This document shows, piece by piece, positions 1-64,000 of a stretch of 64,000 bases of DNA (positions within the stretch are counted from its first letter, which is position 1; each line of letters begins with the position of its first letter). The stretch spans positions 19,177 to 83,176 of the forward strand of contig UQLO01000005.1 in the NCBI GenBank assembly GCA_900541865.1. The letters are read 5' to 3'. The notes below the pieces were generated by a model. That model did no database searches, was not told the DNA's origin, and saw nothing but the letters and a program-made list of their open reading frames with translations. The DNA comes from an uncultured Porphyromonadaceae bacterium (GTDB lineage Bacteria; Bacteroidota; Bacteroidia; Bacteroidales; Muribaculaceae). The position numbers and the translations under genes were made by a program.

Positions 1-806
1 GAGGCCGCGAGCGCTCGCGACCCGTCGACAGTATTCTGCGCGAAGTGCGCGACCTCGCCGCCAGAGGCTACCGCGAAGTGACTCTGCTGGGTCAGAATGT
101 CAACAGTTACCTCTGCGAAGGCACCGACTTTGCGGCTCTGCTGAAGGCGGTGGCCGATGCCGTGCCCGACATGCGCGTGCGGTTCACCACCTCGCATCCC
201 AAGGATATGTCCGACGCCATTATAGCCGCAATGGCTTCGCGCGCCAATATCTGCCGACATATCCACCTGCCGGTGCAGAGCGGCAGCAATGCCGTCCTCA
301 AGGCCATGAACCGCAAATATACCCGCGAATGGTACCTCGAACGCATCGCCGCTATACGAAAAGCTATGCCCGACTGCGGAATATCAACCGACCTCTTCAC
401 CGGATTCCATGGCGAAACCGAAGACGACTTTCAGCAGACCCTCTCGCTGATGCGGGAGGTCGGTTTCGACTCTTCCTTTATGTTCAAGTACTCCGAGCGG
501 CCCGGCACCCTCGCGGCAAGAACTATGCCCGACAATATTCCGGAAGACGTTAAAATAGAGCGCCTTAATCGTATGATTGCCCTTCAGGGCGAGCTTTCCG
601 CGCAGTCCAACCGGCGCGACGAGGGCCGCGTCTTCGAAGTGCTGGTCGAAGGCGTTTCCAAGCGAAGCACAGACCGTATGGTCGGACGCACCGGACAGAA
701 CAAAGCCGCCGTATTCGACCGCCGTAACGCCAAGGTGGGCCAGACGGTGCGCGTCAAAGTGGTCGGCTCAAGCCCCGCGACATTGCTGTGTGAGTTGGTT
801 GAGTGA
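1..806 (+). CDS. miaB: tRNA methylthiotransferase MiaB-like, 5'-truncated by the window edge (radical-SAM C-terminal part plus TRAM domain)
   Basis: The frame is open from position 3. Translation reads ...RPVDSILREVRDLAARGYREVTLLGQNVNSY...HLPVQSGSNAVLKAMNRKYTREWYLERI...FTGFHGETEDDF and ends in a TRAM-like GQTVRVKVVGSS segment. These are typical of MiaB/RimO-family methylthiotransferases. Confidence 0.7.
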   Translation, partial: GRERSRPVDSILREVRDLAARGYREVTLLGQNVNSYLCEGTDFAALLKAVADAVPDMRVRFTTSHPKDMSDAIIAAMASRANICRHIHLPVQSGSNAVLKAMNRKYTREWYLERIAAIRKAMPDCGISTDLFTGFHGETEDDFQQTLSLMREVGFDSSFMFKYSERPGTLAARTMPDNIPEDVKIERLNRMIALQGELSAQSNRRDEGRVFEVLVEGVSKRSTDRMVGRTGQNKAAVFDRRNAKVGQTVRVKVVGSSPATLLCELVE

Positions 807-829
807 TGTTTAACTTTGTTTAACATTGA

Positions 830-866
830 TTTGCGCTTGTTAAGTGGCCTATTATGGTTAACTTTG
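830..866 (+). promoter_or_regulatory. Candidate Bacteroidota sigma-A promoter (TTTG ... TAACTTTG) upstream of the 905 gene
   Basis: TTTG at 830-833 and a TAnnTTTG -7 box at 859-866. A second TAACTTTG lies at 811-818. The spacing is slightly long. Confidence 0.3.
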
Positions 867-904
867 CGCATTGGCAGTGTAGCAACCCATAAAAAATCAA
901 GCAT

Positions 905-1660
905 ATGAAAAGTTACTATATAATCGACGGTACGGGCAAGCAGCTCGGGCCGTTTCCCGGAGAGACTCTCAGGCAGCACGGTCTGCACGACAAGATGTAC
1001 GTGTGGTGCGAGGGTATGGGCTCCAATTGGATGCAGGCATGCGATGTTGAGGAGCTCAAGCCTTTGCTTGCTCCGCAGGCCGCTCCTATGTCGCAGGCTC
1101 CGGAAAAGAAATTTGAAGAAAAGAAAGCCGATGCAACTCAGCTGATCAACCCGCAGCCGGCCGCTCAGAATCCCGCCATGGGCGCTCAGGCAGCCGCAGG
1201 GCCCCAGCCCGGCGCTTTCGGCCAGCGTCAGCCCGGTCAGTTCGGCGCCGCCCAGCCTCAGCAGCCGCGGCCTCAGCAAGCCTACGGCCAGCAGCCCTAT
1301 GGCCAGCAAGCCTACGGCCAGCAGCCATACGGCGCTCAGCAGCCCTACGGCGCTCAGCCTCAGTACGGCGCTCAGCAGCCGCAGTATGGCCCCCAGCAGC
1401 CCGTCGGAGACATGACAAAGCCCGACAACTACTTGGTCTGGGCCATTCTGGTGACGGTGCTCTGCTGCCTGCCCTGCGGCATCGTGTCCATCATCTTCTC
1501 GACCAAGGTTGACCCCGCGTGGACGCAGGGCAACTACGAGGAAGCCAAGAAGAACTCCGACAACGCCAAGCTTTGGGCTTTGATTGGCGCCGGCGCAGGC
1601 CTGGTGGTGGTAGTAGTCTACTTACTGTACTTTGCCGCCATGATGTCGGCTGCATTCTGA
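905..1660 (+). CDS. CD225/dispanin-family membrane protein with a GYF-like (DUF4339-type) N-terminal domain and a Gln/Pro/Tyr-rich repeat linker
   Basis: N-terminus MKSYYIIDGTGKQLGPFPGETL...MYVWCEGMGSNWMQA. The middle carries (QQPYG/QQAYG)n repeats. The C-terminus NYLVWAILVTVLCCLPCGIVSIIFSTKV...NSDNAKLWALIGAGAGLVVVVVY is the CD225 two-helix signature. Confidence 0.65.
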   Translation: MKSYYIIDGTGKQLGPFPGETLRQHGLHDKMYVWCEGMGSNWMQACDVEELKPLLAPQAAPMSQAPEKKFEEKKADATQLINPQPAAQNPAMGAQAAAGPQPGAFGQRQPGQFGAAQPQQPRPQQAYGQQPYGQQAYGQQPYGAQQPYGAQPQYGAQQPQYGPQQPVGDMTKPDNYLVWAILVTVLCCLPCGIVSIIFSTKVDPAWTQGNYEEAKKNSDNAKLWALIGAGAGLVVVVVYLLYFAAMMSAAF

Positions 1661-1662
1661 CA

Positions 1663-2040
1663 TTGAAGAAAACCGCACTTATAGTACTTGCCGCGGCCGC
1701 GCTCACTGCGCTGGCTGCGGCATATTTTTATTTCAATCCCGAGGACGAGCTGCTGGCCCCAAAATGTCCCTTCAAACTCCTCACCGGCCTGTCGTGCCCA
1801 TCCTGCGGCGGCCAGCGCGCCTTCCACGCCGCCCTCCACGGCCGCTTCGCCGACGCCATTGCCTACAATCCCTTCCTCCTAATCGGCCTTCCTTACCTTG
1901 CCGCTGCAGTCGTAGCGTCGGCCACACACGGCGCAGTAGCGCGCTGGACCCGGGCGCACCTCCTCAACCGCACCATGATGCTTCTATACGTCGCCCTATA
2001 CTGCATATGGTGGGTCGTCCGAAACCTCCTCGCCGTCTGA
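1663..2040 (+). CDS. DUF2752-family small membrane protein (CPxCGG motif)
   Basis: LKKTALIVLAAAALTALAAAYFYF...CPFKLLTGLSCPSCGGQRAFHAAL. A TTG at 1663 is the probable start, but the start is uncertain. Confidence 0.5.
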   Translation: MKKTALIVLAAAALTALAAAYFYFNPEDELLAPKCPFKLLTGLSCPSCGGQRAFHAALHGRFADAIAYNPFLLIGLPYLAAAVVASATHGAVARWTRAHLLNRTMMLLYVALYCIWWVVRNLLAV

Positions 2041-2112
2041 CTGAACAAAAAAACATCAAATAGTTGCCAAGATAGGAAACTTTTATTACCTTTGCGCATC
2101 TAAGCAAACATA

Positions 2113-2541
2113 ATGGCAGACAGATTTGATGAAATGGGTTCTCTTTTCCTCCGGCGAAGAAAAGAACTGGGTCTCACTCAGGAGCAACTGGGTGAAAAGA
2201 TTGGTGTGACCAAATCGGAAATATCCAAAATTGAAAACGGGCGGCCGATAACTTTTTCAACCATCAACAAACTCTCCGAAGCACTCCGAGTGACGGCATT
2301 AGTCGACCTTCAGACCAACGTAGATGCTTCGCTTGATGTCATCCATTACATCGTGATGAGCCTCGGGGCATTTGCGCGAAAGTTCAAGCTTACAAAAAAG
2401 GAAGCCTGCAACTACCTTGTGCGTTTCAAGGGAATCGAATTCTCTATTCGCAATTATGAGGCCGAGCATCAGCTTTCCCTTCAGGAATGCGTCGACGATA
2501 TGGCTGCTGTTTGTCGGAGAAACGGAGGTGCAGTGCAATGA
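2113..2541 (+). CDS. XRE-family helix-turn-helix transcriptional regulator
   Basis: LRRRKELGLTQEQLGEKIGVTKSEISKIENGRP is a canonical Cro/CI HTH. The stop overlaps the next start (ATGA). Confidence 0.7.
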   Translation: MADRFDEMGSLFLRRRKELGLTQEQLGEKIGVTKSEISKIENGRPITFSTINKLSEALRVTALVDLQTNVDASLDVIHYIVMSLGAFARKFKLTKKEACNYLVRFKGIEFSIRNYEAEHQLSLQECVDDMAAVCRRNGGAVQ

Positions 2542-3011
2542 GACTTTTTCATGGTTCCAACCAGCCGATAGAGGCCATAGACCTGGCCAAGGGCAGAAAG
2601 TTCAAGGATTTCGGCCGGGGGTTCTACACAACCCATCTGAGAGAGCAGGCGGAATTTTGGGCCGTTAGAATCGCCGAGCGTTATGGTGGAGTCCCTGCTG
2701 TGAGCGAATTTGAATTTAACCTGAAGGCGGCCTTGGAGGCCGGGCTGAAAGTTAAAGTGTTCGATTCGCCAGATAAGGAGTGGGCATTGTTTGTGATGGC
2801 CAACCGGCGGCAGAATGGCGAGGAATTCAATCATGATTTCGACATCGTAATCGGCCCGGTGGCCGACGACAGGATGGCCCGTCTCTTTGGCCTTTACGAT
2901 ATGGAGATTATCGAGCTCGATGCTGTTGTTGCCGGTTTGACTTACAAAGATCTCAACTCGCAGTATTTCTTTGCTACCGAAGAATCTCTCAAATACCTCG
3001 TGCGCATATGA
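2538..3011 (+). CDS. DUF3990 domain protein
   Basis: MRLFHGSNQPIEAIDLAKGRKFKDFGRGFYTTHLREQAEFWA matches the DUF3990 signature (HGS...DFGxGFY). ATG at 2538. Confidence 0.65.
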   Translation: MRLFHGSNQPIEAIDLAKGRKFKDFGRGFYTTHLREQAEFWAVRIAERYGGVPAVSEFEFNLKAALEAGLKVKVFDSPDKEWALFVMANRRQNGEEFNHDFDIVIGPVADDRMARLFGLYDMEIIELDAVVAGLTYKDLNSQYFFATEESLKYLVRI

Positions 3012-3250
3012 AAGAGCAAGACAATAATTTCGATTTTTTGGTTGAATACATCTCCGCGCGTTTGGCGGAATGGCTGATGCGCGACAAAAATGTAGGTATA
3101 GAAGAGGCTCTGCTTTTGATTCATAACTCCGAAACCTTCGAAAAACTGTGCGAAAGAGATACCGGACTCTACATTGAGAGCCCGGCCTTTGTCTATGGCA
3201 TTCTGAAAGAAGAATTCCGCAAGGGCACCATCCGCGGCCTCACGGAATAA
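3008..3250 (+). CDS. DUF3791 domain protein (usual partner of DUF3990)
   Basis: 80 aa, MKEQDNNFDFLVEYISARLAEW.... The start ATG overlaps the DUF3990 stop (ATGA). Size and context fit DUF3791. Confidence 0.5.
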   Translation: MKEQDNNFDFLVEYISARLAEWLMRDKNVGIEEALLLIHNSETFEKLCERDTGLYIESPAFVYGILKEEFRKGTIRGLTE

Positions 3251-3257
3251 TTCCCCC

Positions 3258-3818
3258 TTATTTCCGGAGGTGGTCCATCAGCTCCCAGGCGAACATGCGT
3301 TCGCCGACCTGACGGAAGCCTGCACTGTCGTAGAGTCGCCGGGCGCGAAGGTTGCTCTTGTCGCATAGCAGCCCCAAGGGCTTGCCTGCCATGTGCGACC
3401 GCTCCGACATGGCCTCTATAAGCGTGCGGGCTATGCCGCGGCCCCGGTACTGAGGCAACACCGAAAGGCTGTCGAGATAGTATTCGTCGGAGTCGCACTC
3501 GTCGGGCATCTTGCCGTCCATATCGCGGTCCAGAACCAACTTTACTTCTTCGAAGAATGCTTTGCGGAGCTCATGGAGGCGGCCGCCGTCGTAGGCTACT
3601 ATAACTCCGGCAGCCGAGCCGTCGTCGTCGACGGCCTTCAGCGCGTTGAGGTAGGAATACTGCGAGTCGGTGCGCGCCGCAAGACGGCTGAACAGGCGCA
3701 CTACGTCGTCGACGGTATGCTCGCCGGCAAATTCACGGGCCAACTCCGGTCCGATCGCATCGACTACGGCCTCTCCTATAAGGCGTGCATCGTCTATGGT
3801 GGCTGCTACTATTTTCAT
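3258..3818 (-). CDS. GNAT-family N-acetyltransferase
   Basis: MKIVAATIDDARLIGEAVVDAI...QYRGRGIARTLIEAM...RRLYDSAGF contains the acetyl-CoA binding motif Q/RxxGxG/A. The listed longer ORF would run into the tRNA terminator, so the MKIV start is preferred. Confidence 0.7.
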   Translation of the reverse strand: MKIVAATIDDARLIGEAVVDAIGPELAREFAGEHTVDDVVRLFSRLAARTDSQYSYLNALKAVDDDGSAAGVIVAYDGGRLHELRKAFFEEVKLVLDRDMDGKMPDECDSDEYYLDSLSVLPQYRGRGIARTLIEAMSERSHMAGKPLGLLCDKSNLRARRLYDSAGFRQVGERMFAWELMDHLRK

Positions 3819-3840
3819 GATAAAGAGATTGGAGTATAAC

Positions 3841-3869
3841 AAAAAAAGTGGAGAAAAACTCTCCACTTT
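3841..3869 (-). terminator. Rho-independent terminator downstream of tRNA-Gln
   Basis: Stem GTGGAGA/TCTCCAC with a 6-nt loop, followed on the minus strand by a T7 run. Confidence 0.6.
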
Positions 3870-3873
3870 AAAG

Positions 3874-3944
3874 TTGCCTTGGAAAGATTCGAACTCTCAC
3901 AGGCGGAACCAGAATCCGACGTGCTACCATTACACCACAAGGCA
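3874..3944 (-). tRNA. tRNA-Gln (anticodon CTG), CCA not encoded
   Basis: Manual fold. Acceptor stem TGCCTTG/CAAGGCA (7 bp), D-arm GTGT..GCAC, anticodon loop TTCTGGT, T-arm GAGAG-TTCGAAT-CTTTC, discriminator A. Confidence 0.65.
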
Positions 3945-4180
3945 ATATGTTTTGCTCGGCTTGCGGAGCGGCGGGGCTCCCTTGCTTTTGCGAGTGCAAA
4001 GTTAGGGCGAATTTTCGAAGCGTGCAAATTTTTACGCCACTTTTTTTAGAGAAAATGCAAACAGATGTGTTTTTCTTCCCGTTTGGCGAATAAATTGGCC
4101 GTTAAGGCTCCGAAAAGCAGCCCTGCTCCAAGCCGTACAATATGCGGCAGGGAGCAGGGTATGCTGAGAAGGCAAAAAAA

Positions 4181-4408
4181 TCAGCCGAACATATTGCCGA
4201 TTTTGCCCTTGATTTCGTCGATGACGCTTTCTTTGACGCCGTCGCCGTCGAGGTCGCCTATAAGGCCGGCGCCTTTCACTTTCTCTATAATCTCGGTGAT
4301 GGAGAGGTTCTGATGATCCTCGCCTTTGATGAGCTCGGTGACCTTCGATACGTCGAAGGAGTTGCCGAACTTCGATGTCAGTTCAGTCAGTATGCTCTGA
4401 ATGTCCAT
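4181..4408 (-). CDS. Small acidic hypothetical protein (75 aa)
   Basis: Clean ORF, co-directional with and 21 bp downstream of the DUF4332 gene. No recognisable motif. Confidence 0.4.
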   Translation of the reverse strand: MDIQSILTELTSKFGNSFDVSKVTELIKGEDHQNLSITEIIEKVKGAGLIGDLDGDGVKESVIDEIKGKIGNMFG

Positions 4409-4429
4409 ATCGGTCGGGTTTTAGGGGTG

Positions 4430-4837
4430 TTAGTAGGTTATTGCGGGTTCGAGTGTTTTGGCCTGCTCGATCATCGCGCTTATTTCTTTTTCGGAGGGTA
4501 CTCGGCCGCACAAGTGCTTCTGCTCGTTGACCTTCTCCAACGAAGCGTGGAGGTTGGCCGCAACGCGGTGGCGAAGTTCCTTGACGGTGTCCACGCCCGA
4601 AGCCTCCAGCAGTTCTGCAAACTGACCGGCCACTCCCTTTATGCGGAACAAATCAGCATGGTTGGCCCATTTGAGAAGCAGAGCTTCGCTGATGCCGCTG
4701 TCCTGCGACAGGCTTTGGCGTCCACGCGGGGTGGCGCAGCGAGCAAGCAGTTCTTCGGTGGTGCGGATCCCGACGGCATTGAGTCGCTCGGCGTAGTGGG
4801 CGCCGATGCCCTCTATTTCTTCTATTCGATATGCCAT
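4430..4837 (-). CDS. DUF4332 (helix-hairpin-helix-like) domain protein
   Basis: MAYRIEEIEGIGAHYAERLNAVGIRTTEELL...FRIKGVAGQFAELLEASGVDTVKEL shows two tandem HhH-like repeats typical of DUF4332. Confidence 0.55.
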   Translation of the reverse strand: MAYRIEEIEGIGAHYAERLNAVGIRTTEELLARCATPRGRQSLSQDSGISEALLLKWANHADLFRIKGVAGQFAELLEASGVDTVKELRHRVAANLHASLEKVNEQKHLCGRVPSEKEISAMIEQAKTLEPAITY

Positions 4838-4925
4838 AATCGTTTACATTAAGTGAAACTATGTGGTTGTATGTTTATAACATTCCGCCTTAATCGCCCG
4901 GTTCATCCGTTAACAATTATTGTCG

Positions 4926-4964
4926 AAAAAAAGCGGCCCCGGACTGAGGTCCGGAGCCGCTTTT
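4926..4964 (-). terminator. Rho-independent terminator (GC-rich 12-bp stem, A/T-flanked, usable in both directions)
   Basis: GCGGCCCCGGAC-TGAG-GTCCGGAGCCGC with a T-run on the minus strand. Downstream of the 4986-6518 gene. Confidence 0.55.
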
Positions 4965-4985
4965 CGGGGTAAGGCTGAATCAGTT

Positions 4986-6518
4986 TCAGCGCACTTCTTT
5001 GCGAACTGTCACGGTGCCGTTGGCGCGGGTTGAGCGCACAAGGTAAACGGCTCCCGGGGCCGGAGTGTCGACGCGGGCGCCCGTGAGAGTGTAGTAGACT
5101 TGCTCAACAACCGGAGATGTAGCCACGATGCTTTCGATGCCGGCCAGGGGGTTGGTGACGATTTCGGAGTAGGTCGTCTCGGTGGCATTGCGGTAGCCGC
5201 AGCGCACGCCAACGGTGGCGTAGGGCTCGAGCACAACAAGCAGCACGCCGCCGTCGCCGGTGTGCATAATGGTGAAGTCGTTGGAGTAAGTGGCCGGTAC
5301 GTCGGTCATGGTCTGGTCGACGAAGTCGTTTTCGGGAGTGAAGGTGTGGAGCTCGCCGTTGTAGTACACGTTGTAGAAGAGTTTGGACGTATCCAGAGGA
5401 CGTCCCTCGGTGTCGGTGGAGGGCATCATGAAGTATACCACGCCCATGCCGTCGTTGTCGTCCCACTCGATGTCGAAGCTGTCGGGAGCCGGGGGCGTCT
5501 GAACGACGTTGGCCATCGGCACAAACTCCATGTCGGAGAATACCGACGAAGGATTGAGCTTCTCCGTGCCGATGTTGACGCAAAGCACGTCGCTGCTGAC
5601 CAGGCTTTCGCCATTGCGGCTAAAGCTGATTTTGTTCTTCTCGGTGAGGCCTTCGGCCAGGTTGCCCTCTGCTCCCACAGCAAAGGTGTAGAAGCCGATG
5701 TAGTTGCCCATGTACTGCGGAAGGTCAAACTCCCAGCCGGCCTCGGTTACGGTGCCTTTCACCCACGCTTCCGGGATCCAGCGGTTCAGGCCCTGCAGCC
5801 ACACTTCGTCGCCGGCAAAGCCCACTTCCATCTGGGCGTGAACCTCGGCGTTTTCGTTGTTGATGTAGTTGAACTCGTAGATTTCGGTCGAGGTGAACTC
5901 TGGTGCCGTCTGAGGCGTTTCGGTCCAGGGCTTGATGGTATTGCCCTTTTCGCCGTAGGTCAGGAAGCCGCCGTTCTGGTTTATGGCGCCTACCATGCCC
6001 GTCAGGCGTGCAACCTGCTCGTTTTCGATACCTTCGGTGGAGGGAAGAATCTGGGTGAGCACACCGTCGATCCAGCGCATGGTCATGTTGCAGTTTTCCG
6101 GTACCATCTCCATGGTGATGGTGCCGTTTTCGTCCAGTACGGGTGTGAGGGCGGCCAGATACCAGGTGTAGGCCTTGTCCTGATATATTTTCTGCGGGAA
6201 AGCAAAGATCACGTCGCCGTTGTCCTGAACGGTGCCGTGAATCCAGCTGCCGGTTTTCTTCTCCAGAAGGAAGTTCTCCAGATAGACGTCGTTGCCGTCG
6301 ACAACCATGTGGCGCTCCACGCCGTAGTTGCCCGTGATGGTGGCCGGATTCTGGTTGTTGTAGAGCAGCCAGGAAATCTGGCTCGAGCAGTAGGTCTGGG
6401 TCAGTTCGCCCGCGGGCTGCTCGGTAATCATCTCTGTGGGCCACTGGTAGTCGGCCGGCAGAGCCCATGCGGCAGCTGCGGTTGTCAGCGCGCACAGTGT
6501 TGCGTAGAAGTTTTTCAT
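4986..6518 (-). CDS. Secreted hypothetical protein with a T9SS (Por) C-terminal sorting domain
   Basis: N-terminal signal peptide MKNFYATLCALTTAAAAWA. The C-terminus ...VYYTLTGARVDTPAPGAVYLVRSTRANGTVTVRKEVR resembles a T9SS type-A CTD. Confidence 0.6.
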   Translation of the reverse strand: MKNFYATLCALTTAAAAWALPADYQWPTEMITEQPAGELTQTYCSSQISWLLYNNQNPATITGNYGVERHMVVDGNDVYLENFLLEKKTGSWIHGTVQDNGDVIFAFPQKIYQDKAYTWYLAALTPVLDENGTITMEMVPENCNMTMRWIDGVLTQILPSTEGIENEQVARLTGMVGAINQNGGFLTYGEKGNTIKPWTETPQTAPEFTSTEIYEFNYINNENAEVHAQMEVGFAGDEVWLQGLNRWIPEAWVKGTVTEAGWEFDLPQYMGNYIGFYTFAVGAEGNLAEGLTEKNKISFSRNGESLVSSDVLCVNIGTEKLNPSSVFSDMEFVPMANVVQTPPAPDSFDIEWDDNDGMGVVYFMMPSTDTEGRPLDTSKLFYNVYYNGELHTFTPENDFVDQTMTDVPATYSNDFTIMHTGDGGVLLVVLEPYATVGVRCGYRNATETTYSEIVTNPLAGIESIVATSPVVEQVYYTLTGARVDTPAPGAVYLVRSTRANGTVTVRKEVR

Positions 6519-6542
6519 ACTTTTTTGGTTAAAGTGTGTATT

Positions 6543-6980
6543 CTATTCCTCGTCGTCGAGGTTGTCAAGGTCAAAGTCAAAGTCGGAGTCGAAGTCCCAG
6601 CCGCTGCCCGCGTCCTCGGTGAAGCGGCTCAGCTCGCGGCCCTCGCGTTTGGTGGGGCGCCCGAGGCCCTTGGCGCGGTCCACGAAGCCCGATATTTTCA
6701 CTACCTCGAGCAGATCGAGCTCGGAGCGGGGCGTAACGTTGCGGCAGTAGTCCGGCACGAGCTTGGCGCCAAGTCGGTTCGCTGTCAGGGCAAGCACTTC
6801 GAAGGAGAAGGTCACCGGCGGCTTGCGCACGCGGATGATGTCGCCCACGTCGATCATGCGCGACGGCTTCACCGGCATGGTGTCGCCCACGCCCACGCGG
6901 CCCTTCTTGCACGCCTCCGTGGCGATGGTTCGCGTTTTGAAGATTCGCATGGCCCACAGCCATTTGTCGATGCGTACCAT
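6543..6980 (-). CDS. RNA-binding S4-domain protein (Hsp15/HslR-like) with an acidic DFD-repeat tail
   Basis: MVRIDKWLWAMRIFKTRTIATEACKKGRV...IIRVRK is an S4 fold. The C-terminus is SGWDFDSDFDFDLDNLDDEE. Confidence 0.65.
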   Translation of the reverse strand: MVRIDKWLWAMRIFKTRTIATEACKKGRVGVGDTMPVKPSRMIDVGDIIRVRKPPVTFSFEVLALTANRLGAKLVPDYCRNVTPRSELDLLEVVKISGFVDRAKGLGRPTKREGRELSRFTEDAGSGWDFDSDFDFDLDNLDDEE

Positions 6981-6986
6981 GCCGAA

Positions 6987-7550
6987 TTATTTATTGTTGA
7001 ATTTACACATCGCCGTGCCCAGTCCGGCAAGCACAGTCTCGCGGATGGCCTCCACGGCCACGTCGATACGCTCCGGAAGCGCCGCGGCCTGCTCCGGCGG
7101 AAACTCGCCCAGCACGTAGTCTATCTGGCAGCCGCGCGGAAAGTCGCCGCCTATGCCGAAGCGCAGCCGCGGATAGCCGTTTGTGCCGAGCATGGCGGCT
7201 ATGTTCTTCAGACCATTGTGGCCGGCGTCGCTGCCGCCGTTGCGCATGCGGATGGCCCCGAAGGGCAGCGCGATGTCGTCGACGACAACAAGTATATTTC
7301 CGATTTCGATGCCTTCTTTGTCGGCCCAGTAGCGCACGGCGTTGCCGCTCAGATTCATGTAGGTAGATGGCTTCAGGAGCACCACCTGCTGGTTCTTGAT
7401 GCGCCCGGTGCCCACATCGCCGTAGCGCTGGGTGGACATAGAAATATTGGACGCCTTGGCGAAGGCGTCCAATATCATAAATCCTATATTGTGGCGTGTG
7501 CGGGCATACTCGTCGCCGATATTGCCCAGACCCACAATGAGATGTTTCAT
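6987..7550 (-). CDS. pth: Peptidyl-tRNA hydrolase
   Basis: MKHLIVGLGNIGDEYARTRHNIGF...HNGLKNI are canonical Pth motifs. Confidence 0.9.
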   Translation of the reverse strand: MKHLIVGLGNIGDEYARTRHNIGFMILDAFAKASNISMSTQRYGDVGTGRIKNQQVVLLKPSTYMNLSGNAVRYWADKEGIEIGNILVVVDDIALPFGAIRMRNGGSDAGHNGLKNIAAMLGTNGYPRLRFGIGGDFPRGCQIDYVLGEFPPEQAAALPERIDVAVEAIRETVLAGLGTAMCKFNNK

Positions 7551-7564
7551 CGGCTGTCGTCAGT

Positions 7565-8146
7565 TTACTTGCCGGCGGCGGCAGCAGCGGCGGCACCACG
7601 GGCGGCGCGGGTCAGCTGCACGGCGCATACTACGGCGTTCTTGGCGTTCACCAGCTCGAAGCCGTCGTAGTGCAGGTCGCCTACGGCGAGGCTCTTGCCA
7701 AGACCCAGGTTGTCCACGTTGATGACAACACGCTCGGGAACGGCGGTGTAGGGAGCTTTTACTTTGAGCTTCTTCATCGACAGGGTCAGCTTACCACCGG
7801 CCTTGACGCCTTCGGCGTGGCCTTCGAGCTTGACGGGTACCTCGATTACTACGGGCTTGGTATCGTTTACCTCAAGGAGGTCGATGTGCAGGATGGTGTC
7901 CTTGACGGGGTGGAACTGGATGTCCTTCAGCACGGCCATGCGGGTCTTGCCTTCTACCTCGAGCTCGATGGCGAATACATCGGGGGTGTAGACGAGCTTG
8001 CGAACTGCGTCGTTGTCGACCACAAGGTGCTCGGCGGTGGCGTTGCTGTTGAGGACTACGGGAATCTTACCCTCGGCGCGAAGCGCCTTGGTGGCTTTCT
8101 TGCCCAGACCCGTACGGGGGGCGGCTGTAAGTTTGAAAACTTGCAT
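7565..8146 (-). CDS. rplY: 50S ribosomal protein L25 / general stress protein Ctc
   Basis: MQVFKLTAAPRTGLGKKATKALRAEGKIPVVL plus the conserved S4-pth-rplY arrangement. Confidence 0.85.
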   Translation of the reverse strand: MQVFKLTAAPRTGLGKKATKALRAEGKIPVVLNSNATAEHLVVDNDAVRKLVYTPDVFAIELEVEGKTRMAVLKDIQFHPVKDTILHIDLLEVNDTKPVVIEVPVKLEGHAEGVKAGGKLTLSMKKLKVKAPYTAVPERVVINVDNLGLGKSLAVGDLHYDGFELVNAKNAVVCAVQLTRAARGAAAAAAAGK

Positions 8147-8396
8147 TGTAGTTAATTGTTTGTGTTACTAAAAATTAAGTGCTCCTTAATTTCCCATCAC
8201 ACGGGATGCGCGGCGACTCCCTCGCGGGGCGCCCGCTAAAAAGCACTGCAAAGTTAAGCATTTCCTCCCACTCTCGCAAACATTCGCGCCCCGATTTCCA
8301 GTTTTTTTATTCCGCGCCCTCAAAAAAATGACAAAATGTCAACATCTGCGCACCCCGTCTATAGGTCGAGAAAAGTGTGCCGCGCAACGCCGCCGA

Positions 8397-8722
8397 GCTC
8401 TTTCGCATACGATATGGAGCGACGGCTTCAGCCGCCTCCGACCAGCTCTTTCGCAGGCGATATGGAGTGACGGCTTCAGCCGTCACGGCCCCGCCTCCAC
8501 CGCCCGGCCCCCGCCGACCCGCGCCGTCACCGCCTCGCCTCGCCGCCCTCCGGATTCCCGCAAAAAGTTACCTTCGCCCGGCCGCCACGGATTTCAGATT
8601 CCATATCGTCTGCGCAAACCATTGAGGTACAACTCCGTAGGAGTTGAATAAAGTTGCCAAGGGTGATAACCCCCGGACATATTAATCGCCAAATAATCAG
8701 CGACCCTGTAGGGGTCGACCCT
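8397..8722 (+). repeat. Direct repeat copy A (~325 bp) carrying two tandem 48-bp hairpin units, followed by a conserved ~200 bp hairpin-rich segment
   Basis: Unit ctctttcgcaggcgatatggag(c/t)gacggcttcagccgtc... holds the palindrome GACGGCT-TCA-GCCGTC. The remainder is about 85% identical to 10472-10795 (shared aactccgtaggagttgaataaag, gggtga(t/c)aacccc, atcagcgaccctgtaggggtcga). Confidence 0.8.
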
Positions 8723-8932
8723 TCGCGAATGGACGGGGGGCGCTGTTATTGTATGGGGCGGCATACCCGGGGCTGTCGCCCCGGGCTACATTCTTGAACC
8801 CTTACAGGGTTCTTTTTCATTAGTTTAGGTTGCTTTTTGAGGCGAATTCCGCCGGGGTTCTCGATTTGGAAACTGCAGAAAAAAAATCACCGCATCGGCG
8901 GATGCGGTGACTCTGAAGCGTTGTATGCGTGG

Positions 8933-10314
8933 TTAGTTCAGCGGTATGAGCGATATAATTTCGCGGTTGGGAGCGCTGAAGATGGTGTTGTGCTCGCCTG
9001 TGCGGAGGTCGACGCTGATGGCGACTTTGTAGCCGTCCGACCGGCGCGTACCCGTCAGCTGGGCGCTGGCGTGCTTATAGTCGACGGAATAGTCGGTGAT
9101 GTCGATTTCGTTGCCGATATTCAGGTCGGTCTGGCCGGTTGTAAGGGTCGTGGGGTCGAGCCATACCGCTTTGGAGGGTTTGCCGTCGTGGACGGTCAGG
9201 CCGTAGAAGCGGCCGTTGCAGATATTCTCGTTCCACAGCTCCATGTTGTCGGAATTGTCGAATTCGGTCGGTAGGTCTTCGAACTGACGAGTCTGCTTGT
9301 CGTAGACGAAGTAGGAGTTGGGGTTGCCCCAGTCTGAGTAGGTTTTGACAACTACTTTGTTGGCCGTCTCATACCACGACGAGGGGTTACTGTAATAGTC
9401 GCTCCAGTTCGGACTATTGGTGCCGATTACTTCTTCCGAGCTCTGGCCGTAGGAAGAACCTACGCTAATGAATTTCGACGGCTCGTCAGCCACAGCAGCG
9501 TACTGTATAATTCCATTTTCAAGGAGGATATATCCGCCGACAATACCATTGTTATTGAGATTTTCATAGCCGCCGTTGGGATATACCAGGCTCACAGTTT
9601 GTCTCATGCCTTTTTGATCGGTCGGCAGGTATGGACCGGAAATGGCTATCACGCCACGGTCCATAGCGAACAACCTGGGATAAATCGGGTATTCTATGGG
9701 TGCGCCATCGGTTGTCAGCTTCTCAAAGGTTCCTTCGAAGGAGGAAAGGGTTATGCGTCCGATGCAGACAGTTGTTAAGCTCGGGTTGAAGACTCCTAAA
9801 AGTCGGGAGGCACCGTCTTCGGTAAAGGCGCCCCGTTCTGAGTACGGATCGAACCTTTCCTCACCTATAACGGCACTGTAGATGAGACCATCGCTGCGAC
9901 GCACAAGAAGTACTTGCAGCTCAAAGGGTACATCCTCGACTTTGTCGCCGTCTTCATCGTAGTAGGAGCACCCTTCGAAGAACAGATAGTTCTCTGTGAG
10001 GTTTTTGACCCGGTAGGGCACTACCGACAGATTGGAAAGCGTTTCTCGGCCGTTCTCTTCGTTGACAAATACGCCGATGGCCGAGATATTGCCGTTGGCG
10101 TCGAGTTTGAATGTGCCCGCATGGGTCAGTTCGCCGTCTACTGCGCGCGATTCCACTGCGCCGAGGGTGGTGAGCATCTCGCAGTTCGACAGGTCGAATC
10201 GCGTTATAGTACTCTTACCCCCCCCAAAAATGGATCGTCTGATTTACAGGAACTTATGGTGCCGACAAACAGAGCGGTTGCCAGAGCCATGCCTGCAATT
10301 TTGAGCTTGGTCAT
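8933..10314 (-). pseudogene. Lipoprotein gene split by a G8 homopolymer. Signal peptide plus lipobox (10314-10218) is out of frame with the 414-aa body (10177-8933); a phase-variable OFF state or a frameshift.
   Basis: ATG at 10314 encodes MTKLKIAGMALATALFVGTISSCKSDDPFLGG, then hits TAA just after the G8 tract (plus-strand C8 at 10218-10225). The body frame is open from 10243 (…IFGGGKSTITRFDLSNCEMLTTLGAV…). The frame offset is 2, so G9 or G6 restores a single lipoprotein ORF. Confidence 0.6.
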
Positions 10315-10471
10315 ATTAAGGTTGTTGTTTGGTGATAATGTTTTTTCTTCGATATCTTAAGCAGTAATACAAAATTACTCATTTTCAACCAATCTCCCAA
10401 AAAATAAATCCTAAAAAGTGAAAAAAAGTCGACAATCGGACAATCGGACAATTTTCGACGCCCCATACGTG

Positions 10472-10795
10472 TCTTTCGCAGGCGATATGGAGCGACGGCT
10501 TCAGCCGTCACCGCCCGGCTCTTTCGCAGGCGATATGGAGCGACGGCTTCAGCCGTCACCGCCCGGCTCTTTCGCAGGCGATATGGAGTGACGGCTTCAG
10601 CCGTCGCCGCCCCGCCTCGCCGCCCTCCGGATTCCCGCAAAAAGTTACCCTCGCTAGCCCGGCGCGGATTTCAAACCCCATATCGCCTGCGCAAACCATT
10701 GACGCACAACTCCGTAGGAGTTGAATAAAGTAGCCGGGGGTGACAACCCCTGGATCAATTAACCTCTTGATAATCAGCGACCCTGTAGGGGTCGA
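10472..10795 (+). repeat. Direct repeat copy B (~325 bp) with three tandem 48-bp hairpin units
   Basis: Three near-identical 48-bp units (10472-10615), then the same conserved segment as copy A. A spurious ORF (10311-10640) with the TAEAVAPYRLRKSRAV periodicity arises from these repeats. Confidence 0.8.
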
Positions 10796-11056
10796 ACACG
10801 GTCCGCCCTTTCGCGGAGGATTCCCTCCCGGGAATGGGCGAGGGCTGAAGCCCTCGGTCCATACGTTTGGAGACGCTTTCGCGGCCGGCTGCCGTCTTTT
10901 CGCCGCAGCGCCATGCGCCGGGCGCCCAACTTTCAGCGCTCACAGAGCGTTATGCGTAAGGTCTGAGGTGCAAAATACCTTGTTTGGGGTATTTCAGACG
11001 CCGTTTCAGGCCCTTAACTTTGCACTATCTTACGAAACTCCAAAAACAAGTAAATT

Positions 11057-11563
11057 ATGAAAGATACAGTAATCTTCTACGGTTCCACCACCGGCAATTG
11101 CGAGAATATCGCCAACAAGATTGCCGCCGAACTCGGCGTCGACGCCGCCAACGTGCTCGACGCCTCCGAACTCACCGCCGACAAGCTCGCCGAAAACGCC
11201 AATATCCTCCTTGGCTCCTCAACATGGGGCAGCGGCGACCTCCAGGACAACTGGTACGACGCTGTCGAGGTCGTCAAGGGTTCTGACCTTAAGGGCAAAA
11301 CCGTCGCCATCTTCGGCGTGGGCGACTCCAGCAGCTTCAGCACTACCTACTGCGACGCTATGCGCGCCCTCTACGACGCCGCAAAGGCCGCCGGCGCTAC
11401 CATTGTCGGCGCAGTCCCCACCGACGGCTATACCTTCGACGAATCGACCTCGGTGGTCGACGGCAAATTCGTCGGTCTGGCACTCGACGAAGACAACGAG
11501 TCCGACAAAACCGACGAGCGCATCGCTGCCTGGGTGGCTGAAATCAAACCCGAACTTCAGTAA
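11057..11563 (+). CDS. fldA: Flavodoxin
   Basis: MKDTVIFYGSTTGNCENIANKIAAELG (T/SxTGxT FMN-phosphate loop), ~168 aa long-chain flavodoxin. Confidence 0.85.
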   Translation: MKDTVIFYGSTTGNCENIANKIAAELGVDAANVLDASELTADKLAENANILLGSSTWGSGDLQDNWYDAVEVVKGSDLKGKTVAIFGVGDSSSFSTTYCDAMRALYDAAKAAGATIVGAVPTDGYTFDESTSVVDGKFVGLALDEDNESDKTDERIAAWVAEIKPELQ

Positions 11564-11634
11564 CTACGCTAACCCATACAAAGAACAGGCAGCCCCGGCA
11601 GTGATGTCGGGGCTGTCTGTGCTTGTGGGGATGG

Positions 11635-12390
11635 CTACTTGCGCGGACGCCAGTCGAAGCGGGCGCCCACCACGCGGATGCTGTCGCGGACCAGCTCGCA
11701 GTTGGAGCGCTCCGGCTGCTCGGCGTCCGGCTCAACGCGAACCTGCACGGTCTCGCCGAAGCGACATTCGTGGTGGAAGAGCAGGTCGACGCGCGCTATT
11801 TCCCGGCGGTCGTAATGCTCCAGGCTGTACTGGTCCATCAGCAACTCGAGGTAGCGCACTGTGTTGACGTGGCGGTTGAAGTCCAGGTCGCAGTAGCGGA
11901 AGGTGTAGGAGGTGTCGACTGCCGGTTTGGCCAGCGCCGGTATCCGCGGCGTCTTATCCATAGGGCACTCTATCTCGCCGATGGGGCACGACTCAACGCC
12001 CAGTGCCGAAAGGTCGGCCCCGCCGCGCTGACCGAAGTCGATGGCCGCCCAGACGCTGCGGGCATAGCCCAGCACGCGCCCTTCGCCGTCGGCAATCATG
12101 AAATTGCGTTCGCTGAAGCGCCGGTTGATGCTCTCTATCCATGTGGTCACACTGTAGGTGCTGTTGATGCCCGGATATTCTGCCATTTCTATGCTCAGCC
12201 GGCTCAGCACCCACCCGATGTTGTGCTTGATCAGGGCGGAGTAGCCGATGCCGAGAGCATTGGCGTGGTCGGTGGCGGCCTCGATGAGCCGTTCCGCGAT
12301 CAGAGGCACCGGCATGCGGCCCTGCGCGTCGCATTCGCCAGCGGTCAGAAAGTGGGTGTCGGTGTAGGAAGGCGCTTTGTCGGTCATCAC
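11635..12390 (-). CDS. Acyl-ACP thioesterase family protein
   Basis: 251 aa. A tandem hot-dog organisation with the ...YTFRYCDLDFNRHVNTVRYLELL... motif is typical of the Bacteroidota acyl-ACP thioesterase family (PF01643-like). Confidence 0.6.
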   Translation of the reverse strand: MMTDKAPSYTDTHFLTAGECDAQGRMPVPLIAERLIEAATDHANALGIGYSALIKHNIGWVLSRLSIEMAEYPGINSTYSVTTWIESINRRFSERNFMIADGEGRVLGYARSVWAAIDFGQRGGADLSALGVESCPIGEIECPMDKTPRIPALAKPAVDTSYTFRYCDLDFNRHVNTVRYLELLMDQYSLEHYDRREIARVDLLFHHECRFGETVQVRVEPDAEQPERSNCELVRDSIRVVGARFDWRPRK

Positions 12391-13139
12391 GGACGTTCTA
12401 CTGCGGTGAGGGTCTGCACGCTCGCTATATTACCCTTCTTGTCCTTCATTTCCTGCTTCACCAGACCCACTTCGGGAGCATACCACTCGGTGACGTAGAA
12501 TTTCACCGTTTCCATCGGGTTGGTTTGCTTCATAATGTAGGTGATTTTGAGGCAGTCGGCGAATGTTCCGGCGGGCACTTCGATGCTTTCGCGGCCGAGT
12601 ACCTTGCCATTGGAGATGTGGAAGGAGAAGTTCATCGTGGCGATGCTCATGCGCAGGCTGGCGTTGGGTATCTTGGCGTCGGCGGCGGCTGTGGGGTCAA
12701 GTGTGAGCAGCAGTTTGCCGGTGGGCCGGATGTTGGCCATTACCTGGTCGAGGTCCGACTGGCTGAGTACCTGGCCGGAGGCCTCGACTTCCTCGCGCAC
12801 TTGGGTGACTACCAGATCGCGCAGTTCGTCGGGGCCCAGAAGAAGGTATTCGGTGGTGGCGTCGGGATTGCCGGCCGTGTAGTATACCTTTATTTTCTGG
12901 TCCGGAATGGTTTTGAGCGAGCCGGGAATGACGGTCTTCGACGTCATGATTTCGACGGTGCGGTCGCCTTCGGTGTAGATGCTGTCGACAGTCTGGGTGA
13001 TGACCTGCTCGACGTGTTCGGGCAGTTCTTCGATGTTGCTGTATTTGAGTGTGGTGCCGGCTTGCGTGGGGCAGTACTGCGCCCATGCTGCCATGCTGAG
13101 CAGGCATGCGGCTGCGCTGAGGGTCAGTTTAAGTTTCAT
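12387..13139 (-). CDS. Secreted hypothetical protein (signal peptide MKLKLTLSAAACLLSMAAWAQ)
   Basis: Clean ORF. Start/stop overlap with both neighbours (ATGA). No confident family assignment. Confidence 0.45.
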   Translation of the reverse strand: MKLKLTLSAAACLLSMAAWAQYCPTQAGTTLKYSNIEELPEHVEQVITQTVDSIYTEGDRTVEIMTSKTVIPGSLKTIPDQKIKVYYTAGNPDATTEYLLLGPDELRDLVVTQVREEVEASGQVLSQSDLDQVMANIRPTGKLLLTLDPTAAADAKIPNASLRMSIATMNFSFHISNGKVLGRESIEVPAGTFADCLKITYIMKQTNPMETVKFYVTEWYAPEVGLVKQEMKDKKGNIASVQTLTAVERP

Positions 13140-13660
13140 TTGTCCGTTTTGAGATTGGTGAGGGTGGTGTCGATGTACTCCCGTATCATTTTAGCCATTC
13201 TGGGGCGTGCCAGGTCGGTGATAGCCTTCTCTAAGTTTGTGGTTGCGCTTTCGATGAAGTCGTTCCGGGCAGCTATGGTGACGTATTCGGCCGCGAAGCC
13301 GAGCATGCCGTTGCGAAGCGGATCGGGCATTTCGTAGTAGTACGCCTGGCCCAAAATGAGCCGGAAGGCTAAGTAGAGCAGCTCAGCATGCTTCTCCGGC
13401 CCCACGCCGAAGGCTGCAAATTCCTTGACGGCTTTGCGGAGCACGGAGATGCGGGCTTTGCATACCCCCCACTTGGTGCGGTTCACTTCCTTAATCATAC
13501 CTTCGAGTACTTTGTCCATCAGCTGGTTGGCGTCCGGATTAAGGAAGAACTCAAAGTACTCTTTGGCTTTGGGGGAGGAGTCGTAGGCGGCAAGGATTAC
13601 CTCCACGAGCTGCTCGCGGCTGAAATCCTCAAGTTCTTTGCGAAGTTTTGCCTTGGACAT
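13136..13660 (-). CDS. Hypothetical cytoplasmic alpha-helical protein (174 aa)
   Basis: Clean ORF overlapping the downstream gene by 4 nt. No motif recognised. Confidence 0.4.
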   Translation of the reverse strand: MSKAKLRKELEDFSREQLVEVILAAYDSSPKAKEYFEFFLNPDANQLMDKVLEGMIKEVNRTKWGVCKARISVLRKAVKEFAAFGVGPEKHAELLYLAFRLILGQAYYYEMPDPLRNGMLGFAAEYVTIAARNDFIESATTNLEKAITDLARPRMAKMIREYIDTTLTNLKTDK

Positions 13661-13720
13661 TATTTCTGTAAATACGCTTGAAGTGGGTGATACTGAGTGT
13701 GTTGGGCTGCTGAGGTTGAA

Positions 13721-15781
13721 TTATTGCTTCAGCCAGCGGTCGAACCAGCGGAAGAAGAGGCGCTGCCACAGAACGGCGTTCTGGGGCTTGAGTATCCAGT
13801 GGTTCTCATCGGGGTAAATAACCATTTCGGCCGGTATGCCGCGAAGTTTGGCGGCGTTGAAGGCGGCTTCGCCCTGGGAGGCCAGGATGCGGTAGTCGAG
13901 CTCGCCGTGGCTGATCATGATAGGTGTGGTCCACTTGTCGACCATTCGGTGGGGCGAGTTGGCGAAGGTGCGCTGGGCCGCGGCGTTCGATGCGTCCCAG
14001 AACGGGCCGCCAAGGTCCCAGTTGGCAAACCACATTTCTTCGGTCTCAAGGTACTGGGCCTCGAGGTTGAAAATGCCGGCGTGGGCGAGCAGGGCGGCGA
14101 AGCGGCCGTCGTGGATGCCCGCAAGATAGTAGATGGAGAAGCCGCCGTAGCTGGCGCCGGTGGCGCCGATGCGCTCGCTGTCGATATAGGGCTCGGACTT
14201 CATGTTGTCGACGGCGCTGAGGTAGTCCTGCATGTTCTGGCCGGGATAGTCCTTCGATATCTGGGCGTTCCATTCGCTGCCGAAGCCGGGCAGGCCGCGC
14301 CGGTTGGGGGCGATGACGACGTAGCCGTTGGCTGCCATCAGCGCAAGATTCCAGCGGTAGCTCCAGAACTGGCTCACGGGGCTCTGCGGGCCGCCCTGGC
14401 AGTAGAGGATGGCCGGATACTTCTTGGCGGGGTCGAACTGCGGCGGGTAGACCACCCAGGTCAGCATTTCTTTGCCGTCGGTGGTGGGCACCATGCGTTT
14501 TTCGACGCTCGGCATATCCAGGCCGGCCATGATGTCGCCGTTGATATCGGTCAGGGGCCACAGGGCGGTGCGGCGCCCGCGAGGATTGAGGTCGATGGTC
14601 ATAACTTCGTTGGGGCGAAGCATGGAGTGCATCATCGTCACGAGTTTGTCGCCGGTGGCCGAAAGGGTGGTGAAGTCAGCCCGTACGTCGGTGAGCTGGG
14701 TGATTTCCTTGCTGCTGCGGTCAATGGCGAAAACGGGTATCACGCCGTCTTTCGGAGCTATGAAGTAGAGCTTGCGGCTGTCGGGCGCCCAGGTAAATTC
14801 GTCGATGTGGTAGTCCCAGTTGTCGGTGAGCTCGGTTTTGGTGCCGCTCTGCCAGTTCATGATGAAGAGGCGGTTGCGGTCGCTTTCGTAGCCGTCGTGC
14901 TCCATGCTCAGCCAAGCCAGCCAGTTGCCGTCGGCGGAGAAGGCGGGAGCGGTGTCATAGCCCATCATGCCTTCGGTGAGGTTGCGGGTGGTCTTGGTTC
15001 GTAGGTCGTAGGCGTAGAGGTCGGAGTTGGTGCTCAGAGCATACTCCATGCCGGTTTTCTTGCGCGAAACGTACACAAGGGTGTTGCCGTCGGGATGCCA
15101 CGCAAAGGATTCAACCCCGCCGAAGGGCTTCATGGGAGCTTCGTAGGGTTCGTCGGCCATGATATCCTCAAGACCTGTCACCGTGGTGCCGTCGAAGGTG
15201 CCGAGGAAGGGGTGAGGTATTTCGGTGACCCATTCGTCCCAGTGCTTGTACATCAGGTCGTCGATGACGCGACCCGTGGCTTTGGGAAGGTCGGGGTAGA
15301 GGTCGCCGGCCGTGCGGCTGTACTTCACATTGCCTATCACCACAATATGGCTCTGGTCGGGCGAGAGAAGGAAGCCGCTTATGCCACCCGGATGCGTCGA
15401 AGCCTGCACGCGGTTGGTGCCGTCGGCGTTCATGGTCCACATCTGCATGGAACCTTCTTCGTCGGGGTACATAAAGGCTATGCGCCGGCCGCCGTCGATC
15501 CACACGGCGCCGCTTTCGCTCTTGGGAGTGTCGGTGATGCGTCGCGGCGCTTCCTCGCTGTCGATTTCTATGGTGTAGAGGTCGTTGTTGGAGTTGTTCT
15601 GCTCGAGGTTTTCGTAGGATACTCCGAAGAGCACCGTTTTGCCGTCCGGAGCCACCGCCGGCGAGCTCACTCGACCCAATGCCTCGATCACATCGATGGT
15701 GAACGGCTGAGCGCCCGTTTGGGCAAAGCCCGGTGCGGCCATCATGGCGGCTGCGCACATAAGGGTTGTTGTTTTATTCAT
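13721..15781 (-). CDS. S9-family serine peptidase (prolyl-oligopeptidase/acylaminoacyl-peptidase type) with an N-terminal beta-propeller
   Basis: Signal peptide. TolB-like repeats. The catalytic serine motif is GATGASYGGF. C-terminal Asp/His (…DENHW…). Confidence 0.8.
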   Translation of the reverse strand: MNKTTTLMCAAAMMAAPGFAQTGAQPFTIDVIEALGRVSSPAVAPDGKTVLFGVSYENLEQNNSNNDLYTIEIDSEEAPRRITDTPKSESGAVWIDGGRRIAFMYPDEEGSMQMWTMNADGTNRVQASTHPGGISGFLLSPDQSHIVVIGNVKYSRTAGDLYPDLPKATGRVIDDLMYKHWDEWVTEIPHPFLGTFDGTTVTGLEDIMADEPYEAPMKPFGGVESFAWHPDGNTLVYVSRKKTGMEYALSTNSDLYAYDLRTKTTRNLTEGMMGYDTAPAFSADGNWLAWLSMEHDGYESDRNRLFIMNWQSGTKTELTDNWDYHIDEFTWAPDSRKLYFIAPKDGVIPVFAIDRSSKEITQLTDVRADFTTLSATGDKLVTMMHSMLRPNEVMTIDLNPRGRRTALWPLTDINGDIMAGLDMPSVEKRMVPTTDGKEMLTWVVYPPQFDPAKKYPAILYCQGGPQSPVSQFWSYRWNLALMAANGYVVIAPNRRGLPGFGSEWNAQISKDYPGQNMQDYLSAVDNMKSEPYIDSERIGATGASYGGFSIYYLAGIHDGRFAALLAHAGIFNLEAQYLETEEMWFANWDLGGPFWDASNAAAQRTFANSPHRMVDKWTTPIMISHGELDYRILASQGEAAFNAAKLRGIPAEMVIYPDENHWILKPQNAVLWQRLFFRWFDRWLKQ

Positions 15782-15811
15782 ATTTGGTGTTGAATGTTGG
15801 TTTTCTGTTGG

Positions 15812-16486
15812 TTATTGTCCGCCGTAAGTGAAGGTGTCGACGTGTACCCGCTGCCCGCGGTGTGTAAGCCGGGCGCGGTAGGTGCGCACATCGGCGCCGT
15901 TTTTGATGCGGATATTGACGAAGCCGCCGTTGGGAGCCTGACTGTTCATGCTGAACATCACCACGTCGACGCTGTAGCGGCCCGGCTGAGGATTCGACCA
16001 GAAGACGTTCTCCACGGCCGTCTGCCGGCGGGTGCCTCCCTCGCGGTTGTCCACATCGAGCTGGGCCCCCGTATAGGGATTGCTCATATTGTTGTAGGCA
16101 ATCTCATTGCCGGAAGGCTCGGTGACGTGAACGTCCACATCGCCCGGAAAGCCCCATTCGATGGTAACGCGAATCTCGCCGTCCTGCCCGACATCGGTGC
16201 GCACCGGAGGCGCCGGCTCTGGTTCGGGCTCGGGCTCCGGCTCAGGCTCCGGTTCGGGTTCGGGTTCAGGTTCGGGCTCGGGTTGCGGTTCTGGCTCGGG
16301 CTCGGGTTCGGGCTGCGGGGCAGGTTCCGGAGCGGGGTCGTCGTAGATTTCGATTGGTGCAGGTTCCGGCAGAGGGGCGGCCGCAATTTCCGGCTCGGTG
16401 CGACACGAGTGACACTTGCTCAGAAGAAGCAGCGTCACAAGCAGTATGAATGCGCCTGCTATACAGGCTTTCAGTTGATTGTTCAT
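15812..16486 (-). CDS. Membrane-anchored paralog 1: TM helix, a (Pro-Glu)n linker and a DUF2135(YfaP)-like C-terminal beta-domain
   Basis: [25 protein letters not shown], then [18 protein letters not shown]..., then [27 protein letters not shown]...LDVDNREGG...[20 protein letters not shown]. The N-terminus is near-identical to paralogs 2 and 3. Confidence 0.6.
16207..16336. repeat. Hexanucleotide (GGYTCN)n tandem repeat encoding the (PE)n linker of paralog 1
   Basis: About 21 consecutive near-identical 6-nt units. On the antisense strand they read as GSGSGS. Confidence 0.8.
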
Positions 16487-16495
16487 AGCCGGAAT

Positions 16496-17089
16496 TTATT
16501 GGTTGGCCCGCGGTTGGTAGTCTATGTCGACAACGCTAACCTCCTGGCCGACACTGCGAAGCGTAACGGGGTATTCGGTGCGTTCGCCGTTGTTGAACAC
16601 CGTCACCATCACCGTACCGCCGTTCTCGCCGCCGGACCGTTCGCTGAAGAACTTCACCATCACGTGATAGCGGCCGGCCGGCGGACGCTGCCAGTAGACG
16701 TTTTCGGCCGCCGGATGCCCCGGCGAGCCCCCCTGAAGGTTGTCGACGTCGAGGTTGCCGCCGGTCTGGTAGTCGTTTTTGTTCATAAAATTGATAGTAA
16801 CGCCGTTGGGCTCGGTGACGTGGATGTCGATGTCGCCCGGAAACTCCCACGTCAGCACTATCTTAAGGTCGCCGGTACCCCCGATGTTTGCGGCGTCGGT
16901 GGGGTCTTCCGCGGGAGGCTCCTCCACAGGAGGTTCCTCAATTACCGGAGGGTCTGCCACCGGCTGCTGCGCGATGGGGGGCGGTTCAGGAGTTCGCTCA
17001 TCGCGGCAGCGGGTGCACTTGCTCAGCAGCAGCAATGTGACAAGCAGTATGAAAGCACCGGCTATACAGGCTTTAAGTTGGTTGTTCAT
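16496..17089 (-). CDS. Membrane-anchored paralog 2 (TM helix, Pro-rich linker, DUF2135-like domain)
   Basis: Same [26 protein letters not shown]-terminus. C-terminal GDLKIVLTWEFPGDIDIHVTEPNGVTI...LDVDNLQGG...ENVYWQRPPAGRYHVMVKFF. Confidence 0.6.
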   Translation of the reverse strand: MNNQLKACIAGAFILLVTLLLLSKCTRCRDERTPEPPPIAQQPVADPPVIEEPPVEEPPAEDPTDAANIGGTGDLKIVLTWEFPGDIDIHVTEPNGVTINFMNKNDYQTGGNLDVDNLQGGSPGHPAAENVYWQRPPAGRYHVMVKFFSERSGGENGGTVMVTVFNNGERTEYPVTLRSVGQEVSVVDIDYQPRANQ

Positions 17090-17108
17090 ATGGGTTTGGA
17101 GAGTTGGT

Positions 17109-17588
17109 TTATTGTGCAGTATAACGGAAGGTATGGACTGTCTCGTCCTGTCCGGTCGTGGTAAGACGCAGGTTGAACTCCTGCTGCCGGCCGTTGACCT
17201 TCACCACAACGCGCACAGGGCCACCCTGAGGAGCCTCGTCGTCGACGCGGTAGTAGACCACCCGAACAACATAGGTGCCCTCCATAGGGCGCCGCCAGTA
17301 TGCGTTCTCGGCCGACCCTTCGCCGCCCTGACGGTCGTCGACGTCGAGGACGCCGCCGCCGTTGGCCGAGTCGTCCATGTTCATAAACGAAAGCTCGGTG
17401 CCGTTGGGCTGGTCGACGTGAAGGTCTACGTCGCCCGGAAAGTCCCAGAAGAGCGTAACTTTGATGTCGCCGTCGCCGCCCACTTCCTCCGGAGCCGGCC
17501 CGCGACGACGCCCGCACGTGCTCAGCAGCAGCAGCGTAATCAGCAGGATGAAAGCCCCGGCAAGATATGCTTTGAGTTGGTTGTGCAT
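17109..17588 (-). CDS. Membrane-anchored paralog 3 (TM helix, short linker, DUF2135-like domain)
   Basis: MHNQLKAYLAGAFILLITLLLLSTC...GDIKVTLFWDFPGDVDLHVDQPNGTEL...LDVDDRQGG...ENAYWRRPMEGTYVVRVVYY. Confidence 0.6.
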   Translation of the reverse strand: MHNQLKAYLAGAFILLITLLLLSTCGRRRGPAPEEVGGDGDIKVTLFWDFPGDVDLHVDQPNGTELSFMNMDDSANGGGVLDVDDRQGGEGSAENAYWRRPMEGTYVVRVVYYRVDDEAPQGGPVRVVVKVNGRQQEFNLRLTTTGQDETVHTFRYTAQ

Positions 17589-17595
17589 TTGGGTA

Positions 17596-17889
17596 TCAGA
17601 TGAAGAAACACAGGAAGGCCGCCATCAGCAGAATCTGCAGCAGTAGCAGCAGGGGCACTGCGATGTAGAACAGCGGCTTCGACGTCTTGTGGTTGAAAAA
17701 TACCATTGCGCACAGACCGCCGAAGGAGCCCATGGCGAAGGAGCACATCACCAGCACCCACTCCGGGATGCGGAATTTGCGGTAGGTGGCGCAGTGCTTG
17801 TCGTAGGCAAAGAGGATGAAGGTCAGTATGCTCATCACATACACCACCGGCATCACTATATCGTAGAAAAGCGGATTGGGTAGTATCAT
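17596..17889 (-). CDS. DUF1294-family small membrane protein
   Basis: 97 aa with two TM helices and ...YDKHCATYRKFRIPEWVL...GSFGGLCAMVFFNHKTSKPLFY..., which matches the DUF1294 signature (WRIPE...GG..GA....HKT.K). Confidence 0.55.
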   Translation of the reverse strand: MILPNPLFYDIVMPVVYVMSILTFILFAYDKHCATYRKFRIPEWVLVMCSFAMGSFGGLCAMVFFNHKTSKPLFYIAVPLLLLLQILLMAAFLCFFI

Positions 17890-17895
17890 GTTTGG

Positions 17896-19695
17896 TCAGG
17901 CAAAGAGGTTAGGGCAGCTGTAGAATATTTTGTCGAGAAGGAAGTACAGGCCGGTCAGCGTAAGCACTGCGGCGGCAGCCAAGGCTATCTCTCCCACGAT
18001 TTTCCACCATGGCTGCGGGCCGTCGACCTCGATGAGTTCGTACTGCTTCTCGTCGGGCTCCAGAGGCAGTTCCAGCGCCGGGAAGGTGCGTACCGGGGAG
18101 TACATCTCGACTTTGGCCGGCCGAGTATAGTCGAAGCTGTCGCTGCCGAAGAACATCATGCCGTTGCCATCGAGCTGAGCGGTGATGCGCTTGCTGTCCT
18201 GGCTTACTATGCAGGTCACTCCGGCCGCCGGTGCTCCGTTGCGCTGCACAACGCGCAGGCTCACGTCGCCCAAGTTCGGCACCGAGTCGTAGGGCAGACG
18301 GAACACATACTCTGTCCGGTCGGCATCCAGCAGGAAGTCCTCGCGGTAGTTGGGTTGATTGGTGTCGCAAACCGTCATGGTGTTGCCGCTCAGCACGTGG
18401 ATAGGCCCGACGCAGCCTTCGGCGTCAGTAAGGCAGTCGACCATGCCGCTGCCGTCGCCGATGTTGATGCTCACCGGGTAGAAGGCCATCGGCGATTCGG
18501 TATTGTCGATAACGCGCACTCGGCAGTCGAATTCAACCGGTATGGGCGTGTCGAAGGCCATGTGGAACTCAACGGTGCCGTCCTGCGCCGGCTGGCTTTC
18601 GGAGCGGTCGCGTACGGAGGCCGTAACCTTGCCCCCGGGAACATAGTCGGCTTCGAAGGAGGCCGAACCGTCGTCGCCGGTGTAGACGTTGACCACAGCG
18701 CCGTTGGGCAGCGTTAGCGAAACGCGCTCGCCCGCGATGGGCGCGCCGTTGTCGGTCAGCGTCACCTTTATGAGTGTTTTCGGTACTCGCGGTGTGGTGC
18801 TCTCGAAGACGAACTCGTTGAGTATGTCGCGGCGAAGCTCGCGCTCCTGAGTGGAGTTGCGGAAGGTCACCGCGCACTGCTCGTTTTCGAACCACGGCAG
18901 CGTGCAGCCCGCCGTGCCCTGCTCAAGAGTGAGAATGCCCGACCGACGACCGTACTTGATTTGCACGTCTTCCCCGCTGATGGGTGCGTCGTCGTGGCGG
19001 GCGATGACCCGCAAGGTGAGGTACTGCGTCACGTCGACGTTGATATTGGTCGTCGTCGGCTCAACCACGGTGATGCGCTCTATGCCCGTGGCGGCATCGC
19101 GAACCGAAATCTGAGCGCCGGGCATATGCCGCCCGAAGCTGTAGTAGCCCTTGTCGTCGGTCTGTGCCGTGGCCCACTCCATACCGCGGGCAAAGCTGAA
19201 CTCGCGGTTTGCAACCGGCTGCCCGTCGATCGAGAACGAAACGGTGATTTCGTTGATATTGTCCGACTCGATGGTTTCCGATATCACCGTGGCGTGCGCG
19301 CGGTTATAGTTGGCGAAGCCCCAACCCGTCAGGCGAAGTTCCAGCGGACCGTCGTTGCGGCGACGTACGAAGATGAAGTCGTCGTTCGGGAAGGTGAATA
19401 CCTGCTTAATCTGTTGGGCACGAGCCGGCAGTCGCTTTATGGCTTTTTCCTGAAGTTGGGCCAGAAGGGCGCGGGCCTCTGCCTGGTCGCCCTCCGAAAC
19501 AACCGTAAGCGGCTTCCAGCCGTCGGCGTCGGGCTCCGACCAATAGTAGCTGCCGTGGGTAACGTAGACCGGCGCAAAATACTGTGCGTCAGCTCCCATG
19601 GTTTGCTTGATGCGCGCGTTGGCGACATCGCGCACGTTCCAGTTGGCTACTTGCCAGTGGACTTCTGTGCTGGGTACTTCTTTTATCTTGGGCAT
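17896..19695 (-). CDS. Tail-anchored membrane protein with a globular N-domain and several Ig/CarboxypepD_reg-like beta-sandwich repeats
   Basis: Repeated ...VSLTLPNGAVVNVYTGDDGSASFEADYVPGGKVTASV... type modules. C-terminal TM helix IVGEIALAAAAVLTLTGLYFLL. A 6-bp gap to the next gene. Confidence 0.5.
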   Translation of the reverse strand: MPKIKEVPSTEVHWQVANWNVRDVANARIKQTMGADAQYFAPVYVTHGSYYWSEPDADGWKPLTVVSEGDQAEARALLAQLQEKAIKRLPARAQQIKQVFTFPNDDFIFVRRRNDGPLELRLTGWGFANYNRAHATVISETIESDNINEITVSFSIDGQPVANREFSFARGMEWATAQTDDKGYYSFGRHMPGAQISVRDAATGIERITVVEPTTTNINVDVTQYLTLRVIARHDDAPISGEDVQIKYGRRSGILTLEQGTAGCTLPWFENEQCAVTFRNSTQERELRRDILNEFVFESTTPRVPKTLIKVTLTDNGAPIAGERVSLTLPNGAVVNVYTGDDGSASFEADYVPGGKVTASVRDRSESQPAQDGTVEFHMAFDTPIPVEFDCRVRVIDNTESPMAFYPVSINIGDGSGMVDCLTDAEGCVGPIHVLSGNTMTVCDTNQPNYREDFLLDADRTEYVFRLPYDSVPNLGDVSLRVVQRNGAPAAGVTCIVSQDSKRITAQLDGNGMMFFGSDSFDYTRPAKVEMYSPVRTFPALELPLEPDEKQYELIEVDGPQPWWKIVGEIALAAAAVLTLTGLYFLLDKIFYSCPNLFA

Positions 19696-19710
19696 ATCCT
19701 TGTGTGGTTT

Positions 19711-20679
19711 TTATCGTGTTACAGGGCCGGCTTCGAGGTTTGTGAGCCGGTCTTTTACGCTCGCGAAAGCCCGCGAGGCTTCCTCGCTGAAGAGTAGCGA
19801 GGGCAGGTTGGCCTGAAGTGCGGTCAACTGTTCGGCCACCGCCACCGCCGCGGCCGGGTCGTTGATGAGCCGACGGTCGGAGGGCAGGCTTCGAAGTGTG
19901 GCCAGAAATTGGCCGCGCTCGGCGTTCTTGTATGTCGTTTCAGCGTTGGTAATGCGGTCCACAAAGCGCTGCTCGGCAAGTGCCGGCCGCAGCCAGCTCA
20001 CGTTGGAGAGGTCCTCGCATCTTGCCAGGCGGTCCTGAAGATTGCGGCGCCGGCTGTCCATGCGGGTGCGTAGGGCGGAGTAGTTTTCCAGACGGTCGTC
20101 CCAGTCGAGCGAGTAGCCGGCCGCCGAAGGCACAAGCCGCAGGTTGAAGCGCGGGCTTGTGACGAAGGTCTGGGTGGCGAAGCTGTGGATGCCGTCCCAA
20201 ACCTCGCGGTCTTCCATAAGGCGGGCGTAGATGCCCCGCTCCCGGGCTACGGGGTAGTCCGCGCCTATTCTTTCGAGGCCGGCATAGCTTGGAGCAAGCA
20301 CGCTGTGACGACTCGTGCTCGTCGGAGTGGGATTGGAACGGTAGACGCCACGTACTATACTGTCGAGCTTCACCATTATGCCGCTCACCAACTGGTCCGA
20401 CATCTGCTCCTGCGAGCTCTGGCGGTCCGGATGAGCGATATACGAGCATGCATTGGCATAGAGCGTATCGTTCCAGCCGCCGCCGAACATCGCCACATAT
20501 TCGCGGATAACGGCGCCTTCTTCGCCCCCAACATCGGCTATTTCCTCTACCTCGATGTGGATGTTGTCGCCGTGGAAACGGTGGCGGCCGCTCGGCTTGT
20601 CGGGCGTCATCAGTATATAGCCCAGGATGACTGTCCCGACCAACACTCCTATAACGGCCAGTATCTTGATGAAATTCAT
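19711..20679 (-). CDS. N-terminally membrane-anchored hypothetical protein (322 aa)
   Basis: TM helix MNFIKILAVIGVLVGTVILGYIL. The rest is soluble and helical. No motif recognised. Confidence 0.45.
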   Translation of the reverse strand: MNFIKILAVIGVLVGTVILGYILMTPDKPSGRHRFHGDNIHIEVEEIADVGGEEGAVIREYVAMFGGGWNDTLYANACSYIAHPDRQSSQEQMSDQLVSGIMVKLDSIVRGVYRSNPTPTSTSRHSVLAPSYAGLERIGADYPVARERGIYARLMEDREVWDGIHSFATQTFVTSPRFNLRLVPSAAGYSLDWDDRLENYSALRTRMDSRRRNLQDRLARCEDLSNVSWLRPALAEQRFVDRITNAETTYKNAERGQFLATLRSLPSDRRLINDPAAAVAVAEQLTALQANLPSLLFSEEASRAFASVKDRLTNLEAGPVTR

Positions 20680-20687
20680 TCGGGGGC

Positions 20688-22538
20688 TTATTTATCGACG
20701 ATTGGTTCTTCGCTTTCTGTTTCCGCACGGTCGAGTACCTTCATACTCTCGTCGGTGGGGGTGGCTACGGCTGTTTCGGCAACAACGGAGTCGGTTGGTG
20801 CAGAGGCCACTGTCTGTTCGGCCGGTGCGGTGCCGAAGCCAAACTTTCCAAGGACGTTGTCGTAGGCGCTGATAAACGTGTCAGCCATTAGCACTCCGAT
20901 TACGATGCCGGCTATCATCAGCACCATTCCCACAACCGCCGGCAGAAGCGAGCGCCAAATCTTCCAGCTTCCGGGCACGAAGTTTTCGTATCGGTAGGCG
21001 AAAAGATCCGAAACTCGGCTGAAGAAGCCGTTTTTCTTGGCTTGGGTGAAGTCGGCTTTGTAGTTGCCGTCGAGGGTAGAAAGTATTTGGGTCTCTTCCC
21101 TTGCCGGTATGCCCAGGAAGGCCTTGGCGCGATGCGTCTGCAGGTTCAACTGAATATCAATAGTAGCATTCCGGGTCTGGCCGTCGGGGCTTAAGGTGAA
21201 AATAACCTGCGATGCAAAATAGAATTCCGGGGACGCATTGTCGTCTGCAGTCTGAACGGTGATGGTTTCACTCGTAGTATTCATGCCCACAGGCAAAACC
21301 ACGGTCAGCGTCTTTGCCGACGGGGCCGTTTCGGCATTTTGGGGCCCGGGAGCGGGAGGCATCACGGGGACCGCAGGTGCCTTGCGACGTACTTTCACGG
21401 TGATGACATTCCCCGTCAGCGTAGCTCCGACGATGTTGTAGACGCTCGTGGGAGGAAGGCTGAACTTAGCTGCCAGCGCCGTCGCGTCGTGGAAGTCGCG
21501 CTCGAAGCTGACTATGTCTTCGCCAATAAAAGTGTAGCCTATGGGATTGACCGGGATGGGAGCAGTGCTCTCAAGAGTAGTCAGCAGGTCCGGCAGGGGA
21601 AGAGGTCGGTGGTCGCCGTCGACAACATTCACCGTAAAGGTCTTGCGAAGCGCCGGAGGGCTGAAAGACAGCGTGACTTCGCCGGCCTCCGGACTCAGAG
21701 TCGCCTCAACGAAGGGCGGAGTGGCTATTTTTCTGTCCCCGTTGCAGTATGCGGCTTCGACTTGGGCCTCTGTCAGGGTGTACTGCATGTCTTCGTAGGC
21801 CTGCGGAGAGTAGTCCAGTTCGCGGGTATTGATGGTGATGGCGCCCCCGTCCATTGCTCGTGGCACGAAGCTGCCGTTGCGCCGTCTTACGTTCACCAAA
21901 ACTTTGAAGCGAACCGCAAGCTCATCCGGGAAGAACATAAACCGAGGCTGAGCCGTCTCCTTGAACGGCCCGAAATAGACGGTCGACGAATCTTCCAGGC
22001 GTGTGCAGTGGGGCAGGGCGGCTATCAGGGCCGGTATGTTCTCTTCGGTGGCGGTAACGTATTGGGGATGGCCAGATGCGTGCCGCATAGTGATTTCGCC
22101 ACCCCAGCGGGGCTGGATGTGGAATTGTCCCAGCAAAGCCCCCAGGTCCGCTTCCGGGAAAGCCGGACGAATCACACCCGGCGCAAAGCGCAGCGTGTTG
22201 CCCAGATGCACAACGGGGTTGCCAATCAGCATCTTGGTGGCTTCGTGGAGTATATAGGAGGGTGCCACGGGCTGGTTCTGCGCGTTCAGGAAGGTGTAGC
22301 CGTGGGGCACCCGCAGTAGTATGCGCAGCGCCTCCGTGCGGCCCGAATTGCTCACGAAGTTACACAGGGCCAGCTCGTAGGTGTCCCATTCCGGACCAAG
22401 TATGGCCGAAATATAGCTTTCGCCCGAACACATGGCGTGAACGTCTTTATCCTCCGGCGCCGGGCCGGGCCAGTTTATCTGGGTGAATACCAGAAAGCCG
22501 GGATGACGGCCGGCTATTGCCAATCCTATTTGTGCCAT
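20688..22538 (-). CDS. Hypothetical 616-aa protein with a C-terminal TM helix
   Basis: Large soluble region plus a Pro-rich segment. TM helix LLPAVVGMVLMIAGIVIGVLMA near the C-terminus, then an acidic tail. An 8-bp gap to neighbours. Confidence 0.45.
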   Translation of the reverse strand: MAQIGLAIAGRHPGFLVFTQINWPGPAPEDKDVHAMCSGESYISAILGPEWDTYELALCNFVSNSGRTEALRILLRVPHGYTFLNAQNQPVAPSYILHEATKMLIGNPVVHLGNTLRFAPGVIRPAFPEADLGALLGQFHIQPRWGGEITMRHASGHPQYVTATEENIPALIAALPHCTRLEDSSTVYFGPFKETAQPRFMFFPDELAVRFKVLVNVRRRNGSFVPRAMDGGAITINTRELDYSPQAYEDMQYTLTEAQVEAAYCNGDRKIATPPFVEATLSPEAGEVTLSFSPPALRKTFTVNVVDGDHRPLPLPDLLTTLESTAPIPVNPIGYTFIGEDIVSFERDFHDATALAAKFSLPPTSVYNIVGATLTGNVITVKVRRKAPAVPVMPPAPGPQNAETAPSAKTLTVVLPVGMNTTSETITVQTADDNASPEFYFASQVIFTLSPDGQTRNATIDIQLNLQTHRAKAFLGIPAREETQILSTLDGNYKADFTQAKKNGFFSRVSDLFAYRYENFVPGSWKIWRSLLPAVVGMVLMIAGIVIGVLMADTFISAYDNVLGKFGFGTAPAEQTVASAPTDSVVAETAVATPTDESMKVLDRAETESEEPIVDK

Positions 22539-22545
22539 GGTGATG

Positions 22546-24528
22546 TCAGCCTATTATGGGTTTGGTGAAGTAGCTGCGTATCTGGCGGCCGAAGCTGCCC
22601 GGTCGTTCCGGCGGGCAGTAGTCGCATATTACGCGAAGTATGGTCGACGATCCCGTCGGGTCGTAGCGGAACATATTGCCGACGGTGAATTTGCCAAGAC
22701 TGAAGGGGAACACGCGCGGGTGACCGTTCAGCGCAGGGTCGGTCGACACATTGATTTTGTGGCGTATACAGCCCTGAATGAGTTTTTCGCGAGTGGCCAG
22801 ATTAAGAATCTCGGTCACTTTACGGTGTGCCGTCTCGCGGGGATCCCCCGGCGGCAGCGTGTCGCATTTGGTAACGATGAAGTGAAGACCGTCGACGGAG
22901 TCCATGATGTCGGCGTTCGAGTTGTAGCCGTTGTCGTCGCCGAACATCAGCGCTATCATCGCCTCAAGAGCCTGCGTCTGCTGCTTGGCCTGAAGGTATT
23001 CCGCCGTCGGGTCTACAAGGAGGAAGAACACCTTCCTGTTGCCCGACCGAAGTATTTCGGCGGCGTTGACGCCCATATCCTCGAAGCTGAGCACAGGGCG
23101 TCCGTACTGGTCGTGGCCGTGCGCTATGCCGGTGCGGAAGGCCTCCCCGGCCATCTCGAAGAGGTTGAATTTGTAGGTATATTTGTCGTCGAATTTGGCG
23201 ACTTCAGCCTTGATGGTGGCAACAAAGTCGCCCGGCGTGCCCGAAACCGCGATGCCGTGGTCAGAATAGTCCTTAAGGATGGCGCCGTAGTCGCCGCTGT
23301 AGCGCCGCTGGTCGAACCACAGGTTGTTGTGGCGCAGCAGTCCGCTCAGCACACATGTCTTGCCGGTCGACTGGATGCCGAAGAACACTACATCGGTGAT
23401 ACCTTCCTCTCCCAGGCCGCTGCCGTAGCGCGATTCCGAGTTCGGCAGTGGTGGCAGCGAGGCCAGCACGTTCTCGTAGTCGTAGACGTTGCTCTGGAGC
23501 ATGGCTTCGTCGAGGCCCGAAGCCTCCATAAGCTCTTCTTTGGTGAAGTACGGGCTTTCGAGCATACGTCGGAATTCAGGCACCGGTATCGTCGTCGGGT
23601 TGGCCTTCATGGCTGCGAGGGCTTCTCCCTTGAGTTCCTGGATTCGCTGGCCGGCTACTGCCGCGTAGGGATGGTTGGGGTTGGCTTCCAGGAAGTTGAT
23701 AATGGAGTATATGTCCAGCTGTGAGTACATCTGCCATTCGGCGGCGCTGTCGCGCAGTCGGGCCACACTGCCCGAGTGGCGACCGCGGCGAAGGAACATG
23801 GCATCGTATGTTTCGGCCGCGCCGAGTATGTCGCTTTGACGGTTTACCCACTCCCAGGCGTAGTCGTCGGCCTTGGCGCGTATGCTGTCGTCGACGGGCA
23901 TCGTTTTCAGGAAGTTGTCCAGCTCGCGGATGTCGCGGAGCTTGCCGTCCGGGCCGAAGAGCGCCGCCCAGCGGTCGGAGACAACCCGGGAATACATATT
24001 CTTTATTTCCTGCATCCACTGCAGGGTCTGCCTTACGTCGTCGGAAGCCGCCGGCAGCTTGCCGTGTACGTCGATGAAGTTGCGCATCGCCGTTATCAAC
24101 TCGCCCGGAGGCAGTGCTCCCGACGAGGCGTAGCCTTCGCGGGCCTGCGCCATACGTTCCTGCAGACTTATCCACGACTTGCGCTCGCGAAGGCGCTCGG
24201 CGTAGGTGCGGGCTTGCGCAAGGTGCTCGGCGGCGTAGGGTCGGCCGTCCCACTTGCTGAAGTAGTCGTTGAGCGCTTTCTCGGTGTCGGGATCGTCGAC
24301 GCGGTTGGTCACTGCGGCCGTCAGTTGCTCGAATTCGATGCCTTCGTTGGGATCGGGGAGCTGGTCGCGAAGCACAAGCGCCTCCCGAAGCACATTGTGG
24401 AACCCGGCATCGGAGGCCGCAAGATCCTCCAGGTCGGCCAGTGCAAATTTCCCCGTTTGGAGATATACTACCAACTCATTGGCGCTCTTCTTTTTGAGAG
24501 CTATTTTTTCGCTTGTCTTTAAGGGCAT
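22546..24528 (-). CDS. P-loop GTPase (660 aa): helical N-terminal half, C-terminal GTPase domain
   Basis: G1 GIQSTGKTC, G3-like FEMAGE, G4 IVTKCDT (TKxD). Confidence 0.55.
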   Translation of the reverse strand: MPLKTSEKIALKKKSANELVVYLQTGKFALADLEDLAASDAGFHNVLREALVLRDQLPDPNEGIEFEQLTAAVTNRVDDPDTEKALNDYFSKWDGRPYAAEHLAQARTYAERLRERKSWISLQERMAQAREGYASSGALPPGELITAMRNFIDVHGKLPAASDDVRQTLQWMQEIKNMYSRVVSDRWAALFGPDGKLRDIRELDNFLKTMPVDDSIRAKADDYAWEWVNRQSDILGAAETYDAMFLRRGRHSGSVARLRDSAAEWQMYSQLDIYSIINFLEANPNHPYAAVAGQRIQELKGEALAAMKANPTTIPVPEFRRMLESPYFTKEELMEASGLDEAMLQSNVYDYENVLASLPPLPNSESRYGSGLGEEGITDVVFFGIQSTGKTCVLSGLLRHNNLWFDQRRYSGDYGAILKDYSDHGIAVSGTPGDFVATIKAEVAKFDDKYTYKFNLFEMAGEAFRTGIAHGHDQYGRPVLSFEDMGVNAAEILRSGNRKVFFLLVDPTAEYLQAKQQTQALEAMIALMFGDDNGYNSNADIMDSVDGLHFIVTKCDTLPPGDPRETAHRKVTEILNLATREKLIQGCIRHKINVSTDPALNGHPRVFPFSLGKFTVGNMFRYDPTGSSTILRVICDYCPPERPGSFGRQIRSYFTKPIIG

Positions 24529-24564
24529 GTCTGTCGGTGGTTTAAGAGAAAGATGACAGGGGCG

Positions 24565-25545
24565 TCAGAGGGGAAATCCAAGGGTATCGGAAATCTTCTT
24601 GCCTTTGTCGATGCCCTTGCGGAGGGCGCGGTAACTGATCAGATAATAGAATAAAGCAATAACAGCAGCAAAAACCGCCAAAACAACGGACCGCCAGTGC
24701 GGCTTGCAGACTTTGGCAAATTCCGCTTTGTAGTAGTGCGGCTGATAGCGGTAGACGGTCGGCTCGTTGCTTCGGATTGTGTACTGGTTGCCGGTGCCGG
24801 CGTAGACCATCGGCAGTTCCATCGATGCCGATATGTCGGTCAGAACCCGTCCTACTTGACCCGACAGGGTGTCCAGCTGTTCTCCCAACTCGCCGTAGCG
24901 AAGCGGTATGCGCGAGTTGCCGTTTTCGTGGAGGCGCTCTATGCCTCTGTTGAAGCTGTTGCGGAACATTCTGTTGCCCAGACGAAGGTCTTCTATGCGG
25001 GCCTGCATGGTGCCTCGGTTATTGTTGATGATATTTTGGCTGAAGTGCTGCGGGTTGGACCCCAAGGTGTTGGAAATATAGGCGCCCAGCGCCGGCGAGC
25101 AGTTGCGGTTGCCCAACCGAAGATAGTTCTCCAGACCTCGGAATGTGCCGTCAAGGCGCGCTGTCTCGGTGCGGTCGAAGGTCGCGATCAGGCTGTCGAT
25201 GCCTACGATGTCTTCATCGGCCGCCGCCGATAGTTCACCGCGCTGGAAGATAAAGTTGATGGTGATGGAAGTGGGTAAAACGGCGAAGCCAAGTATCACA
25301 AACAAGACCGCCATGGAGGCTATCTCTACGCTAAGCCACTTGCCGAAGTCCGTGGTGCACGTTTTTCCCTTGACTGCATAGAATAAAAGTATGAAGCCGC
25401 CGATAAGTACGCATACGCCTAAAATGACACTCAGCGGACTGCTCCAGCCGAGCAGCGAGCATCCGCAAGCGGTACCGGCCGCCATCACTATGAGTCCGAG
25501 TATGGAAATCAACATTCCTGCCGATATTTTTATATGTGTCTGCAT
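24565..25545 (-). CDS. Integral membrane protein (3 N-terminal TM helices and 1 C-terminal), hypothetical
   Basis: Hydrophobic segments MLISILGLIVMAAG, SVILGVCVLIGGFILLFY, MAVLFVILGFAVL and VVLAVFAAVIALFYYLI. Confidence 0.45.
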   Translation of the reverse strand: MQTHIKISAGMLISILGLIVMAAGTACGCSLLGWSSPLSVILGVCVLIGGFILLFYAVKGKTCTTDFGKWLSVEIASMAVLFVILGFAVLPTSITINFIFQRGELSAAADEDIVGIDSLIATFDRTETARLDGTFRGLENYLRLGNRNCSPALGAYISNTLGSNPQHFSQNIINNNRGTMQARIEDLRLGNRMFRNSFNRGIERLHENGNSRIPLRYGELGEQLDTLSGQVGRVLTDISASMELPMVYAGTGNQYTIRSNEPTVYRYQPHYYKAEFAKVCKPHWRSVVLAVFAAVIALFYYLISYRALRKGIDKGKKISDTLGFPL

Positions 25546-25558
25546 TTCTTTCTTTGTG

Positions 25559-27445
25559 CTATACGGTTTTTATGAGGAATGGAGCGAAATTGTTCCACCA
25601 CGATGCATTGACCGCGGTGACGGTAGCTTTGGAAGCCGGATTGGCGCTCACTGTGAAGGTGATGGGGTCGAAGCCGCGCCCCGTTTCGGATGTGCCGGTG
25701 GTGGCCGAGCAGTTTATGTTGATGCTCGTGCCCTGGACTTCGCTGGTAAAGTCGGCTTCGATGGGTGCCGTGTCCCGTCGGTTGGAAATGTAGCGCAGTT
25801 TGCCGCTGTCGGTCCCGGTGATTTCAAGCTCCATGGTGTAGATGGGAGGCAGCGCCGTGGCGTCGTCCGTCCCTAAATAGTCGATTTCGCAGAACTTGAA
25901 GGTGCCGCGGCCGGAGGCGAGGGCTGCACGGAAGTCATCGTAGTTCGCTATGGTGGTGTAGATTTGCTGCAGAGCCGGCCCGATCTGGACTATGGGGCCG
26001 ATGGTGCTGCTTTGGGCGCCGCGCACCGGAAGAGCCGTGCTTTGGAGCACTTCTATGATTTCCGGAGTGGTCAGCGTCGGGTCTATGCTCTTCACCAAGC
26101 CCACGCAGCCCGCAACTATAGGCGCAGAGAAGCTCGTACCGTCAACGAGGGTGTAGCCCGTGGTGCCCGGTATAAGGCCGGGAACCTGCGCGCCCGGTGC
26201 CGACAGTGTGCTCTCGAAGATGCTGTCCGAGGCGATGTTGCCGAAGTTGCTGAACTCCGCTTTGCTCATAGAGGCATCCGTGGCGCTGACCTTGATGGTC
26301 TCGTCGCCGCGCTTGGAGGCATCCAAGGCAAGGAATATGTTCTCATTGCCTGCCGCCCACACTATGCTGACGTAGTTGCGCCGGGCCATTTCGAACACGT
26401 AGTGCCACACTGCCTCCTGGGCTATAAGCTCTGTCCGGGCGGCCGCTATCTGCTGCTCGAGGGGCCATCCGGCAACCTCTTCGGCGAAGCTAAGTCCGGC
26501 CGAGATGTTGATTACCTGCGCTTTGTGGTTCATCGCATAGAGTATGCCCTGAAGCATGGCCAGACAACCGAAGCGGTGTCCCAGGCTGATGGGCAGGAAG
26601 CTGCATTTGGGGGCCATGCCGGCACTGGCGCGGCCGTTGCCGGTGGCGCCCAGCACAATTCCGGCAACCATGGTGCCGTGAGCGTACGTCGGGTCGGGAC
26701 GGCTCGGGTTGTAGTCCGAAGGCAGGGCGACGATGGAGTCGCCGCGGGCCACGCTGTAGGGCCGGACAACGTTGGTTTCGGCAAATTCTGCGTTGCTCAG
26801 ATCGAAATAGCTGTCGACAACGGCTATCAACACGTCGGGCGAACCCATGGTGAGGTCCCAAGCGTCGTAGGCCTTTATGGCGTCGAAGTAGTAGGCGTGC
26901 TCGCTCCGGCCGAAAACCGGGTCGTTGGGACGAAGCCCCATCTCCATAACGCTTTCCTCGAAGACCATGAAGGGTATGTCGGGTATGCGCTCCGGAAGCT
27001 CCGTAATCATGGCCACGCGGCGCTCTGCCGGGACCTGAATCGACATCAGCTTGGTATTCGGGTCGTAGAAAAGTATCTGATAGTCCGGTGCCGGGTAGGC
27101 CGCCGTAAATTGCTCTACCCACGACTCGTATTCGGCTTGGCCGGTCTCGAGGTCGAAAAGCACGTTCAGGCGGTTCGCCACCAACTGGTGCCCGTCATCG
27201 TCAATGACGTCGTCCTCATTGATCGGAGGAACGACGACACTGACGGGCTGATTCGGACTCGGCACCCCCACCGAGGGTGTCTCGCTGTCGCGGCAGCTGC
27301 GGAACTGGCTCAGCAGGAACAGGAACAGCGCCAGAAGGGCTACAAAGCCTGCCGTCCGCAGAAAGCACCCCGCGCAGCCCCACGGTTCCCAGAAGAAGTA
27401 GTGCCACTTCACCGGTCCTTTGGAATCAAAATGTACGCGCTTCAT
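25559..27445 (-). CDS. Membrane-anchored S8 (subtilisin-family) serine peptidase
   Basis: N-terminal TM helix. Catalytic triad context: Asp AVVDSYFD, His HGTMVAGIV, Ser GTSFSAPIVAG. Confidence 0.8.
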   Translation of the reverse strand: MKRVHFDSKGPVKWHYFFWEPWGCAGCFLRTAGFVALLALFLFLLSQFRSCRDSETPSVGVPSPNQPVSVVVPPINEDDVIDDDGHQLVANRLNVLFDLETGQAEYESWVEQFTAAYPAPDYQILFYDPNTKLMSIQVPAERRVAMITELPERIPDIPFMVFEESVMEMGLRPNDPVFGRSEHAYYFDAIKAYDAWDLTMGSPDVLIAVVDSYFDLSNAEFAETNVVRPYSVARGDSIVALPSDYNPSRPDPTYAHGTMVAGIVLGATGNGRASAGMAPKCSFLPISLGHRFGCLAMLQGILYAMNHKAQVINISAGLSFAEEVAGWPLEQQIAAARTELIAQEAVWHYVFEMARRNYVSIVWAAGNENIFLALDASKRGDETIKVSATDASMSKAEFSNFGNIASDSIFESTLSAPGAQVPGLIPGTTGYTLVDGTSFSAPIVAGCVGLVKSIDPTLTTPEIIEVLQSTALPVRGAQSSTIGPIVQIGPALQQIYTTIANYDDFRAALASGRGTFKFCEIDYLGTDDATALPPIYTMELEITGTDSGKLRYISNRRDTAPIEADFTSEVQGTSININCSATTGTSETGRGFDPITFTVSANPASKATVTAVNASWWNNFAPFLIKTV

Positions 27446-27504
27446 TTATTGTGGATTATTAAACAATTTACACTCTGCTTTATTTAGTTGCTACGTTTTA
27501 GCTC

Positions 27505-30438
27505 TCATGCCACTATGCGGGCCAGGAGGTCGCCCAAGGCGCGGTTCACCTCCGGACGAAGTTCCGAGCGCTTAAGGTGCACGATGTAAGCTATGGTCAT
27601 ATACTCGATCCACTCGTTGTAGTGGTTATCGAACGATTCGGTGATGTTGCCCGCGTCGGCTATCATGTCGGCGAAGAGCCCGGCAAGTTCGTCGTGTGTG
27701 TAGGTACTCTGCCGTTCGCGCTCTATGTAGTTGTAGACGCTCAGCTCGTTGTCCTCCACCAGCTTGTGGGCCTTGGCCTTGAGCTCGGGCGAAAGCAGCG
27801 AGTAGCCGAAGTCGTTGACGAAGCCGTTGATTACCGAAGCCATCATATCGGCCACGAGGCTTTCCTTGACCATCGCGATATTGGCGATGCTTACCTCCGA
27901 CCGGATTTTCTCCGCAAGGATATCGGCAAGCCCGAGCCGTTCGGCGCTGTCGACCAGCGTCTTGATGAGGTCTTTCATCAGCACCGGGTTGAAGGTGTCG
28001 TCGCCGGTGAAGGTATTCATAAGTTCCTCCGAGCGCACCTTGTTGCGCCAAAGCTCCATGATGTGGTCGGCAATGAATACCTGGTTCGTTTTGGGGCGTA
28101 GTGTTTCGGTGAAGAGCAGCTCCACGTCGATGCCGCGCTTGGCAAGATTGTCGGCGGCCTGCTCGCGGGTGCGCCAGCCGTAGGCGCGCATCAGCTTCTG
28201 CCATTTGAGGTCCGCCGTCGGGCAGCCCTCGAAGTTGCCGCACCGCTTGCGGATGAGCTGGTACTCCTTCATGTTGTTGAGTGTGTTGTTAAGGTCGGTG
28301 CCGTTGACAAGCTTGTGGACCACGCTCAGACATTCAACTTCCGTAACCTGGAGCGCCTGCAGAAGGTGCCCGAAGTAGTAATTGTCCTCCGTGCACGAGG
28401 CATCAAGCTCCCAGCGAAGGTTGGCAACGGTGTCGATGCTCTGAAGGAGCTTTTCGGCTTCGTTGTCGGAGTCGTATTCAGCCTCCAGGATGGCACGGAC
28501 CTTGCCCATTATGTTGTCGCGCTCACGCTTCATCTGCTCCGTGCGTATCTCGGAAGCAGCCCGCGCTACTTTGCCCATGCGTTCGATGATGTAGAGGGCG
28601 CCGTCGTTGTTGAGCGTCGTCGCAACGTCCCACGACAGCTCCGGGTCGAAGAAGAGCTCGCGCACACTCGGATTGGCCACGAAGGTGCGCCGTAGCAGGC
28701 GGTAGTAGTCCGGTTTCATCGCAAGCTCGCGCTCCGGCGACGAGGTCTCCACGTTGTAGCCCTCGAACATTCCGTTGCCTTGGCCCGTGCAGGCGCAGTA
28801 GGCGAAGCTGCGAAGTAAATATGTATCCTTGAACGATTGGCCCTGGCCGCTCCAGTTCTTGAACCAGTCGGCGTTGGTCCAGTTGAGCACCGCATCCAAA
28901 AGCACGGTGCGGAAGCGGTCTTCCCAACGGTTGTTGACGGCAGTCTCGGAGTTGAAACTCGATATGTCCTTGTACGTCATATCGATGTTGATCTTGGTGG
29001 CTACCAGCATCAGGGGTGAGATGCCGCCGGTGCGCCGAAGAGTGGACATGCGTTCGTCGGCGGTGGCCCCGACATTGCGGCGCACCCACTGGTCGAGCAG
29101 TATGTGGAGGTTCTTCACTTCGCTCTGCTTGTGGTGGTGGCAGAACATAAGAACCTTCATCATGTGGCTTTCGCTGTAGTGGTTGAAGAGGTAGGCGATT
29201 TTGCCGCGCAGGAAGAGTTTCACAAGCACCGACTGGCCGCTCTTGTCGCGCTCGCCCTTTCGGCAGTTGGCCTCGTCCTGCTGCTCGGGGCTGCGGGCGC
29301 CCGGGAAGTCGAGCAGGTCGGTGTCGGAGAGCAGGCTCTTGTCGACGGTCGAAGCCAGCTTGTGGTACGAGGCTGCCGGCAGATGGCCCGGCTCGGTGTC
29401 GCGGGTGCGGTCGTAGCCGTAGTGCAGGGTCTCCTCGAGGTATTCCGGGTCGATTTTGAAGATTACCTCGGCGCTGACGGCGCATATGTCGCAGGTCGGC
29501 ATGGTGCACACCTGACGCAAGGTCGACGGATTATCGTTGACAGGCACGAACACCGGCGACGTTATCTCCCAGTCCGGCTCATCGAGTCCGTTGAGGCACG
29601 CCACCGACATTATGGTCCGCTTGTTCTCCCCTCCGTGCATAACCGTCTCAAGCGGAACGTAGACTTCCGGTGCGAACCCGAAGCGCTCCAGGTCGGCAAT
29701 CAGGCGGCAGAAGAGGTCGGAAATGGCCTCGTTTTCATGCCAGAGGTATTTGAGCACGTTGACCCATTCGGCGGCCGGTACTCGCCGGATGATGCGGGTC
29801 ACGGTCTCGAAGTAGCGGCTGCGGCGAAGACCCTGCGTCGGGGCCGACATATACGCTGCCAGATAGCTCTTCACGTCGAGTATATCGTCCTCGGTCAGTG
29901 CGGTTTCGCCCTGTTCGGGACGACCGGCGTAGGTCTTGTAGATGCGGTCCGAAATCTGGCGTAGCTCTTCGTCGGAGTAGGTGGTATAGTCCAGTATGTT
30001 GCCGAAATAGCCCGATGAAAGTATGCTCACTATCTGGCCGGGACGCAACAGCTTAACTATCACGGGGTATTCCTCGTTGTAACGCTCCGGATTGCGCTTG
30101 AAGCTGGTCAGGCGCGTCACTACGCCGGTGGCCTCGCGGTCGTCGCCGATAGGGTTGATGGCGTCCACGAATCCTACCCCTTCGGGATAGGCCGTCGAGC
30201 GGATGCGGAATGCTTTGTCGGTGCGGTTCAGAAGGGTGTTGATCTGATAGCTCTTGCCGGTCTGGCTTTCGCCGAAGGCGCCTATGGCCGGATTTTCGGT
30301 CAAAGCGTTAAGCTGGCGAAGAAGACGCCGGCGCCCGTCGACCATGGTGAAGAATGACTGCTCGTACTGCTCCGGTTTGTTGTCCTTGAGCCACTGGAGG
30401 CCTTCGTTGATTATCTGGATATCGTCGTTGATTGTCAT
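27505..30438 (-). CDS. Large dynamin-like P-loop GTPase (977 aa), possibly SrfC-like
   Basis: N-terminal G1 GAFGESQTGKSYQINTLL, G3 LLDFPGA, and a degenerate G4 region ATKINID. Long alpha-helical C-terminal region. Confidence 0.5.
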   Translation of the reverse strand: MTINDDIQIINEGLQWLKDNKPEQYEQSFFTMVDGRRRLLRQLNALTENPAIGAFGESQTGKSYQINTLLNRTDKAFRIRSTAYPEGVGFVDAINPIGDDREATGVVTRLTSFKRNPERYNEEYPVIVKLLRPGQIVSILSSGYFGNILDYTTYSDEELRQISDRIYKTYAGRPEQGETALTEDDILDVKSYLAAYMSAPTQGLRRSRYFETVTRIIRRVPAAEWVNVLKYLWHENEAISDLFCRLIADLERFGFAPEVYVPLETVMHGGENKRTIMSVACLNGLDEPDWEITSPVFVPVNDNPSTLRQVCTMPTCDICAVSAEVIFKIDPEYLEETLHYGYDRTRDTEPGHLPAASYHKLASTVDKSLLSDTDLLDFPGARSPEQQDEANCRKGERDKSGQSVLVKLFLRGKIAYLFNHYSESHMMKVLMFCHHHKQSEVKNLHILLDQWVRRNVGATADERMSTLRRTGGISPLMLVATKINIDMTYKDISSFNSETAVNNRWEDRFRTVLLDAVLNWTNADWFKNWSGQGQSFKDTYLLRSFAYCACTGQGNGMFEGYNVETSSPERELAMKPDYYRLLRRTFVANPSVRELFFDPELSWDVATTLNNDGALYIIERMGKVARAASEIRTEQMKRERDNIMGKVRAILEAEYDSDNEAEKLLQSIDTVANLRWELDASCTEDNYYFGHLLQALQVTEVECLSVVHKLVNGTDLNNTLNNMKEYQLIRKRCGNFEGCPTADLKWQKLMRAYGWRTREQAADNLAKRGIDVELLFTETLRPKTNQVFIADHIMELWRNKVRSEELMNTFTGDDTFNPVLMKDLIKTLVDSAERLGLADILAEKIRSEVSIANIAMVKESLVADMMASVINGFVNDFGYSLLSPELKAKAHKLVEDNELSVYNYIERERQSTYTHDELAGLFADMIADAGNITESFDNHYNEWIEYMTIAYIVHLKRSELRPEVNRALGDLLARIVA

Positions 30439-30470
30439 TGCAGGATTGTGTTATGGTGGTACCTCCGGTG

Positions 30471-33400
30471 TCAGCGTGTCTGGACGCTTAATTCAAACTC
30501 ACCCTTGTCGAGCCAGTGCTGGCCGTCGTTGACAAGGCTTTGGCCGATGAACTCTATCTGGTTCAGAGGCACCTGGTCGCCGTTTTGGTCGCATACGTCC
30601 TCAAGCACGAGCTTTTCGGGCTCGCCCTGGAAGTCGCGGCTGATGGTGACGCGAAGGCTCCGACGCCCCGAGTTGTTGTACAGCGCGTAGATGGGTCGGC
30701 CGTCGTAGAGCGGATGGTCGAACTGCTTGGCACCGAAGAAGGCCGGGAAGACCGTCAAGGTGAGATTTTCGCTGTTGTGGGTCGGGGTGAGCAGCGTGGA
30801 ACCCATCCGGTCGCCCTGGTAGAGGCATACGTAGTTGTCGGTGCTCCGGAAGTGCTTTACCATATCGTCAAACCGGATGACCATGCCGTTGAAACCCTCT
30901 GTGGACGCCAGATAGCCTACCATGGCGCCAACGGCCACAACGGCCTTTTGGTCGCGGAAGTAGCCCTCCGGGTCCGCAAGGGGATACCACTGGCCCACTC
31001 GGTACTCGTTCAGGCGCACCAGGCGGTCCGGGGTGACGGGAAGATATTTCACGAACAGCTCGGTGATGGCGTCGATCGACGTCGGGCGACCCGACAGCAC
31101 GATGATGTCGCACCGGTGTGCGTAGAGCATAACCGAAATCTGCTGCATCAGCTTCTCCATGGTGCTCTTGACGATGTCGGCCACTCGCTCCGGGTCGAAG
31201 CGCCACTTCAACTCCTCGAACCGGAATCCGAAGTGGTTGGCAAAGTAGTCCAGCAGGTATGCCGACGGCTTGATGTCCGGGAAAATTTCGCTGAAGGTGT
31301 AAACACGCGACGGACGGTGAAGACGCAGCTGCTCCATAAAGAACTGGGCCATCGGGTGGCTAACCTGGGTGTTGAAGTCCACGCGGCAACGACGGTCGCG
31401 GTCGTCCATCATCGTGGAGTCAACCCCGAAGAAATTGCGCGTCAGACCGGAGGCAAGGCGTTGCTTCAAGGTGGCCGTCTCGCGCGGGTTGCCCGAGGCA
31501 CTCCGAAGGTCGTTGACTATACCGCGGAAGAAGCTGTGGCGGCTCATAACAGGGATGGCGGCGATTTCTTCCACTTCCATGTTGTTAAGCCGTGCCGTCA
31601 GGGCCGAGTAGATGCTGCCCATAGAGGGGTCGTCGCCGGTAGCGTCCTCGATGATGACGTTCTGGATGATGTTGCGGAGTATATCGTCGCCGGCAACGTA
31701 GAAGCTGTCCCAGAAAATGGGACGAGGAGTCAGAGTGCCGGCGTCGTTGCCCGAGCACATGTAGGTGCACACCATCACGTCGGTGGTGCCGGCGCCGATA
31801 TCGACCGAGGCAACAGTCACGGCCTTGTCGTTGTAGCCCTCTTTGGCAAGTTCGGGGCGAACGTGGCCCTTGAGCTCGAAAAATTCGCGGGCGCGGCCTT
31901 TGTAGCGCTGGGCGATTTCGGCGTAGAGGTAGACGAGCTGGCAGCAGGTGGCCTCGTCGTAGGTCCAGGTGGCGTTGTCGTCGCCCATACCCGGGTCCGC
32001 GTCGGCCGGATTGACCGAAAGTTTCTCCACCGAAGGATATACTTCGATGTCGTTCAGCTTATCATCGGGGTATACTGCCTTAAGAGCCTCGAAGGCATCC
32101 ATGGCGCACTGGCGAAGCTTGATTTGCTCAGCCTTGGGCATAGCCGTGGGGCACGTCAGTATGAGGTTGCGGAGCACTCGCTTGCAGTTTATGTCGCCGT
32201 GCTTGCGGAACTCGGTGGAGTTGATCTGCATCAGTGCCTGCTGGAGCACTTCGACCAGCACGAAGGTCATCAGCGAAGCGCGAGAGTAGTGGGTGTGGCC
32301 GTCGGTGGGCTCTACCATATTGTCGATGTCGCGGATGAACTCGCCAGTGGCATCGAACTGGTCGGACAACCCCGGTATGTAGATGTTCTCCGACTCGCGG
32401 ATGTACAGCGGGTCGTTTTCGGTGGTCAGGAACTCCCACTTTTGGCGGAACATGCGGGTGTCCCAAAGGTAGCGCTTCGGGCTGGAGTAGTTGGTGGTGC
32501 TGGCCCAAAGTCCTTCCGATTCCACCGAGCGGTAGACGAGTTTTTTGGCCTCGTCGCCGACTCGAACCATCGACGGATAGCGGAACATATCCTCGTCCTC
32601 AATCACGATATCGTTGGCAAAGTCGGCCTGACGGAACACCAGGCGCATGTCGAAGGGCTTGTCGTAGCTCATCCACGGGTCGGTGAGGTCGCGCAGGGAG
32701 AGCATGGTGGCCTTGGTGAAATCGCCGTTCTCGAAGAGCAGGCCGCAGGTGCGCGAGTTGCCGATGTCCAGTACAAGGTCGACCGGTATCTCGCGGTCGG
32801 CCGGACAGCGGTGTAGCGTAACCTCGGGGGAGGCTCCGATTAGGCGGATGTAATTAACCAGATAGATATACCAACCTATGTAGCGGTAGGCGCTACCGGA
32901 GGGGTCAAGGCCGAGCAGTTCGGCCAGATAGTGGCTGAACACGGTGAAGTCGCCCTTGGGAGCCATGAAGGTCAGCAGATTGCTCACCCGGTTGCACAGG
33001 GCGAACTCCAGCTTGTCGATGCCCTCTACGGGGAAGGTCGGTCGGAAGATGGCCATGTCGTCTGTGCTGATCTGGGTGTCGAAGGCCCAGGTGAAGCGGT
33101 AGCGGTCGGTGCCGGGCTGCTCGCCCTCGCCGGTACGGTCGATGCGCAGTCGGCACCACGCGTAAGGAACGTCGGCGCTCACCCCGTTGTGCATCTCGAA
33201 CATAGGCATCGGTAGCCATTTACCCAGTATTAGCTCGAAGGCCGCTATCCGCTCGTGCACGTTGGCCGGATTGGGCGTTTTGTACGATGCCGGCGAGTTG
33301 AAGGTGAAAAGCCGCTCGGCGTCGCCCGGTTCTATCTGGTTGTAGAACGTCGGCGATACGTCCGACCGCATTATCTCAACGCCCGATTCGTCGAGGCGCG

Positions 33401-33644
33401 CCCGGCCGTCGGCCAGCAGTTCGTTGGCGCGGTTGTCGGTGATTTCGTGCACCGGTATGAACTTGCCGATGGAGCCGTGGTACGACAGCAGGTCGAAAAG
33501 GCGCTCTCCCGTTTCTTGGTTCTTGATGTTGCAGAAGCTGTATTTGAGAGGACGCCCCGACGGCAGCGTGAGCTGCTGAGCCGGATCAAGCTCTAATTCT
33601 ATGGAATGGAACTGTATGCCGCTGTCGGCAATGAGATGGAGCAT
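30471..33644 (-). CDS. 1057-aa protein with an interrupted actin/Hsp70-fold ATPase core (SrfB-like)
   Basis: Phosphate-1-like VLDIGNSRTCGLLFENGD and phosphate-2-like VASVDIGAGTTDVMVC, separated by about 330 aa. Confidence 0.5.
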   Translation of the reverse strand: MLHLIADSGIQFHSIELELDPAQQLTLPSGRPLKYSFCNIKNQETGERLFDLLSYHGSIGKFIPVHEITDNRANELLADGRARLDESGVEIMRSDVSPTFYNQIEPGDAERLFTFNSPASYKTPNPANVHERIAAFELILGKWLPMPMFEMHNGVSADVPYAWCRLRIDRTGEGEQPGTDRYRFTWAFDTQISTDDMAIFRPTFPVEGIDKLEFALCNRVSNLLTFMAPKGDFTVFSHYLAELLGLDPSGSAYRYIGWYIYLVNYIRLIGASPEVTLHRCPADREIPVDLVLDIGNSRTCGLLFENGDFTKATMLSLRDLTDPWMSYDKPFDMRLVFRQADFANDIVIEDEDMFRYPSMVRVGDEAKKLVYRSVESEGLWASTTNYSSPKRYLWDTRMFRQKWEFLTTENDPLYIRESENIYIPGLSDQFDATGEFIRDIDNMVEPTDGHTHYSRASLMTFVLVEVLQQALMQINSTEFRKHGDINCKRVLRNLILTCPTAMPKAEQIKLRQCAMDAFEALKAVYPDDKLNDIEVYPSVEKLSVNPADADPGMGDDNATWTYDEATCCQLVYLYAEIAQRYKGRAREFFELKGHVRPELAKEGYNDKAVTVASVDIGAGTTDVMVCTYMCSGNDAGTLTPRPIFWDSFYVAGDDILRNIIQNVIIEDATGDDPSMGSIYSALTARLNNMEVEEIAAIPVMSRHSFFRGIVNDLRSASGNPRETATLKQRLASGLTRNFFGVDSTMMDDRDRRCRVDFNTQVSHPMAQFFMEQLRLHRPSRVYTFSEIFPDIKPSAYLLDYFANHFGFRFEELKWRFDPERVADIVKSTMEKLMQQISVMLYAHRCDIIVLSGRPTSIDAITELFVKYLPVTPDRLVRLNEYRVGQWYPLADPEGYFRDQKAVVAVGAMVGYLASTEGFNGMVIRFDDMVKHFRSTDNYVCLYQGDRMGSTLLTPTHNSENLTLTVFPAFFGAKQFDHPLYDGRPIYALYNNSGRRSLRVTISRDFQGEPEKLVLEDVCDQNGDQVPLNQIEFIGQSLVNDGQHWLDKGEFELSVQTR

Positions 33645-33686
33645 AGCCTGGGGTGATTGGTTTGCGATTGTTATTTTCCGCTAAAT

Positions 33687-33722
33687 TAGCCTTTTTTTTG
33701 CGTTCGCAAAAGCTTTTGGCGC
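33687..33722 (-). promoter_or_regulatory. Candidate promoter for the 12-gene array: TTTG-N18-TAATTTAG on the minus strand, overlapping a palindrome
   Basis: The minus strand reads gcTTTTGcgaacgcaaaaaaaaggcTAATTTAGcgg. The plus-strand palindrome cgcAAAAGCTTTTggcg (33693-33709) overlaps the -33 element. Confidence 0.3.
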
Positions 33723-33793
33723 GAAATCTTACGGATTGGCCGTTTTCGCTGACGAATTGGCGGGGTTACGGGGCCGGAGTGGTCCTTATGGCA

Positions 33794-34549
33794 TCACTCT
33801 ACTTCAAGATTGGCCAGCAGACGCTGGCGCACTACTTCGTACATGGCCACGCCGGCGGCCACGCTGACGTTGAGGCTGCCCGTATGGCCGAACATAGGTA
33901 TGCCAGCTCGGGTATCGGCCAAGGCCAGTATTTCCTCGCTGATGCCGGTGTCCTCGGCGCCCATCACCAACGCCACGGGGGTGGTATAGTCGGCAAGGGT
34001 ATAGTTCTGCGACTCTTTTTCGGTCACGGCCACTATCTGGCATCCGCTTTCGCGCAGGTAGCGCACGCCGGCCGCAAGATTGTGCTCGCGGCATACCGGT
34101 ATGTTCAGCAGCGCCCCCGCAGAAGTCTTCACGGCATCGCCGCCTACGCCGACGCTGCCGCGCTCGGGAATTACGATGGCGTTCACACCGCAACACTCCG
34201 CCGTGCGCGCTATGGCGCCGAAATTGCGGACGTCTGTAATGCCGTCGAGAACCAGTATGAAGGGCAGCACGCCGTCCTCGAAGAGCGCCGGCATAACGTT
34301 GCCAAGTCGGTGGTAGGCCACGGCGGCCATGATGGCTACCACGCCCTGGTGGTTGCGCCGGGTATAGCGGTTGAGGCGCTCGGCCGGCACGCGCTGCACC
34401 GGCACGCCAAGATTGCGCGCCGTATGAAGCAACCGAACGGCAAGCTCGCCGTTAAGGTCTTTGCGGACCATGAGTTTGTCGATGGTGCGCCCGGCTGCCA
34501 TGGCTTCCAGCACGGGGTGTATGCCAAATATAAAGTCGTTTGATTCCAT
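33794..34549 (-). CDS. rlmB: 23S rRNA 2'-O-methyltransferase (SpoU/TrmH family, RlmB-like)
   Basis: N-terminal substrate-binding domain plus SPOUT motifs (…LVLDGITDVRNFGAIARTAE…). Confidence 0.75.
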   Translation of the reverse strand: MESNDFIFGIHPVLEAMAAGRTIDKLMVRKDLNGELAVRLLHTARNLGVPVQRVPAERLNRYTRRNHQGVVAIMAAVAYHRLGNVMPALFEDGVLPFILVLDGITDVRNFGAIARTAECCGVNAIVIPERGSVGVGGDAVKTSAGALLNIPVCREHNLAAGVRYLRESGCQIVAVTEKESQNYTLADYTTPVALVMGAEDTGISEEILALADTRAGIPMFGHTGSLNVSVAAGVAMYEVVRQRLLANLEVE

Positions 34550-34571
34550 TGTCGGTCAGGGTGTTGTCTGT

Positions 34572-36263
34572 TTAGGATTCGGCTCCCTCCAGCAGCGCTT
34601 TCGCTGCAGCAAGCGAGGCCGGGTCGCTGCCTTTGCCGCTTAGCATGAGGGCTATTTCGGTCTGGCGCCCCAAGGCGTCAAGCTCCTGCACGCGGGTGAG
34701 GGTGGAGGTGTCGTCGTCGTGTTTGTATACTTTGTAGTGGCGGTCGCCAAGGGCGGCCACCCCGGGGAGGTGCGTGATGGTAATCACCTGGATGGTGCGC
34801 GATATGTGCTTCATCATCTGCGCCATGCGGGCCGCTATCTCGCCCGACACGCCGGTGTCGACCTCATCGAAAATTATGCTGGGCAACTGCATGCGGCTCG
34901 CTACTATAGTCTTGATGCTCAGCATAAGTCGCGATATTTCGCCGCCCGAGGCTGAGGAGCCCACCGGCACCAGAGGCTGGTTCTTGTTGAAAGCGAAGAG
35001 AAACTGCAGCTGGTCGTAGCCGCTCGGAGAGAGCTTGCCGCGAGTTATGGTGATTTCGCACCGCAGATTTGGCATGCCGAGGGTGGCGGCGGTGGCACGC
35101 AGCTCCTGGGCGAAGGCCGTGGCGGTGACCGCGCGGTTTTCGCTGAGCTTGTCGGCAATGGCGATGGCGCTTTTCTTGGCGCGGCGTGCCGCAGCCTCCA
35201 GTCGGGCTATAGTGGCGTCGGAGTCGTGCACGGCGGCAAGCTGAGCCGCAAGGCGGTTGCGCAGCTCGATGAGCTCGTCGACGCTGTCTACGTGGTGTTT
35301 GGCCTCAAGGGAGTAGATTTGTCCAAGACGCTGCTCGATTTCGTCGAGTCGCCCTTCGTCGGGGTCCAGAGAGGCGTCGTAGGCCGCCAGGGTGCCGGCG
35401 ATGTCGGCAACCTCCACGCGGGCGCTTTCGAGCCGTTCGGCAAGGGTGTGGAAGTCGACCTCCTCTCCCGCATCGTCGCCCAAAGTCACGGCAAGACTCT
35501 CCAGAGCGCCGACTGCCTTGCGGAGTTCGCCCAAGGCGTTGACCGGAGCGTCGCCCAGGGGCTCGGCGGCCTGACGTATTTTGGCCTTTATCTCCCCGAG
35601 GTTGGCAAGAAGGTCGCGTTCCCGCTCCAGGGTCTCGTCCTCGCCGGCAAGGAGGTTCATGGCGTCCAGTTGGTTGAACTGGAACTCCACGTACTCTGCC
35701 TCGGCAAGGCCCTTCCTTATTAATTCGCGCGTGCGTGTGTAGTCGGCAAGAACTTTGCGGTAGGCCTCGTAGGCAGCGCGGTAGTCGGCAAGTAGCGGGC
35801 CGTTGCCGGCAAGGGTGTCGATGATGTTGAGCTGGTACTCCGGCGAGGCCAGCAACAGGTTCTGATGCTGTGAGTGTATGTCGACAAGGTGAAGCGCCAC
35901 TTCCCGCAGCACGGCCAGCGTCACGGGAGTGTCGTTCACAAAAGCCCGGGAGCGGCCCCCGGGGAGCAACTCGCGTCGAAGTATGCACCGGCCGTCCGAC
36001 ACGCCGTCGAGCTCGTTGGCGCTCAGCACTTCCGCTACGGCCGGCGCCGACGTGTAGCGAAACTGAGCCTCGATGACGCTCTTGCGCGAGGTATCGCGCA
36101 CGGCGCGTAGGTCGGCGCGGCCCCCAAGCAGCTGGCTCAGCGCGCCAAGGATGATGCTCTTGCCGGCTCCCGTCTCGCCTGTGATGATGTTCAGCCCGGA
36201 CGAAAAATCTATGTCCAGGCTGTCGATGAGGGCGTAGTTGCTGATGTGCAGTGTCTGAATCAT
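34572..36263 (-). CDS. recN: DNA repair protein RecN
   Basis: MIQTLHISNYALIDSLDIDFSSGLNIITGETGAGKSII Walker A. Long coiled-coil. SMC-like C-terminus. Confidence 0.9.
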   Translation of the reverse strand: MIQTLHISNYALIDSLDIDFSSGLNIITGETGAGKSIILGALSQLLGGRADLRAVRDTSRKSVIEAQFRYTSAPAVAEVLSANELDGVSDGRCILRRELLPGGRSRAFVNDTPVTLAVLREVALHLVDIHSQHQNLLLASPEYQLNIIDTLAGNGPLLADYRAAYEAYRKVLADYTRTRELIRKGLAEAEYVEFQFNQLDAMNLLAGEDETLERERDLLANLGEIKAKIRQAAEPLGDAPVNALGELRKAVGALESLAVTLGDDAGEEVDFHTLAERLESARVEVADIAGTLAAYDASLDPDEGRLDEIEQRLGQIYSLEAKHHVDSVDELIELRNRLAAQLAAVHDSDATIARLEAAARRAKKSAIAIADKLSENRAVTATAFAQELRATAATLGMPNLRCEITITRGKLSPSGYDQLQFLFAFNKNQPLVPVGSSASGGEISRLMLSIKTIVASRMQLPSIIFDEVDTGVSGEIAARMAQMMKHISRTIQVITITHLPGVAALGDRHYKVYKHDDDTSTLTRVQELDALGRQTEIALMLSGKGSDPASLAAAKALLEGAES

Positions 36264-37174
36264 CTGTTCTGTTCGTCGCCTTTCTTTATCTGGTCCAGGC
36301 GCGTCTGGTCTGTGGGGTAAATGGGCTCAAGAAGGTTGTAGACGCGGGTTCGCTCTTCCTGCGGCGCCTTGGAGTAGATATTAACCAACTCGTCGAGCTT
36401 GGCATCCTTGAACATGGACAGAGCCACGCTCATCGGCGAGGTCGAGTGGATCGACCCTATTGTTTGCAGGGCCTCCGTCACGGTGGCGCGTCCGCGGTCG
36501 ACCGAAGTCGCCATCTGGTCAAGGCCCAGCCTGTGGTAGCGGTAGGTGAGGTCGCGGATGCCGCTGGTGGCCGGGTCGGTGTAGGCCGACAGCACCGCCG
36601 AGCGGTTCTTGTTGTCCTCGAAGGCCTTCCAGCCCGTTTCACCGCTGCTCTGGGCCATCTGTACTATCTGCTTGAGGCGTTCCCAATATGTTTCGCCGCC
36701 GTTGGGCGCGAAGCTGTCGAAGTCCACTGCCAGTATGAGATAGGCGTAGAAGTTGAGGATGGCCGTTATCTGGCTCTCCATATTGTTGATGGAGTAAACA
36801 AGTGGCTCATTCTCCCGGTATTCGAAGTCTATCTTGGTGTCTTTGAAGTTTATAAGTGTGGTGGTGTACGAGCTGTTGTACACCGGACGCAACGACTGGA
36901 CCTGCAGGTCGCCTTTGAGCACGTCGTCTTCGTACTCCTTGATGGTGAAGAAGAGACGACATTCGATTTTCTCGTTGGGCGAGAACTGGGCGTTGGTGAA
37001 CACTGTGGTGTTCATGTACTCCGAGATAGCCTGCTGGAGGGTCTCGAATACGCTCTTGGAACCTGATATTTGGTCTGCGTTGACGGTGACTGTGCAGTTA
37101 AGTTCCTGAGCTCGGATGCCGAAGACGGCAAGGAGGCTCAGCAAGGAGAGTAGTGTTCGCTGCAGTGTTGTCAT
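36260..37174 (-). CDS. DUF4835 domain protein (secreted; conserved recN neighbour in Bacteroidota)
   Basis: Signal peptide. 304 aa. Overlaps recN by 4 nt. Context-typical. Confidence 0.55.
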   Translation of the reverse strand: MTTLQRTLLSLLSLLAVFGIRAQELNCTVTVNADQISGSKSVFETLQQAISEYMNTTVFTNAQFSPNEKIECRLFFTIKEYEDDVLKGDLQVQSLRPVYNSSYTTTLINFKDTKIDFEYRENEPLVYSINNMESQITAILNFYAYLILAVDFDSFAPNGGETYWERLKQIVQMAQSSGETGWKAFEDNKNRSAVLSAYTDPATSGIRDLTYRYHRLGLDQMATSVDRGRATVTEALQTIGSIHSTSPMSVALSMFKDAKLDELVNIYSKAPQEERTRVYNLLEPIYPTDQTRLDQIKKGDEQNR

Positions 37175-37192
37175 TTTTTTTGCTTGGTAGGT

Positions 37193-38407
37193 CTATTTTT
37201 TTGAGGCGTGTGCGGCGATGCGTTCCAGTATTGCTGCCGCCACTTCGCTTTTGGGCATCAAAGGCAATTCGTCGGCAGCATCGCAAGTGATTATAGTCAC
37301 CTTGTTGGTGTCGGTCCCGAATCCCGCGCCCTTGTCGGCCAGGGAGTTCATCACTATCATATCCAGCCCTTTGCGGCGCAGTTTGTCGCGGCCGTTTTCA
37401 AGGCCGTTTTCGGTCTCGAGGGCGAAGCCGGTCAGATATTGGCCGGGGCGGCGCAGGGCTGCCAGGGTAGCGGATATATCGGGATTGCGAACAAGTGCGA
37501 TGGAGTCAACGTTGTCGCGCTCGCGCTTGATTTTGTGGGTGGCCGGATGGGCCGGCGCGTAGTCCGCCACGGCGGCCGCGAAGATGGCGATGTCGGCATC
37601 GGCGAAGGCTGTCTGAGCGGCTTCGAGCATCTGGCGAGCGCTCTCTACGTCGACGCGGCGTATGGCCGGGTTGTCGATGTGCTGCGCCGACGGGCCCGCA
37701 ACCAGTGTTACCTCCGCTCCCATTGCCGCGGCCTGCTCGGCAAGGGCAAAGCCCATCTTCCCGGTGGAGAAGTTGCCGATAAAGCGCACCGGGTCAATGC
37801 GTTCGTAGGTGGGCCCGGCTGTAATAACAACTTTTTTGCCCTTAAGCGGCTGCCCTTGCGCGAAGTATCGCTCGAGGGCGGCAACGATGTTTTCAGGCTC
37901 TTCCATACGCCCCTTGCCGCTCAGGCCGCTGGCAAGCTCGCCGCTGGCGGCCTCTACCACGTGCACACCATCGGCGCGCAGTGTCTCCAGATTGCGCCGC
38001 GTGGTGGGGTGGAGCATCATGTCGAAGTCCATCGCCGGAGCAACAAACACCGGGGCGCGCGACGACAGGTAGCTCGTCACCAGCATATTGTCGGCAACCC
38101 CCGTGCCCATCTTGGCCAGTGTGCATGCCGTCGCCGGAGCTATTACCATGGCGTCGGCCCAGAGGCCCAGGTCGACGTGAGAGTGCCACTCGCCGGTGTT
38201 GGCCGTAAAAAACTCGCTTATTACGGGCTTCTGGCTCAAGGTGGAAAAGGTCAGAGGACGCACAAACTCCAGGGCGGCCTTGGTGGCCACTACCTGAACT
38301 TCGGCACCGGCCTTCACCAGCAGCCGCAGCAGCGAAACGCTTTTGTACACCGCGATGCCTCCGGTGATGCCCAGCACTATGTGCTTGCCGGTCAGAACTC
38401 CGCTCAT
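37193..38407 (-). CDS. coaBC: Bifunctional phosphopantothenoylcysteine decarboxylase / phosphopantothenate-cysteine ligase
   Basis: N-terminal flavoprotein KHIVLGITGGIAVYK and a C-terminal CoaB domain. Confidence 0.9.
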   Translation of the reverse strand: MSGVLTGKHIVLGITGGIAVYKSVSLLRLLVKAGAEVQVVATKAALEFVRPLTFSTLSQKPVISEFFTANTGEWHSHVDLGLWADAMVIAPATACTLAKMGTGVADNMLVTSYLSSRAPVFVAPAMDFDMMLHPTTRRNLETLRADGVHVVEAASGELASGLSGKGRMEEPENIVAALERYFAQGQPLKGKKVVITAGPTYERIDPVRFIGNFSTGKMGFALAEQAAAMGAEVTLVAGPSAQHIDNPAIRRVDVESARQMLEAAQTAFADADIAIFAAAVADYAPAHPATHKIKRERDNVDSIALVRNPDISATLAALRRPGQYLTGFALETENGLENGRDKLRRKGLDMIVMNSLADKGAGFGTDTNKVTIITCDAADELPLMPKSEVAAAILERIAAHASKK

Positions 38408-39168
38408 TTGCGCAGGCGTTGTTTGATGCGTGTGAAGGCCTTCTTGGTGTTGTCGGCGAAGTCGCCGTTCATTATCCAGTTGTAGTAACCGGGGTCGGCG
38501 GACAGCACCTCCTCGGCCAGACGGCCTTTATACTTTCCGAAGTTCACCACTTCGCGGTGCTGCTCATCGTAAATCAAACGACCCATTAGGTCGACGTTGC
38601 GGTTCTGCGAGGCGTAGTCCGACAGTCCCTCGATTTCGGTGGGCACATCGTCGTACTTCTCCAGCTGGGCAAGCAGCACTTCCATTGTGGCGCGGGTGTC
38701 GGCCAGGGCCGAATGGGCGTCGTCGAGGTTCTTGCCGCAGTAGTAGCTGTAGGCAGCCGTCAGCGTGCGAGGCTCTTTCTTGTGGTAGATTGTCTGCACG
38801 TCGACGAAGCGTGCGCGCGAGATGTCGAAGTCGACCTGGGCGCGGGCAAATTCCTGGTCGAGAAGCGGTATGTCGAAGCGGTTGCTGTTGAATCCGGCTA
38901 TGTCGCAGCCCGTCAGCAGTCGCGCCAGAGAGGCCGCTATCTGACGGAAGGTGGGTTCGGCGGCTACGTCCTCGTCGGTGATGTGGTGCACGGCGGTGGC
39001 TTCTTCCGGTATATGCATCTCCGGGTTGATGCGGCGTGTGCGCTCCACTACGCTGCCGTCGGGCATGAGTTTTACAACGGAGATTTCGACGATGCGGTCG
39101 TGGTTTATGTTGGTGCCGGTGGTCTCCAAGTCGAAGAAGGCCAGAGGGCGGGTGAGCTTGAGCTTCAT
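38404..39168 (-). CDS. DEDDh 3'-5' exonuclease (DnaQ/epsilon-like) domain protein
   Basis: Exo I FFDLETTG and Exo III HSALADT. Confidence 0.75.
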   Translation of the reverse strand: MKLKLTRPLAFFDLETTGTNINHDRIVEISVVKLMPDGSVVERTRRINPEMHIPEEATAVHHITDEDVAAEPTFRQIAASLARLLTGCDIAGFNSNRFDIPLLDQEFARAQVDFDISRARFVDVQTIYHKKEPRTLTAAYSYYCGKNLDDAHSALADTRATMEVLLAQLEKYDDVPTEIEGLSDYASQNRNVDLMGRLIYDEQHREVVNFGKYKGRLAEEVLSADPGYYNWIMNGDFADNTKKAFTRIKQRLRK

Positions 39169-39187
39169 TGGTCTGATTCTTCCTGAA

Positions 39188-40318
39188 TTAGAATTCGCCT
39201 ACAGTCATCGGGGCCAGCAGCATCAGCAGCTCCGTGTTGTCGGCTTCTTCGCCGGGACGGAAAACGCCGGGACGTGCGGCATCGCCAAGGTTCACTATCA
39301 CCTCTTCGCCCTTGAGGGTCGAAAGGATTTCGGCTATGCACGAGGCGCTGAAGCCGATGGTGAGCTCATTGCCGGAATAGGAGCAGGGCACCTGTTCGCG
39401 GGCCGAACTGCACAGCGCGGGGTCGTTGCTCTTGAGCAGCACGCTCTCCGAAGTGAGGCGGAATTTCTCCAGTCCGCCCTGTTCCTCGACGAAGAGGCCC
39501 ACGCGACGCACAGCGTTGAGAAGCGCCACGCGGTCGATGGTCAGGATGTTGGTGTTGTTCTTGGGCAGTACGCGCATATAGTCAGGGTAGTTGCCGTTCA
39601 GGAAGGTGCACTCGAAGCTGAAGCCTTCGCTCTCGACGCGGGCGCTCCGCGAAGTCATGGTGAAGTTGAGCGACTCTTCCTTGGCGAATACGTTCTTGAT
39701 CACGTTGGCCGGCTTGGTGGGGATGACGCACTTGCCCACAACGCCGGGTGCCGTGCGGCGGTCGATGTAGCGAACCAGTTTGCGGGTATCGGTGGCAACA
39801 TAGGTCACGCTGTCGGGCTGGATGTCCATCAGCACACCCTGCATGATCATGCGGTACTGGTCGGTGGAGGCGGCGAACATGGTGTTGTCCAGACCTTCGA
39901 TGAACTGCGAAGTGGCCAGACTGAACGAGATGGTGTCGCCACCCTCGGCAAGTGCCTTGAACGCCGGATACTGGTCGGAGGGTATGCCCACGAAGGTATA
40001 GTTGCCGCTGGCATAGGAGAGGTTGACTTCGAGTGTCTCCTCGTTGACCTTCACTTCGACACCCTGGTCGGGCAGTTCTTTCAGAAGATCCACCAGACGG
40101 CGGGCGCCAAGGCACAGGCTGCCGTTGCCCGACGACGATGCCACCTCAAGGCGGGCCGTCAGAGCGTTTTCCTCGTCGGAGCCGGTGAGGTAGAGCACGC
40201 CGTCCTCAAGGCGGAGCAGGAAATTGTCCAGTATGAGCAGGGAGTTCTTGCTGTTTATGACCTTGCTGACTGCGGAGGCGGCGTTGTAGAGCGTTTTGCT
40301 CGAGATGCTGAATTTCAT
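39188..40318 (-). CDS. dnaN: DNA polymerase III beta subunit (sliding clamp)
   Basis: MKFSISSKTLYNAASAVSKVINSKNSLLILDNFLL. The ORF extends upstream, but the conserved start is MKFSIS. Confidence 0.9.
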   Translation of the reverse strand: MKFSISSKTLYNAASAVSKVINSKNSLLILDNFLLRLEDGVLYLTGSDEENALTARLEVASSSGNGSLCLGARRLVDLLKELPDQGVEVKVNEETLEVNLSYASGNYTFVGIPSDQYPAFKALAEGGDTISFSLATSQFIEGLDNTMFAASTDQYRMIMQGVLMDIQPDSVTYVATDTRKLVRYIDRRTAPGVVGKCVIPTKPANVIKNVFAKEESLNFTMTSRSARVESEGFSFECTFLNGNYPDYMRVLPKNNTNILTIDRVALLNAVRRVGLFVEEQGGLEKFRLTSESVLLKSNDPALCSSAREQVPCSYSGNELTIGFSASCIAEILSTLKGEEVIVNLGDAARPGVFRPGEEADNTELLMLLAPMTVGEF

Positions 40319-40479
40319 ATTGTATGTCGTGTTTTTTGTTTTTTCTTTTGATGAGGGCGCCGGAAGGGGCCGCAAAGACCGAATAAGAACATTCGGGTTC
40401 AATGTGCAAAAGTAATATTTTTTCCCCGCATTTGCAAGACCCTACAAAAAAAGCGCGCGCGTGGGAATGCTTTTATTGG

Positions 40480-40516
40480 CTTTTATTGGCATCTCGCGAT
40501 TTATGTGCTATCTTTG
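40480..40516 (+). promoter_or_regulatory. Candidate -7 box TATCTTTG (40509-40516) with weak upstream elements, for the helicase gene
   Basis: Matches TAnnTTTG. A duplicated ttttattggc lies immediately upstream. Confidence 0.3.
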
Positions 40517-40603
40517 CAAAGATATGCGCCGGAGGTATTGGCTGCGAACCTTAGTTAGACCCGTGCGTTTATATCTTAGACAAGTTCTAAAAACATAACT
40601 GAC

Positions 40604-42292
40604 ATGACATTCCAAGAATTAGGAGTTCGCGACGATCTTCTGCGCGGCATTGCCGGGTTGGGCTTCGAAGTCCCCATGCCCGTGCAGGAAAAAGTTATTC
40701 CGCGCCTGCTCGAAGGCGACAGAGACCTCGTGGCTCTCGCTCAGACCGGTACCGGCAAAACGGCCGCTTTCGGTCTACCCATCATACAACGCATCGACAC
40801 CTCCCGCAATGTGCCTCAGGCCCTTGTGCTCGCCCCTACCCGCGAGCTATGCCTCCAGATTGCCGGAGACCTCGCCGACTTCGCCAAGTATGTTCCCGAC
40901 CTTGAGATTCTTCCCGTCTACGGCGGCTCGAGCATCGAAAGTCAGATTCGCGCTCTCCGCAAGGGTGTGCAGATCATTGTGGCTACACCGGGACGACTCA
41001 TTGACCTTATAAACCGAGGCGTCGTCAAACTCGACGACGTGCACACCGTGGTCCTCGACGAGGCCGACGAAATGCTCAACATGGGCTTCGTCGATTCCAT
41101 CAACGATATTCTCGCACATGTGCCCGACGACCGAAAGATGCTGATGTTCAGCGCAACAATGCCCCCGGAGGTTGCTAAAATAGCCAAACGCTTCATGCGC
41201 GACCCCGAAGAAATCGTAATCGGAACGCGAAACGAGGGCGCCAAGAACGTGCGGCACATTTACTACATGGTCAATGCGCGCGACAAATATCTGGCCCTAA
41301 AGCGAATCGCCGACAATAACCCCAATATCTACGCAATCATCTTCTGCCGCACCCGCCGCGACACCCAGGAGATTGCCGACAAGCTCATCTCCGACGGCTA
41401 CAACGCCGACGCCCTCCACGGCGACCTCAGCCAGCAGCAGCGCGACATCGTGATGCGCAAGTTCCGCGACCGCGTGATAACCCTACTGGTGGCTACCGAC
41501 GTGGCCGCTCGAGGCCTCGACGTCGACGACCTCACACACGTGATAAACTACGGTCTGCCCGACGATACGGCCGTCTACACCCACCGGTCGGGACGTACCG
41601 GCCGCGCAGGAAAGACGGGTGTGTCGGTGGCTATTATCCACTCACGCGAGAAGGGCAAACTCCGAGAGATCGAGCGCATTATCGGAAAGAAGTTCGAACG
41701 CCGCGAAGTGCCTACTCCCGAGCATATTATCGAAAAGCAGCTCTACAACCTCGCCGACCGCCTCGAGCGCGTTGAGGTCAACGATGCCGAAATCGACAAA
41801 TACATCCCCGGTGTGGCCAAGAAGCTTTCGTGGCTCTCGGCCGAAGATCTCCTCAAGCGCGTTCTCTCCCTGGAATTCAACCGACTGCTGGCTTACTATA
41901 AGGACGCTCCCAAGCTCGACTTCATCGACGAGAAGCCGGCGAAGGCCGAACGTCGTGCCGGCCGCGACCACTCCGGCAAGCGCTCCGACCAGGAGAAAGA
42001 CCGTCGAACCGCCGAGAAAGGTATGGAACGGCTCTACATCAACCTGGGCAAAGGCGATGGTTTCTACGCCGGAAACCTCATCGACATGCTCAACAAAAAT
42101 GTCGGAGGTCAGCGCGTCGACGTGGGCCGAATAGACCTGATGCCCTCTTACTCGCTCTTCGACGTCAAGAAGGCCGACGCCCGTCGTGTGGTATCCGCCC
42201 TCAAGGGCTTGGAATTCTTCGGAAAGCGTGTTTTCAGCGAAGTGGCCGACCCTGACCGCGACTACGCCGCTATCTCGAAAAAGAAAAAATGA
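40604..42292 (+). CDS. deaD: DEAD-box ATP-dependent RNA helicase with a C-terminal DbpA-type RNA-binding domain
   Basis: Q-motif, AQTGTGKT, VLDEADEM and SAT motifs. A basic/acidic linker, then a DbpA-like C-terminal domain. Confidence 0.9.
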   Translation: MTFQELGVRDDLLRGIAGLGFEVPMPVQEKVIPRLLEGDRDLVALAQTGTGKTAAFGLPIIQRIDTSRNVPQALVLAPTRELCLQIAGDLADFAKYVPDLEILPVYGGSSIESQIRALRKGVQIIVATPGRLIDLINRGVVKLDDVHTVVLDEADEMLNMGFVDSINDILAHVPDDRKMLMFSATMPPEVAKIAKRFMRDPEEIVIGTRNEGAKNVRHIYYMVNARDKYLALKRIADNNPNIYAIIFCRTRRDTQEIADKLISDGYNADALHGDLSQQQRDIVMRKFRDRVITLLVATDVAARGLDVDDLTHVINYGLPDDTAVYTHRSGRTGRAGKTGVSVAIIHSREKGKLREIERIIGKKFERREVPTPEHIIEKQLYNLADRLERVEVNDAEIDKYIPGVAKKLSWLSAEDLLKRVLSLEFNRLLAYYKDAPKLDFIDEKPAKAERRAGRDHSGKRSDQEKDRRTAEKGMERLYINLGKGDGFYAGNLIDMLNKNVGGQRVDVGRIDLMPSYSLFDVKKADARRVVSALKGLEFFGKRVFSEVADPDRDYAAISKKKK

Positions 42293-42304
42293 CAAAACTT
42301 GCAT

Positions 42305-42345
42305 AAAAAGCGGCGCCCCGGGGAAATTCCTCGGGGCGCCGCTTT
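42305..42345. terminator. Bidirectional rho-independent terminator between convergent genes
   Basis: 11-bp GC stem GCGGCGCCCCG/CGGGGCGCCGC with A-run and T-run flanks. Confidence 0.6.
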
Positions 42346-42366
42346 GAATAGGGTCGAAGAGGCGGA

Positions 42367-43068
42367 TTATTTCTCGGCCTCGGGGGCGATGAGCTTGTAG
42401 CCCTTGCCGTGGATGTTGATGATTTCGATGGAGGGATCGTCCTTGAGATGCTTGCGCAGCTTGGTGATGTAGACGTCCATGCTGCGGGCGTTGAAGTAGT
42501 TGTCGTCGATCCAGATGGTCTTCAGGGCGTAGTTGCGTTCCAGAATTTCGTTGACGTGGGCGCAAAGAAGACTCAGCAGCTCGCTTTCCTTGGTGGTGAG
42601 CTTGGTGATTTTGTCGCCTATCATCAGCACCTGCTTCTGGGTGTCGAAGGTAAATTTGCCGATTTTGTACATAGTGATTTCGCGGCCCTTCTTGCCCTTT
42701 ACGCGGCGAAGGATGGCCTCGATGCGGAATACCAGCTCCTCCATCGAGAAGGGCTTGGTGATGTAGTCGTCGGCTCCGATTTTGAAGCCCTCGAAGATAT
42801 CGTCCTTCAGGCTCTTGGCCGTCAGGAAGATGATGGGCACTTCGGAGTTGACGTTGCGTATTTCGGTCGCAAGGGTGAAGCCGTCTTTTTTAGGCATCAT
42901 CACGTCCAGAGCGCAGATGTCGTACTTGCCTTTGAGGAATGCTTTGTAGCCGGCCTCGCCGTCGGCGAAGAGGTCTGCGTTGTATCCCTTGGCCTGAAGG
43001 TACTCACGAAGGAGCATGCCAAGGTTTTCGTCGTCTTCGCACAGAAGAATTCTCATACGGTCTTCCAT
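42367..43068 (-). CDS. OmpR-family response regulator
   Basis: Receiver MRILLCEDDENL...DVMMP plus a winged-helix C-terminus. Confidence 0.85.
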   Translation of the reverse strand: MEDRMRILLCEDDENLGMLLREYLQAKGYNADLFADGEAGYKAFLKGKYDICALDVMMPKKDGFTLATEIRNVNSEVPIIFLTAKSLKDDIFEGFKIGADDYITKPFSMEELVFRIEAILRRVKGKKGREITMYKIGKFTFDTQKQVLMIGDKITKLTTKESELLSLLCAHVNEILERNYALKTIWIDDNYFNARSMDVYITKLRKHLKDDPSIEIINIHGKGYKLIAPEAEK

Positions 43069-43073
43069 AGTGT

Positions 43074-44606
43074 TCAGTTTTTAGAGAGTGGGAGTATTAT
43101 TATGAATTTTGTTCCGGTGTTGTATTCGCTCTCGACGCTTATGCTGCCGCCGAGATCGGTGATGATTTTGCGCACATAGGCCAGCCCCAGACCGAAGCCC
43201 TTGACGTCGTGGCGGTTGCCGGTCGACACGCGGTAGAATTTCTCGAAGATTTTCTTCAGGTCGTCGCGACGTATGCCTATGCCGTTGTCGCTGATGGTGA
43301 TTTCGAGCCGGTCTTCGTCGAGGTCGCGGCTGGCCACGGTGAGTTTGAGGTCGCGATCTTCGGAGCGATACTTTACGGCGTTGTCGAGCAGGTTGAATAT
43401 CACGTTGGTGAAGTGCATCTCGTCGACTTCGACGATGGCATCCATGGCGTCCAGATCGGCCGATATGCTGCCGCCGTATTTCTCCACTTTGAGTTTGAAG
43501 GTGTTCACCACGTTGAATATAACCGTGTTGGCATCGACTTCTTCGAGTTTGAAGGTCGACTTCTGGCGGTCGAACATACTCATCTGGAGCACTTTCTCGA
43601 CTTGGAATCGAAGGCGCTTGGTTTCGTCTGTGATCACGGTGGCTATCTGCTGAAGCATTGTCGGGCTCTTGCGCACGCTTTGGTCGTTGAGCATCTGCGC
43701 CGCAAGGCTGATCGACGAGATGGGCGTCTTGAACTCGTGCGTCATATTGTTGATGAAGTCGTTCTTCATCTCGGTGAGTTTCTTCTGGCGGAAGGCCATC
43801 ACTATGGTATAGACGAATATCACAATCAGGATGAGTGTGAAGGCAAAGGCCGGCACCATGAACGATATGCTCGAGAAGATATAGTCCTTCTTGGTCGGAA
43901 AATACACCTTGAGATAGTTCGTAGGCCCGTTGGCGTCGTTAGGGAACAGGGGCTGCACGAACATATTGTCGCGGTCGGAAGGGCCGGCCTCGAAGTTGCG
44001 GCTTTTGTAGACGGCGGTGCCGTTGAAGTTCACCACGGCGAACTCGAAGGGTACGCGAAGCCCGAGCGTGTCAAGCTCTTCGCGCAGGTACGACGACACT
44101 AAGGCCGAGTCGGCGCGCTCGGAGATGGGGCGGCTGGCTGCTGTGCTGACTATGTTGAGTATCACCTCGTCGAGCAAACCTTTCTGGTAGATATAGCGGT
44201 TGCGGTAGGCCTCCTGCGCGGTGCGGTAGTGGCGGGCAAGGCCGCCGGCGTTGGCGCGACGCAGCATGGAGATTTCGCCGGCCGCGCCTTTGATGGTGAT
44301 GTCGGTCTCAAGGCCTGTTGAGGTTGTGAACGAGTACTTTATGCCGTCCTGGTCGGATACCGGTTGGTCGACGTAGGTGGCCAGTGTCGACGTCTGCACC
44401 TGCTGGAGGTCGTCTTCGAGGAAGTGGCGCGTTTCGTCCTGCTCGAGGCGCATCGCAACGGCCACCAGGCTCTGGCGGACGCCCTGCGAGAACTGCTCGT
44501 AGCGTATCTGAACGATGTTTTTCATATAGAAAATCTGTATGCACAGCAGTCCGATGAAGGTTAGGGCCATCACCACTGCCAGTATCCAGATAGTCGATTT
44601 CTTCAT
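43074..44606 (-). CDS. Sensor histidine kinase (two TM helices, HisKA, HATPase_c)
   Basis: H-box MTHEFKTPISSI, and N/G boxes near the C-terminus. Confidence 0.85.
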   Translation of the reverse strand: MKKSTIWILAVVMALTFIGLLCIQIFYMKNIVQIRYEQFSQGVRQSLVAVAMRLEQDETRHFLEDDLQQVQTSTLATYVDQPVSDQDGIKYSFTTSTGLETDITIKGAAGEISMLRRANAGGLARHYRTAQEAYRNRYIYQKGLLDEVILNIVSTAASRPISERADSALVSSYLREELDTLGLRVPFEFAVVNFNGTAVYKSRNFEAGPSDRDNMFVQPLFPNDANGPTNYLKVYFPTKKDYIFSSISFMVPAFAFTLILIVIFVYTIVMAFRQKKLTEMKNDFINNMTHEFKTPISSISLAAQMLNDQSVRKSPTMLQQIATVITDETKRLRFQVEKVLQMSMFDRQKSTFKLEEVDANTVIFNVVNTFKLKVEKYGGSISADLDAMDAIVEVDEMHFTNVIFNLLDNAVKYRSEDRDLKLTVASRDLDEDRLEITISDNGIGIRRDDLKKIFEKFYRVSTGNRHDVKGFGLGLAYVRKIITDLGGSISVESEYNTGTKFIIILPLSKN

Positions 44607-44975
44607 TGTTTCGTTTAACCTATGTTATGTTAACGCATTAAGTTTAGGAAATGTTCCTTATTTTTAACGTTGGAGGCATTTATTAAATTGTGCCCGGTTT
44701 TAACATTTCGCGTCAAAATTAACAAATAAATGTGAAGCAACAAAGCGCATCCCCGTTTTTTTTTCGGGAATGCGCCGTTTTTAGACGAATAGGCCGGTTT
44801 TACCGACGAATTTCAGCTTAATTCTATGTATGTCTTTGCTTTTTGCGCTTTTTCTTGGCGCAGGTGGAGGCGAGGTCGCAGCCCGCGCACGGGTCACGTC
44901 GCAGCTTGCGCGCCAGACCCGCAACGGCAAGCGCCACAACGGCTCCCACGGCTATCCACTGCCACACTGCGCCGC

Positions 44976-47024
44976 TCATTTTTTATGCAGTTTGCGGTAG
45001 AGTACTCCCGGTTTGGTGTCGGCAGGTGTGTCGGCGAAGGGTAGCACGAAGCGGCAGCCCTCGGCGTAGCGGCTGCACCCGAATGCTGCGCGCCCGCGGA
45101 CTATGTGTCCCTGTGCGCAGCTCGGACACGGCACCTGCTCGAGCTTTGTGATGCGTTTTGCTTTGGGCTTTGTCGGCTCGGAAGGGGTAGCCGGGCCCTT
45201 GGACGGGGCAGGAGGTTCGGCACTGATGCGCCGGCCGCCGCAGTCGTTCATCACGTTGTGGACGATGGTGGTCACCATCTGGTTGATTTCACGGATGAAC
45301 TGAGCGGGGGAGTATTCACCGCGCTCTATGCGGCGCAGTTTGTTCTCCCACAGTCCGGTGAGTTTGGCGCTTTTGAGAAGTTCCTCGTCGATAGTGTCGA
45401 TGAGGTCTATGCCGGCTTGGGTGGGCACGAGGTTCTTGCGCTCCCGCTGTATGTAGCGGCGCTTGAAGAGGGTCTCGATGATTGCGGCGCGAGTGGAGGG
45501 TCGGCCGATGCCGTTTTCCTTCATCGCCTCGCGCAGTTCTTCGGTGTCGACGGTGCGCCCTGCCGTCTCCATTGCTCGCAGAAGGGTGCCTTCGTTGTAG
45601 GGCTTTGGCGGCTGCGACGTCTTTTTGGACAGCGACGGCTCGTGGGGGCCGCTTTCGCCGGGAGTGAATACCGGAAGCTCGCGGTTGGTGTCGTCCTGCG
45701 TGTCTGCCCCGCCGTCGTCGCCTTCCTTGCCGCTCTTGGAGGGGTAGAGGACCCGCCAGCCCGGGTCGAGAATTACCTTGCCGGAGGTCTTGAAGTCGTA
45801 TTGGCCGGCTTGTCCGGTCACGGTGGTCTGCTCGAAGAGGCAGTCGGGGTAGAAGGCGGCTATGAAGCGGGTGGCGATGAGGTGGTAGAGTTTCTTCTCG
45901 TCCAGACTCAGGTCGCCGCCGGGCAGTTGGCCGGTAGGGATTATGGCATGGTGGTCGGTGACTTTCGAGTTGTCGAACACCTTTTTGCTCTTCGGAATAG
46001 GCTTTGCCAGCACCGGTGCCGTGAGGTTGGCGTAGGGGGTCATTGCGCGCAGCGTGGGCGCTATCTTAGGATGGATGTCGTCGCTGAGATAGGTGGTGTC
46101 GACGCGCGGGTAGGTGGTCAGTTTCTTCTCGTAGAGGCTCTGGATGAGCTTCAGAGTGTTGTCGGCGCTCCAGCCCCAGCGCTTGTTGCTCTCCACCTGC
46201 AGGCTGGTGAGGTCGAAGAGCCGGGGAGGCTGCTCGCGGCCTTTCTTTTTGGCCACATCGTTGATGCGGAATGTCTCCGGCCGGATGGCTTCCACGGCGG
46301 CATTGCCGAGGTCTTCGGTTTCGAAGCGCTCGCCGGTGTAGGTGAAGTCGGTGTTGCGGTAGGAGGTGTGGAGTTCCCAACTGTCTTTGGGCACGAAGTC
46401 GCGTATCTCCTTGAAACGTTTCACGATAAGCGCCAGCGTCGGGGTTTGCACACGGCCTATGGAGAGCACGTTGCCGAACGAGCCGTACTTGAGCGAGTAG
46501 AGGCGCGTGGCATTCATGCCCAGCACCCAGTCGCCGATGGCGCGGCTCAGCCCTGCGTAGAAGAGGCGGTCGTAGTGGGCCTGCGGCTTGAGGTCGGCAA
46601 GACCCTGGCGGATACTCTCGTCGGTCAGCGACGATATCCAAAGACGGCTCACGGGGCAACGGGCACCGGCTTTGCGCATAACCCAGCGTTGGATAAGCTC
46701 GCCCTCCTGCCCGGCGTCACCGCAGTTCACTATCTCGTCGGCTTCGGCTACAAGGCGCTCGATGACAGCGAACTGCCGCCTAACGCCATTGTCGTCGATG
46801 ACCTTTATGTCGTATTTCTCCGGAAGCATGGGGAGTTGGCTCAGATACCATCGTTTCCACTCAGGCCGGTAGTCGTGGGGCTCGTAGAGGCAGCACAGAT
46901 GACCTATCGTCCAGGTCACCCGCACACCGTCGCCTTCGTAGTAGCCGTCGCGCAGGCTATTGGCACCCAACGCTTTGGCAATGTCGGTGGCAACGCTCTT
47001 TTTCTCTGTTATGCAGAGTTTCAA
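44976..47024 (-). CDS. topB: DNA topoisomerase III with a C-terminal zinc ribbon; probable TTG start
   Basis: (M)KLCITEKKSVATDIAKALGA is a TOPRIM start. C-terminal CPSC...C zinc ribbon. The listed ORF extends upstream into mazG, and the TTG at 47024 fits a conserved start. Confidence 0.7.
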   Translation of the reverse strand: MKLCITEKKSVATDIAKALGANSLRDGYYEGDGVRVTWTIGHLCCLYEPHDYRPEWKRWYLSQLPMLPEKYDIKVIDDNGVRRQFAVIERLVAEADEIVNCGDAGQEGELIQRWVMRKAGARCPVSRLWISSLTDESIRQGLADLKPQAHYDRLFYAGLSRAIGDWVLGMNATRLYSLKYGSFGNVLSIGRVQTPTLALIVKRFKEIRDFVPKDSWELHTSYRNTDFTYTGERFETEDLGNAAVEAIRPETFRINDVAKKKGREQPPRLFDLTSLQVESNKRWGWSADNTLKLIQSLYEKKLTTYPRVDTTYLSDDIHPKIAPTLRAMTPYANLTAPVLAKPIPKSKKVFDNSKVTDHHAIIPTGQLPGGDLSLDEKKLYHLIATRFIAAFYPDCLFEQTTVTGQAGQYDFKTSGKVILDPGWRVLYPSKSGKEGDDGGADTQDDTNRELPVFTPGESGPHEPSLSKKTSQPPKPYNEGTLLRAMETAGRTVDTEELREAMKENGIGRPSTRAAIIETLFKRRYIQRERKNLVPTQAGIDLIDTIDEELLKSAKLTGLWENKLRRIERGEYSPAQFIREINQMVTTIVHNVMNDCGGRRISAEPPAPSKGPATPSEPTKPKAKRITKLEQVPCPSCAQGHIVRGRAAFGCSRYAEGCRFVLPFADTPADTKPGVLYRKLHKK

Positions 47025-47809
47025 GCCTGCTCCTCCTTTTTTGCCTCCTGCCAGAGCTCTTCCATTTGGTCGAGACTTAGCTCTTTGAGGGTATGGCCGG
47101 CGGCGCGCGCTCCTTCCTCGATGTGGTTGAAGCGGCGGATAAACTTGCGGTTTGTGCGTTCCAGGGCGTTTTCGGGGTTGACGCCGTAGAGGCGCGCTGC
47201 GTTGATCACAGCGAAGAGCAGGTCGCCGAACTCTGCCTCCAGCTCGGGCGAGCCGGGCTCTGCGGCGGCTTTGAGGACTTCGTCGGTCTCTTCGGTGACT
47301 TTTTGCCATACGTCCTCGCGGTTTTTCCAGTCGAAGCCCGTGTTGGCGGCCTTCTCCTGGATTCGGAATGCTTTGACCAAGGCGGGCAAGGCAGCCGGCA
47401 CGCCTCCGAGCACGCTGTGGTTGCCGTCCTTCTCCTTGAGTTTGATTTGCTCCCAGTTGAGCTCTACCTGGTGGGCGTCGTCGGCCTTGACGTCGCCGAA
47501 GACGTGCGGATGGCGGAAAATGAGCTTGCTGTTGAGGGCATCGGCCACGTCGGCAATGTCGAACGCACCCTTCTCCGAGCCTATTTTGGCGTAGAAAAGC
47601 ACGTGGAGCAGCACGTCGCCGAGCTCTTTGCGGATATTGGCGTCGTCGCCGTCAAGAAGAGCCTGGGCCAGTTCATATGTTTCCTCTATGGTGTTGGGAC
47701 GCAGGCTTTCGTTGGTCTGCTTGGCGTCCCAAGGGCATTTGACGCGCAGTATGTCGAGCGTGTCGATCACGCGGCCCAGCGCTTCGATCTTCTCCTGTCG
47801 GGTATGCAC
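47021..47809 (-). CDS. mazG: Nucleoside triphosphate pyrophosphohydrolase MazG
   Basis: Two tandem MazG EExxE helical repeats (…EEVYEL…, …EELGDLLF…). Confidence 0.8.
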   Translation of the reverse strand: MHTRQEKIEALGRVIDTLDILRVKCPWDAKQTNESLRPNTIEETYELAQALLDGDDANIRKELGDVLLHVLFYAKIGSEKGAFDIADVADALNSKLIFRHPHVFGDVKADDAHQVELNWEQIKLKEKDGNHSVLGGVPAALPALVKAFRIQEKAANTGFDWKNREDVWQKVTEETDEVLKAAAEPGSPELEAEFGDLLFAVINAARLYGVNPENALERTNRKFIRRFNHIEEGARAAGHTLKELSLDQMEELWQEAKKEEQA

Positions 47810-47836
47810 TTTGATTGGATTTTGTTTTGTTGTCTA

Positions 47837-49813
47837 TCAGCGGTTTTTGTAGTTCTCTACGCCGTCTTCAAGCCAGCCGACGAAGGCTCCTACGTTCTCG
47901 TCGTGGGCGCGGGGCTGGTTGAGCGGTCGGCCTTCGTTGTCGAGCAGCACATAGAAGGGCTGCTGGTTGGTGGAGAATTTGTGGCGCTGCAGGTAGCTCC
48001 ACTTCTCACCCACGGTGGTGAGTCGCACCGTGCGGCCCTCTTCCTCCACGGTTATAGGCTCGGGAAGCTCGGTTTTGTCGTCGACCATGAGTACTATCAT
48101 AACGTATTGGTCCTCAAGGATGCCGCGTACTACGGGGGTATCGAAGACGGCACCCTCCATCTTGCGGCAGTTCACGCAGGCATAGCCCGAAAAGTCCACA
48201 AGTACCGGCTTGCCTTCGGCGGCAGCGGCGGCCATGCCCCGGTCGTAGTCGTCGTATTTCACGAACTCTCCGCCGTAGAGGTTGAAGTCCTGAGTGTACA
48301 GCGGAGGAGCGAATGCGCTGATGGCCTTCAAGGGTGCGCCCCAAAGACCCGGAACGAGGTAGACGGCAAAGGAGAAAGAAATGAGCGCCAGGAAGAAGCG
48401 TCCTACAGAGGTGTGGCTTTCGGCTCCGTCGTGGCTGAAGCGAAGCTTGCCCAGCAGGTAGCAGCCCAACAGGGCGAAGAGCACTATCCAGAGACTCAGG
48501 AAGACTTCGCGGTCGAGGATATGCCAGCCATAGGCCAGGTCGGCCACAGAGAGGAATTTCAGCGAGAGAATGAGTTCTACGAAACCAAGTACCACCTTCA
48601 CGCTCTGCAGCCAACTGCCCGACTTGGGAAGCTCTTTAAGCATGCTCGGGAAGAAGGCGAACAGGCCGAAAGGCAGCGCAAGACCCAGCGCGAAGCCGCC
48701 CATGCCAAGCAGCGGACCCATCAGGTTGCTCTGGCTGAAGGCTTCGACAAGAAGTGTGCCGATTATGGGGCCGGTGCAGCTGAACGACACCAGCACCAAC
48801 GTGAAGGCCATGAAGAAGATGCCCAAAAAGCCGCCGGCGGAGCCGGCTTTGGCATCGGCGGCGTTGGTCCACTTGCTCGGCAGGGTGATTTCGAAGGCAC
48901 CGAAAAAGCTGATGGCGAAGAACACCAGCATGGCGAAGAAAATGAGGTTGAACACGGCTCCCGTGGCTATCTCGTTGAGCTTGCCGGGTCCGAAAATCAG
49001 AGTAAGCACGATGCCCAGTCCGATGAAAATCACCAGGATGGAGGCGGCGTAGGTTGCGGCGTCGCCGATGGCGCGGGCTCGGCTCTTGGAGCGCTTCAGG
49101 AAGAAGCTCACCGTCATAGGTATCATCGGCCATATACAGGGTGTCATCAGCGCTACCAGACCCCCAACGAATCCAAGAAGGAGGATCATCCAGTAGCTCT
49201 GCGAAGAAGCGCCGGTGGTAACTTCGACGGGCTGCCACCAAAGCTCGCTGCGGCTGTCGGAGGCAATGGCTGCCGTCGGTGCAGCGTTCCGGTCGACGCT
49301 TTGCGAGGGAGCGGCGGCAGCCGCAGCCGGCGCGGGAGTGCCCGCGGTGAGGTCGAAGGCGAAGCGGTCGGGTGGCGTGCACGAGCTCTCCGAGCAGGCC
49401 ATATAGTTGACCGTGCCGGCCACGCGTGCGCCCTCGACGCCCACAAGGCGCAAGGGCTGGCGCAGCTCGAAGGTGCCGGTCAGCCAGGGCAGGTTGAGGC
49501 TCAGAAAGGAGTCGAAATGCACGGCGGGCTCGGCCGTGGTAGTCAGCGGGCCGGCAGTCTCCAGACCCTCGGCCGGATCGATGGTGATGGAAGTCGGGTC
49601 GGGAGCACCGTCGGCGGAGGGTATCTCAAGACCGTAGATGTGCCAGCCGGCGTCGATGTCGGCTTTGAGCACAAGGGTGTACTCACCTTCGGCGGCTCCG
49701 GCCTCCAGCGAGGGCGTCCACTGCACGTGGCGCTCGATGGCGGCCCAAGCGCCTGCGGCCGCGCATACTATTAATAATGTAAGGAGGGTTATTCTTTTCA
49801 TATCCGGTGTCAA
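47837..49813 (-). CDS. dsbD: Thiol:disulfide interchange protein DsbD (alpha, membrane and thioredoxin domains)
   Basis: N-terminal GWHIYG alpha-domain. A multi-TM core with Cys pairs. C-terminal thioredoxin CVNC. Confidence 0.85.
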   Translation of the reverse strand: MTPDMKRITLLTLLIVCAAAGAWAAIERHVQWTPSLEAGAAEGEYTLVLKADIDAGWHIYGLEIPSADGAPDPTSITIDPAEGLETAGPLTTTAEPAVHFDSFLSLNLPWLTGTFELRQPLRLVGVEGARVAGTVNYMACSESSCTPPDRFAFDLTAGTPAPAAAAAAPSQSVDRNAAPTAAIASDSRSELWWQPVEVTTGASSQSYWMILLLGFVGGLVALMTPCIWPMIPMTVSFFLKRSKSRARAIGDAATYAASILVIFIGLGIVLTLIFGPGKLNEIATGAVFNLIFFAMLVFFAISFFGAFEITLPSKWTNAADAKAGSAGGFLGIFFMAFTLVLVSFSCTGPIIGTLLVEAFSQSNLMGPLLGMGGFALGLALPFGLFAFFPSMLKELPKSGSWLQSVKVVLGFVELILSLKFLSVADLAYGWHILDREVFLSLWIVLFALLGCYLLGKLRFSHDGAESHTSVGRFFLALISFSFAVYLVPGLWGAPLKAISAFAPPLYTQDFNLYGGEFVKYDDYDRGMAAAAAEGKPVLVDFSGYACVNCRKMEGAVFDTPVVRGILEDQYVMIVLMVDDKTELPEPITVEEEGRTVRLTTVGEKWSYLQRHKFSTNQQPFYVLLDNEGRPLNQPRAHDENVGAFVGWLEDGVENYKNR

Positions 49814-50289
49814 TGGGCGAAGGGAGGTACGGGGGCGCTGATGCGCTCAGTCTTTGGAGGACGGCAGGTATTGCCGTCGCATGCCATATAGCTTATGGCA
49901 GCCTTTACGGTGGGCGTGCCCTCTCCGGTGAGGCGGAAGGGCGCTGTGAAGTTCACGTTGGCGTCCCACCAGCTCAGAGTGAGTCCGAACATAGGGTCGT
50001 CGGTGCTCACGGGTTCGCGGGAGGGTGTCACCGGCGAGGTAAATTCGATGCCGGTGCTTTCGCCGAGGTCAAAACGGGTTGGCCGCGGGCCGCCCTGGGG
50101 CAGCTCAAGGCCGTAGAGGTGCCAGCCCGGCTCTATCAAAGCCTTGAAGGTAACGGTGCCTTGGTTGGGCGAGGTCATGCGCACTATGGTGCGCCAGCGC
50201 ACCGGGGGGTTGGCTTCGGGCTGCTGAGCCGAGGCTGCGTATGCCAAAAGCCCCGCCAGGACGAGTATGAATAAACGGAATGTTTTCAT
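49810..50289 (-). CDS. Standalone DsbD-alpha-like (DsbD N-terminal domain) periplasmic protein
   Basis: Signal peptide, then ...GWHLYGLELPQGGPRPT...YMACDGNTC.. paralogous to the DsbD alpha domain. Overlaps dsbD by 4 nt. Confidence 0.6.
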   Translation of the reverse strand: MKTFRLFILVLAGLLAYAASAQQPEANPPVRWRTIVRMTSPNQGTVTFKALIEPGWHLYGLELPQGGPRPTRFDLGESTGIEFTSPVTPSREPVSTDDPMFGLTLSWWDANVNFTAPFRLTGEGTPTVKAAISYMACDGNTCRPPKTERISAPVPPFAH

Positions 50290-50397
50290 CGGGTTTACGG
50301 ATTTTGCTGCAAAAATACGCAAAATAGCTGAGTTGACAAAACCGCGGCCTCACCGCGCACTGTCGGTAAGGCCGCGATATGATTGTAGCTTAATCTC

Positions 50398-52404
50398 TTA
50401 CTTGCGTGCAAGAATCAGGGCCGAGGTAGGCTCCACCATCACGGTGCCGCCGCGAAGGGTGCCGAGGCCGTCGGCGTTGATGCTGCCGTCGCGGGCTATC
50501 ACGGTCCAGTCGCCGCGCGGTATGCGGGCGGCGAAGGGAGCGTCCGAGCCGTTGAAAACGAGCTTGATTTCGCGCCACTCGTCGCCGTTGGCGTTGTTGA
50601 GGATGGAGTAGGAGACCACGTTGGGCGAGGTGATGTTGTCGAAGCGGATATTGCGCGCAATGTCTTCGGCGGTGGTCATACGGAAGGCCGGATGGTTGCG
50701 GCGCAGGCGGATGAGCTCGCGGTAGTAGTCGAACTGGTCGGCGTTGTCGCTCTTGAGCGTCCAGTCGATGGCGTTGATGCTGTCGGGGCTCTTATAGCTG
50801 TTGTGCACGCCCTTCTTGTCGCGGAATACTTCCTCTCCGGCAAACATAAAAGGCGTTCCCTGCGAGGTGAATACAATAGTCTGGGCAAGGCGGGCGGCGC
50901 GCTGACGCTCGGCCTCGGTGCTGCCGGGCATGGAAGCGGCCAGTTTGTCGGTCAGGGTGAGGTCGTCGTGGCAGCTCACGTAGTTGATAATCTGCGTGGG
51001 CGCCGAGGCATAGGCAAACTTGGAGTTGTTGCCCTTGGTGTAGTCTACCTGGGGATGGGCCGTGGAGGCCACGATGCCGATTTTGACGGTTTCCTCGTTG
51101 CCGGGCTTGCCGGTGGCGAAGCCGCGGTCGGCGGCATTGCTGTAGTGGCCTTTGACGGCGTCGCGGATGTCGTCGGAGAACACCGCGATGCCTTCCATGG
51201 CTGCCACGTTCTCCTTCAGAGCGCGCCGCTCGGCCGGCAGGGGAGAGTCGCCGGCGGTCCAGCCTTCGCCGTAGATGAAGGCGTGGGGGTTGATTTCCTT
51301 GAGTGCGGAGGCGATTTGGTTCATGGTCTCGGTGTCGTGGATGGCCATCAGGTCAAAGCGGAAGCCGTCGATATGGTACTCCTTGGCCCAGTGCTTGATG
51401 GAGTTGATCATGAACCGGCGCATCATGGCGCGCTCGGAGGCAGTCTCGTTGCCGCAGCCGGAGGCATCGCTGTAGGAGCCGTCGGCGCGGTGGCGGTAGA
51501 AGTAGCCGGGAGCGGTGAGCGAGAAGTTGGAGTCGTCGTTGTTGGCCGTGTGGTTGTAGACCACGTCCATTACCACTCCGATGCCGGCGTTGTGGAGTGC
51601 CTGCACCATTTCCTTCATCTCGCGCACGCGAGCTTCGGGATTTGCCGGGTCGGTGGAGTAGCTGCCTTCGGGGGCGTTGTAGTTGAAGGGGTCGTAGCCC
51701 CAGTTGTACTGGTTGGCGGGAGCGTTGGCCTCGTCGACGCTGTTGTAGTCGTAGCTCGGCAGGATGTGCACGTGGGTCACGCCCAGCTCGCGCAGGTGGT
51801 CGATGCCGGTTGCGGCGCCCTGGCCGTTGGTGGTGGCGGGCTCGGTAAGAGCCAGGAATTTGCCTTTGTGGACGATGCCGCTGGAGGGATGCACGGAGAA
51901 GTCGCGGTGGTGCATTTCGTAGAGCACGGCGTCGGTGATATGCTCGGTGGCCGGGCCGCGGTCGGTATCCCAGCCGGCCGGATTGGTGGCGGCGAAGTCG
52001 ATGATGGCTGCCCGGCGACCGTTGGTGCCCACTGCTTTGGGCGCTATGCCGGGCGTCTCGGCCAGCTGGCGGCCGTCGACGGTGACGCGGAAGGTGTAGA
52101 ATTTGCCGTAGAGCTGTTCGGGCACTGATGCGCGCCAGGTACCTTGCTCGCCGCGACTCATCGTCAGGGTGTCGGTGGGCGCGGTGTTGAGGTCGCTGGG
52201 GTAGATAAGCACCTCGGCGGCGGTGGCTTCGGGACTCCAGAGGATGAAATGGGTGCCGGCGGCGTCGACGCTCAGCTCGAGGTCTTCGCCGGTGTAGGCA
52301 GGCCACGACTCATACCGGCTGTCGGGATTGGTCTGGGCTATTATCGGGCTGCTCATGGCTGCGGCAAGGATAAGTCCCATTGCCGGACGTGAAAGATGAA
52401 ACAT
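50398..52404 (-). CDS. pulA: Type I pullulanase (GH13)
   Basis: Signal peptide, N-terminal CBM-like region, and the YNWGYDP, GFRFDLM and EGW motifs. Confidence 0.85.
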   Translation of the reverse strand: MFHLSRPAMGLILAAAMSSPIIAQTNPDSRYESWPAYTGEDLELSVDAAGTHFILWSPEATAAEVLIYPSDLNTAPTDTLTMSRGEQGTWRASVPEQLYGKFYTFRVTVDGRQLAETPGIAPKAVGTNGRRAAIIDFAATNPAGWDTDRGPATEHITDAVLYEMHHRDFSVHPSSGIVHKGKFLALTEPATTNGQGAATGIDHLRELGVTHVHILPSYDYNSVDEANAPANQYNWGYDPFNYNAPEGSYSTDPANPEARVREMKEMVQALHNAGIGVVMDVVYNHTANNDDSNFSLTAPGYFYRHRADGSYSDASGCGNETASERAMMRRFMINSIKHWAKEYHIDGFRFDLMAIHDTETMNQIASALKEINPHAFIYGEGWTAGDSPLPAERRALKENVAAMEGIAVFSDDIRDAVKGHYSNAADRGFATGKPGNEETVKIGIVASTAHPQVDYTKGNNSKFAYASAPTQIINYVSCHDDLTLTDKLAASMPGSTEAERQRAARLAQTIVFTSQGTPFMFAGEEVFRDKKGVHNSYKSPDSINAIDWTLKSDNADQFDYYRELIRLRRNHPAFRMTTAEDIARNIRFDNITSPNVVSYSILNNANGDEWREIKLVFNGSDAPFAARIPRGDWTVIARDGSINADGLGTLRGGTVMVEPTSALILARK

Positions 52405-52476
52405 TGGCGTAGTGATATAATCTCTTGAAAATGTAAAATTAAAAATTCAGAATGCAAAATGAACTTTGGCGTGCTG

Positions 52477-52797
52477 TTACCTTACTAATAGGCGGGCGGT
52501 GCTGTCGGCGGTGCGGACAATGTAAATGCCGGCCTTCAGATCAAGGCGCAGCGTCACTCCGGCCTCAACGGGCTGCTGCCACACGGCAGCTCCGGTGATG
52601 GAGTAGACCTCGGCGGCGATGGCCCCGTCGGTATTGTTGTAGATTTCGATGCCGCCGGCAACGGCGCGCGCCCCGCACTGCAGAGTCGTCGCTTCTGCCG
52701 CAACGGAGTCCCGAGCCGGGGCAGCCCATGCTGCGCCGAAGCCGGCGCTGAGCGCGGCTGCAAGCAGGGTGGAGTAGAGGATTCGGCGGAGTCTCAT
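52477..52797 (-). CDS. Small secreted protein consisting essentially of a T9SS C-terminal sorting domain
   Basis: Signal peptide plus ...GIYIVRTADSTARLLVR. Confidence 0.45.
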   Translation of the reverse strand: MRLRRILYSTLLAAALSAGFGAAWAAPARDSVAAEATTLQCGARAVAGGIEIYNNTDGAIAAEVYSITGAAVWQQPVEAGVTLRLDLKAGIYIVRTADSTARLLVR

Positions 52798-52929
52798 GGC
52801 GGTGGTGTTTTATGTTCTACAAAGATAACAATTTTCCGCCGACGCAGCAAATGTCTTAACAAAATTTGTAAGAGTGTAGAATTAAAAGCCTTAAATACAC
52901 ATAATTATAGTTAAACATTGTTAATAAAC

Positions 52930-52970
52930 GGGGGGGGGTAATTTTAAGCCGCGCCTAAACGCTATATTTG
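52930..52970 (+). promoter_or_regulatory. Candidate promoter with a G9 homopolymer (52930-52938) upstream of a TATATTTG -7 box (52963-52970)
   Basis: The -7 box matches TAnnTTTG. The G9 tract sits in the -33 / UP-element region. Confidence 0.35.
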
Positions 52971-53009
52971 CCACAGAATATGTCTTTAATACAAACCGAA
53001 GTCAATCAT

Positions 53010-54548
53010 ATGAAAGCGAAAATTCTACTTCTGGCGGCTGCTCTGTGGTCCTTCGCGACCCAAGCTGCCGAGCCGGCGCTGATGCATAGCGCAGAAGCGC
53101 CCGCAGCGGCCGATATGCTCGTGGTCGACGAGGCCCCGGCCCGCGCATACTCCGACGCCGACTTCTCCGAATGGGAAACCTACGGCATGGTCTACGTCTA
53201 CAGCAACTTCGACATCAACGGCTTTTTGGAAGGGTATCGCCATGATGGCGAAGAAGCTCCGAATGCCGTCAAGGAACACTATGCCGAAGCTTTGGTACGA
53301 CACCTCAAAGCCGACCCGGACGTGATTCAGCTCCTCATTCCGGGTTTCCTCAACCTGGCCAACGTCAGCATCACCCTCGACCCGGTGACCATGATGATGA
53401 GCATGGACCGCACCACCACCAATCTGCCCGTCTACGAAGAATTGAAGTCCGCCTTCGGAACCGAGGCCCTCACTCTCTCCTGTGCTCAGATTTCCTACAC
53501 ACCCTCGCTCTGCCGACTAATCTTCTCCAATATCTTCCTTGAGGTTCGCGAAGCATATGGCATTCCTTTCACCGTCACCGTCACTCTTCCCGGCACCCCG
53601 GCGAACATGAGGATGGGATATTCGTGCGAAACGGCCCCGGCAGGTCATTCAACCCATGCCTACGATGAATTTGCCATAGATCTCACAGGCATAGACCACA
53701 TCAAATACTACACCACATCCGGCTCGTTCACCATCAACGACCTTCGCGCCTGCCTCACCGGCGAATTGAACACCGTGCAGACCAACTCCCGTATTTATGT
53801 GGGCTACTCCGAAGGCGCGGCAACTTATAATGTATGGAGCCTGTGCTTCGACGAGAACGACAAATATCTTGGCTTCTACTATGTTATATCCATCCAGAGC
53901 AACCGTGCTCCCGAAGGACAATGGGAAGAAGTCGGCAAAGCCATTTGGCACCATCCCTACAGCGACAGCTACGTAGTACATATATATAACGACGACAATG
54001 AGTACGTCGGGGCCGAGGAAGTTGTCTTCCCGGAAGAAGCTATGCAGTGGGAGGTGACCATGGAACGCCGCACCGACAGCGACCGCGAAATCTACCGCTT
54101 CGTCAACCCCTACGGCGCCGGCTGCGCCCTCAACGAAACCTGGTCCAACCTTATGGACCGCATGTACGGCATCGGTTATTGGAGCAATCTATACGACGAA
54201 AACGACAACTATTGGCTCGTGGTCGAAATGCCGGCCGCAGGCGGAAATGACTTCGTCGTTCCCTCGCGTCCAACCGGTGCGACCATAGCTCATTTCATCA
54301 ACACCTGGTTCCCGACGGAGTACGAGTCGGTGACTTTCGAGGACAACAAGCTGCGCCTCTACGCACCGCATTATTTGGATCGCGAGCTCCTCATCGAGCT
54401 GCCCGACATGGGAGGCCTCGAAGCTCCCGTGGTGAACATATCTGCACCGATTGAATACTTCAACCTGCAGGGAATACGCGTCGACAACCCCTCGGAGGGT
54501 ATATACATCCGCCGTCAGGGCGACCGCATCGAAAAAGTAAGACTCTAA
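53010..54548 (+). CDS. Secreted hypothetical protein with a T9SS C-terminal domain
   Basis: Signal peptide MKAKILLLAAALWSFATQAA. C-terminus ...FNLQGIRVDNPSEGIYIRRQGDRIEKVRL. Confidence 0.55.
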   Translation: MKAKILLLAAALWSFATQAAEPALMHSAEAPAAADMLVVDEAPARAYSDADFSEWETYGMVYVYSNFDINGFLEGYRHDGEEAPNAVKEHYAEALVRHLKADPDVIQLLIPGFLNLANVSITLDPVTMMMSMDRTTTNLPVYEELKSAFGTEALTLSCAQISYTPSLCRLIFSNIFLEVREAYGIPFTVTVTLPGTPANMRMGYSCETAPAGHSTHAYDEFAIDLTGIDHIKYYTTSGSFTINDLRACLTGELNTVQTNSRIYVGYSEGAATYNVWSLCFDENDKYLGFYYVISIQSNRAPEGQWEEVGKAIWHHPYSDSYVVHIYNDDNEYVGAEEVVFPEEAMQWEVTMERRTDSDREIYRFVNPYGAGCALNETWSNLMDRMYGIGYWSNLYDENDNYWLVVEMPAAGGNDFVVPSRPTGATIAHFINTWFPTEYESVTFEDNKLRLYAPHYLDRELLIELPDMGGLEAPVVNISAPIEYFNLQGIRVDNPSEGIYIRRQGDRIEKVRL

Positions 54549-54703
54549 ACCATCATAACATACAAACTGCCCCGGGCCGAAGGAACATTCTTCCTCGGCC
54601 CGGTATTTTTATGCCGTAATGGGTAATTTGTTGGTCTAAAAATCGGAACATTTAACAAAATCCGCCCCTTTTTTGTTAATATTGCAAACAAATTCATTCC
54701 ACT

Positions 54704-55879
54704 ATGCTTGCCATACGACAATTCATCACCTGCACCGCGCTGATTCTGACGGCATTTGCAGCATATCCGCTGACAGCGGATACCCTCGCCGCCGACACAG
54801 CCGCTACGGCCGACACCATTCGGCCGCGCAGGAACATCATAGGCAAGATTATAGACTATTTCAACGAAAGCAACAAACCTCGCAGCAGCCACGGCTTCGA
54901 CTTCAGCTTCATCGGCGGCCCATACTACTCTTCCGACACCAAATTCGGCATCGGCCTCGTCGCAGCAGGTCTCTACCGCACTTCCGAGCGCGATACGGCT
55001 CTGCCCCCCTCCGAAGTGTCGCTCTACCTCAAGGCTACCACGAGTATGTTCTTCCAGCTCGGTGTACGAGGCACCCATATTCAGCCCTCCGACCGAGCTC
55101 GCATAAACTACGACGTTAATGTGGCCTCCATAGCCACCAAGTTCTGGGGCATAGGCTACGACGAAAACATCGACAATGCCAACGAAGCAAAGTACAAATA
55201 CTTCAACTCCACAGCCCGCGTAAGCTGGGTATGGCGCATTCTGCCCAAATTCTACATCGGCCCCCAAGCCACTTTCGACTACGTCAACGGCCGCGACTTC
55301 CACAAGCACTGGCTGTGGCATGGCCAAAGCGACCGCTCGCTCAATGTCGGCCTCGGAATCACCATACAGTACGACACCCGCGACTTCCTCTCCAACGCCT
55401 ACCATGGCGTCTACTTCCGACTCGACCAGCGCTTCCTGCCGCGCTTTCTGGGCAATAAAAGCGCATTTTCGCTCACGGAGCTTACCCTGGCCGGCTACCG
55501 CAACGTCTGGAAAGGCGGTGTGCTCGCCGGTGAATTTCACACCCGCCTAACCTACGGCAACACACCCTGGGGCATGCTCAGCACCTTCGGCGGCAGCGAC
55601 AACATGCGAGGCTATTTCGAGGGCCGTTTCCGCGACAAGAGCGAGTTCGACGTCTGCCTCGAGCTACGCCAGCACATTTGGCGACGAAACGGTATCGTCG
55701 TCTGGGGTGGCGCCGGAATGGTCTTTCCGCGCTTCTCGGCGATGCGTTGGCGCATGCTGCTGCCAAACTACGGCGTGGGCTACCGCTGGGAGTTCAAAAA
55801 ACGAGTCAATGTGCGCGTCGACCTCGGCTTCGGCCGTCATCAGTCAGGTTTTATTTTCAGCATAAATGAAGCGTTCTGA
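54704..55879 (+). CDS. Outer-membrane beta-barrel protein (Omp85/BamA-like surface-antigen family)
   Basis: Signal peptide. Alternating amphipathic strands. A terminal aromatic ...FSINEAF. Confidence 0.45.
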   Translation: MLAIRQFITCTALILTAFAAYPLTADTLAADTAATADTIRPRRNIIGKIIDYFNESNKPRSSHGFDFSFIGGPYYSSDTKFGIGLVAAGLYRTSERDTALPPSEVSLYLKATTSMFFQLGVRGTHIQPSDRARINYDVNVASIATKFWGIGYDENIDNANEAKYKYFNSTARVSWVWRILPKFYIGPQATFDYVNGRDFHKHWLWHGQSDRSLNVGLGITIQYDTRDFLSNAYHGVYFRLDQRFLPRFLGNKSAFSLTELTLAGYRNVWKGGVLAGEFHTRLTYGNTPWGMLSTFGGSDNMRGYFEGRFRDKSEFDVCLELRQHIWRRNGIVVWGGAGMVFPRFSAMRWRMLLPNYGVGYRWEFKKRVNVRVDLGFGRHQSGFIFSINEAF

Positions 55880-57611
55880 CGAAAATACCACTACCGGCCG
55901 CAGTGCCGCCGCCGGACTTCTGATGTGGGCGCTTCCGGTGCTTCTTGCGGTGCCGAACATTGCACTATGCGTCACCGAGCGCCTGTACTCTTTCCCCGAG
56001 CGGGCGGCAAATCTGCTGCTGCCCCTGGGTGTGTACTGCATGCTCGCCGCCATGTGGAAACGAATCGGAATCACAACGCTGCTGACGCTGCCCCTGATGA
56101 TTCTGTGTGCCTTCCAGATTGTGCTGCTCTATCTCTACGGAGAGTCCATAATAGCAGTCGATATGTTCCTCAATGTGGTCACAACCAACATGAGCGAAGC
56201 TACCGAACTGCTTGCCAACCTCGTGCCGGCAATAGTGGCCGTATGCCTGCTCTATCTTCCGCCTTTGGTACTGGGCATAGTGCTCATCTGCCGTGGCAAA
56301 ACGACCACGGCGGGTCAGCGCCGCCCGGCTTTGCTCACCGGAGCCATCCTGACCGCTGTCGGCTTGGTGGCCTTGGGCGCTTCGTATGCTTCTGCAAAGG
56401 GATATTCGCCGGCGCGACGACTTTTTCCGGTCAACATCTGCTTCAACATAGGCACAGCCGTAGAGCGCACACAGGCCTCGAACGCATACTTCCGGACCTC
56501 GGCCCCATTCCGCTTCAACTCCGTGCTCACCGAGCCCGCCGATTCTGCAGTCTATGTGCTGGTGATTGGTGAAACATCGCGAGCCGGAAACTGGGAGCTG
56601 TGTGGTTACGAGCGCCACACCAACCCGCGCCTGTCGCGACGCAGCGGCATCACCTTCTTCCCCCACGCACTCTCCGAGAGCAACACCACCCACAAGAGCG
56701 TGCCTCTGATGATGAGTCACCTTAGCTGCCGCAGCTTCGGCGACTCCATCTATTGCGTAAAAGGCGTGGTCGATGCCTTTAAGGAGGCCGGCTTCCGCAC
56801 TGCCTGGATTTCGAACCAGGAACGCAACGGCGCCTTGATCGACTTCTTCGGCGAGCAGGCCGACAGCGTCGATTTCATCACCGACGACCACCGCCACCAC
56901 TATGACATCGAGACAGTGGGCCGTCTTGCGGAGACCCTGCGTGCCAATCCAGGCCCGATTTTCGTGGCCGTCCACACCTACGGCTCGCATTTCAACTACC
57001 GCGACCGTATTCCCGAGGGTTTCGGAATGTTCTTCCCCGACGATGCTACAGAAGCCGAGAAAAGCAACCGCGACCAACTCATCAACGCCTACGACAACTC
57101 CATACTCTACACCGACATGGTGCTCGACAGCATCATCGGCACCATCGCCGCAACCGGACGCCCCGCTGCACTGGTATATGCCGCCGACCACGGTGAGGAT
57201 ATTTTCGACGACGACAGAGGCCGATTCCTGCACGCCTCGCCCACGCCTACTTTCTATCAGATTCATGTGCCGGTGGTGGTATGGACTTCCGAAAACTATG
57301 GCGCCCGTAGGCCGGACGTGGCTGAGGCGCTGGCTCGCAATGCCGGTATGAGAGTGTCGTCGAGTCGCTCCGCTTTCCATACGCTGCTGCACCTGGCCGG
57401 AATCACAACTCCCTGCTTCGACCCCACGGCGGCTCTCTCAAGCACTGCCTACCGTTCGCTGCCGACGGAATATCTCAACGACTACAACGAAGCTGTCGAC
57501 CTCGTGCAGGCCGGTCTGCGCCCCGAAGACTTTCAGGCCTTGGAGGGTGCCGGAATGTATCAGGACTTGGATAATCTTGCGTGGGGACGACGTACTTTCC
57601 AGCCCGAGTAG
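55866..57611 (+). CDS. Phosphoethanolamine transferase (EptA-like; five TM helices plus a sulfatase domain)
   Basis: TM N-terminal domain, then ...VLVIGETSRAGNWELCGYERHTNPRL.... Confidence 0.75.
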   Translation: MKRSDENTTTGRSAAAGLLMWALPVLLAVPNIALCVTERLYSFPERAANLLLPLGVYCMLAAMWKRIGITTLLTLPLMILCAFQIVLLYLYGESIIAVDMFLNVVTTNMSEATELLANLVPAIVAVCLLYLPPLVLGIVLICRGKTTTAGQRRPALLTGAILTAVGLVALGASYASAKGYSPARRLFPVNICFNIGTAVERTQASNAYFRTSAPFRFNSVLTEPADSAVYVLVIGETSRAGNWELCGYERHTNPRLSRRSGITFFPHALSESNTTHKSVPLMMSHLSCRSFGDSIYCVKGVVDAFKEAGFRTAWISNQERNGALIDFFGEQADSVDFITDDHRHHYDIETVGRLAETLRANPGPIFVAVHTYGSHFNYRDRIPEGFGMFFPDDATEAEKSNRDQLINAYDNSILYTDMVLDSIIGTIAATGRPAALVYAADHGEDIFDDDRGRFLHASPTPTFYQIHVPVVVWTSENYGARRPDVAEALARNAGMRVSSSRSAFHTLLHLAGITTPCFDPTAALSSTAYRSLPTEYLNDYNEAVDLVQAGLRPEDFQALEGAGMYQDLDNLAWGRRTFQPE

Positions 57612-58996
57612 AGGCACCAAAGGGCAATACCGCCGGCAAGCACTACGAAAAACCATGTGGCGCTCTCGCCGAAGTAGATTCGGCCCGAGTGCGCCTCCAG
57701 CGCCGCTGTCCATAGCGGCATAGGAAGCAGCTTCAGCTCTTCCGGCTGCGGAAGGGATTCGGTGCCAGAGTCGTAGAGCACGGCGAAGGGCTCGCCGAAG
57801 TCGGCGCTGTAGCCCGATACCTTTTTCTTGCCTACGGGAGGGCCGGCAGCAGCGGCTGCCGGTTCGCCGGTATACCAATCGATGGTTTCGCCGCTTGCCG
57901 AATCCCATACAAACATCCCGCTGAAGGAGCCGCACAGCCAGGCGCCCTCTGCTGTTTTCTCCCACACGTTAAGGCCCATCACGCTCACCGGAGGGACAGC
58001 CTCAAGGGCAGTGTAGGGTCCTTCGGGTCTTTCCGAGCTGAAGAAGCCCTGCGAAGAGGAGAGCAGCCAACGGCCCGTGGCGTCGTCGAAGCGCAGCATG
58101 CGCAGCTTGTCGTGCCAGGGGTTGGAGTCATCGCGCAGTGCGGTGCCGCGGGGCGCTTCTGTCTTCCACAGCGCCAGCGGAACCATAAAAGGCGGCCGAA
58201 GCATCCACCCCGTAAAAAACACCAGGGCCACAAGCGCTATGGTCCATACTCCCGCCTTGCGGTGCACCTTAAGGTGGAATTTGGCGTGTATGCCGTGGCG
58301 GTAGCACTTGAGCCAGAAGAAAAAGCCGGTCAGGCAGAGCACCAGAGTGACAACTGCCACGAGGTCGACCACAAGGCGCCCCGGCAGCCCGAACAACTCG
58401 CCGCTGTGGAGCATCCACACGATGCGGAACGCCGTGGTGCCGCTAAGATCGGTCTGAGCCGACGCCGTAGGTATTATTCGCTCAAAAGTGCGACCGCCGT
58501 CGGGCGAAACGTTAAGGAAAGAGCGGCCCACGGCGATGATAGTGTCGCTGCGAGCGGTGAGGTCGGAGAAACGGTCGCCGTCGGCACATAGAACTCTCAC
58601 CCAGCGGTCACTGCCAAGGCGATAGACTGCGTCGCCGGTAGCCATCCAAACGGAACCATCGGAGGTTCGGGCCATGGCGCGTACATTGCGGGAGGCAGCC
58701 GCCGAAGGCAACCCGGCGTTGAAGTCCCGGCAGTTGGAGCCGGTGCTGTCGGCAATGAAAACTCCGCCTGTGCCGAAGACCAGCACCCGCGCATCGTCCG
58801 TAGGGAGCGTGCCTCGGAGTAGGCCGGCATTCCAGTTTTTGTGGTAATAAAAGGGCGGTAGCATCCACCGGGGCACCGAAACGCTGTCGGAAAAGCCGCG
58901 ATGGTTGAGCAGAATACCTGAAATGCAAAAAACGGCCAGGAGCACGCAGCACACGAGCCCTGACCATTTATGTTGACGGTGCCAGTTGACAGCCAC
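57560..58996 (-). CDS. PepSY-associated TM helix domain protein
   Basis: N-terminal RQHKWSGLVCCVLLAVFCISGILLNH. An internal TM pair with the HxxxG motif context. C-terminal TM. Confidence 0.6.
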   Translation of the reverse strand: MAVNWHRQHKWSGLVCCVLLAVFCISGILLNHRGFSDSVSVPRWMLPPFYYHKNWNAGLLRGTLPTDDARVLVFGTGGVFIADSTGSNCRDFNAGLPSAAASRNVRAMARTSDGSVWMATGDAVYRLGSDRWVRVLCADGDRFSDLTARSDTIIAVGRSFLNVSPDGGRTFERIIPTASAQTDLSGTTAFRIVWMLHSGELFGLPGRLVVDLVAVVTLVLCLTGFFFWLKCYRHGIHAKFHLKVHRKAGVWTIALVALVFFTGWMLRPPFMVPLALWKTEAPRGTALRDDSNPWHDKLRMLRFDDATGRWLLSSSQGFFSSERPEGPYTALEAVPPVSVMGLNVWEKTAEGAWLCGSFSGMFVWDSASGETIDWYTGEPAAAAAGPPVGKKKVSGYSADFGEPFAVLYDSGTESLPQPEELKLLPMPLWTAALEAHSGRIYFGESATWFFVVLAGGIALWCLYSGWKVRRPHARLSKS

Positions 58997-58999
58997 CCG

Positions 59000-59869
59000 T
59001 CAAGATTTTTTGAGACCCGCCCACAGAGTGTAGGCGCCAAGCCCGACGAAAAGCGCAGCCAGGATGCTCATTTCGACCACGTGTTCCATCGGAGCCACCC
59101 AAATTTCGTTCAACAGCCCTATATGGCCCAGTATTTCCACAAACGTCCAGAGAACAAGTACGGTGGCTATAGCCAGACGGATGTTGGCACCCCATGAGGC
59201 AACTTTGGTCTGCCGCAGGAAGATGAAGGCGGAGCCTATCAGGCACACCAGACCCAGAGCAAGCGTCACCGGGTGGGTGTCGCCAAGAAATTGGGTGTCG
59301 TAGCAGAACATAAGTACCACATAAGTGGTCCACATCATCACGTTGAGCTCCATAAAGGTAACTATGGAGGCGTGGCGCGTCATAGGGCGCACCACGATGG
59401 CGTCGCGGCGACGACCCATCAGGTGCTTCTGAATCCAGTTGAAGAAACTGCAGCCCGTGCGCGTGCTGAAGATGTAGAGAAGATAGAACATCATCAGCAT
59501 ACCGAAGGTGGCCGGCAGAACAAGATATTCGGGCTGGGTCACCTTTCCGGTCACCGGGTCCTCGTAGGGCAGCATGCCGAAGCGGTCCACATAGTACTGG
59601 AAGAGAAATTCCACCCAGCCCGTCCAAAAGAGCAGACCGCCGAAGAGCCCGAAGAGGGTCTGGCGCAGGTCGCCGCGCACAAAGACTCCGGCAATAGTAA
59701 GCAGCATGCCGGCCAGACCCATCAGGAAGGCCGAAACGTGTAGCACGCCCGGAGCCATGGTGTGCTCCATGATTTTCATCAGGGCGTGGCCCAGCGGCAT
59801 AGTGAACAGCACGAGGAAAAATGAGGCGAGGGCTTTGCCCCAGTATCGTTTTTTCTGTGTCGTTTGCAT
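59000..59869 (-). CDS. Polytopic inner-membrane hypothetical protein
   Basis: Seven or more hydrophobic helices. The MQTTQKK start is preferred, to avoid overlap with the TBDR. Confidence 0.45.
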   Translation of the reverse strand: MQTTQKKRYWGKALASFFLVLFTMPLGHALMKIMEHTMAPGVLHVSAFLMGLAGMLLTIAGVFVRGDLRQTLFGLFGGLLFWTGWVEFLFQYYVDRFGMLPYEDPVTGKVTQPEYLVLPATFGMLMMFYLLYIFSTRTGCSFFNWIQKHLMGRRRDAIVVRPMTRHASIVTFMELNVMMWTTYVVLMFCYDTQFLGDTHPVTLALGLVCLIGSAFIFLRQTKVASWGANIRLAIATVLVLWTFVEILGHIGLLNEIWVAPMEHVVEMSILAALFVGLGAYTLWAGLKKS

Positions 59870-59906
59870 TGTGTTTGATTGATTGAGAGTTATTGAAAGC
59901 CCTTGC

Positions 59907-61874
59907 TCACTGCAGGGTGATCGAAGCACCGACATGGAATGTGATGCCGGCCGTCACCGGAGCGTTGAGGAAGTAGTATTTGGGCTTGTAGTTGAAGAGA
60001 TTGTCGAGAGAGACGTTCACCTTGAATCGCGGTGTAAGCATCTGCGCAGCCGACAGCTTCCACATCGTATAAGCCGGGTAGCGAACGTCGACGGTACCGG
60101 CGGCGATGTCGTAGTAGTCCTTGTACTCGCGGTTTGTGACTCCGGAGTATACTCGGCCGTTAAGACCTATGGTGAAGTCGTAGCCGCGACTCCACGTCTT
60201 GAGCCATTCCACGCGTGCGGTCAGGGCATGGCGCCGGGCAGGTATGTACTGATTGTTGGCGGTGTTGCCTTCTTTGTCCTTTGCGAACACCTCGTGGGTG
60301 AAGGAGTAGGACACCTTGGCCGAAATACCGCAGTTCCAGCGGGCCTGGGCGGTGACTTCGACGCCAACCACGTTGTATTTGTCGAGGTTGACATAGTCCA
60401 AATAGAGCTGGCGGGGATTGTCGAGGCCGTAGTAGGGCAGCCCGGTAGCTATTTTGTCGCGGACGTGGTTGTAGTAGGCCGTCACGGCGAAGTTGTAGGC
60501 TCGCCAGGTGTAGTCGGCCGAGAGGTTAACGTTGTGGCTCGTCTCGGGCTTGAGGTTAGGATTGCCTTTGACAATCCAAATACCGGCCATATCAAAGTCG
60601 TAGAACTGCTCCTTGAGCGTTGGCGTGCGGAATCCCATGCCGTAGCCGGCGCGCAGGTTGAGATTGCGCAGGGGGCGGTAGCGGGCCGATATTTTGGGCG
60701 TCACGCGCGAGAGATTGCCGCGTGAGAAATAGTCGTAGCGCACGGCGCCGACCACTTCCCAGGCATTGTTGACAACCCAGTCGTACTGGGCGAAGGCGTC
60801 GAAGTTTGTTTCGTGCTTGTCCTCCTCTATTTTGGTGTTCATCAGGAAGTCGCGGCGGAAGTCGGCGCCAACGGTGAGCACGTCCTCGGTGCGTATGGTG
60901 CGGTTGTAGACGCCTCGAACGGAGTTCTGCACGTTGCTGTAGTTGCGCACGTCGAGCCCGCTGCGTTTGCGGAAGTCGGACTTGTCGTACTGATCGAAGG
61001 AGTAGGCAATGTCAAGATTGTCGTCGGGGGTGATTTTCCACGTTGCGCGCAGGCCGGCCGAGTAGTCGCGGTAGCGTTCGGGGTTGTCGGCCAGGCGCGG
61101 CACTTCGCGGAAGTAGTATCCGGCGCGACCGGTGAGCTTGAGACCCTCGACGGGCGTCACCGAAAGCTGCTCTTTGACGTTGAGAACCCGGTTGCCGTAG
61201 ATAGAAGTGACCACGCGAGTGGGAGGGTTGGGCGCCGAGTTGACGTCGTAGCCGTCGATGCGGGAATAGGTCGCGCTTAGTGTGTTGCGGATCCATTTGT
61301 TGCGCACGCCTACTGTGATGCCGTATCGCTGGTCGTTGTGGCGCCCGTAGCGTGCATTGGCGTTTACGCTCCAGGGGCGCTGGGGCTCGCGTGTGATGAC
61401 GTTGATCACGCCGCCGGCGGCATTGCTGCCGTAGAGGGCGCTGGAGGCGCCTCGCACAATCTCGATGCGCTCTACGCCGGCCATCTCGAGGCGGCTGAAG
61501 TCGACGTCGTCCATCGTTTCGCCCGCCAGGCGCTCGCCGTCGACCAGAAAAAGCACGCTCTGGCCGCCGAAGCCGCCGAAATTGAGGTGCGTCTGCTGGT
61601 TCATGGCGTAGGTGAACTCCACCGCGGGTAGTTCCTGCTCGAGCAGGCCCTGAATGTCGGTGGCGTCGGTGCGTTCTATGTCTTTGCTTGTTATGAGTTG
61701 CGTCTGTACGGGCGTGTCCTTAAGAAGACGGGGCGCACGGGTACCCGTAACAACAATTTCGGCAAGGTCAAAAGCCCGCTCCAGAGAGTCGAGGTAGGCC
61801 GAGTCGGCCGGAGAAATATAGGAGGGGGCTGCCGATGCCACCGTTGCGGCCGCAACTAATGCCGGTAAGGTCAT
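59907..61874 (-). CDS. hmuR: TonB-dependent receptor, HmuR-like (heme/hemoprotein)
   Basis: Plug domain ...IVVTGTRAPRLLKDTPVQTQLITSKDIE.... A 22-strand barrel length. Immediately downstream of hmuY, overlapping it by 4 nt. Confidence 0.75.
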   Translation of the reverse strand: MTLPALVAAATVASAAPSYISPADSAYLDSLERAFDLAEIVVTGTRAPRLLKDTPVQTQLITSKDIERTDATDIQGLLEQELPAVEFTYAMNQQTHLNFGGFGGQSVLFLVDGERLAGETMDDVDFSRLEMAGVERIEIVRGASSALYGSNAAGGVINVITREPQRPWSVNANARYGRHNDQRYGITVGVRNKWIRNTLSATYSRIDGYDVNSAPNPPTRVVTSIYGNRVLNVKEQLSVTPVEGLKLTGRAGYYFREVPRLADNPERYRDYSAGLRATWKITPDDNLDIAYSFDQYDKSDFRKRSGLDVRNYSNVQNSVRGVYNRTIRTEDVLTVGADFRRDFLMNTKIEEDKHETNFDAFAQYDWVVNNAWEVVGAVRYDYFSRGNLSRVTPKISARYRPLRNLNLRAGYGMGFRTPTLKEQFYDFDMAGIWIVKGNPNLKPETSHNVNLSADYTWRAYNFAVTAYYNHVRDKIATGLPYYGLDNPRQLYLDYVNLDKYNVVGVEVTAQARWNCGISAKVSYSFTHEVFAKDKEGNTANNQYIPARRHALTARVEWLKTWSRGYDFTIGLNGRVYSGVTNREYKDYYDIAAGTVDVRYPAYTMWKLSAAQMLTPRFKVNVSLDNLFNYKPKYYFLNAPVTAGITFHVGASITLQ

Positions 61875-62659
61875 AATGGGTAGCGGTAGTTAATGGTAAG
61901 GCAGCATTTGGTGCCGTCCGGGCCGATGTAGTCGGCAAGCTGGAGAGCGCCCAGGGTGCCGTCGGCAAGCTTGATGACGAACACATTGCCGTTCATGGAG
62001 AAAGCCGGTGGCATGGGTGGAATCTCTATCGACAGCCAAGAGGACAGCGTACGGTTGATTTTTATGCCCTGGTTGCCAATCAATCCCAGCAGCATGCGGT
62101 CCTGAATGGTCCAGACTTCGTTTTCGGTCCAGGTGTCTTCCTCAAAGGTGAGTGCGCTGAGGAAGGTCTTGTCGGAGGGTATCTCGGAGAAATCTTTGAA
62201 ACTTGTGGCAGCCACGGTGGCACCGTTGGTTCGCACATTGTTGCGATGCACGGCCAAGGTCCACTTTTCCGGCTGCGGTTGCTCAGCGGTTGCGGCGAAG
62301 TCGCGGAATTCGTTTTTGGTGATTCCTTCGCCCCAAACGTCGTACCAGTATGTGTAGAGACCTGTTTTGGAGGTGGGGTCCGCGGAGGCTTCCTCATCAA
62401 GAGGAATGTCTGCCTCGACCCACGCCCGAGAGGTATTGTAGAGACTGTCGGCAGCGACACTGTCGGCCACGGCAGGCAGGTCTATGTAGTACCATTTTCC
62501 CCAGTCGGAGGCGTTGACGTACAACTCGCCGGCTATGGTGCGTGGTGCTTCGTCGGCGGGTTCGTCGTAGACCCCGGCAAACAGACCGTTGCATCCCGGG
62601 AGCACCAGCAGTGCTCCCGGAATGAACAGTAAGGAGAGGAATCTGTCAATCAATCTCAT
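61871..62659 (-). CDS. hmuY: HmuY-family heme-binding lipoprotein
   Basis: Lipoprotein signal ...LPGC. The WTLAVHRNNVRTNG motif matches HmuY (W.IAFHRY.IRTNG). Confidence 0.7.
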   Translation of the reverse strand: MRLIDRFLSLLFIPGALLVLPGCNGLFAGVYDEPADEAPRTIAGELYVNASDWGKWYYIDLPAVADSVAADSLYNTSRAWVEADIPLDEEASADPTSKTGLYTYWYDVWGEGITKNEFRDFAATAEQPQPEKWTLAVHRNNVRTNGATVAATSFKDFSEIPSDKTFLSALTFEEDTWTENEVWTIQDRMLLGLIGNQGIKINRTLSSWLSIEIPPMPPAFSMNGNVFVIKLADGTLGALQLADYIGPDGTKCCLTINYRYPL

Positions 62660-62668
62660 CAGTATGAA

Positions 62669-63259
62669 TTATTTGGAACCCTCGAACTTAGCCTCCAGGG
62701 GGAAGGGCATAGCACCCAGCTTGAAGGGGTTCGTGATTTTGATGCCGTTTTCACCGTCGGCAACGATGAGGATGGAGCTGGGGTCGTTGAGGGGGTAGTC
62801 CTGATTGAAGCCGGGAGTGCCGTTGGTCTCGGAGTAGAAGTGCTGGGTGAGGCCCTGGCCGCCATAGTTGCGGTAGAAACCGCCCTGTGCTTCGTCGTAC
62901 TCCAGACCGGTGATGGTGAGCGCGCCCAGGGTGAGGTCGCCCATCTGGGTGCCGGGGAGGGTGTACTCGGGGAAGGAAGCGGTCAGCGTGCCGTCGGCTT
63001 CAGCGGTCAGGGTGCAGGTGATGGTGGTGCTGTAGGTCCACATACCGCCCACGGTGAGGCTCTGGCTGCCGGTGTAGGCACCGGCGAATTTCTCGGCCAT
63101 GGTGGGCTCGGCGAGGGTCTCAAAAGTCATCTCGCGAACGTCGGCAACACTGAAAGTGTGCTCGGTGCCATCGGCCATGGTGAGTTTGAGTACTTCGGTC
63201 TGTGCGGAAGCAAAGAGGGCGGCGCTCAGCGCCAGGGATGCGAGTATAGTTTTTTTCAT
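62669..63259 (-). CDS. Secreted hypothetical protein (196 aa)
   Basis: Signal peptide MKKTILASLALSAALFASAQ. Co-directional, 10 bp upstream of hmuY. Confidence 0.45.
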   Translation of the reverse strand: MKKTILASLALSAALFASAQTEVLKLTMADGTEHTFSVADVREMTFETLAEPTMAEKFAGAYTGSQSLTVGGMWTYSTTITCTLTAEADGTLTASFPEYTLPGTQMGDLTLGALTITGLEYDEAQGGFYRNYGGQGLTQHFYSETNGTPGFNQDYPLNDPSSILIVADGENGIKITNPFKLGAMPFPLEAKFEGSK

Positions 63260-63281
63260 TGTGGTTTTTGCTGAAAGATGG

Positions 63282-63716
63282 TTATTTAGCGATTTTGAGG
63301 GTCATACCGCCGGCCACGGCCACGTAGACGCCGGAGGGCAGGCTGCTGAGAGAGAGTGTGCCGAAGCCATTGAGACGCAGGCGTCCGGTGAGGTCATAGA
63401 CGGCTATCTCGGTGTCGGCTGCCTGCAAGGTGCCGTTGAGGTAGGCTAGAGCATTGCCGGAGGCGACAATTTCGGCCACACCCGATTCGGAAACCTCGGT
63501 AAAATCCATTTTCGCAACATCCGCGCGGGCGAAGGTGGCGCTGACGCCGTCGACCGTCACGGTGACGTCCTGCCCGGGGTAGGTCACCACCGGCTGCTTG
63601 TCGAGCACGAAGGTCTTCTCGGTGCTGTCGGCGAGCACAACGCGAAGCGCAGTGGCGGCGTTGGAAGCCAGAGTGCAACCGGCAAGAATGGTGAGTACGA
63701 TTGGTAATTTTTTCAT
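63282..63716 (-). CDS. Small secreted protein with a T9SS-type C-terminal domain
   Basis: Signal peptide. C-terminal ...GVYVAVAGGMTLKIAK. Confidence 0.45.
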   Translation of the reverse strand: MKKLPIVLTILAGCTLASNAATALRVVLADSTEKTFVLDKQPVVTYPGQDVTVTVDGVSATFARADVAKMDFTEVSESGVAEIVASGNALAYLNGTLQAADTEIAVYDLTGRLRLNGFGTLSLSSLPSGVYVAVAGGMTLKIAK

Positions 63717-63863
63717 TTATACTTCTCTTTATGTATAGTTACTTTTTCCGACTGCAAAATTACTACTTTCAAAGCCCACAATGCAATACCCAAAAATCGG
63801 TAATTTGAAAAAATCGTGACGGGCCATGTTGTCCATGACCCGTCACAATTTCTCTATGACGTT

Positions 63864-64000
63864 TTTCAGCCTGCAGGAGTGGGTTCGACGTCGATAGGCG
63901 GCGGGACTTCGGCACCCGGAAGCTCTTTGTGGCGGTCGCCGAATATTTCGTCGGTGCGCGAGGTCCAGGGGCGCGGCCCGAAGATTCGCTCTACGTCGGC
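63864..64000 (-). CDS. 3' end of an unidentified CDS, truncated by the window edge
   Basis: Open frame to the edge: ...ADVERIFGPRPWTSRTDEIFGDRHKELPGAEVPPPIDVEPTPAG*. Confidence 0.3.

Follow-up and report, generated by a model that had tools for sequence, protein, structure and literature searches.

REP, BIME and REPIN elements, known above all from Proteobacteria, come in tens to hundreds of copies and in association with RAYT genes. Paired small or att-type repeats, in turn, can bracket gene segments that have no recombinase of their own, as in MITE-flanked mobilisation units and cis-mobilisable elements. The BOX elements of Streptococcus pneumoniae are arranged as boxA-boxBn-boxC around a boxB module of ~45 bp; they exist in more than 100 dispersed copies per genome and have been linked to the expression and phase variation of neighbouring genes (PMC3049150). 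The BrickBuilt and PgRS/MITE464 repeats of Porphyromonas gingivalis, a member of the Bacteroidales, are built from units of 23 nt (41 nt in PgRS) that form no hairpin, with ~19 dispersed copies per genome (PMC4596501). Finally, Acido-Lenti-1 is a motif reported from Acidobacteria and Lentisphaerae, a candidate small RNA without demonstrated RNA function (PMC2864571). It has since been reported in multiple copies in other genomes (PMC10059132) and, in a 2026 preprint, downstream of variable protease genes in Tannerella (10.64898/2026.02.09.704811).

The locus described here resembles each of these systems in part. It lies in a 64-kb stretch of DNA, the whole of which was analysed and is called the window in the following, and consists of two composite repeats of ~325 bp, copies A and B, that bracket a lipoprotein gene between the L25 and flavodoxin genes. 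Its features, by position in the window, are:

8249-8285, minus strand: canonical promoter of the L25 gene (TTTG, 20 nt, TAACTTTG)
8397-8722, plus strand: copy A, composite repeat between the 3' flank of the lipoprotein gene and the L25 promoter
8399-8494, plus strand: two tandem 48-bp units, (GA)GCTCTTTCGCAGGCGA-TATGGAG-hairpin CGACGGCTTCAGCCGTCA-CCGCCCG, the first slightly decayed
8599-8617, minus strand: inverted partial unit of copy A (TTGCGCAGACGATATGGAA on the minus strand), closing the palindrome 8447-8620
8623-8682, minus strand: Acido-Lenti-1-like double hairpin of copy A (80 bits with our own covariance model, R1)
8701-8717, no strand assigned: hairpin C of copy A (CGACCCTGTAGGGGTCG), at the end of the A/B homology
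8760-8819, plus strand: Acido-Lenti-1 motif (RF01687), in opposite orientation to the copies within the repeats
8883-8914, minus strand: intrinsic terminator of the lipoprotein gene
8933-10314, minus strand: lipoprotein gene, with signal peptide, lipobox Cys and then an out-of-frame G8 tract
10370-10404, minus strand: canonical Bacteroidetes promoter of the lipoprotein gene (TTTG, 20 nt, TAATTTTG)
10472-10795, plus strand: copy B, composite repeat upstream of the lipoprotein promoter
10472-10615, plus strand: three tandem 48-bp units, of which 10472-10519 is missing from the independent assembly L001
10676-10694, minus strand: inverted partial unit of copy B (TTGCGCAGGCGATATGGGG on the minus strand), closing the palindrome 10568-10697
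10700-10759, minus strand: Acido-Lenti-1-like double hairpin of copy B (R1, 81.8 bits; Rfam, 30.0 bits, sub-threshold)
10778-10794, no strand assigned: hairpin C of copy B
10837-10910, no strand assigned: degenerate third partial copy, in part homologous to the right-hand element in the second genome (L084, see below)

Copies A and B are direct repeats with ~82-85% identity (81.8% over 324 columns between 8399-8718 and 10472-10795 in blastn, E=9e-88; mean column identity of 84% in MAFFT), which agrees with the original prediction of repeats in the same orientation at ~85%. A repeat search returned them as the sole non-coding direct repeats of at least 60 nt in the whole window. As also predicted, each starts with two to three tandem 48-bp units: two in copy A (8399-8446 and 8447-8494) and three in copy B, where Tandem Repeats Finder reports a period of 48 bp, 2.9 copies and 97% matches for 10472-10612. 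The unit hairpin GACGGCTTCAGCCGTC, formerly described as a perfect palindrome, is in fact a 6-bp stem with a TTCA loop; it is present in four exact copies and one with a single mismatch, against 0.13 expected in shuffles. Immediately 5' of these hairpins lies a single-stranded motif, in which ATGG is invariant and TATGGAG typical.

The remaining parts follow in the same order in both copies: the unit array leads into a centre, an inverted decayed unit, a double hairpin on the minus strand and one further hairpin. The short hairpins that had been listed were found in both copies; the inverted partial units at 8599-8617 and 10676-10694 had been overlooked. Since these pair with the 5' half of the units, they close an imperfect palindrome of 125-220 nt that comprises array, centre and inverted decayed unit. 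The palindromic cores have predicted-fold z-scores of -3 to -9, and at their edges lie inverted arms of 17-19 nt (89-94%; TTTCGCAGGCGATATGG / CCATATCGCCTGCGCAA). The left arm recurs in every tandem unit, and the homology between A and B continues for ~100 nt past the right arm. Decay is visible in unit A1, in degenerate inverted hairpins and in the third partial copy, which comprises a unit-type hairpin in inverted orientation that shows compensatory changes (TATGGACC-GAGGGCTTCAGCCCTC, minus strand, 10837-10863) and a segment, GGAGACGCTTTCGC...CCGTCTTTTCGCC, whose homologue is the beginning of the right-hand element in L084. We also considered coding potential in the units and in the conserved 3' flank, and rejected it: frames and lengths differ among copies and species.

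The bracketed gene is, as predicted, a lipoprotein gene (8933-10314, minus strand) that is frameshifted by its G8 tract (C8 at 10218-10225 on the plus strand). Both neighbouring promoters sit between the repeats and the respective genes, so that the repeats are not 5' UTRs; copy A is upstream of the L25 promoter and outside the L25 transcript. The spacers that separate each repeat from its promoter were judged not to be homologous in A and B, as their common part is the promoter consensus only.

In its design, this arrangement is much like that of BOX elements. Both are modular, intergenic and non-coding and contain a tandem module of similar size (48 bp here), the number of which varies between strains in BOX; in both, the array is enclosed by mutually complementary ends, so that the whole folds into a long stem-loop. 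The BOX-type architecture is thus present, with two to three units between complementary arms and a unit number that varies between assemblies, albeit with no sequence relationship. Unlike BOX, the repeats are G+C-rich, include two extra modules (the Acido-Lenti-1-like double hairpin and hairpin C) and are found, in the DNA available, as two copies flanking one gene. BrickBuilt elements share the order of parts, a spacer-less tandem minisatellite between a 'leader' and a 'tail', as well as the intergenic position and the variable internal copy number. Moreover, the unit start GAGCTCTTTCGCA (GAGACGCTTTCGCA in L084) is reminiscent of the IS5-type terminal repeat of BrickBuilt (GAGACCTTCGCA / GAGCCCTTCGCA), a likeness between short motifs as read from a table in PMC4596501 and not a tested homology. 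In contrast to BrickBuilt, this motif occurs inside every unit and in one orientation, not only at the element ends. With no transposase in the window, it is the only lead to a parent IS of the kind expected for a MITE.

Like REP, BIME and REPIN elements, the repeats feature a conserved single-stranded motif 5' of a co-varying hairpin stem, and units of alternating orientation that form larger intergenic palindromes and mosaics; unlike them, they show neither high copy number nor a RAYT gene in the DNA available. With MITE-flanked and cis-mobilisable units, the locus has in common a single cargo gene between non-coding repeats, the lack of an internal recombinase and the occurrence at different chromosomal sites. 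Unlike in these units, no target duplications, att core or partner enzyme were found for the cassette, whose mobility is putative.

The different chromosomal site is that of a second genome. In a human-gut Muribaculaceae contig (L084; L090 for the surrounding 21 kb), a homologue of the lipoprotein with 61% amino-acid identity is flanked by the same module types, with compensatory changes in their hairpins, which contradicts a simple local duplication confined to the window, the case in which the original prediction would have failed. There, the neighbours of the gene are a DUF5723 gene and sprA instead of the L25 and flavodoxin genes, and synteny breaks exactly at the cassette in both genomes, whose closest relatives are without it. 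In L084, the left-hand core forms an almost perfect hairpin of 152 nt (-85 kcal/mol). The left element there separates the 3' ends of two convergent genes and can therefore not be a site upstream of a promoter.

Within each genome, the two copies are much more similar (88% and 86% for A vs B, 86% for L084-left vs L084-right) than in any comparison between the window and L084 (62-67%), which indicates, as far as the sequences can tell, homogenisation or repeated duplication. The 48-bp unit is ~88-96% conserved between the species, compared with 62-67% for the rest of the element. This higher conservation hints at a sequence-specific function, be it as a protein-binding site or as RNA, and it would be left unexplained by a model in which the repeats are purely recombination substrates. 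In the unit hairpins, 94.7% of the cells pair, both sides change in five of eight pairs, and none of 500 shuffles reaches the score; given that the modules are found in two genomes only, these compensatory changes represent few independent events, in about three hairpin types. The lipoprotein genes themselves are 90-98% identical at their ends and 60-78% in the middle. The best-conserved non-coding stretch is 8750-8900, which is 92-94% identical to L084 and thereby exceeds most of the coding region.

The otherwise near-identical independent assembly L001 has exactly one 48-bp unit fewer (two vs three), a difference that could be an assembly collapse. In the lipoprotein family, a gene with one copy in L088 is present as a tandem duplication in L089, and a further member, L087, lies between the two copies of a 106-bp direct repeat (96% identity) that is unrelated in sequence to copies A and B. 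The idea that the repeats mediate deletion or duplication of the intervening segment accordingly fares unevenly: the concerted similarity of the copies and the unit difference speak for recombination, but no deletion, circular or amplified allele of the window cassette was recovered among the assemblies compared, all of which have the arm-enclosed segment in one orientation.

A dispersed non-autonomous element, as the original prediction had also considered, finds no support in the distribution of the modules. In the 64-kb window, as in the 21 kb around the L084 locus, they occur only next to the lipoprotein gene, and ~0.83 Mb from other Muribaculaceae (80 L25 loci and eight loci with distant homologues of the lipoprotein) contain none, these stretches being the DNA that the verdict on multi-copy dispersal covers. 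The modules were likewise absent from an Rfam search of 149 kb and had no matches in phage, plasmid and viral collections. Translated open frames over the elements (741 aa) yielded no further copies among 5.8 billion proteins; the weight of this negative is small, since gene calling leaves the elements without an ORF in the source assembly as well. The single scan of a metagenome relied on an exact 31-mer, in data that did not include the window's own species. No target-site duplications adjoin the arms in the four copies (two per genome). No clean empty site was found among L25 relatives, a DUF5723 relative and the flavodoxin/L25 contigs of other samples; in these candidates, synteny differs in the relatives, and short-read contigs end at the hairpins. 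Finally, the Pfam-screened ORFs of the window include no recombinase, transposase, HUH, integrase, reverse transcriptase or cas gene, and the called genes in the 21 kb of L090 no recombinase, transposase or HUH gene.

Since a second species has the repeats around the homologue as well, and at another chromosomal location, they look like the boundaries of a movable, recombination-prone cassette. The explanation that we consider best, although we hold it tentatively and at slightly less than an even chance, is that they are structured repeats akin to BOX, BrickBuilt and MITEs that act at the DNA level as the recombinogenic boundaries of a small lipoprotein cassette. Copies A and B would be the left and right boundary modules of a cassette of ~2.5 kb (roughly 8400 to 10900), and would move with the gene instead of being dispersed through the genome. 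The unit array would grow or shrink by slippage or unequal crossing-over, as the observed difference of three vs two units suggests, and the direct copies would exchange sequence by homologous recombination or gene conversion, consistent with the observed concerted similarity. Recombination between them might further loop out, re-insert or amplify the 2.07-kb segment with the phase-variable gene, and the repeats might supply the homology through which strains trade the divergent middle of the gene. As a secondary effect, the G+C-rich hairpins and the terminator-like Acido-Lenti-1 motif on the plus strand could serve as transcription barriers that shield the switchable gene from its neighbours, the L25 operon and the flavodoxin gene. 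Should this explanation hold, a surface lipoprotein of this gut Muribaculaceae lineage is controlled on two levels, by an on/off switch in a homopolymer within the gene and by the repeats around it, the latter letting the cassette as a whole be lost, amplified, relocated or exchanged for another allele.

Alternatively, the repeats may be a functionless by-product: when the lipoprotein gene inserted, a hairpin-rich spacer would have been copied through a segmental duplication or an illegitimate recombination event, and the copies would now be decaying. We regard this as unlikely, but it accounts for the presence, in the DNA available, of only two copies per genome, always beside the gene, for the decay seen in unit A1, in the inverted hairpins and in the third partial copy, and for L087, where a quite different sequence has been duplicated in a similar manner. 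It does not readily explain why the flanked state is found in two species, why copies are so much more alike within a genome than between genomes, why hairpin pairing survives complete sequence replacement, or why the unit is conserved so far above the neighbouring repeat sequence.

On another reading, which the last point also favours, the modules would be folded single-stranded or cruciform DNA sites for a recombinase encoded elsewhere, with HUH/Y1-type, integron-integrase-like and tyrosine recombinases as candidates. The gene would then be a recombinase-less cassette that is mobilised in trans, in the manner of integron cassettes, REP/RAYT substrates or cis-mobilisable elements, and the direct repeats would be leftovers of site-specific integration. 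An invariant ATGG (TATGGAG) in front of hairpins that keep their pairing with otherwise free sequence follows the logic of REP elements and IS200/IS605 ends; the modules are found as inverted pairs, in both orientations; the two chromosomal locations are unrelated and both are synteny breakpoints; and three family members independently show flanking direct repeats or tandem duplication. Against this stand the lack of a recombinase, transposase or HUH gene among the ORFs and called genes screened in the two stretches, of a defined cleavage site, of target duplications and of attC-type R''/R' sites, as well as the unrelated repeats of L087. TATGGRG occurs at background frequency near other family members, and TATGGRG plus hairpin was consequently rejected as a flank signature of the whole family. 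Taken as a whole, this reading is rather improbable.

We give a similarly low chance to a functional RNA, either an Acido-Lenti-1 small RNA or a transcript folded by unit/anti-unit pairing, that is encoded or contained in the repeats and regulates the lipoprotein gene or its neighbours. The original prediction had named a structured RNA or regulatory element as a possibility but recognised no known ncRNA consensus. An Rfam run, however, matched Acido-Lenti-1 at 8766-8811(+) with 39.6 bits, against a gathering threshold of 37, and at the same relative place in L084 (6705-6750) with 40.9 bits, and it is on this match that the RNA part of the prediction would now stand. The match agrees with RF01687 in its two-hairpin 46-nt motif with a conserved GGCUA linker and exceeds the curated score once per genome. 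In an alignment of five copies of the Acido-Lenti-1-like motif, 94.7% of the cells pair (35-56% in shifted-register controls), the covariation score is reached by none of 500 shuffles, and both sides change in 5 of 15 pairs, these compensatory changes again being few independent events. Further points in favour of an RNA are two G-U pairs in the copy A motif, on the sense strand of the motif; the succession of an anti-unit and three hairpins on the plus strand, where the second hairpin of 8760-8819 is followed by TTCTTTTTC, a terminator-like U-run; and the conservation of 8750-8900.

On the other side, no canonical Bacteroidetes promoter precedes any module, the only candidate being a relaxed TAACTTTT box within the palindrome. 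Unlike Acido-Lenti-1 as described, the motif is here part of a DNA repeat mosaic and lies on both strands, which fits a DNA palindrome better than one oriented RNA gene, and its in-repeat copies remain below the Rfam threshold (30.0 bits at 10708-10753(-); copy A missing from the hits at E<=10). In the long-range stem, the two arms resemble each other as copies of one motif and not through compensatory change, and Acido-Lenti-1 itself, as outlined above, lacks a demonstrated RNA function and is multi-copy elsewhere. With this locus, Acido-Lenti-1 gains a concrete and directly testable context, as one module in a mosaic of DNA repeats on either side of a variable surface gene.

More doubtful still is a combination of these ideas, in which the lipoprotein gene and its modules constitute a new kind of recombinase-less mobile cassette that is served by an enzyme in trans and has TATGGAG plus hairpin, and the Acido-Lenti-1 double hairpin, as folded-DNA boundary sites. 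If it were true, the first function of Acido-Lenti-1 would be that of a DNA site, not of a small RNA, and this would explain its position beside genes for variable surface or secreted proteins in Bacteroidales.

Least probable, indeed very unlikely, is that the unit arrays, with their direct repeats and one inverted site, are bound by a transcription factor or nucleoid protein and act as upstream regulatory regions of promoters ~70-150 bp away: the core CGCAKRCGATATGG does occur seven times (five direct, two inverted; 0.01 expected), the units are strongly conserved between species, and A and B lie upstream of canonical minus-strand promoters with their units promoter-proximal, but the left element of L084, between convergent 3' ends, has no promoter to serve, the closest relative has no such element before L25, and binding to duplex DNA would leave the selection on hairpins unexplained.

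Several known classes of element were considered, most of which were rejected. A conserved leader or regulatory element of L25 was found at none of 80 Muribaculaceae L25 loci, the closest relative having a plain AT-rich spacer there, and a general Muribaculaceae terminator or REP motif was rejected on the available DNA searched, as was a phage or plasmid origin on the collections mentioned above. CRISPR had already been dismissed in the original prediction, rightly so, as the units abut without spacers and the Pfam-screened ORFs contain no Cas domains. A DGR disagrees with only 12 of 62 substitutions at A, two non-coding repeats and no reverse transcriptase in the window; an integron with modules that have no R''/R' core sites and with the lack of an integrase among the Pfam-screened ORFs; and for retrons and bridge-RNA systems, defining features or enzymes are absent. 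An inverton is unlikely, given that the enclosed segment is palindromic in the best-preserved copy, that there is only a relaxed -7 box and that the window contains no recombinase.

Short-read assemblies break at the hairpin repeats of this locus. As for the cargo, the lipoprotein matched no Pfam or NCBIfam family, and its mature part is predicted to fold into a beta-propeller (AlphaFold, pLDDT 81) of a generic type, similar to peptidase, TolB and lectin propellers.

The lipoprotein gene of this Muribaculaceae member is bracketed by two direct repeats, copy A (8397–8722) and copy B (10472–10795), which are the sole non-coding direct repeats of at least 60 nt within the 64-kb window. Blastn aligns 8399–8718 with 10472–10795 at 81.8% identity over 324 columns (E=9e-88), the mean column identity of the two copies is 84% (MAFFT), and Tandem Repeats Finder detects a 48-bp period at 10472–10612 (2.9 copies, 97% matches), which bears out the original prediction of direct repeats with tandem 48-bp units. 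Copy A has two units. There are four exact copies of the GACGGCTTCAGCCGTC hairpin and one with a single mismatch (0.13 matches expected), and TTTCGCAGGCGATATGGAG, the 5′ half of the unit, occurs five times directly and twice inverted (0.01 expected). On the minus strand, the order is L25 operon, copy A, lipoprotein gene (8933–10314) and copy B, with these features:

48-bp unit: (GA)GCTCTTTCGCAGGCGA-TATGGAG-[CGACGGC TTCA GCCGTCA]-CCGCCCG
Hairpin C, last hairpin of a copy: CGACCCTGTAGGGGTCG, after the palindrome and double hairpin
8146 downwards, minus strand: L25 – peptidyl-tRNA hydrolase – S4-domain operon
8256, minus strand: canonical Bacteroidetes promoter of L25 (TTTG, 20 nt, TAnnTTTG)
8599–8617, copy A: inverted partial unit with decayed hairpin, ~85–190 nt downstream of the unit
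8766–8811, plus strand: Acido-Lenti-1 match in opposite orientation, just beyond copy A (39.6 bits, above threshold)
10377, minus strand: canonical Bacteroidetes promoter of the lipoprotein gene (TTTG, 20 nt, TAnnTTTG)
10676–10694, copy B: inverted partial unit with decayed hairpin, ~85–190 nt downstream of the unit
10708–10753, minus strand: double hairpin in copy B matching Rfam Acido-Lenti-1 (30.0 bits, below the threshold of 37)
10837–10910: degenerate third partial copy, beyond copy B
11057, plus strand: flavodoxin gene, after copy B

In each copy, the last unit, a G+C-rich centre and the inverted partial unit therefore form an imperfect palindrome; on both strands, the z-scores of the predicted folds lie between −3 and −6.6. 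A unit-type hairpin, GAGGGCTTCAGCCCTC, lies inverted in the third partial copy and shows compensatory changes. The claim that no known ncRNA consensus is present did not survive the Rfam search, given the match at 8766–8811 just outside copy A, in which a T-run follows the second hairpin.

We tentatively regard the repeats as DNA-level structured modules that form both boundaries of a small lipoprotein cassette. Homologous recombination between the copies would loop out, re-insert or amplify a 2.07-kb segment, the conserved flanks could permit exchange of the divergent middle of the lipoprotein gene, and the hairpins, together with the terminator-like plus-strand Acido-Lenti-1 copy, may insulate transcription. 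Alongside this proposal stand the direct orientation and palindromic folding potential of the repeats, the maintenance of their hairpins, their travel with the gene, the concerted similarity of the copies and the difference in unit number, all of which sequence comparison shows or supports.

The repeat, the lipoprotein gene and the flavodoxin gene occur in none of 80 L25 loci of other Muribaculaceae, and the closest species (93% L25 identity) has a plain AT-rich spacer upstream of L25, beside a divergent CBM26 gene; an L25 leader is thereby ruled out. Phage, plasmid and viral collections hold no match to the repeat. When metagenome contigs were scanned for exact matches to the unit, one locus emerged, L084, on a 120-kb human-gut contig. 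Its lipoprotein, P0002, is 61% identical and is encoded in a different chromosomal context, with a DUF5723 gene on one side and sprA on the other; both flanks carry the kinds of module found in the window:

L084 right element: a single unit, 95.7% identical to that of the window, a centre and an inverted unit
L084 left element: two such units forming an almost perfect palindrome of 152 nt (−85 kcal/mol, z about −9)

The inverted unit of the right element has an intact but different hairpin, CGGGGATTGCAAATCCCCG. Acido-Lenti-1-like modules precede and follow the left palindrome, and an above-threshold match (40.9 bits) has the same place and orientation as window 8766–8811. A covariance model built from five double hairpins (R1) found the motif at two loci only in 834 kb of DNA, with the window and the extended second locus (L090) contributing three copies each; a generic search for ATGGRG plus hairpin returned the same two loci and one unrelated coding-region match (23529, minus strand), and Rfam detected no Acido-Lenti-1 beyond them in a further 149 kb. 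The modules recur in a second genome, and no copy lies away from the lipoprotein gene in the DNA scanned. In the nearest relative of the second genome (87% DUF5723 identity), homology extends precisely as far as the stop codon of DUF5723, beyond which lies another gene. Since the relatives' L25 and DUF5723 loci diverge at the cassette, it lies at a synteny breakpoint in both genomes; none of these loci offers a clean empty site.

Contiguous homology between the window and L084 spans 8555–10527, and module-level homology continues on both sides, which supports, at the level of sequence, that the modules travel with the lipoprotein gene. The gene ends and adjoining non-coding DNA (8750–9150, 10050–10350) are 90–98% identical, the middle of the gene (9150–10050) 60–78%, the repeats 40–86% and the unit itself about 88–96%. 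Conserved ends around a divergent middle are the pattern expected if the middle were swapped by recombination at conserved flanks. In the segment common to the four elements, copies A and B share 88.1% and the two L084 elements 86.4%, and all four window-versus-L084 pairs share 62–66%; the Acido-Lenti-1/hairpin C module behaves alike (85.9% versus 66–67%). This supports concerted evolution of the flanking copies: either recombination or gene conversion keeps them alike, or the flanked state arose anew in each lineage independently.

The units were compared over 11 copies that carry three different stem sequences: 94.7% of cells pair and five of eight pairs have changes on both sides; the observed score was reached by none of 500 shuffles, and shifted registers pair at 29–59%. 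The Acido-Lenti-1-like double hairpin gave a similar result. Selection of the hairpins as hairpins is thereby supported, with two genomes providing few independent events. Beside these data, a functionless duplication appears unlikely.

Variation in unit number between assemblies is likewise supported: L001, an independent assembly of the same species, differs from the window over 8300–10900 by exactly one absent unit (10472–10519) and one substitution, although this may be assembly collapse. Four short-read contigs from two other samples end at window 8474, 8425, 10777 and 10840. These points coincide exactly with unit hairpins, hairpin C and the hairpin at 10840, and the assemblies of the two samples therefore lack the cassette region.

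The boundary model does not explain why conservation is higher in the unit than in the remaining repeat sequence, which keeps three further readings alive. A site for a trans-acting recombinase working on folded DNA is improbable; recombinase, transposase, reverse transcriptase and Cas domains were absent from the about 49/50 long ORFs of the window screened. We consider a functional RNA equally improbable. The lipoprotein and L25 promoters sit between repeats and genes, and the repeats therefore lie upstream of the promoters, outside the 5′ UTRs. Acido-Lenti-1 is reported as a multi-copy match on one chromosome of Vibrio anguillarum (PMC10059132) and, in Tannerella, behind variable genes for KLIKK proteases, on their downstream side (bioRxiv 10.64898/2026.02.09.704811), occurrences that fit a repeat module better than a single small-RNA gene. 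A protein-binding array is very improbable. A classical inverton is unlikely because the interior is palindromic. An integron attC is ruled out (no core sites, no integrase among the ORFs screened), as are a DGR, since substitutions are not adenine-specific (12/62) and both repeats are non-coding, and, in line with the original prediction, CRISPR, since the units lack spacers. Of that prediction's further suggestions, a recombinogenic, structured element is partly supported by the comparison, and the dispersed-mobile-element and RNA readings are unproven.

In the repeats, a variable tandem module lies between ends complementary to each other, and the whole can fold into a long stem-loop, as in pneumococcal BOX elements (PMC3049150). 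Within Bacteroidales, two MITEs of Porphyromonas gingivalis, BrickBuilt and PgRS, match this architecture and are built around minisatellites without spacers (PMC4596501). At its start (GAGCTCTTTCGCA / GAGACGCTTTCGCA), the unit resembles IS5-type ends listed for BrickBuilt (PMC4596501), which we take as a lead only. Unlike in these families, no dispersed copies were found in the DNA scanned and all copies flank one gene; target duplications were absent beside the repeats at both loci. It is conceivable that the modules, and with them the orphan Acido-Lenti-1 motif, serve as recognition sites through which the cassette is mobilised.

The cargo gene encodes a signal peptide and a lipobox cysteine, directly after which a G8 tract (C8 on the plus strand, 10218–10225) puts the gene out of frame; G9 would restore the frame. 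Its L084 homologue has G9 (about 5262–5270) and needs G8, and the homologue at locus L085 has G7 (about 3950–3956) and needs G8. These three family members, from three assemblies, are each exactly one base off the open frame, and the consensus state is therefore 'off' in all of them. The lipoprotein matches no Pfam or NCBIfam family. Its AlphaFold model (17-sequence alignment; pLDDT 80.9, pTM 0.78) is a predicted all-beta propeller with generic resemblance only to those of prolyl oligopeptidases, TolB and lectins. The family comprises just 19 proteins, with every homologue in a different context. One (L087) is bracketed by a 106-bp direct repeat (1654–1759, 3742–3847; 96% identity), unrelated to copies A and B and containing terminator-like hairpins; another is tandemly duplicated (1,539 bp) in L089 (3833–6900) and single-copy at the same locus in L088. 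These rearrangements are similar to those proposed for the window cassette.

Upstream of the lipoprotein promoter, ~30–50 nt from its −33 box, lies an 8-bp tandem repeat, GACAATCG (2.8 copies, 10431–10452), which has one copy fewer in L084. In the L25 5′ untranslated region, ~27 nt of G+C-rich sequence are inserted (~8209–8235; CGGGCGCCCCGCGAGGGAGTCGCCGCG on the minus strand) in comparison with the closest relative (L004), whose leader is otherwise conserved. Elsewhere in the window, a minus-strand cluster at 25559–33644 encodes an S8 subtilase, a 'putative bacterial virulence factor' (PF10139) protein and an SrfB-family protein, adjoined by ORFs without a Pfam family (20688–25545). Three adjoining small genes (15812–17588, minus strand) share a conserved N-terminal segment, with 94-nt repeats at 16399, 17002 and 17501, and one contains a GGCTCG-type hexamer array (16209–16327). 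Finally, imperfect 15/18/30-bp tandem repeats (CAGCAG...GGC) occupy 1259–1402 within a GYF/CD225-domain gene (905–1660).

Follow-up and report, generated by a model that had tools for sequence, protein, structure and literature searches.

Poly-G/C contingency loci have been described in Campylobacter jejuni, Neisseria meningitidis (hmbR and hpuAB), and Haemophilus influenzae (PMC11868660, PMC8355987, PMC3786947). The locus that we analyze here is a split lipoprotein gene in a 64-kb stretch of DNA (the window, meaning the whole stretch at its full length). It resembles those loci in that the reading frame of a putative surface protein contains, in its 5' part, a G/C run in the range of 7 to 10 nt, where slips of one base would toggle the frame, and in that related strains differ in tract length, with all three frames represented. 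It differs from them in its host, a gut commensal of the Bacteroidales, and in that the tract encodes a Gly3 linker right after the lipoprotein anchor. The 64-kb window contains only two long G/C tracts. Homopolymer frameshifts have also been reported for glpK of Mycobacterium tuberculosis (10.1101/717272, PMC10334774), which has a comparable run (7 to 9 nt of G/C) in a GC-rich genome and reversible frameshifts detected by population genomics. However, glpK encodes a cytoplasmic metabolic enzyme, in another organism and under another selective pressure.

In Bacteroides, phase variation of capsules, the S-layer, and surface lipoproteins is driven by invertases through invertible promoters (PMC11868660, PMC12118408, PMC10939037). 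These inversion systems have the order, the niche, the surface targets, and a presumed escape from phages or immunity in common with the window locus, but here there are no inverted repeats around the promoter and no recombinase nearby, and the switch would be a frameshift caused by slippage. For gut Bacteroidales in general, nearly all phase variation described so far is DNA inversion. The searchable literature gave no specific report of repeat-mediated phase variation in Muribaculaceae, Bacteroidales, or Bacteroides, an absence that is not proof. Slippage as a mechanism is well known; judging from the literature searched, what would be new is its occurrence in the Muribaculaceae/Bacteroidales, where published phase variation is inversion-based. 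We consider it quite likely that the locus is a slipped-strand (simple-sequence-repeat) contingency locus that was recorded in its off state.

A lipoprotein reading frame broken at a G8 tract

The gene occupies positions 8933 to 10314 of the window, on the minus strand, and is made up as follows.

10370..10377, minus strand: predicted -7 promoter box of the Bacteroidota type, TAATTTTG, read from the sequence; the start codon follows about 56 nt downstream.
10246..10314, minus strand: start codon and lipoprotein signal peptide MTKLKIAGMALATALFVGTISSC, with the lipobox I-S-S-C and Cys23, read from the sequence.
10231..10245, minus strand: residues +2 to +6 after the Cys, K-S-D-D-P, an acidic motif that resembles the Bacteroidota lipoprotein export signal (a resemblance only).
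10218..10225, minus strand: G8 homopolymer (C8 on the plus strand), the candidate switch, in frame (on) as G9 or G6 and off as G8; read directly, with orthologous G7, G8, or G9 tracts in L002, L003, L005, L008, and L010 to L016.
10204..10206, minus strand: TAA stop that closes the 36-aa leader open reading frame (ORF) in the G8 (off) state, from the ORF reading.
8933..10217, minus strand: lipoprotein body in another frame, including the stop codon at 8935-8933; a predicted all-beta propeller, from the ORF, an alignment to 14 homologues, and an AlphaFold model.
8873..8914, minus strand: intrinsic-terminator-like hairpin and T-run about 20 nt past the stop codon, with a 14-pair stem (8914-8883) followed by the T-run.

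An earlier note on this DNA had described a lipobox peptide that starts at the ATG at 10314 and ends just past the G8 run, a large ORF that is open in another frame from 10243, and a fusion of the two by one additional G or by two fewer. All of this proved exact. The leader ORF has 36 codons, begins with the ATG at 10314-10312, reads MTKLKIAGMALATALFVGTISSC KSDDPFLGGVRVL* on the minus strand, carries the lipobox Cys as residue 23 (codon TGT, 10248-10246), and ends at the stop codon at 10206-10204. In the body frame, no stop codon interrupts the stretch between 10243 and the terminal one at 8935-8933. A gain of one G (G9) or a loss of two (G6) results in a single ORF of 460 aa, and G8 leaves the 36-aa leader, so that a single repeat unit is enough to decide between the two. 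The start of the leader, MTKLK-IAGMALATALFVGT-ISSC, is predicted to be a lipoprotein signal peptide: it fits a basic n-region (with two Lys), a hydrophobic core, and the lipobox pattern [LVI][ASTVI][GAS]C, and it is conserved in the orthologues.

The tract lies within codons 30 to 32 of the repaired ORF and is an uninterrupted mononucleotide repeat within the usual bound of at least about 7 nt. Read in frame, the run encodes a Gly-Gly-Gly linker (GGG GGG GGT) just past the anchor Cys and the acidic motif. The comparison with orthologues that the earlier note had proposed as a check showed that intact single ORFs exist and that they match the G9-repaired junction. The 460-aa repaired protein aligns end to end with them, and its sequence ...CKSDDPFLGGGKSTITRFDLSNCEMLTTLG corresponds to GG[GS]K-TI[TA]RFDLANG over the junction (...CKSDDPFLGGGKSTITRFDLSN... 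in the G9 version of the window, against ...CESDEFGGGKTIARFDLAN... and ...CESDDLIGGSKTITRFDLAN... in intact homologues). ORF callers give the body as a 414-aa protein that starts at position 10177, with an internal ATG. The orthologues do not share this Met but have Ala or another position aligned with it, and the product would lack a signal peptide; the annotated 414-aa protein is therefore a gene-calling artefact.

The consensus of the Bacteroides -7 promoter box is TAnnTTTG. A TAATTTTG or TAAATTTG box also stands upstream of the orthologues in L003, L007, and L010; a sigma-70 promoter scan is uninformative for Bacteroidota. With the -7 box before the gene and the hairpin and T-run after its stop codon, the gene would be monocistronic and looks expressible.

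Tract length in related species

The repaired protein has 20 homologues in a collection of 5.8 billion proteins. The intact ones are 449 to 468 aa long and have a signal peptide, and several others were called from an internal Met, as in the window. We read the tract lengths directly from the DNA of the fetched homologues. At least five lineages of Muribaculaceae have the tract, in differing states, and its codon position is the same in all of them.

Window species (the window and L001): G8, off (on would be G9).
Closest orthologue, 61% identity (L002/L019): G9, off (on would be G8).
Species B, 48% identity (metagenome-assembled genome [MAG] MGBC152050): G7, off, in L003 and L008; G8, on, in L011.
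Species A, 47% identity (MGBC104416): G7, off, in L012; G8, on, in L005, L013, L014, and L015; G9, off, in L010.
A further lineage (L016): G9, off.
Species E (L004, L006, L007, L017, and L018): GGAGGAAGT, interrupted, always in frame.

In species E, the linker codons are GGA GGA AGT (L004, L006, and L007), and a distant member of the family (L022) encodes Gly-Gly-Gly as GGC GGA GGT. These alternative codons indicate that the homopolymer is a feature of the DNA and is not dictated by the protein. Species E also has a tandem duplication of the gene (3001-4353 and 4540-5889 in L006; about 1460-4347 in L007), and the N-terminal regions of the copies are identical.

A scan of GTDB genomes, which did not include the window species, returned only four loci, and a pattern scan of metagenomes also returned only four, one of which represents a new lineage. 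A second assembly of the window species (L001, the MEGAHIT-style contig k141_204865) also has G8. The two assemblies, which may share reads, differ in a single 48-nt repeat unit and at one further position. The protein collection holds no 460-aa variant of the window species, where the P0001 cluster has a single member. All off alleles are annotated as N-terminally truncated cytoplasmic proteins.

Clusters of proteins at 90% identity contain members that differ at the N terminus only. When contigs were grouped into haplotypes by identical protein core sequence, four core haplotypes of species A were each found in two or three tract states, one of them in all three. The contig counts for this species were about 115 on, 325 off (+1), and 218 off (-1), although these contigs are not independent samples and many may derive from related mouse colonies. 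Species B has two haplotypes, each found both on and off, and in this species L003 (G7) and L011 (G8), which come from different samples, have 0 substitutions in 1,800 bp and differ solely in the tract. Such repeat-number polymorphism and homoplasy are seen in two sister species, and the window species shows only G8, in two assemblies. The presence of the same haplotypes in several tract states indicates recurrent mutation and not a single inherited lesion. As far as assembled sequences can tell, G7, G8, and G9 on otherwise identical genes are the population signature of slipped-strand phase variation. The homopolymer phase-variation reading put forward in the earlier note thus gains support from the conserved position of the poly-G tract and from the occurrence of all three frames on identical genes in two sister species.

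The window has a GC content of 58%, and G/C runs are strongly depleted in it: there are 45 runs of 5 nt, 7 of 6 nt, none of 7 nt, 1 of 8 nt, and 1 of 9 nt. By extrapolation of a decay of about 0.19-fold per base, about 0.3 runs of at least 8 nt would be expected, compared to 2 observed, an excess that is only modest evidence when taken alone. GGG is a rare Gly codon in the window, with only 11.7% of the total, and GGG-GGG accounts for 1 of the 86 Gly-Gly dicodons. The tract has been retained at the orthologous position across lineages in which synonymous sites are saturated (dS, 0.6 to 1.7). In our reading of these alignments, it is this comparative conservation, and not the chance of a given run length, that is decisive.

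Selection on the gene and alternative explanations

Within species A, dN/dS is about 0.08, and this includes a pair of alleles that are both off (L012 with G7 and L010 with G9; 23 synonymous and 7 nonsynonymous differences). Substitution patterns of this kind indicate that the gene is under purifying selection though most assemblies show it off. Maintenance by selection despite off states, as in a contingency locus, is seen both in dN/dS and in the intact promoter, signal peptide, and terminator. Between the window and L002, which are also both off, dN/dS is 0.41, above the value of the sister species and below 1, and the two share 24 of their first 30 residues, compared to 61% identity in the body. 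The value of 0.41 could mean that constraint is relaxed in this sub-lineage or that diversifying selection acts on a surface protein.

A relaxed constraint is also what would be expected of a true pseudogene, in which the frameshift is a fixed inactivating mutation of the lineage and the gene is heading to decay. Both members of the sub-clade are out of frame (G8 in the window and G9 in L002), their dN/dS is higher than in the sister species, and the direct repeats of about 330 nt that flank the gene could delete it. However, we consider a pseudogene unlikely. The body of 414 codons has neither a stop nor a second frameshift, and the start codon, signal peptide, promoter box, and terminator are likewise intact. 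Measured against the on length of each, the window is off by -1 and L002 by +1, and off states reached through different tract lengths are not a shared inherited lesion. The tract is uninterrupted, so that one slip repairs the frame. Instead of the further lesions and the dN/dS near 1 that mark a pseudogene, we found an intact body and values of 0.08 to 0.41. The earlier note had named a pseudogene as one alternative; it is contradicted by the intact body and by the purifying selection in species A, and it keeps some standing for the window genome itself, which may carry a locked-off allele.

The other alternative of the earlier note was a sequencing or assembly error, in which a homopolymer miscall gives G8 in place of a true G9 and the gene is simply intact. 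Indel errors classically occur in homopolymers, and the two assemblies of the window species are the only ones and perhaps come from the same reads. Against this, G8 is also present in k141_204865, which differs from the window elsewhere, and the sister species show each tract length in tens to hundreds of assemblies (NCBI MAGs, ENA, and Logan). Rare random errors would not recur in this way over different pipelines, which speaks against the error explanation for the sister species. The source assembly and ERZ27290391 are of the Illumina type. For the window genome it still has a small chance, and overall we regard it as quite improbable. Even if G8 were wrong here, the locus would stay a variable tract, and either an assembly error or a lineage-specific locked-off allele in the window genome, both of which are possible, would leave the type of locus unchanged.

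Long homopolymers can cause transcriptional slippage, which is established for A/T runs. Programmed recoding, with the out-of-frame arrangement as the normal one and the full-length protein made through RNA polymerase slippage or ribosomal frameshifting on the G run, could draw on this property and might allow leaky expression from off alleles, but it is very improbable here: it predicts one conserved out-of-frame arrangement with one direction of shift in all orthologues, whereas in-frame alleles are common, +1 and -1 off states occur within one species, one lineage has GGAGGAAGT instead of the tract and is simply in frame, and no stimulatory structure or conserved slippery heptamer was identified at the tract.

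How the tract could switch the protein

If the locus is a contingency locus, the G run would gain or lose one G by replication slippage. In the context of the window, G9 (or G6) would give the full anchored propeller lipoprotein of about 460 aa, G8 or G7 would give the 36-aa leader and no anchored protein, and G10 would give a shorter leader. The off state leaves the tract intact, so that one slip would restore the frame; the change would therefore be reversible, and a population would always be a mix of on and off cells. We infer the switching in the window's own species, and its rate, from the relatives, because only G8 (off) was seen there, in two assemblies. Such a mix could serve as bet-hedging, most plausibly against an antibody or a phage that recognizes the protein. 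In one species from the mouse gut, the gene is off in about 83% of the assemblies. This strong bias in public mouse gut assemblies suggests that selection often acts against the protein, for instance through IgA or through phages that use it as a receptor, and the purifying selection suggests that it is needed at other times.

Muribaculaceae are a dominant family in the mouse gut. A lipoprotein family that is variable over hundreds of public assemblies is therefore a candidate antigen or receptor for IgA- or phage-driven selection in mouse models. If a conserved lipoprotein family is switched by repeat slippage, this would be an additional class of variation, one that is routinely lost because MAG annotation usually dismisses it as a "frameshifted pseudogene" or an "assembly error." To our knowledge, PhaseFinder-type tools detect inversions only. 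A further warning from this locus is that 5'-truncated gene calls beside G/C runs in these genomes need to be read again.

The encoded protein

Scans of the repaired protein against Pfam and NCBIfam gave no match, and a profile search of 1.84 billion cluster representatives found only 141 relatives; this is a small, uncharacterized family. Its named members are Muribaculaceae MAGs, and the ribosomal protein L25 of the window is 93% identical to that of a Muribaculaceae MAG. In the AlphaFold model, the body has a pLDDT of about 75 to 93 and matches beta-propellers, so that an all-beta propeller is predicted, with a resemblance that is generic for this fold. Surface-exposed beta-propeller lipoproteins of the BtuG/XusB type are known from Bacteroides (PMC6143338; PDB 9hqe and 8p97). 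The window protein shares only the general propeller fold with them, as it has no family match and none of the loci examined has a TonB-dependent transporter gene adjoining the lipoprotein gene.

The residues after the Cys are C-K-S-D-D in the window and align with C-[EKN]-S-D-[DE] in the orthologues. Lipoprotein export signals of Bacteroidota are acidic and drive surface exposure; B. thetaiotaomicron has CS(D/E)2, and C. canimorsus has K-(D/E)2 (PMC6222051). The resemblance to this motif makes an exposure of the lipoprotein on the surface plausible.

The neighbors of the gene in the window encode a flavodoxin, an acyl-ACP thioesterase, ribosomal protein L25, and Pth, and gene neighborhoods are not conserved between orthologues. 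Some orthologues adjoin type IX secretion genes, with PorV downstream in species A (L012 to L015) and with SprA upstream and DUF5723 downstream in L002. This may be a coincidence or a functional hint.

A distant paralogue with 31% identity (L009, 3057-3065; MAG MGBC114452) has a G9 run inside its signal peptide, just before the lipobox (...VLVLGGGTSC), and is in frame in that assembly. Other distant members begin with MQGGGLTSC or MLGGGTSC and may be truncated calls at similar tracts. This suggests that poly-G tracts were repeatedly recruited in this lipoprotein family.

Repeats around the gene and a second tract

An element of about 330 nt is present on both sides of the lipoprotein gene (8390-8718 and 10463-10795), as direct copies that are 82 to 91% identical. 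It is built in part of 48-nt tandem units that contain the hairpin GACGGCTTCAGCCGTC. Two of these units are downstream of the gene and three are upstream, where L001 lacks one, and the unit is found nowhere else in the window. The repeats could be the trace of an event that inserted the gene between those for flavodoxin and L25, or they could allow its deletion by recombination. We also considered an inversion switch, but these large repeats are direct and not inverted, and they enclose the whole gene and its promoter, so they cannot form an invertible promoter. The Rfam Acido-Lenti-1 RNA motif (RF01687) matches at 8766-8811 (+) and 10708-10753 (-), one with 39.6 bits (gathering threshold, 37) and the other with 30 bits, below the threshold. 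Of the two, the weaker falls within the upstream repeat copy and the stronger just beyond the downstream one. We know of no function for Acido-Lenti-1 and of no description of it from Bacteroidota.

The only other long G/C run in the window is a G9 tract at 52930-52938 (+), in intergenic DNA (context, 52915-53012). The -7-like box TATATTTG follows it at a distance of 25 nt, and the ATG at 53010, about 72 nt downstream of the tract, starts a secreted protein of 512 aa whose C terminus resembles a type IX secretion sorting domain. A species with an only 51% identical protein retains the context of the tract, GTTAATAAAC-(G9)-...-CTATATTTGCC, in the form GTTAATAAAC-C-(G8) (compared loci, L020 1421-1429 and L021 12-19). 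From its position, this may be a phase-variable tract located in a promoter.

Together with the G9 in the signal peptide of L009 and the lineage whose tract is "locked" on by an interruption, the second tract in its conserved promoter context leads us to a wider proposal, which we make tentatively and hold a little short of probable. Poly-G contingency loci may exist as a set in the Muribaculaceae, and hence in at least some of the gut Bacteroidales, where they would be located at the 5' ends or in the promoters of genes whose products are secreted or exposed on the surface. They would form a second, repeat-based layer of phase variation beside the invertible promoters, with a strong bias to the off state in the mouse gut that suggests ongoing selection by IgA or phages. 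The second tract is G9 in both assemblies of the window species.

Follow-up and report, generated by a model that had tools for sequence, protein, structure and literature searches.

Relation to described systems

As reported, SrfA, SrfB and SrfC co-immunoprecipitate (PMC6950479), and in an AF3 model SrfA-N, which has a kinase-like fold without kinase catalytic motifs followed by a TM segment, forms the platform that receives first SrfB and then SrfC (bioRxiv 10.64898/2026.09.18.752743). Proteobacterial SrfABC is represented by the SsrB/FlhDC-regulated srfABC of Salmonella and the 'SrfABC toxin' of Xenorhabdus. The only experimental phenotypes of Srf proteins are lysate cytotoxicity (PMC6950479) and reduced swarming (PMC4219756), neither of which is a defence phenotype.

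In this study, we compared these systems with an array of twelve genes, g1 to g12, in a 64,000-nucleotide stretch of DNA (the window). The array and proteobacterial SrfABC share homologous SrfB and SrfC (27-28% identity to plasmid copies), a membrane-anchored protein with a SrfA-N-like domain (here g8), three proteins expected to assemble at the cytoplasmic face of the inner membrane, and variable accessory envelope genes downstream. However, the array runs SrfB-SrfC...g8 rather than A-B-C, and g8, which has Ig/macroglobulin-like repeats, stops 12 residues past its TM segment and thus has no lipocalin-like periplasmic SrfA-C domain. The accessory genes of the array encode an S8 protease, a 4-TM protein, a Ras-like GTPase, g6, g7, DUF1294 and DUF2135 proteins, whereas those of Proteobacteria encode a 339-aa protein, a vWA protein, FGE and a LolF-like ABC transporter; a comparison of the two sets detected no homology. 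The array is an undescribed Bacteroidota version of the SrfABC 'virulence factor' system, and we found no paper describing such a gene set. The preliminary description had proposed a candidate novel system; the version is indeed undescribed, but it belongs to the known Srf family. This version would link cytoplasmic ATPase/GTPase motors with periplasmic proteins and a protease anchored in the membrane.

Other systems offer partial parallels. TagR (COG1262) and TagS (COG4591) act with TagQ/TagT to detect membrane damage, upstream of the TM kinase PpkA (PMC13584744, PMC10482370). TagQRST-PpkA of the Pseudomonas H1-T6SS is a works-like analogy, in which a periplasmic/outer module senses damage and signals via a TM kinase-type protein to a cytoplasmic machine. 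Similarly, proteobacterial srf clusters contain an FGE/SUMF1 protein (TagR-class, COG1262) and a LolE-like ABC transporter (TagS/T-class), as well as a vWA protein. In contrast, TagQRST, PpkA, Fha and T6SS genes are absent from the window, and the array would act through SrfB and SrfC instead of a T6SS. Eleos/LeoABC and B. subtilis DynA resemble the array in having large membrane-associated NTPases and an accessory multi-gene locus, and by analogy with these dynamin-like systems a role in membrane repair or defence is plausible. However, the array has no PADLOC match to Leo/dynamin models, SrfC shows similarity to a dynamin-like protein at the P-loop alone, and g5 is Ras/Rag/YcjX-like (see below). 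The E. coli yfaP-yfaQ-yfaS (alpha-2-macroglobulin) operon encodes YfaP, whose DUF2135 domain is homologous to g10-12, and macroglobulin-type (MG4) Ig-like repeats occur in g8; in contrast, a full alpha-2-macroglobulin, YfaQ, YfaT and YfaA are missing from the window, and g8 is predicted to hold its MG-like repeats in the cytoplasm. Finally, the T7SS mycosin (ESX) is, like g3, a membrane-anchored S8 protease that belongs to a larger envelope machine of several proteins. Of the NCBIfam models, it matches g3 best (4.5e-26), with a score of 91.8 that lies far under the model cut-off of 278.75; however, the anchor is N-terminal in g3 and C-terminal in mycosin, and the array has no ESX components.

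A conserved twelve-gene operon

The twelve co-directional ORFs span ~18 kb (15812-33644; Table 1). Minus-strand genes with 6-60 bp gaps had been described, and the ORFs lie exactly where that description put them, with spacings of 32, 59, 13, 36, 7, 8, 15, 6, 7, 19 and 9 bp (6-59 bp). A 30 bp gap separates the last gene from a downstream S9 peptidase gene. The Bacteroidetes -7 promoter consensus is TAnnTTTG, and a near-consensus box, TAATTTAG, lies at 33681-33688, 37 nt ahead of the SrfB ATG; from this reading, the upstream intergenic region is probably the operon promoter. Within the array, neither sigma-70-type promoter-like sites (7 vs 6.8 expected) nor terminator-like sites (19 vs 20.3 expected) are enriched, which is compatible with a single transcript but is no proof of one. 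A hydropathy scan reproduced the membrane segments of the S8 protease, g4, g6, g7, g8, g9 and g10-12, and the topologies given here derive from hydropathy alone.

Table 1. Features of the array and its upstream region, in the direction of transcription (positions in the window)
Feature	Position	Strand	Description	Basis
Upstream intergenic region	33645..33793	-	149 bp, 5' of SrfB	Gap size and sequence reading
g1 SrfB	30471..33644	-	1057 aa, cytoplasmic Hsp70/actin-fold ATPase with additional N-/C-terminal beta domains	
g2 SrfC	27505..30438	-	977 aa, large cytoplasmic P-loop NTPase	Pfam PF10139
g3	25559..27445	-	628 aa, subtilase S8, N-terminal membrane anchor (TM 27-45)	Pfam, TM scan
g4	24565..25545	-	326 aa, 4-TM membrane protein	TM scan
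g5	22546..24528	-	660 aa, cytoplasmic GTPase	Fold and motifs
g6	20688..22538	-	616 aa, orphan, single TM (534-552)	TM scan
g7	19711..20679	-	322 aa, orphan, N-terminal TM anchor	TM scan
g8	17896..19695	-	599 aa, SrfA-like platform protein	hhalign, Pfam, TM scan
g9	17596..17889	-	97 aa, DUF1294 3-TM mini-membrane protein	Pfam PF06961 (6.1e-18)
g10	17109..17588	-	159 aa, membrane-anchored DUF2135/YfaP-like domain, linker ~15 aa	hhalign
g11	16496..17089	-	197 aa, g10 paralog, Pro-rich linker ~50 aa	Paralogy
g12	15812..16486	-	224 aa, g10 paralog, (Pro-Glu)n linker ~80 aa	

The gene-neighbourhood check that the preliminary description had called for returned the same order in 38 Bacteroidales species and in metagenomic loci. 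The 38 species, out of 185,579 species genomes, are a lower bound, as the scan was pattern-based. Their 660-aa GTPases are only 25-43% identical to g5 of the window, and the same order recurs in loci found independently by anchoring on SrfB rather than g5; the arrangement is far beyond chance. The species recovered also support a Bacteroidales origin of the window. Moreover, the SrfB-SrfC-S8-g4-g5 core is present on a Runella (Cytophagales) plasmid and, at SrfB identities down to 29-35%, in dozens of metagenomic loci. Collectively, these results indicate that the block is a real, widely conserved operon. The notion that the twelve genes are mere neighbours of unrelated function, forming no system, is effectively refuted by this analysis. 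In its favour, most accessory genes belong to no known family, so a functional link is not proven, and the S9 peptidase lies as close as the array genes do to one another, yet is clearly unrelated to them. However, order and content are kept across Bacteroidales families, Cytophagales and metagenomic loci (~30% SrfB identity), and the flanks change at every locus while the array persists.

The Srf core

The suggested SrfB/SrfC-like pair is borne out by matches of g1 to Pfam SrfB (1.1e-157) and of g2 to Virul_Fac/SrfC PF10139 (1.7e-99). SrfB has an Hsp70/actin fold in which the nucleotide motifs are invariant. For SrfC, GxSQxGKS (56-63) and DLLDFPG (374-380) are found in 41/41 orthologues covering these columns (42 aligned), and the core residues of both motifs are still invariant after adding proteobacterial SrfC. 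The G4 motif is TK[F/I]N, and the G1-to-DxxG spacing is ~315 aa. Two dynamin-like GTPases had also been proposed, an assignment that is not supported for SrfC and does not hold for g5. SrfC aligns to GBPs or the E. coli dynamin-like RdcA at the P-loop alone, and g5 combines an all-helical N-terminal domain (~370 aa) with a small Ras/Rag/YcjX-like G domain.

The third Srf part is found in g8, which comprises an N-terminal SrfA-N-like domain (~aa 21-137), Ig-like/macroglobulin-like repeats and a C-terminal TM segment (569-587). The link to SrfA was made by profile-profile alignment: successive hhalign comparisons of the g8 family with SrfA sequences gave 71%, 89.7% and then 94.1% (E 1.3e-7, 112 columns). 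NCBIfam showed no SrfA match in g8 at E<=0.1, a negative of little weight because it is also silent on SrfB and SrfC of the window. Pfam matched MG4 (9.3e-10), CarboxypepD_reg (1.1e-9) and Big_1, and a 1101-aa Runella protein is a g8 homologue (3e-117). Furthermore, SrfA-N proteins are located within S8/g4/g5-type clusters at three metagenomic loci (L108, L114 and L118). With the predicted SrfA-N-like domain of g8, which is new here, all three Srf parts are encoded, and the array therefore comprises a complete SrfA/B/C set and nine further genes.

Accessory proteins

Three earlier family assignments hold. The TM-anchored S8 protease g3 matches Pfam Peptidase_S8 (5.8e-33), and its catalytic residues D211/H256/N367/S438 are unchanged in 41 orthologues; by the positive-inside rule, its catalytic domain is probably periplasmic. 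These residues support an active protease, just as the SrfB fold and nucleotide motifs, the SrfC P-loop and the fold and motifs of g5 point to active enzymes. The DUF1294 mini-membrane protein g9 recurs in 38 loci. The three DUF2135-like paralogs align with E. coli YfaP (hhalign 97.6%, E 2.9e-12), although Pfam finds no DUF2135 in them even at E<=10. Each has an N-terminal TM segment and a Pro/Glu stalk, graded in length from g10 to g12; the g12 linker is encoded by a GGCTCG x17 tandem repeat (16215-16319). DUF2135 copies vary from 0 to 3 per locus.

g4-g7 evolve fast, with identities of 23-43% (23-29% for g6) versus 71-86% for SrfB and 73-79% for the flanking SpoU. g4 has no match in Pfam, NCBIfam or PADLOC; its ~195-aa TM3-TM4 loop is putatively periplasmic, and orthologues occur in 39 loci, in Runella (3e-57) and in most metagenomic loci. 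g6, with no family in Pfam or NCBIfam, has a large, putatively cytoplasmic N-terminal domain and an acidic low-complexity tail; iterated HMM searches found it in 39 loci, and it is related to a 784-aa Runella protein (hhalign 95%). g7 occurs in 37 loci and has a 275-aa Runella homologue (2.6e-9). In many loci, additional unassigned N-terminal-TM proteins of similar size follow g7.

A proposed envelope complex

We consider it very probable that the block is one operon for a Bacteroidota-type Srf system, a multi-protein complex spanning the inner membrane. More tentatively, this complex may act as a horizontally mobile accessory module that surveys the envelope and responds to its disturbance. 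Taken as a whole, this explanation has a probability of roughly 0.45. It draws on the gene content, folds, motifs, co-conservation and mobility obtained here and on the reported binding of SrfA, SrfB and SrfC to one another, whereas topology, signalling direction and biological trigger are inferred. On the cytoplasmic face, tail-anchored g8 would present its SrfA-N-like platform domain and dock SrfB and SrfC, joined by the lineage-specific Ras-like GTPase g5 and the large domain of g6. The periplasmic face would hold the anchored S8 protease, the g4 loop, g7 and three DUF2135 domains, held ~15, 50 and 80 residues off the membrane on their stalks. The fast-evolving periplasmic and membrane parts might sense or process an envelope disturbance (phage, contact-dependent attack or a membrane-active agent), which the S8 protease would turn into a signal. 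The conserved NTPases could then run a nucleotide-driven membrane response, either remodelling and repair or cell shutdown. The analogy with TagQRST-PpkA counts in favour of such a sensing role.

An unlikely alternative, already suggested for proteobacterial SrfABC, is a machine for toxin export or vesicle delivery. Under this reading, Srf proteins, or processed cargo such as the DUF2135 proteins, would be released, perhaps in OMVs, to act on other cells (eukaryotic predators, host cells or competitors), with membrane budding powered by the NTPases and cargo matured by the S8 protease. Bacteroidales produce vesicles in abundance, an actin/Hsp70-fold ATPase with large NTPases is suitable for membrane remodelling, and the array adds a processing protease to several extracytoplasmic proteins with membrane anchors. 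However, SrfB, SrfC, g5 and the large g6 and g8 domains have no signal peptides and are predicted to be cytoplasmic, none of the 12 proteins has a toxin domain that Pfam recognises, and the carriers live as commensals in gut and rumen. Xenorhabdus SrfABC lysates need all three parts for their cytotoxicity and for their insecticidal effect on injection, but they were crude lysates of over-expressing E. coli (PMC6950479). Likewise, OMV-mediated export was argued in a 2026 preprint by exclusion, not by experiment (bioRxiv 10.64898/2026.09.18.752743).

Genomic context

As the preliminary description had it, the array contains no integrase or transposase domain (none by Pfam among 18 array and flanking proteins) and fits no known defence system or family by PADLOC. 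In the window's clade, the operon has housekeeping neighbours (RecN and SpoU; a ribosomal operon; RRF; Der) and no mobile element close by. It has co-diverged with these neighbours, unlike typical fast-turnover defence islands. Such long vertical residence in Muribaculaceae, with SrfB conserved as much as SpoU, and five further contexts with housekeeping neighbours would suit a physiological envelope machinery of the carrier lineage, with no conflict role, serving surface-protein maturation or quality control, membrane remodelling in growth or division, or surface behaviour. A NusG/UpxY-like antiterminator, as is also found upstream of other long Bacteroidales surface-structure operons, precedes 13/80 metagenomic loci. 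In Salmonella, the operon is under FlhDC control, and an srfC mutant swarms poorly (PMC4219756). We nevertheless regard a purely physiological role as improbable, given the patchy distribution (at least 38 of 185,579 species genomes), the occurrence on ICEs and plasmids, and membrane and periplasmic parts that evolve very fast and change copy number.

For the proposed surveillance complex, mobility is seen elsewhere. BREX lies directly upstream of the Srf core in Runella pSP2_1, and five loci (L105, L112, L113, L130 and L132) have a tyrosine integrase 250-320 bp upstream of SrfB, three of them also encoding the conjugation coupling protein TraG. Flanks also match Mza, DrmMII, AbiEii and PDC; defence or mobility neighbours occur in a minority of 21 flanks (a raw tally without a background rate), and a single SNF2 helicase is the source of much of the apparent PADLOC signal. 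SrfB homologues are found on 144 plasmids. Moreover, a protease was recruited twice with unrelated folds, S8 here and trypsin-like in Mesorhizobium and Barnesiella-type loci. Collectively, BREX, integrase/TraG, the flank defence matches, plasmids, fast-evolving g4-g7, DUF2135 copy number and repeated protease recruitment suggest an accessory or conflict role. The relatives on conjugative elements and beside BREX extend beyond what the window alone could show.

SrfB and SrfC components of the array

The array consists of exactly the 12 minus-strand ORFs claimed in the preliminary description, here numbered g1 to g12 in their order along that strand. The 1057-aa product of g1 matches SrfB (Pfam PF07520, E 1.1e-157, 527 bits against a cut-off of 27.1), and the next gene, g2, which starts 32 bp downstream, encodes a match to SrfC (PF10139, E 1.7e-99). 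Both families of the suspected SrfB/SrfC-like pair were therefore recovered. An AlphaFold2 model of SrfB built from 67 homologues (pLDDT 86.7, pTM 0.88) has the two-lobed RNase-H-like fold of Hsp70/actin-like ATPases, and the phosphate-1, phosphate-2 and adenosine motifs of this class are invariant from Bacteroidales to Klebsiella and Rahnella. The model and the motifs confirm the actin/Hsp70 fold proposed for this protein. For this assignment, structure prediction replaced an hhalign comparison with the Rahnella Hsp70 HscC, in which the adenosine motif alone aligned (E 0.01, probability 4%). SrfB motif fragments gave no actin-family match in Pfam at E<=10, and sequence searches of PDB chains with SrfB, SrfC and the 660-aa product of g5 returned nothing or chance nanobody matches only.

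The P-loop GxSQxGKS and the DLLDFPG motif of SrfC are kept in 41/41 orthologues covering those columns. Its G4-like motif reads TK[F/I]N, and the spacing from G1 to DxxG is ~315 residues. A profile search of the PDB with SrfC gave non-significant matches to GBP1, GBP2 and GBP5 over the P-loop alone (E 0.5-0.8), and hhalign with the E. coli dynamin-like protein RdcA/YjdA likewise aligned the P-loop alone. Owing to the G4-like motif, the spacing and these P-loop-only alignments, the dynamin-like character suggested for SrfC is unproven.

A second dynamin-like GTPase had been proposed for g5, which has no family in Pfam or NCBIfam. Its motifs GIxSxGKT, FNLFEMAGE and TKxD are invariant, and its model (pLDDT 86.1) joins a helical N-terminal domain of ~370 residues to a Ras-like G domain. 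With G1 to G4 motifs on a Ras-like fold, as in the Ras-like/TRAFAC class, g5 is a genuine GTPase; the invariant motifs and the model uphold this part of the proposal, whereas the Ras-like G domain contradicts the dynamin-like part. No homology between g5 and SrfC was detected by hhalign.

An SrfA-type anchor in g8

SrfA comprises a cytoplasmic pseudokinase-like domain (SrfA-N), a TM helix and a periplasmic lipocalin-like domain, and in AF3 models SrfA-N is a platform that binds SrfB and then SrfC (September 2026 preprint, bioRxiv 10.64898/2026.09.18.752743). Xenorhabdus SrfA, SrfB and SrfC interact by co-immunoprecipitation (PMC6950479), a physical complex being known for the Xenorhabdus proteins only. 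The N-terminal ~110 residues of the g8 family profile (44 sequences) align to SrfA in hhalign, with a probability that rose as SrfA sequences were added, from 71% (2 sequences) through 89.7% (5) to 94.1% (9). In the last comparison, residues 21-137 of g8 align with residues 27-152 of SrfA over 112 columns (E 1.3e-7), with the common motifs DWY/YWS, FP(D/N)xxx(I/V)(F/Y) and LT(G/F/A)WG(F/Y). Three of the SrfA-N proteins added are encoded in metagenomic clusters alongside S8, g4 or g5 (loci L108, L114 and L118). A NCBIfam search with g8 gave no SrfA match at E<=0.1, and the profile of its N-terminal domain retrieved 6 fragments only from an index of 5.8 billion proteins.

Beyond the SrfA-N-like domain, g8 contains Ig-like/macroglobulin-like repeats (MG4, CarboxypepD_reg and Big_1 in Pfam) and a TM segment at residues 569-587, after which the protein ends 12 residues later; an SrfA-N-like domain followed by a TM anchor is thus the arrangement found. 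The lipocalin-like periplasmic domain of canonical Srf, SrfA-C, is missing from g8; the g8 homologue of Runella extends ~580 residues past the TM segment. Based on the SrfA-N alignment and the TM anchor, all three Srf components are present, and the array, judged by sequence, encodes SrfA-, SrfB- and SrfC-type components together with nine further proteins. This link joins the Bacteroidota and proteobacterial Srf systems and yields a testable architecture, namely a membrane platform with cytoplasmic motors that is coupled to a periplasmic protease arm.

Protease, orphan and DUF2135-like proteins

The product of g3 matches Peptidase_S8 (Pfam, E 5.8e-33) and carries an N-terminal membrane anchor; the triad D211, H256 and S438 and the oxyanion residue N367 are invariant in 41 orthologues, in agreement with the membrane S8 protease described earlier. 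Compared with the T7SS mycosin model TIGR03921, g3 scores 91.8 bits, below the cut-off of 278.75. The DUF1294 assignment of g9 also stands (Pfam, E 6.1e-18). The products of g4 (4 TM segments and a 195-aa loop), g6 (616 aa) and g7 (322 aa) are orphans without a known family, and NCBIfam gave no match for 6 of the 8 large array proteins. Some relatives (L033-L035, L037 and L011) have a duplicate of g8 (second copy 547 aa, without TM) or of g6, and many loci have extra N-terminal-TM proteins of 267-331 aa inserted between g7 and g8. These duplications and insertions point to modular expansion of the membrane-proximal parts.

For the paralogs g10 to g12, Pfam at E<=10 returned no DUF2135 match, and g11 and g12 gave weak P_proprotein and PPC matches alone. 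Their DUF2135-like nature was nevertheless called correctly, as the family aligns by hhalign to residues 142-257 of E. coli YfaP, the type DUF2135 protein (97.6%, E 2.9e-12, 27% identity). The three proteins differ chiefly in the Pro/Glu-rich linker between anchor and domain (~15, 50 and 80 residues), a gradation repeated in relatives (18/44/73, 18/44/77, 18/57 and 19/57). If extended, the linkers would place the DUF2135 domain at three periplasmic depths. The longest linker, that of g12, is encoded by a hexanucleotide tandem repeat, and slippage there could change its length and tune the stalk. Additionally, a CxxC or KCxxC motif (SKCHSC, SKCTRC and NCRGC, for example) is conserved directly past the N-terminal hydrophobic segment of the paralogs in the window and in L002, L004, L005 and L039; possible explanations are a variant lipobox, a disulfide or a metal site.

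Conservation of the gene set

A g5-profile scan of 185,579 species genomes gave 38 loci, nearly all from Bacteroidales (Muribaculaceae, Prevotella, Alloprevotella, Barnesiella and 'Porphyromonadaceae' UBA7207), the only order named. Genes g3 to g9 were found in 37-42 of ~41 loci with their order kept (tblastn and iterated HMMs), and the DUF2135 family was found in ~20 of ~41, with 0 to 3 copies. Loci found independently through SrfB present the series SrfB-SrfC-S8-328aa-610aa-... in five different chromosomal contexts. The proposed check of gene-neighbourhood conservation was thus passed in both the ~41 loci and the SrfB-anchored loci. Chance adjacency of the 12 genes is excluded.

In the closest group, identities are 71-86% for SrfB, 63-80% for SrfC, 51-65% for S8, 43-59% for g8, 36-43% for g5, 25-40% for g4 and 23-29% for g6; the flanking genes SpoU and RecN are 73-79% and 62% identical, respectively. 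These values point to strong constraint on the motors and fast divergence of the membrane and periplasmic parts. At a larger scale, a set of 1.84 billion proteins contains 701 representatives of the g5 family at E<=1e-3, and SrfB forms at least 1679 clusters at 90% identity.

Comparison with canonical srfABC and with distant relatives

A metagenome scan yielded 431 SrfB relatives; of the best 80, most that are long enough to reveal it retain the SrfB-SrfC-S8-g4-g5 core, down to 29-35% SrfB identity. Plasmid pSP2_1 of Runella sp. SP2 (Cytophagales) carries SrfB-SrfC-S8-g4-g5(short)-g6-x-g7-x-g8(long). The core of SrfB, SrfC, S8, 4-TM protein and Ras-like GTPase recurs in hundreds of environmental and gut loci. 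In Barnesiella-like loci (L063, L065-L070 and L075), whose SrfB is ~50% identical, a NusG/UpxY-like protein (~240 aa) and a trypsin-like serine protease (356-380 aa) are encoded on the same strand immediately upstream of SrfB; these are probably extra components, the former a long-operon antiterminator and the latter a second protease. A Mesorhizobium plasmid encodes a trypsin-like protease, an SrfA-N-like protein, SrfB and SrfC. The S8 and trypsin-like partners indicate that the protease was recruited from two unrelated folds.

Rahnella plasmids hold the SrfA-SrfB-SrfC trio alone, and in Klebsiella (114 plasmids) and Lelliottia the trio is followed by a 339-aa protein, a vWA protein, a LolE-like ABC transporter and an FGE/SUMF1 protein. 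In the loci from these two genera, L044 (Klebsiella) and L054 (Lelliottia), the transporter consists of an ABC ATPase and an FtsX/LolE-like permease. No homology was found by hhalign between g4, g6, g7 or g10 and the proteobacterial and Mesorhizobium accessory proteins (339-aa, vWA, 322-aa and 239-aa).

By its SrfB, SrfC and SrfA-N domain, the array belongs to the Srf family. It departs from canonical srfABC in two features: the SrfA-C domain is lacking, and the order is SrfB-SrfC, five genes, then g8, rather than srfA-srfB-srfC; some metagenomic relatives have the order SrfB-SrfC-SrfA. Furthermore, the array adds an S8/4-TM/GTPase/g6/g7/DUF1294/DUF2135 set that is unlike the proteobacterial accessory genes by homology. 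The notion of a novel system is accordingly to be qualified: the Srf family itself was already known. The literature searched does not describe the array, and these searches found no description of a Bacteroidota Srf system. The 'virulence factor' families SrfB and SrfC are widespread and have been functionally uncharacterised since 2000; the version in gut and rumen Bacteroidota is much larger.

Mobility and defence neighbours

In the clade of the window, the array is flanked by housekeeping genes and has no integrase nearby. In five distant loci of the ~30% identity clade (L105, L112, L113, L130 and L132), SrfB is preceded at 250-320 bp by a Bacteroidetes-type tyrosine integrase, with a TraG/TraD coupling protein beside the integrase in three of the five. 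These distant copies are therefore cargo at the integrase end of conjugative elements. Eight phage-type integrases (Pfam) occur among 140 upstream-flank proteins of 21 loci. Phage carriage was rejected because an SrfB relative was found on 1 of 2.9 million viral contigs, at the contig end. The Srf core moves on plasmids and conjugative elements.

PADLOC matches in the flanks include MzaB/MzaC, DrmMII, AbiEii, PDC-S01, PDC-S27 and a type II methyltransferase, and many other flank family matches are one SNF2 helicase; a strong defence-island signal is consequently upheld in part only. On pSP2_1 (NZ_CP031031.1; L042/L045), the Srf-S8-GTPase cluster lies directly downstream of BREX-1. This BREX-1 has an AAA ATPase and restriction endonuclease pair inserted between pglX and pglZ, the Srf cluster lies ~1.3 kb farther along, and an M12 metallopeptidase and a DDE transposase follow farther downstream of the cluster. 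A PADLOC-DB 2.0 scan limited to g1 to g8 matched no defence system, in line with the earlier statement that none fits, and gave a generic subtilase model (9.4e-11) and a chance REase_I match (0.0037) only.

Possible function

Judged from sequence, the co-inherited set is composed of three cytoplasmic proteins with intact nucleotide-hydrolysis motifs, an SrfA-N-type anchor, a predicted-active anchored subtilase and membrane proteins. In such an assembly, g8 would dock SrfB and SrfC to the inner membrane face, and g5 and g6 may act as regulators or adaptors specific to the lineage. The periplasmic side would be occupied by the S8 domain, the loop of g4, g7 and the DUF2135 domains.

We tentatively favour an accessory function in envelope surveillance and response, at a probability of roughly 0.4, because the system is mobile, has BREX, ICE and defence neighbours, pairs NTPases with a protease and diverges rapidly in its exposed parts, and because proteobacterial srf clusters hold an FGE protein (TagR class, COG1262) and a LolE-like ABC transporter (TagS/T class). 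It is unlikely that the system is instead a physiological envelope or surface machine, and a toxin or vesicle-export machine, which would be relevant to microbiome-host and microbe-microbe interactions, seems equally improbable. In Pseudomonas, TagR- and TagS/T-class proteins sense membrane damage upstream of a TM kinase (PMC13584744, PMC10482370), and the genes after srfABC in L044 and L054 belong to the same classes as these T6SS damage sensors TagR, TagS and TagT. The likeness of the array itself to TagQRST-PpkA is a functional analogy only, as FGE, ABC and kinase Pfam domains are lacking from all 12 proteins. An envelope-damage sensor or defence system of this kind would form a new mechanistic class around an Hsp70/actin-fold ATPase, and srfABC annotation in pathogens would change.

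A bolder form of the surveillance reading, which we regard as rather doubtful, takes the operon as the first example of a hitherto unrecognised kind of immune/surveillance machine in Bacteroidota, one that is mobile and spans the envelope. When a phage tail, T6SS spike or membrane-active agent breached the envelope, the anchored subtilase and the DUF2135 domains, whose graded stalks would make them a periplasmic 'depth gauge', would detect it. From there the signal would pass via the pseudokinase-like SrfA-N anchor to the Hsp70/actin-fold ATPase and two GTPases, whose response would be to seal or remodel the cell or to sacrifice it. On this view, SrfABC, a 'virulence factor' family for 25 years, would have to be recast as a system that senses damage.

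Transcription and surroundings of the array

The gaps within the array are 32, 59, 13, 36, 7, 8, 15, 6, 7, 19 and 9 bp, with 149 bp free upstream of the first gene; the G+C content of the window is ~59%. As is usual in Bacteroidota, the start codons of the array are without Shine-Dalgarno sequences. A near-consensus Bacteroidetes -7 box lies within the 149-bp leader, and within the array, promoter-like sites of the sigma-70 type and terminator-like sites occur no more often than in shuffled sequence. A single transcript is plausible from this layout. The genes upstream on the same strand have housekeeping roles (SpoU/TrmH-type methylase, RecN and DUF4835), and an S9 prolyl oligopeptidase, DUF6155 and DUF3108 lie downstream. 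The S9 gene, on the same strand 30 bp past g12, may be co-transcribed with the array in the window; it was ruled out as a part of the system because it is missing at that position in related loci.

Coordinates of features in the window
Feature	Position	Strand	Remark
Array g1 to g12	15812-33644	-	g1 at the 33644 end
g10 to g12	15812-17588	-	DUF2135-like paralogs
GGCTCG x17 tandem repeat	16215-16319		codes (Pro-Glu)n stalk of g12
-7 box TAATTTAG	33681-33688		
S9 prolyl oligopeptidase	13721-15781	-	with PD40 repeats
456-aa ORF	15794-17164	+	antisense to g11/g12
Acido-Lenti-1 RNA motif	8766-8811	+	Rfam 39.6 bits, gathering 37 bits, E 1.8e-5
tRNA gene	3874-3944	-	Rfam 58.2 bits

The 456-aa antisense ORF is rich in Gly/Leu/Arg/Phe repeats, the mirror image of the (PE)n repeat, and is almost certainly not a real gene. 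A gene caller that greedily favours length prefers it over the two real paralogs, and in locus L001 a 456-aa opposite-strand gene is likewise called directly past the single DUF2135 paralog; public annotations of the g11/g12 region may therefore be wrong. The Acido-Lenti-1 match, with a score just over the gathering cut-off, is unexpected in a Bacteroidales genome.
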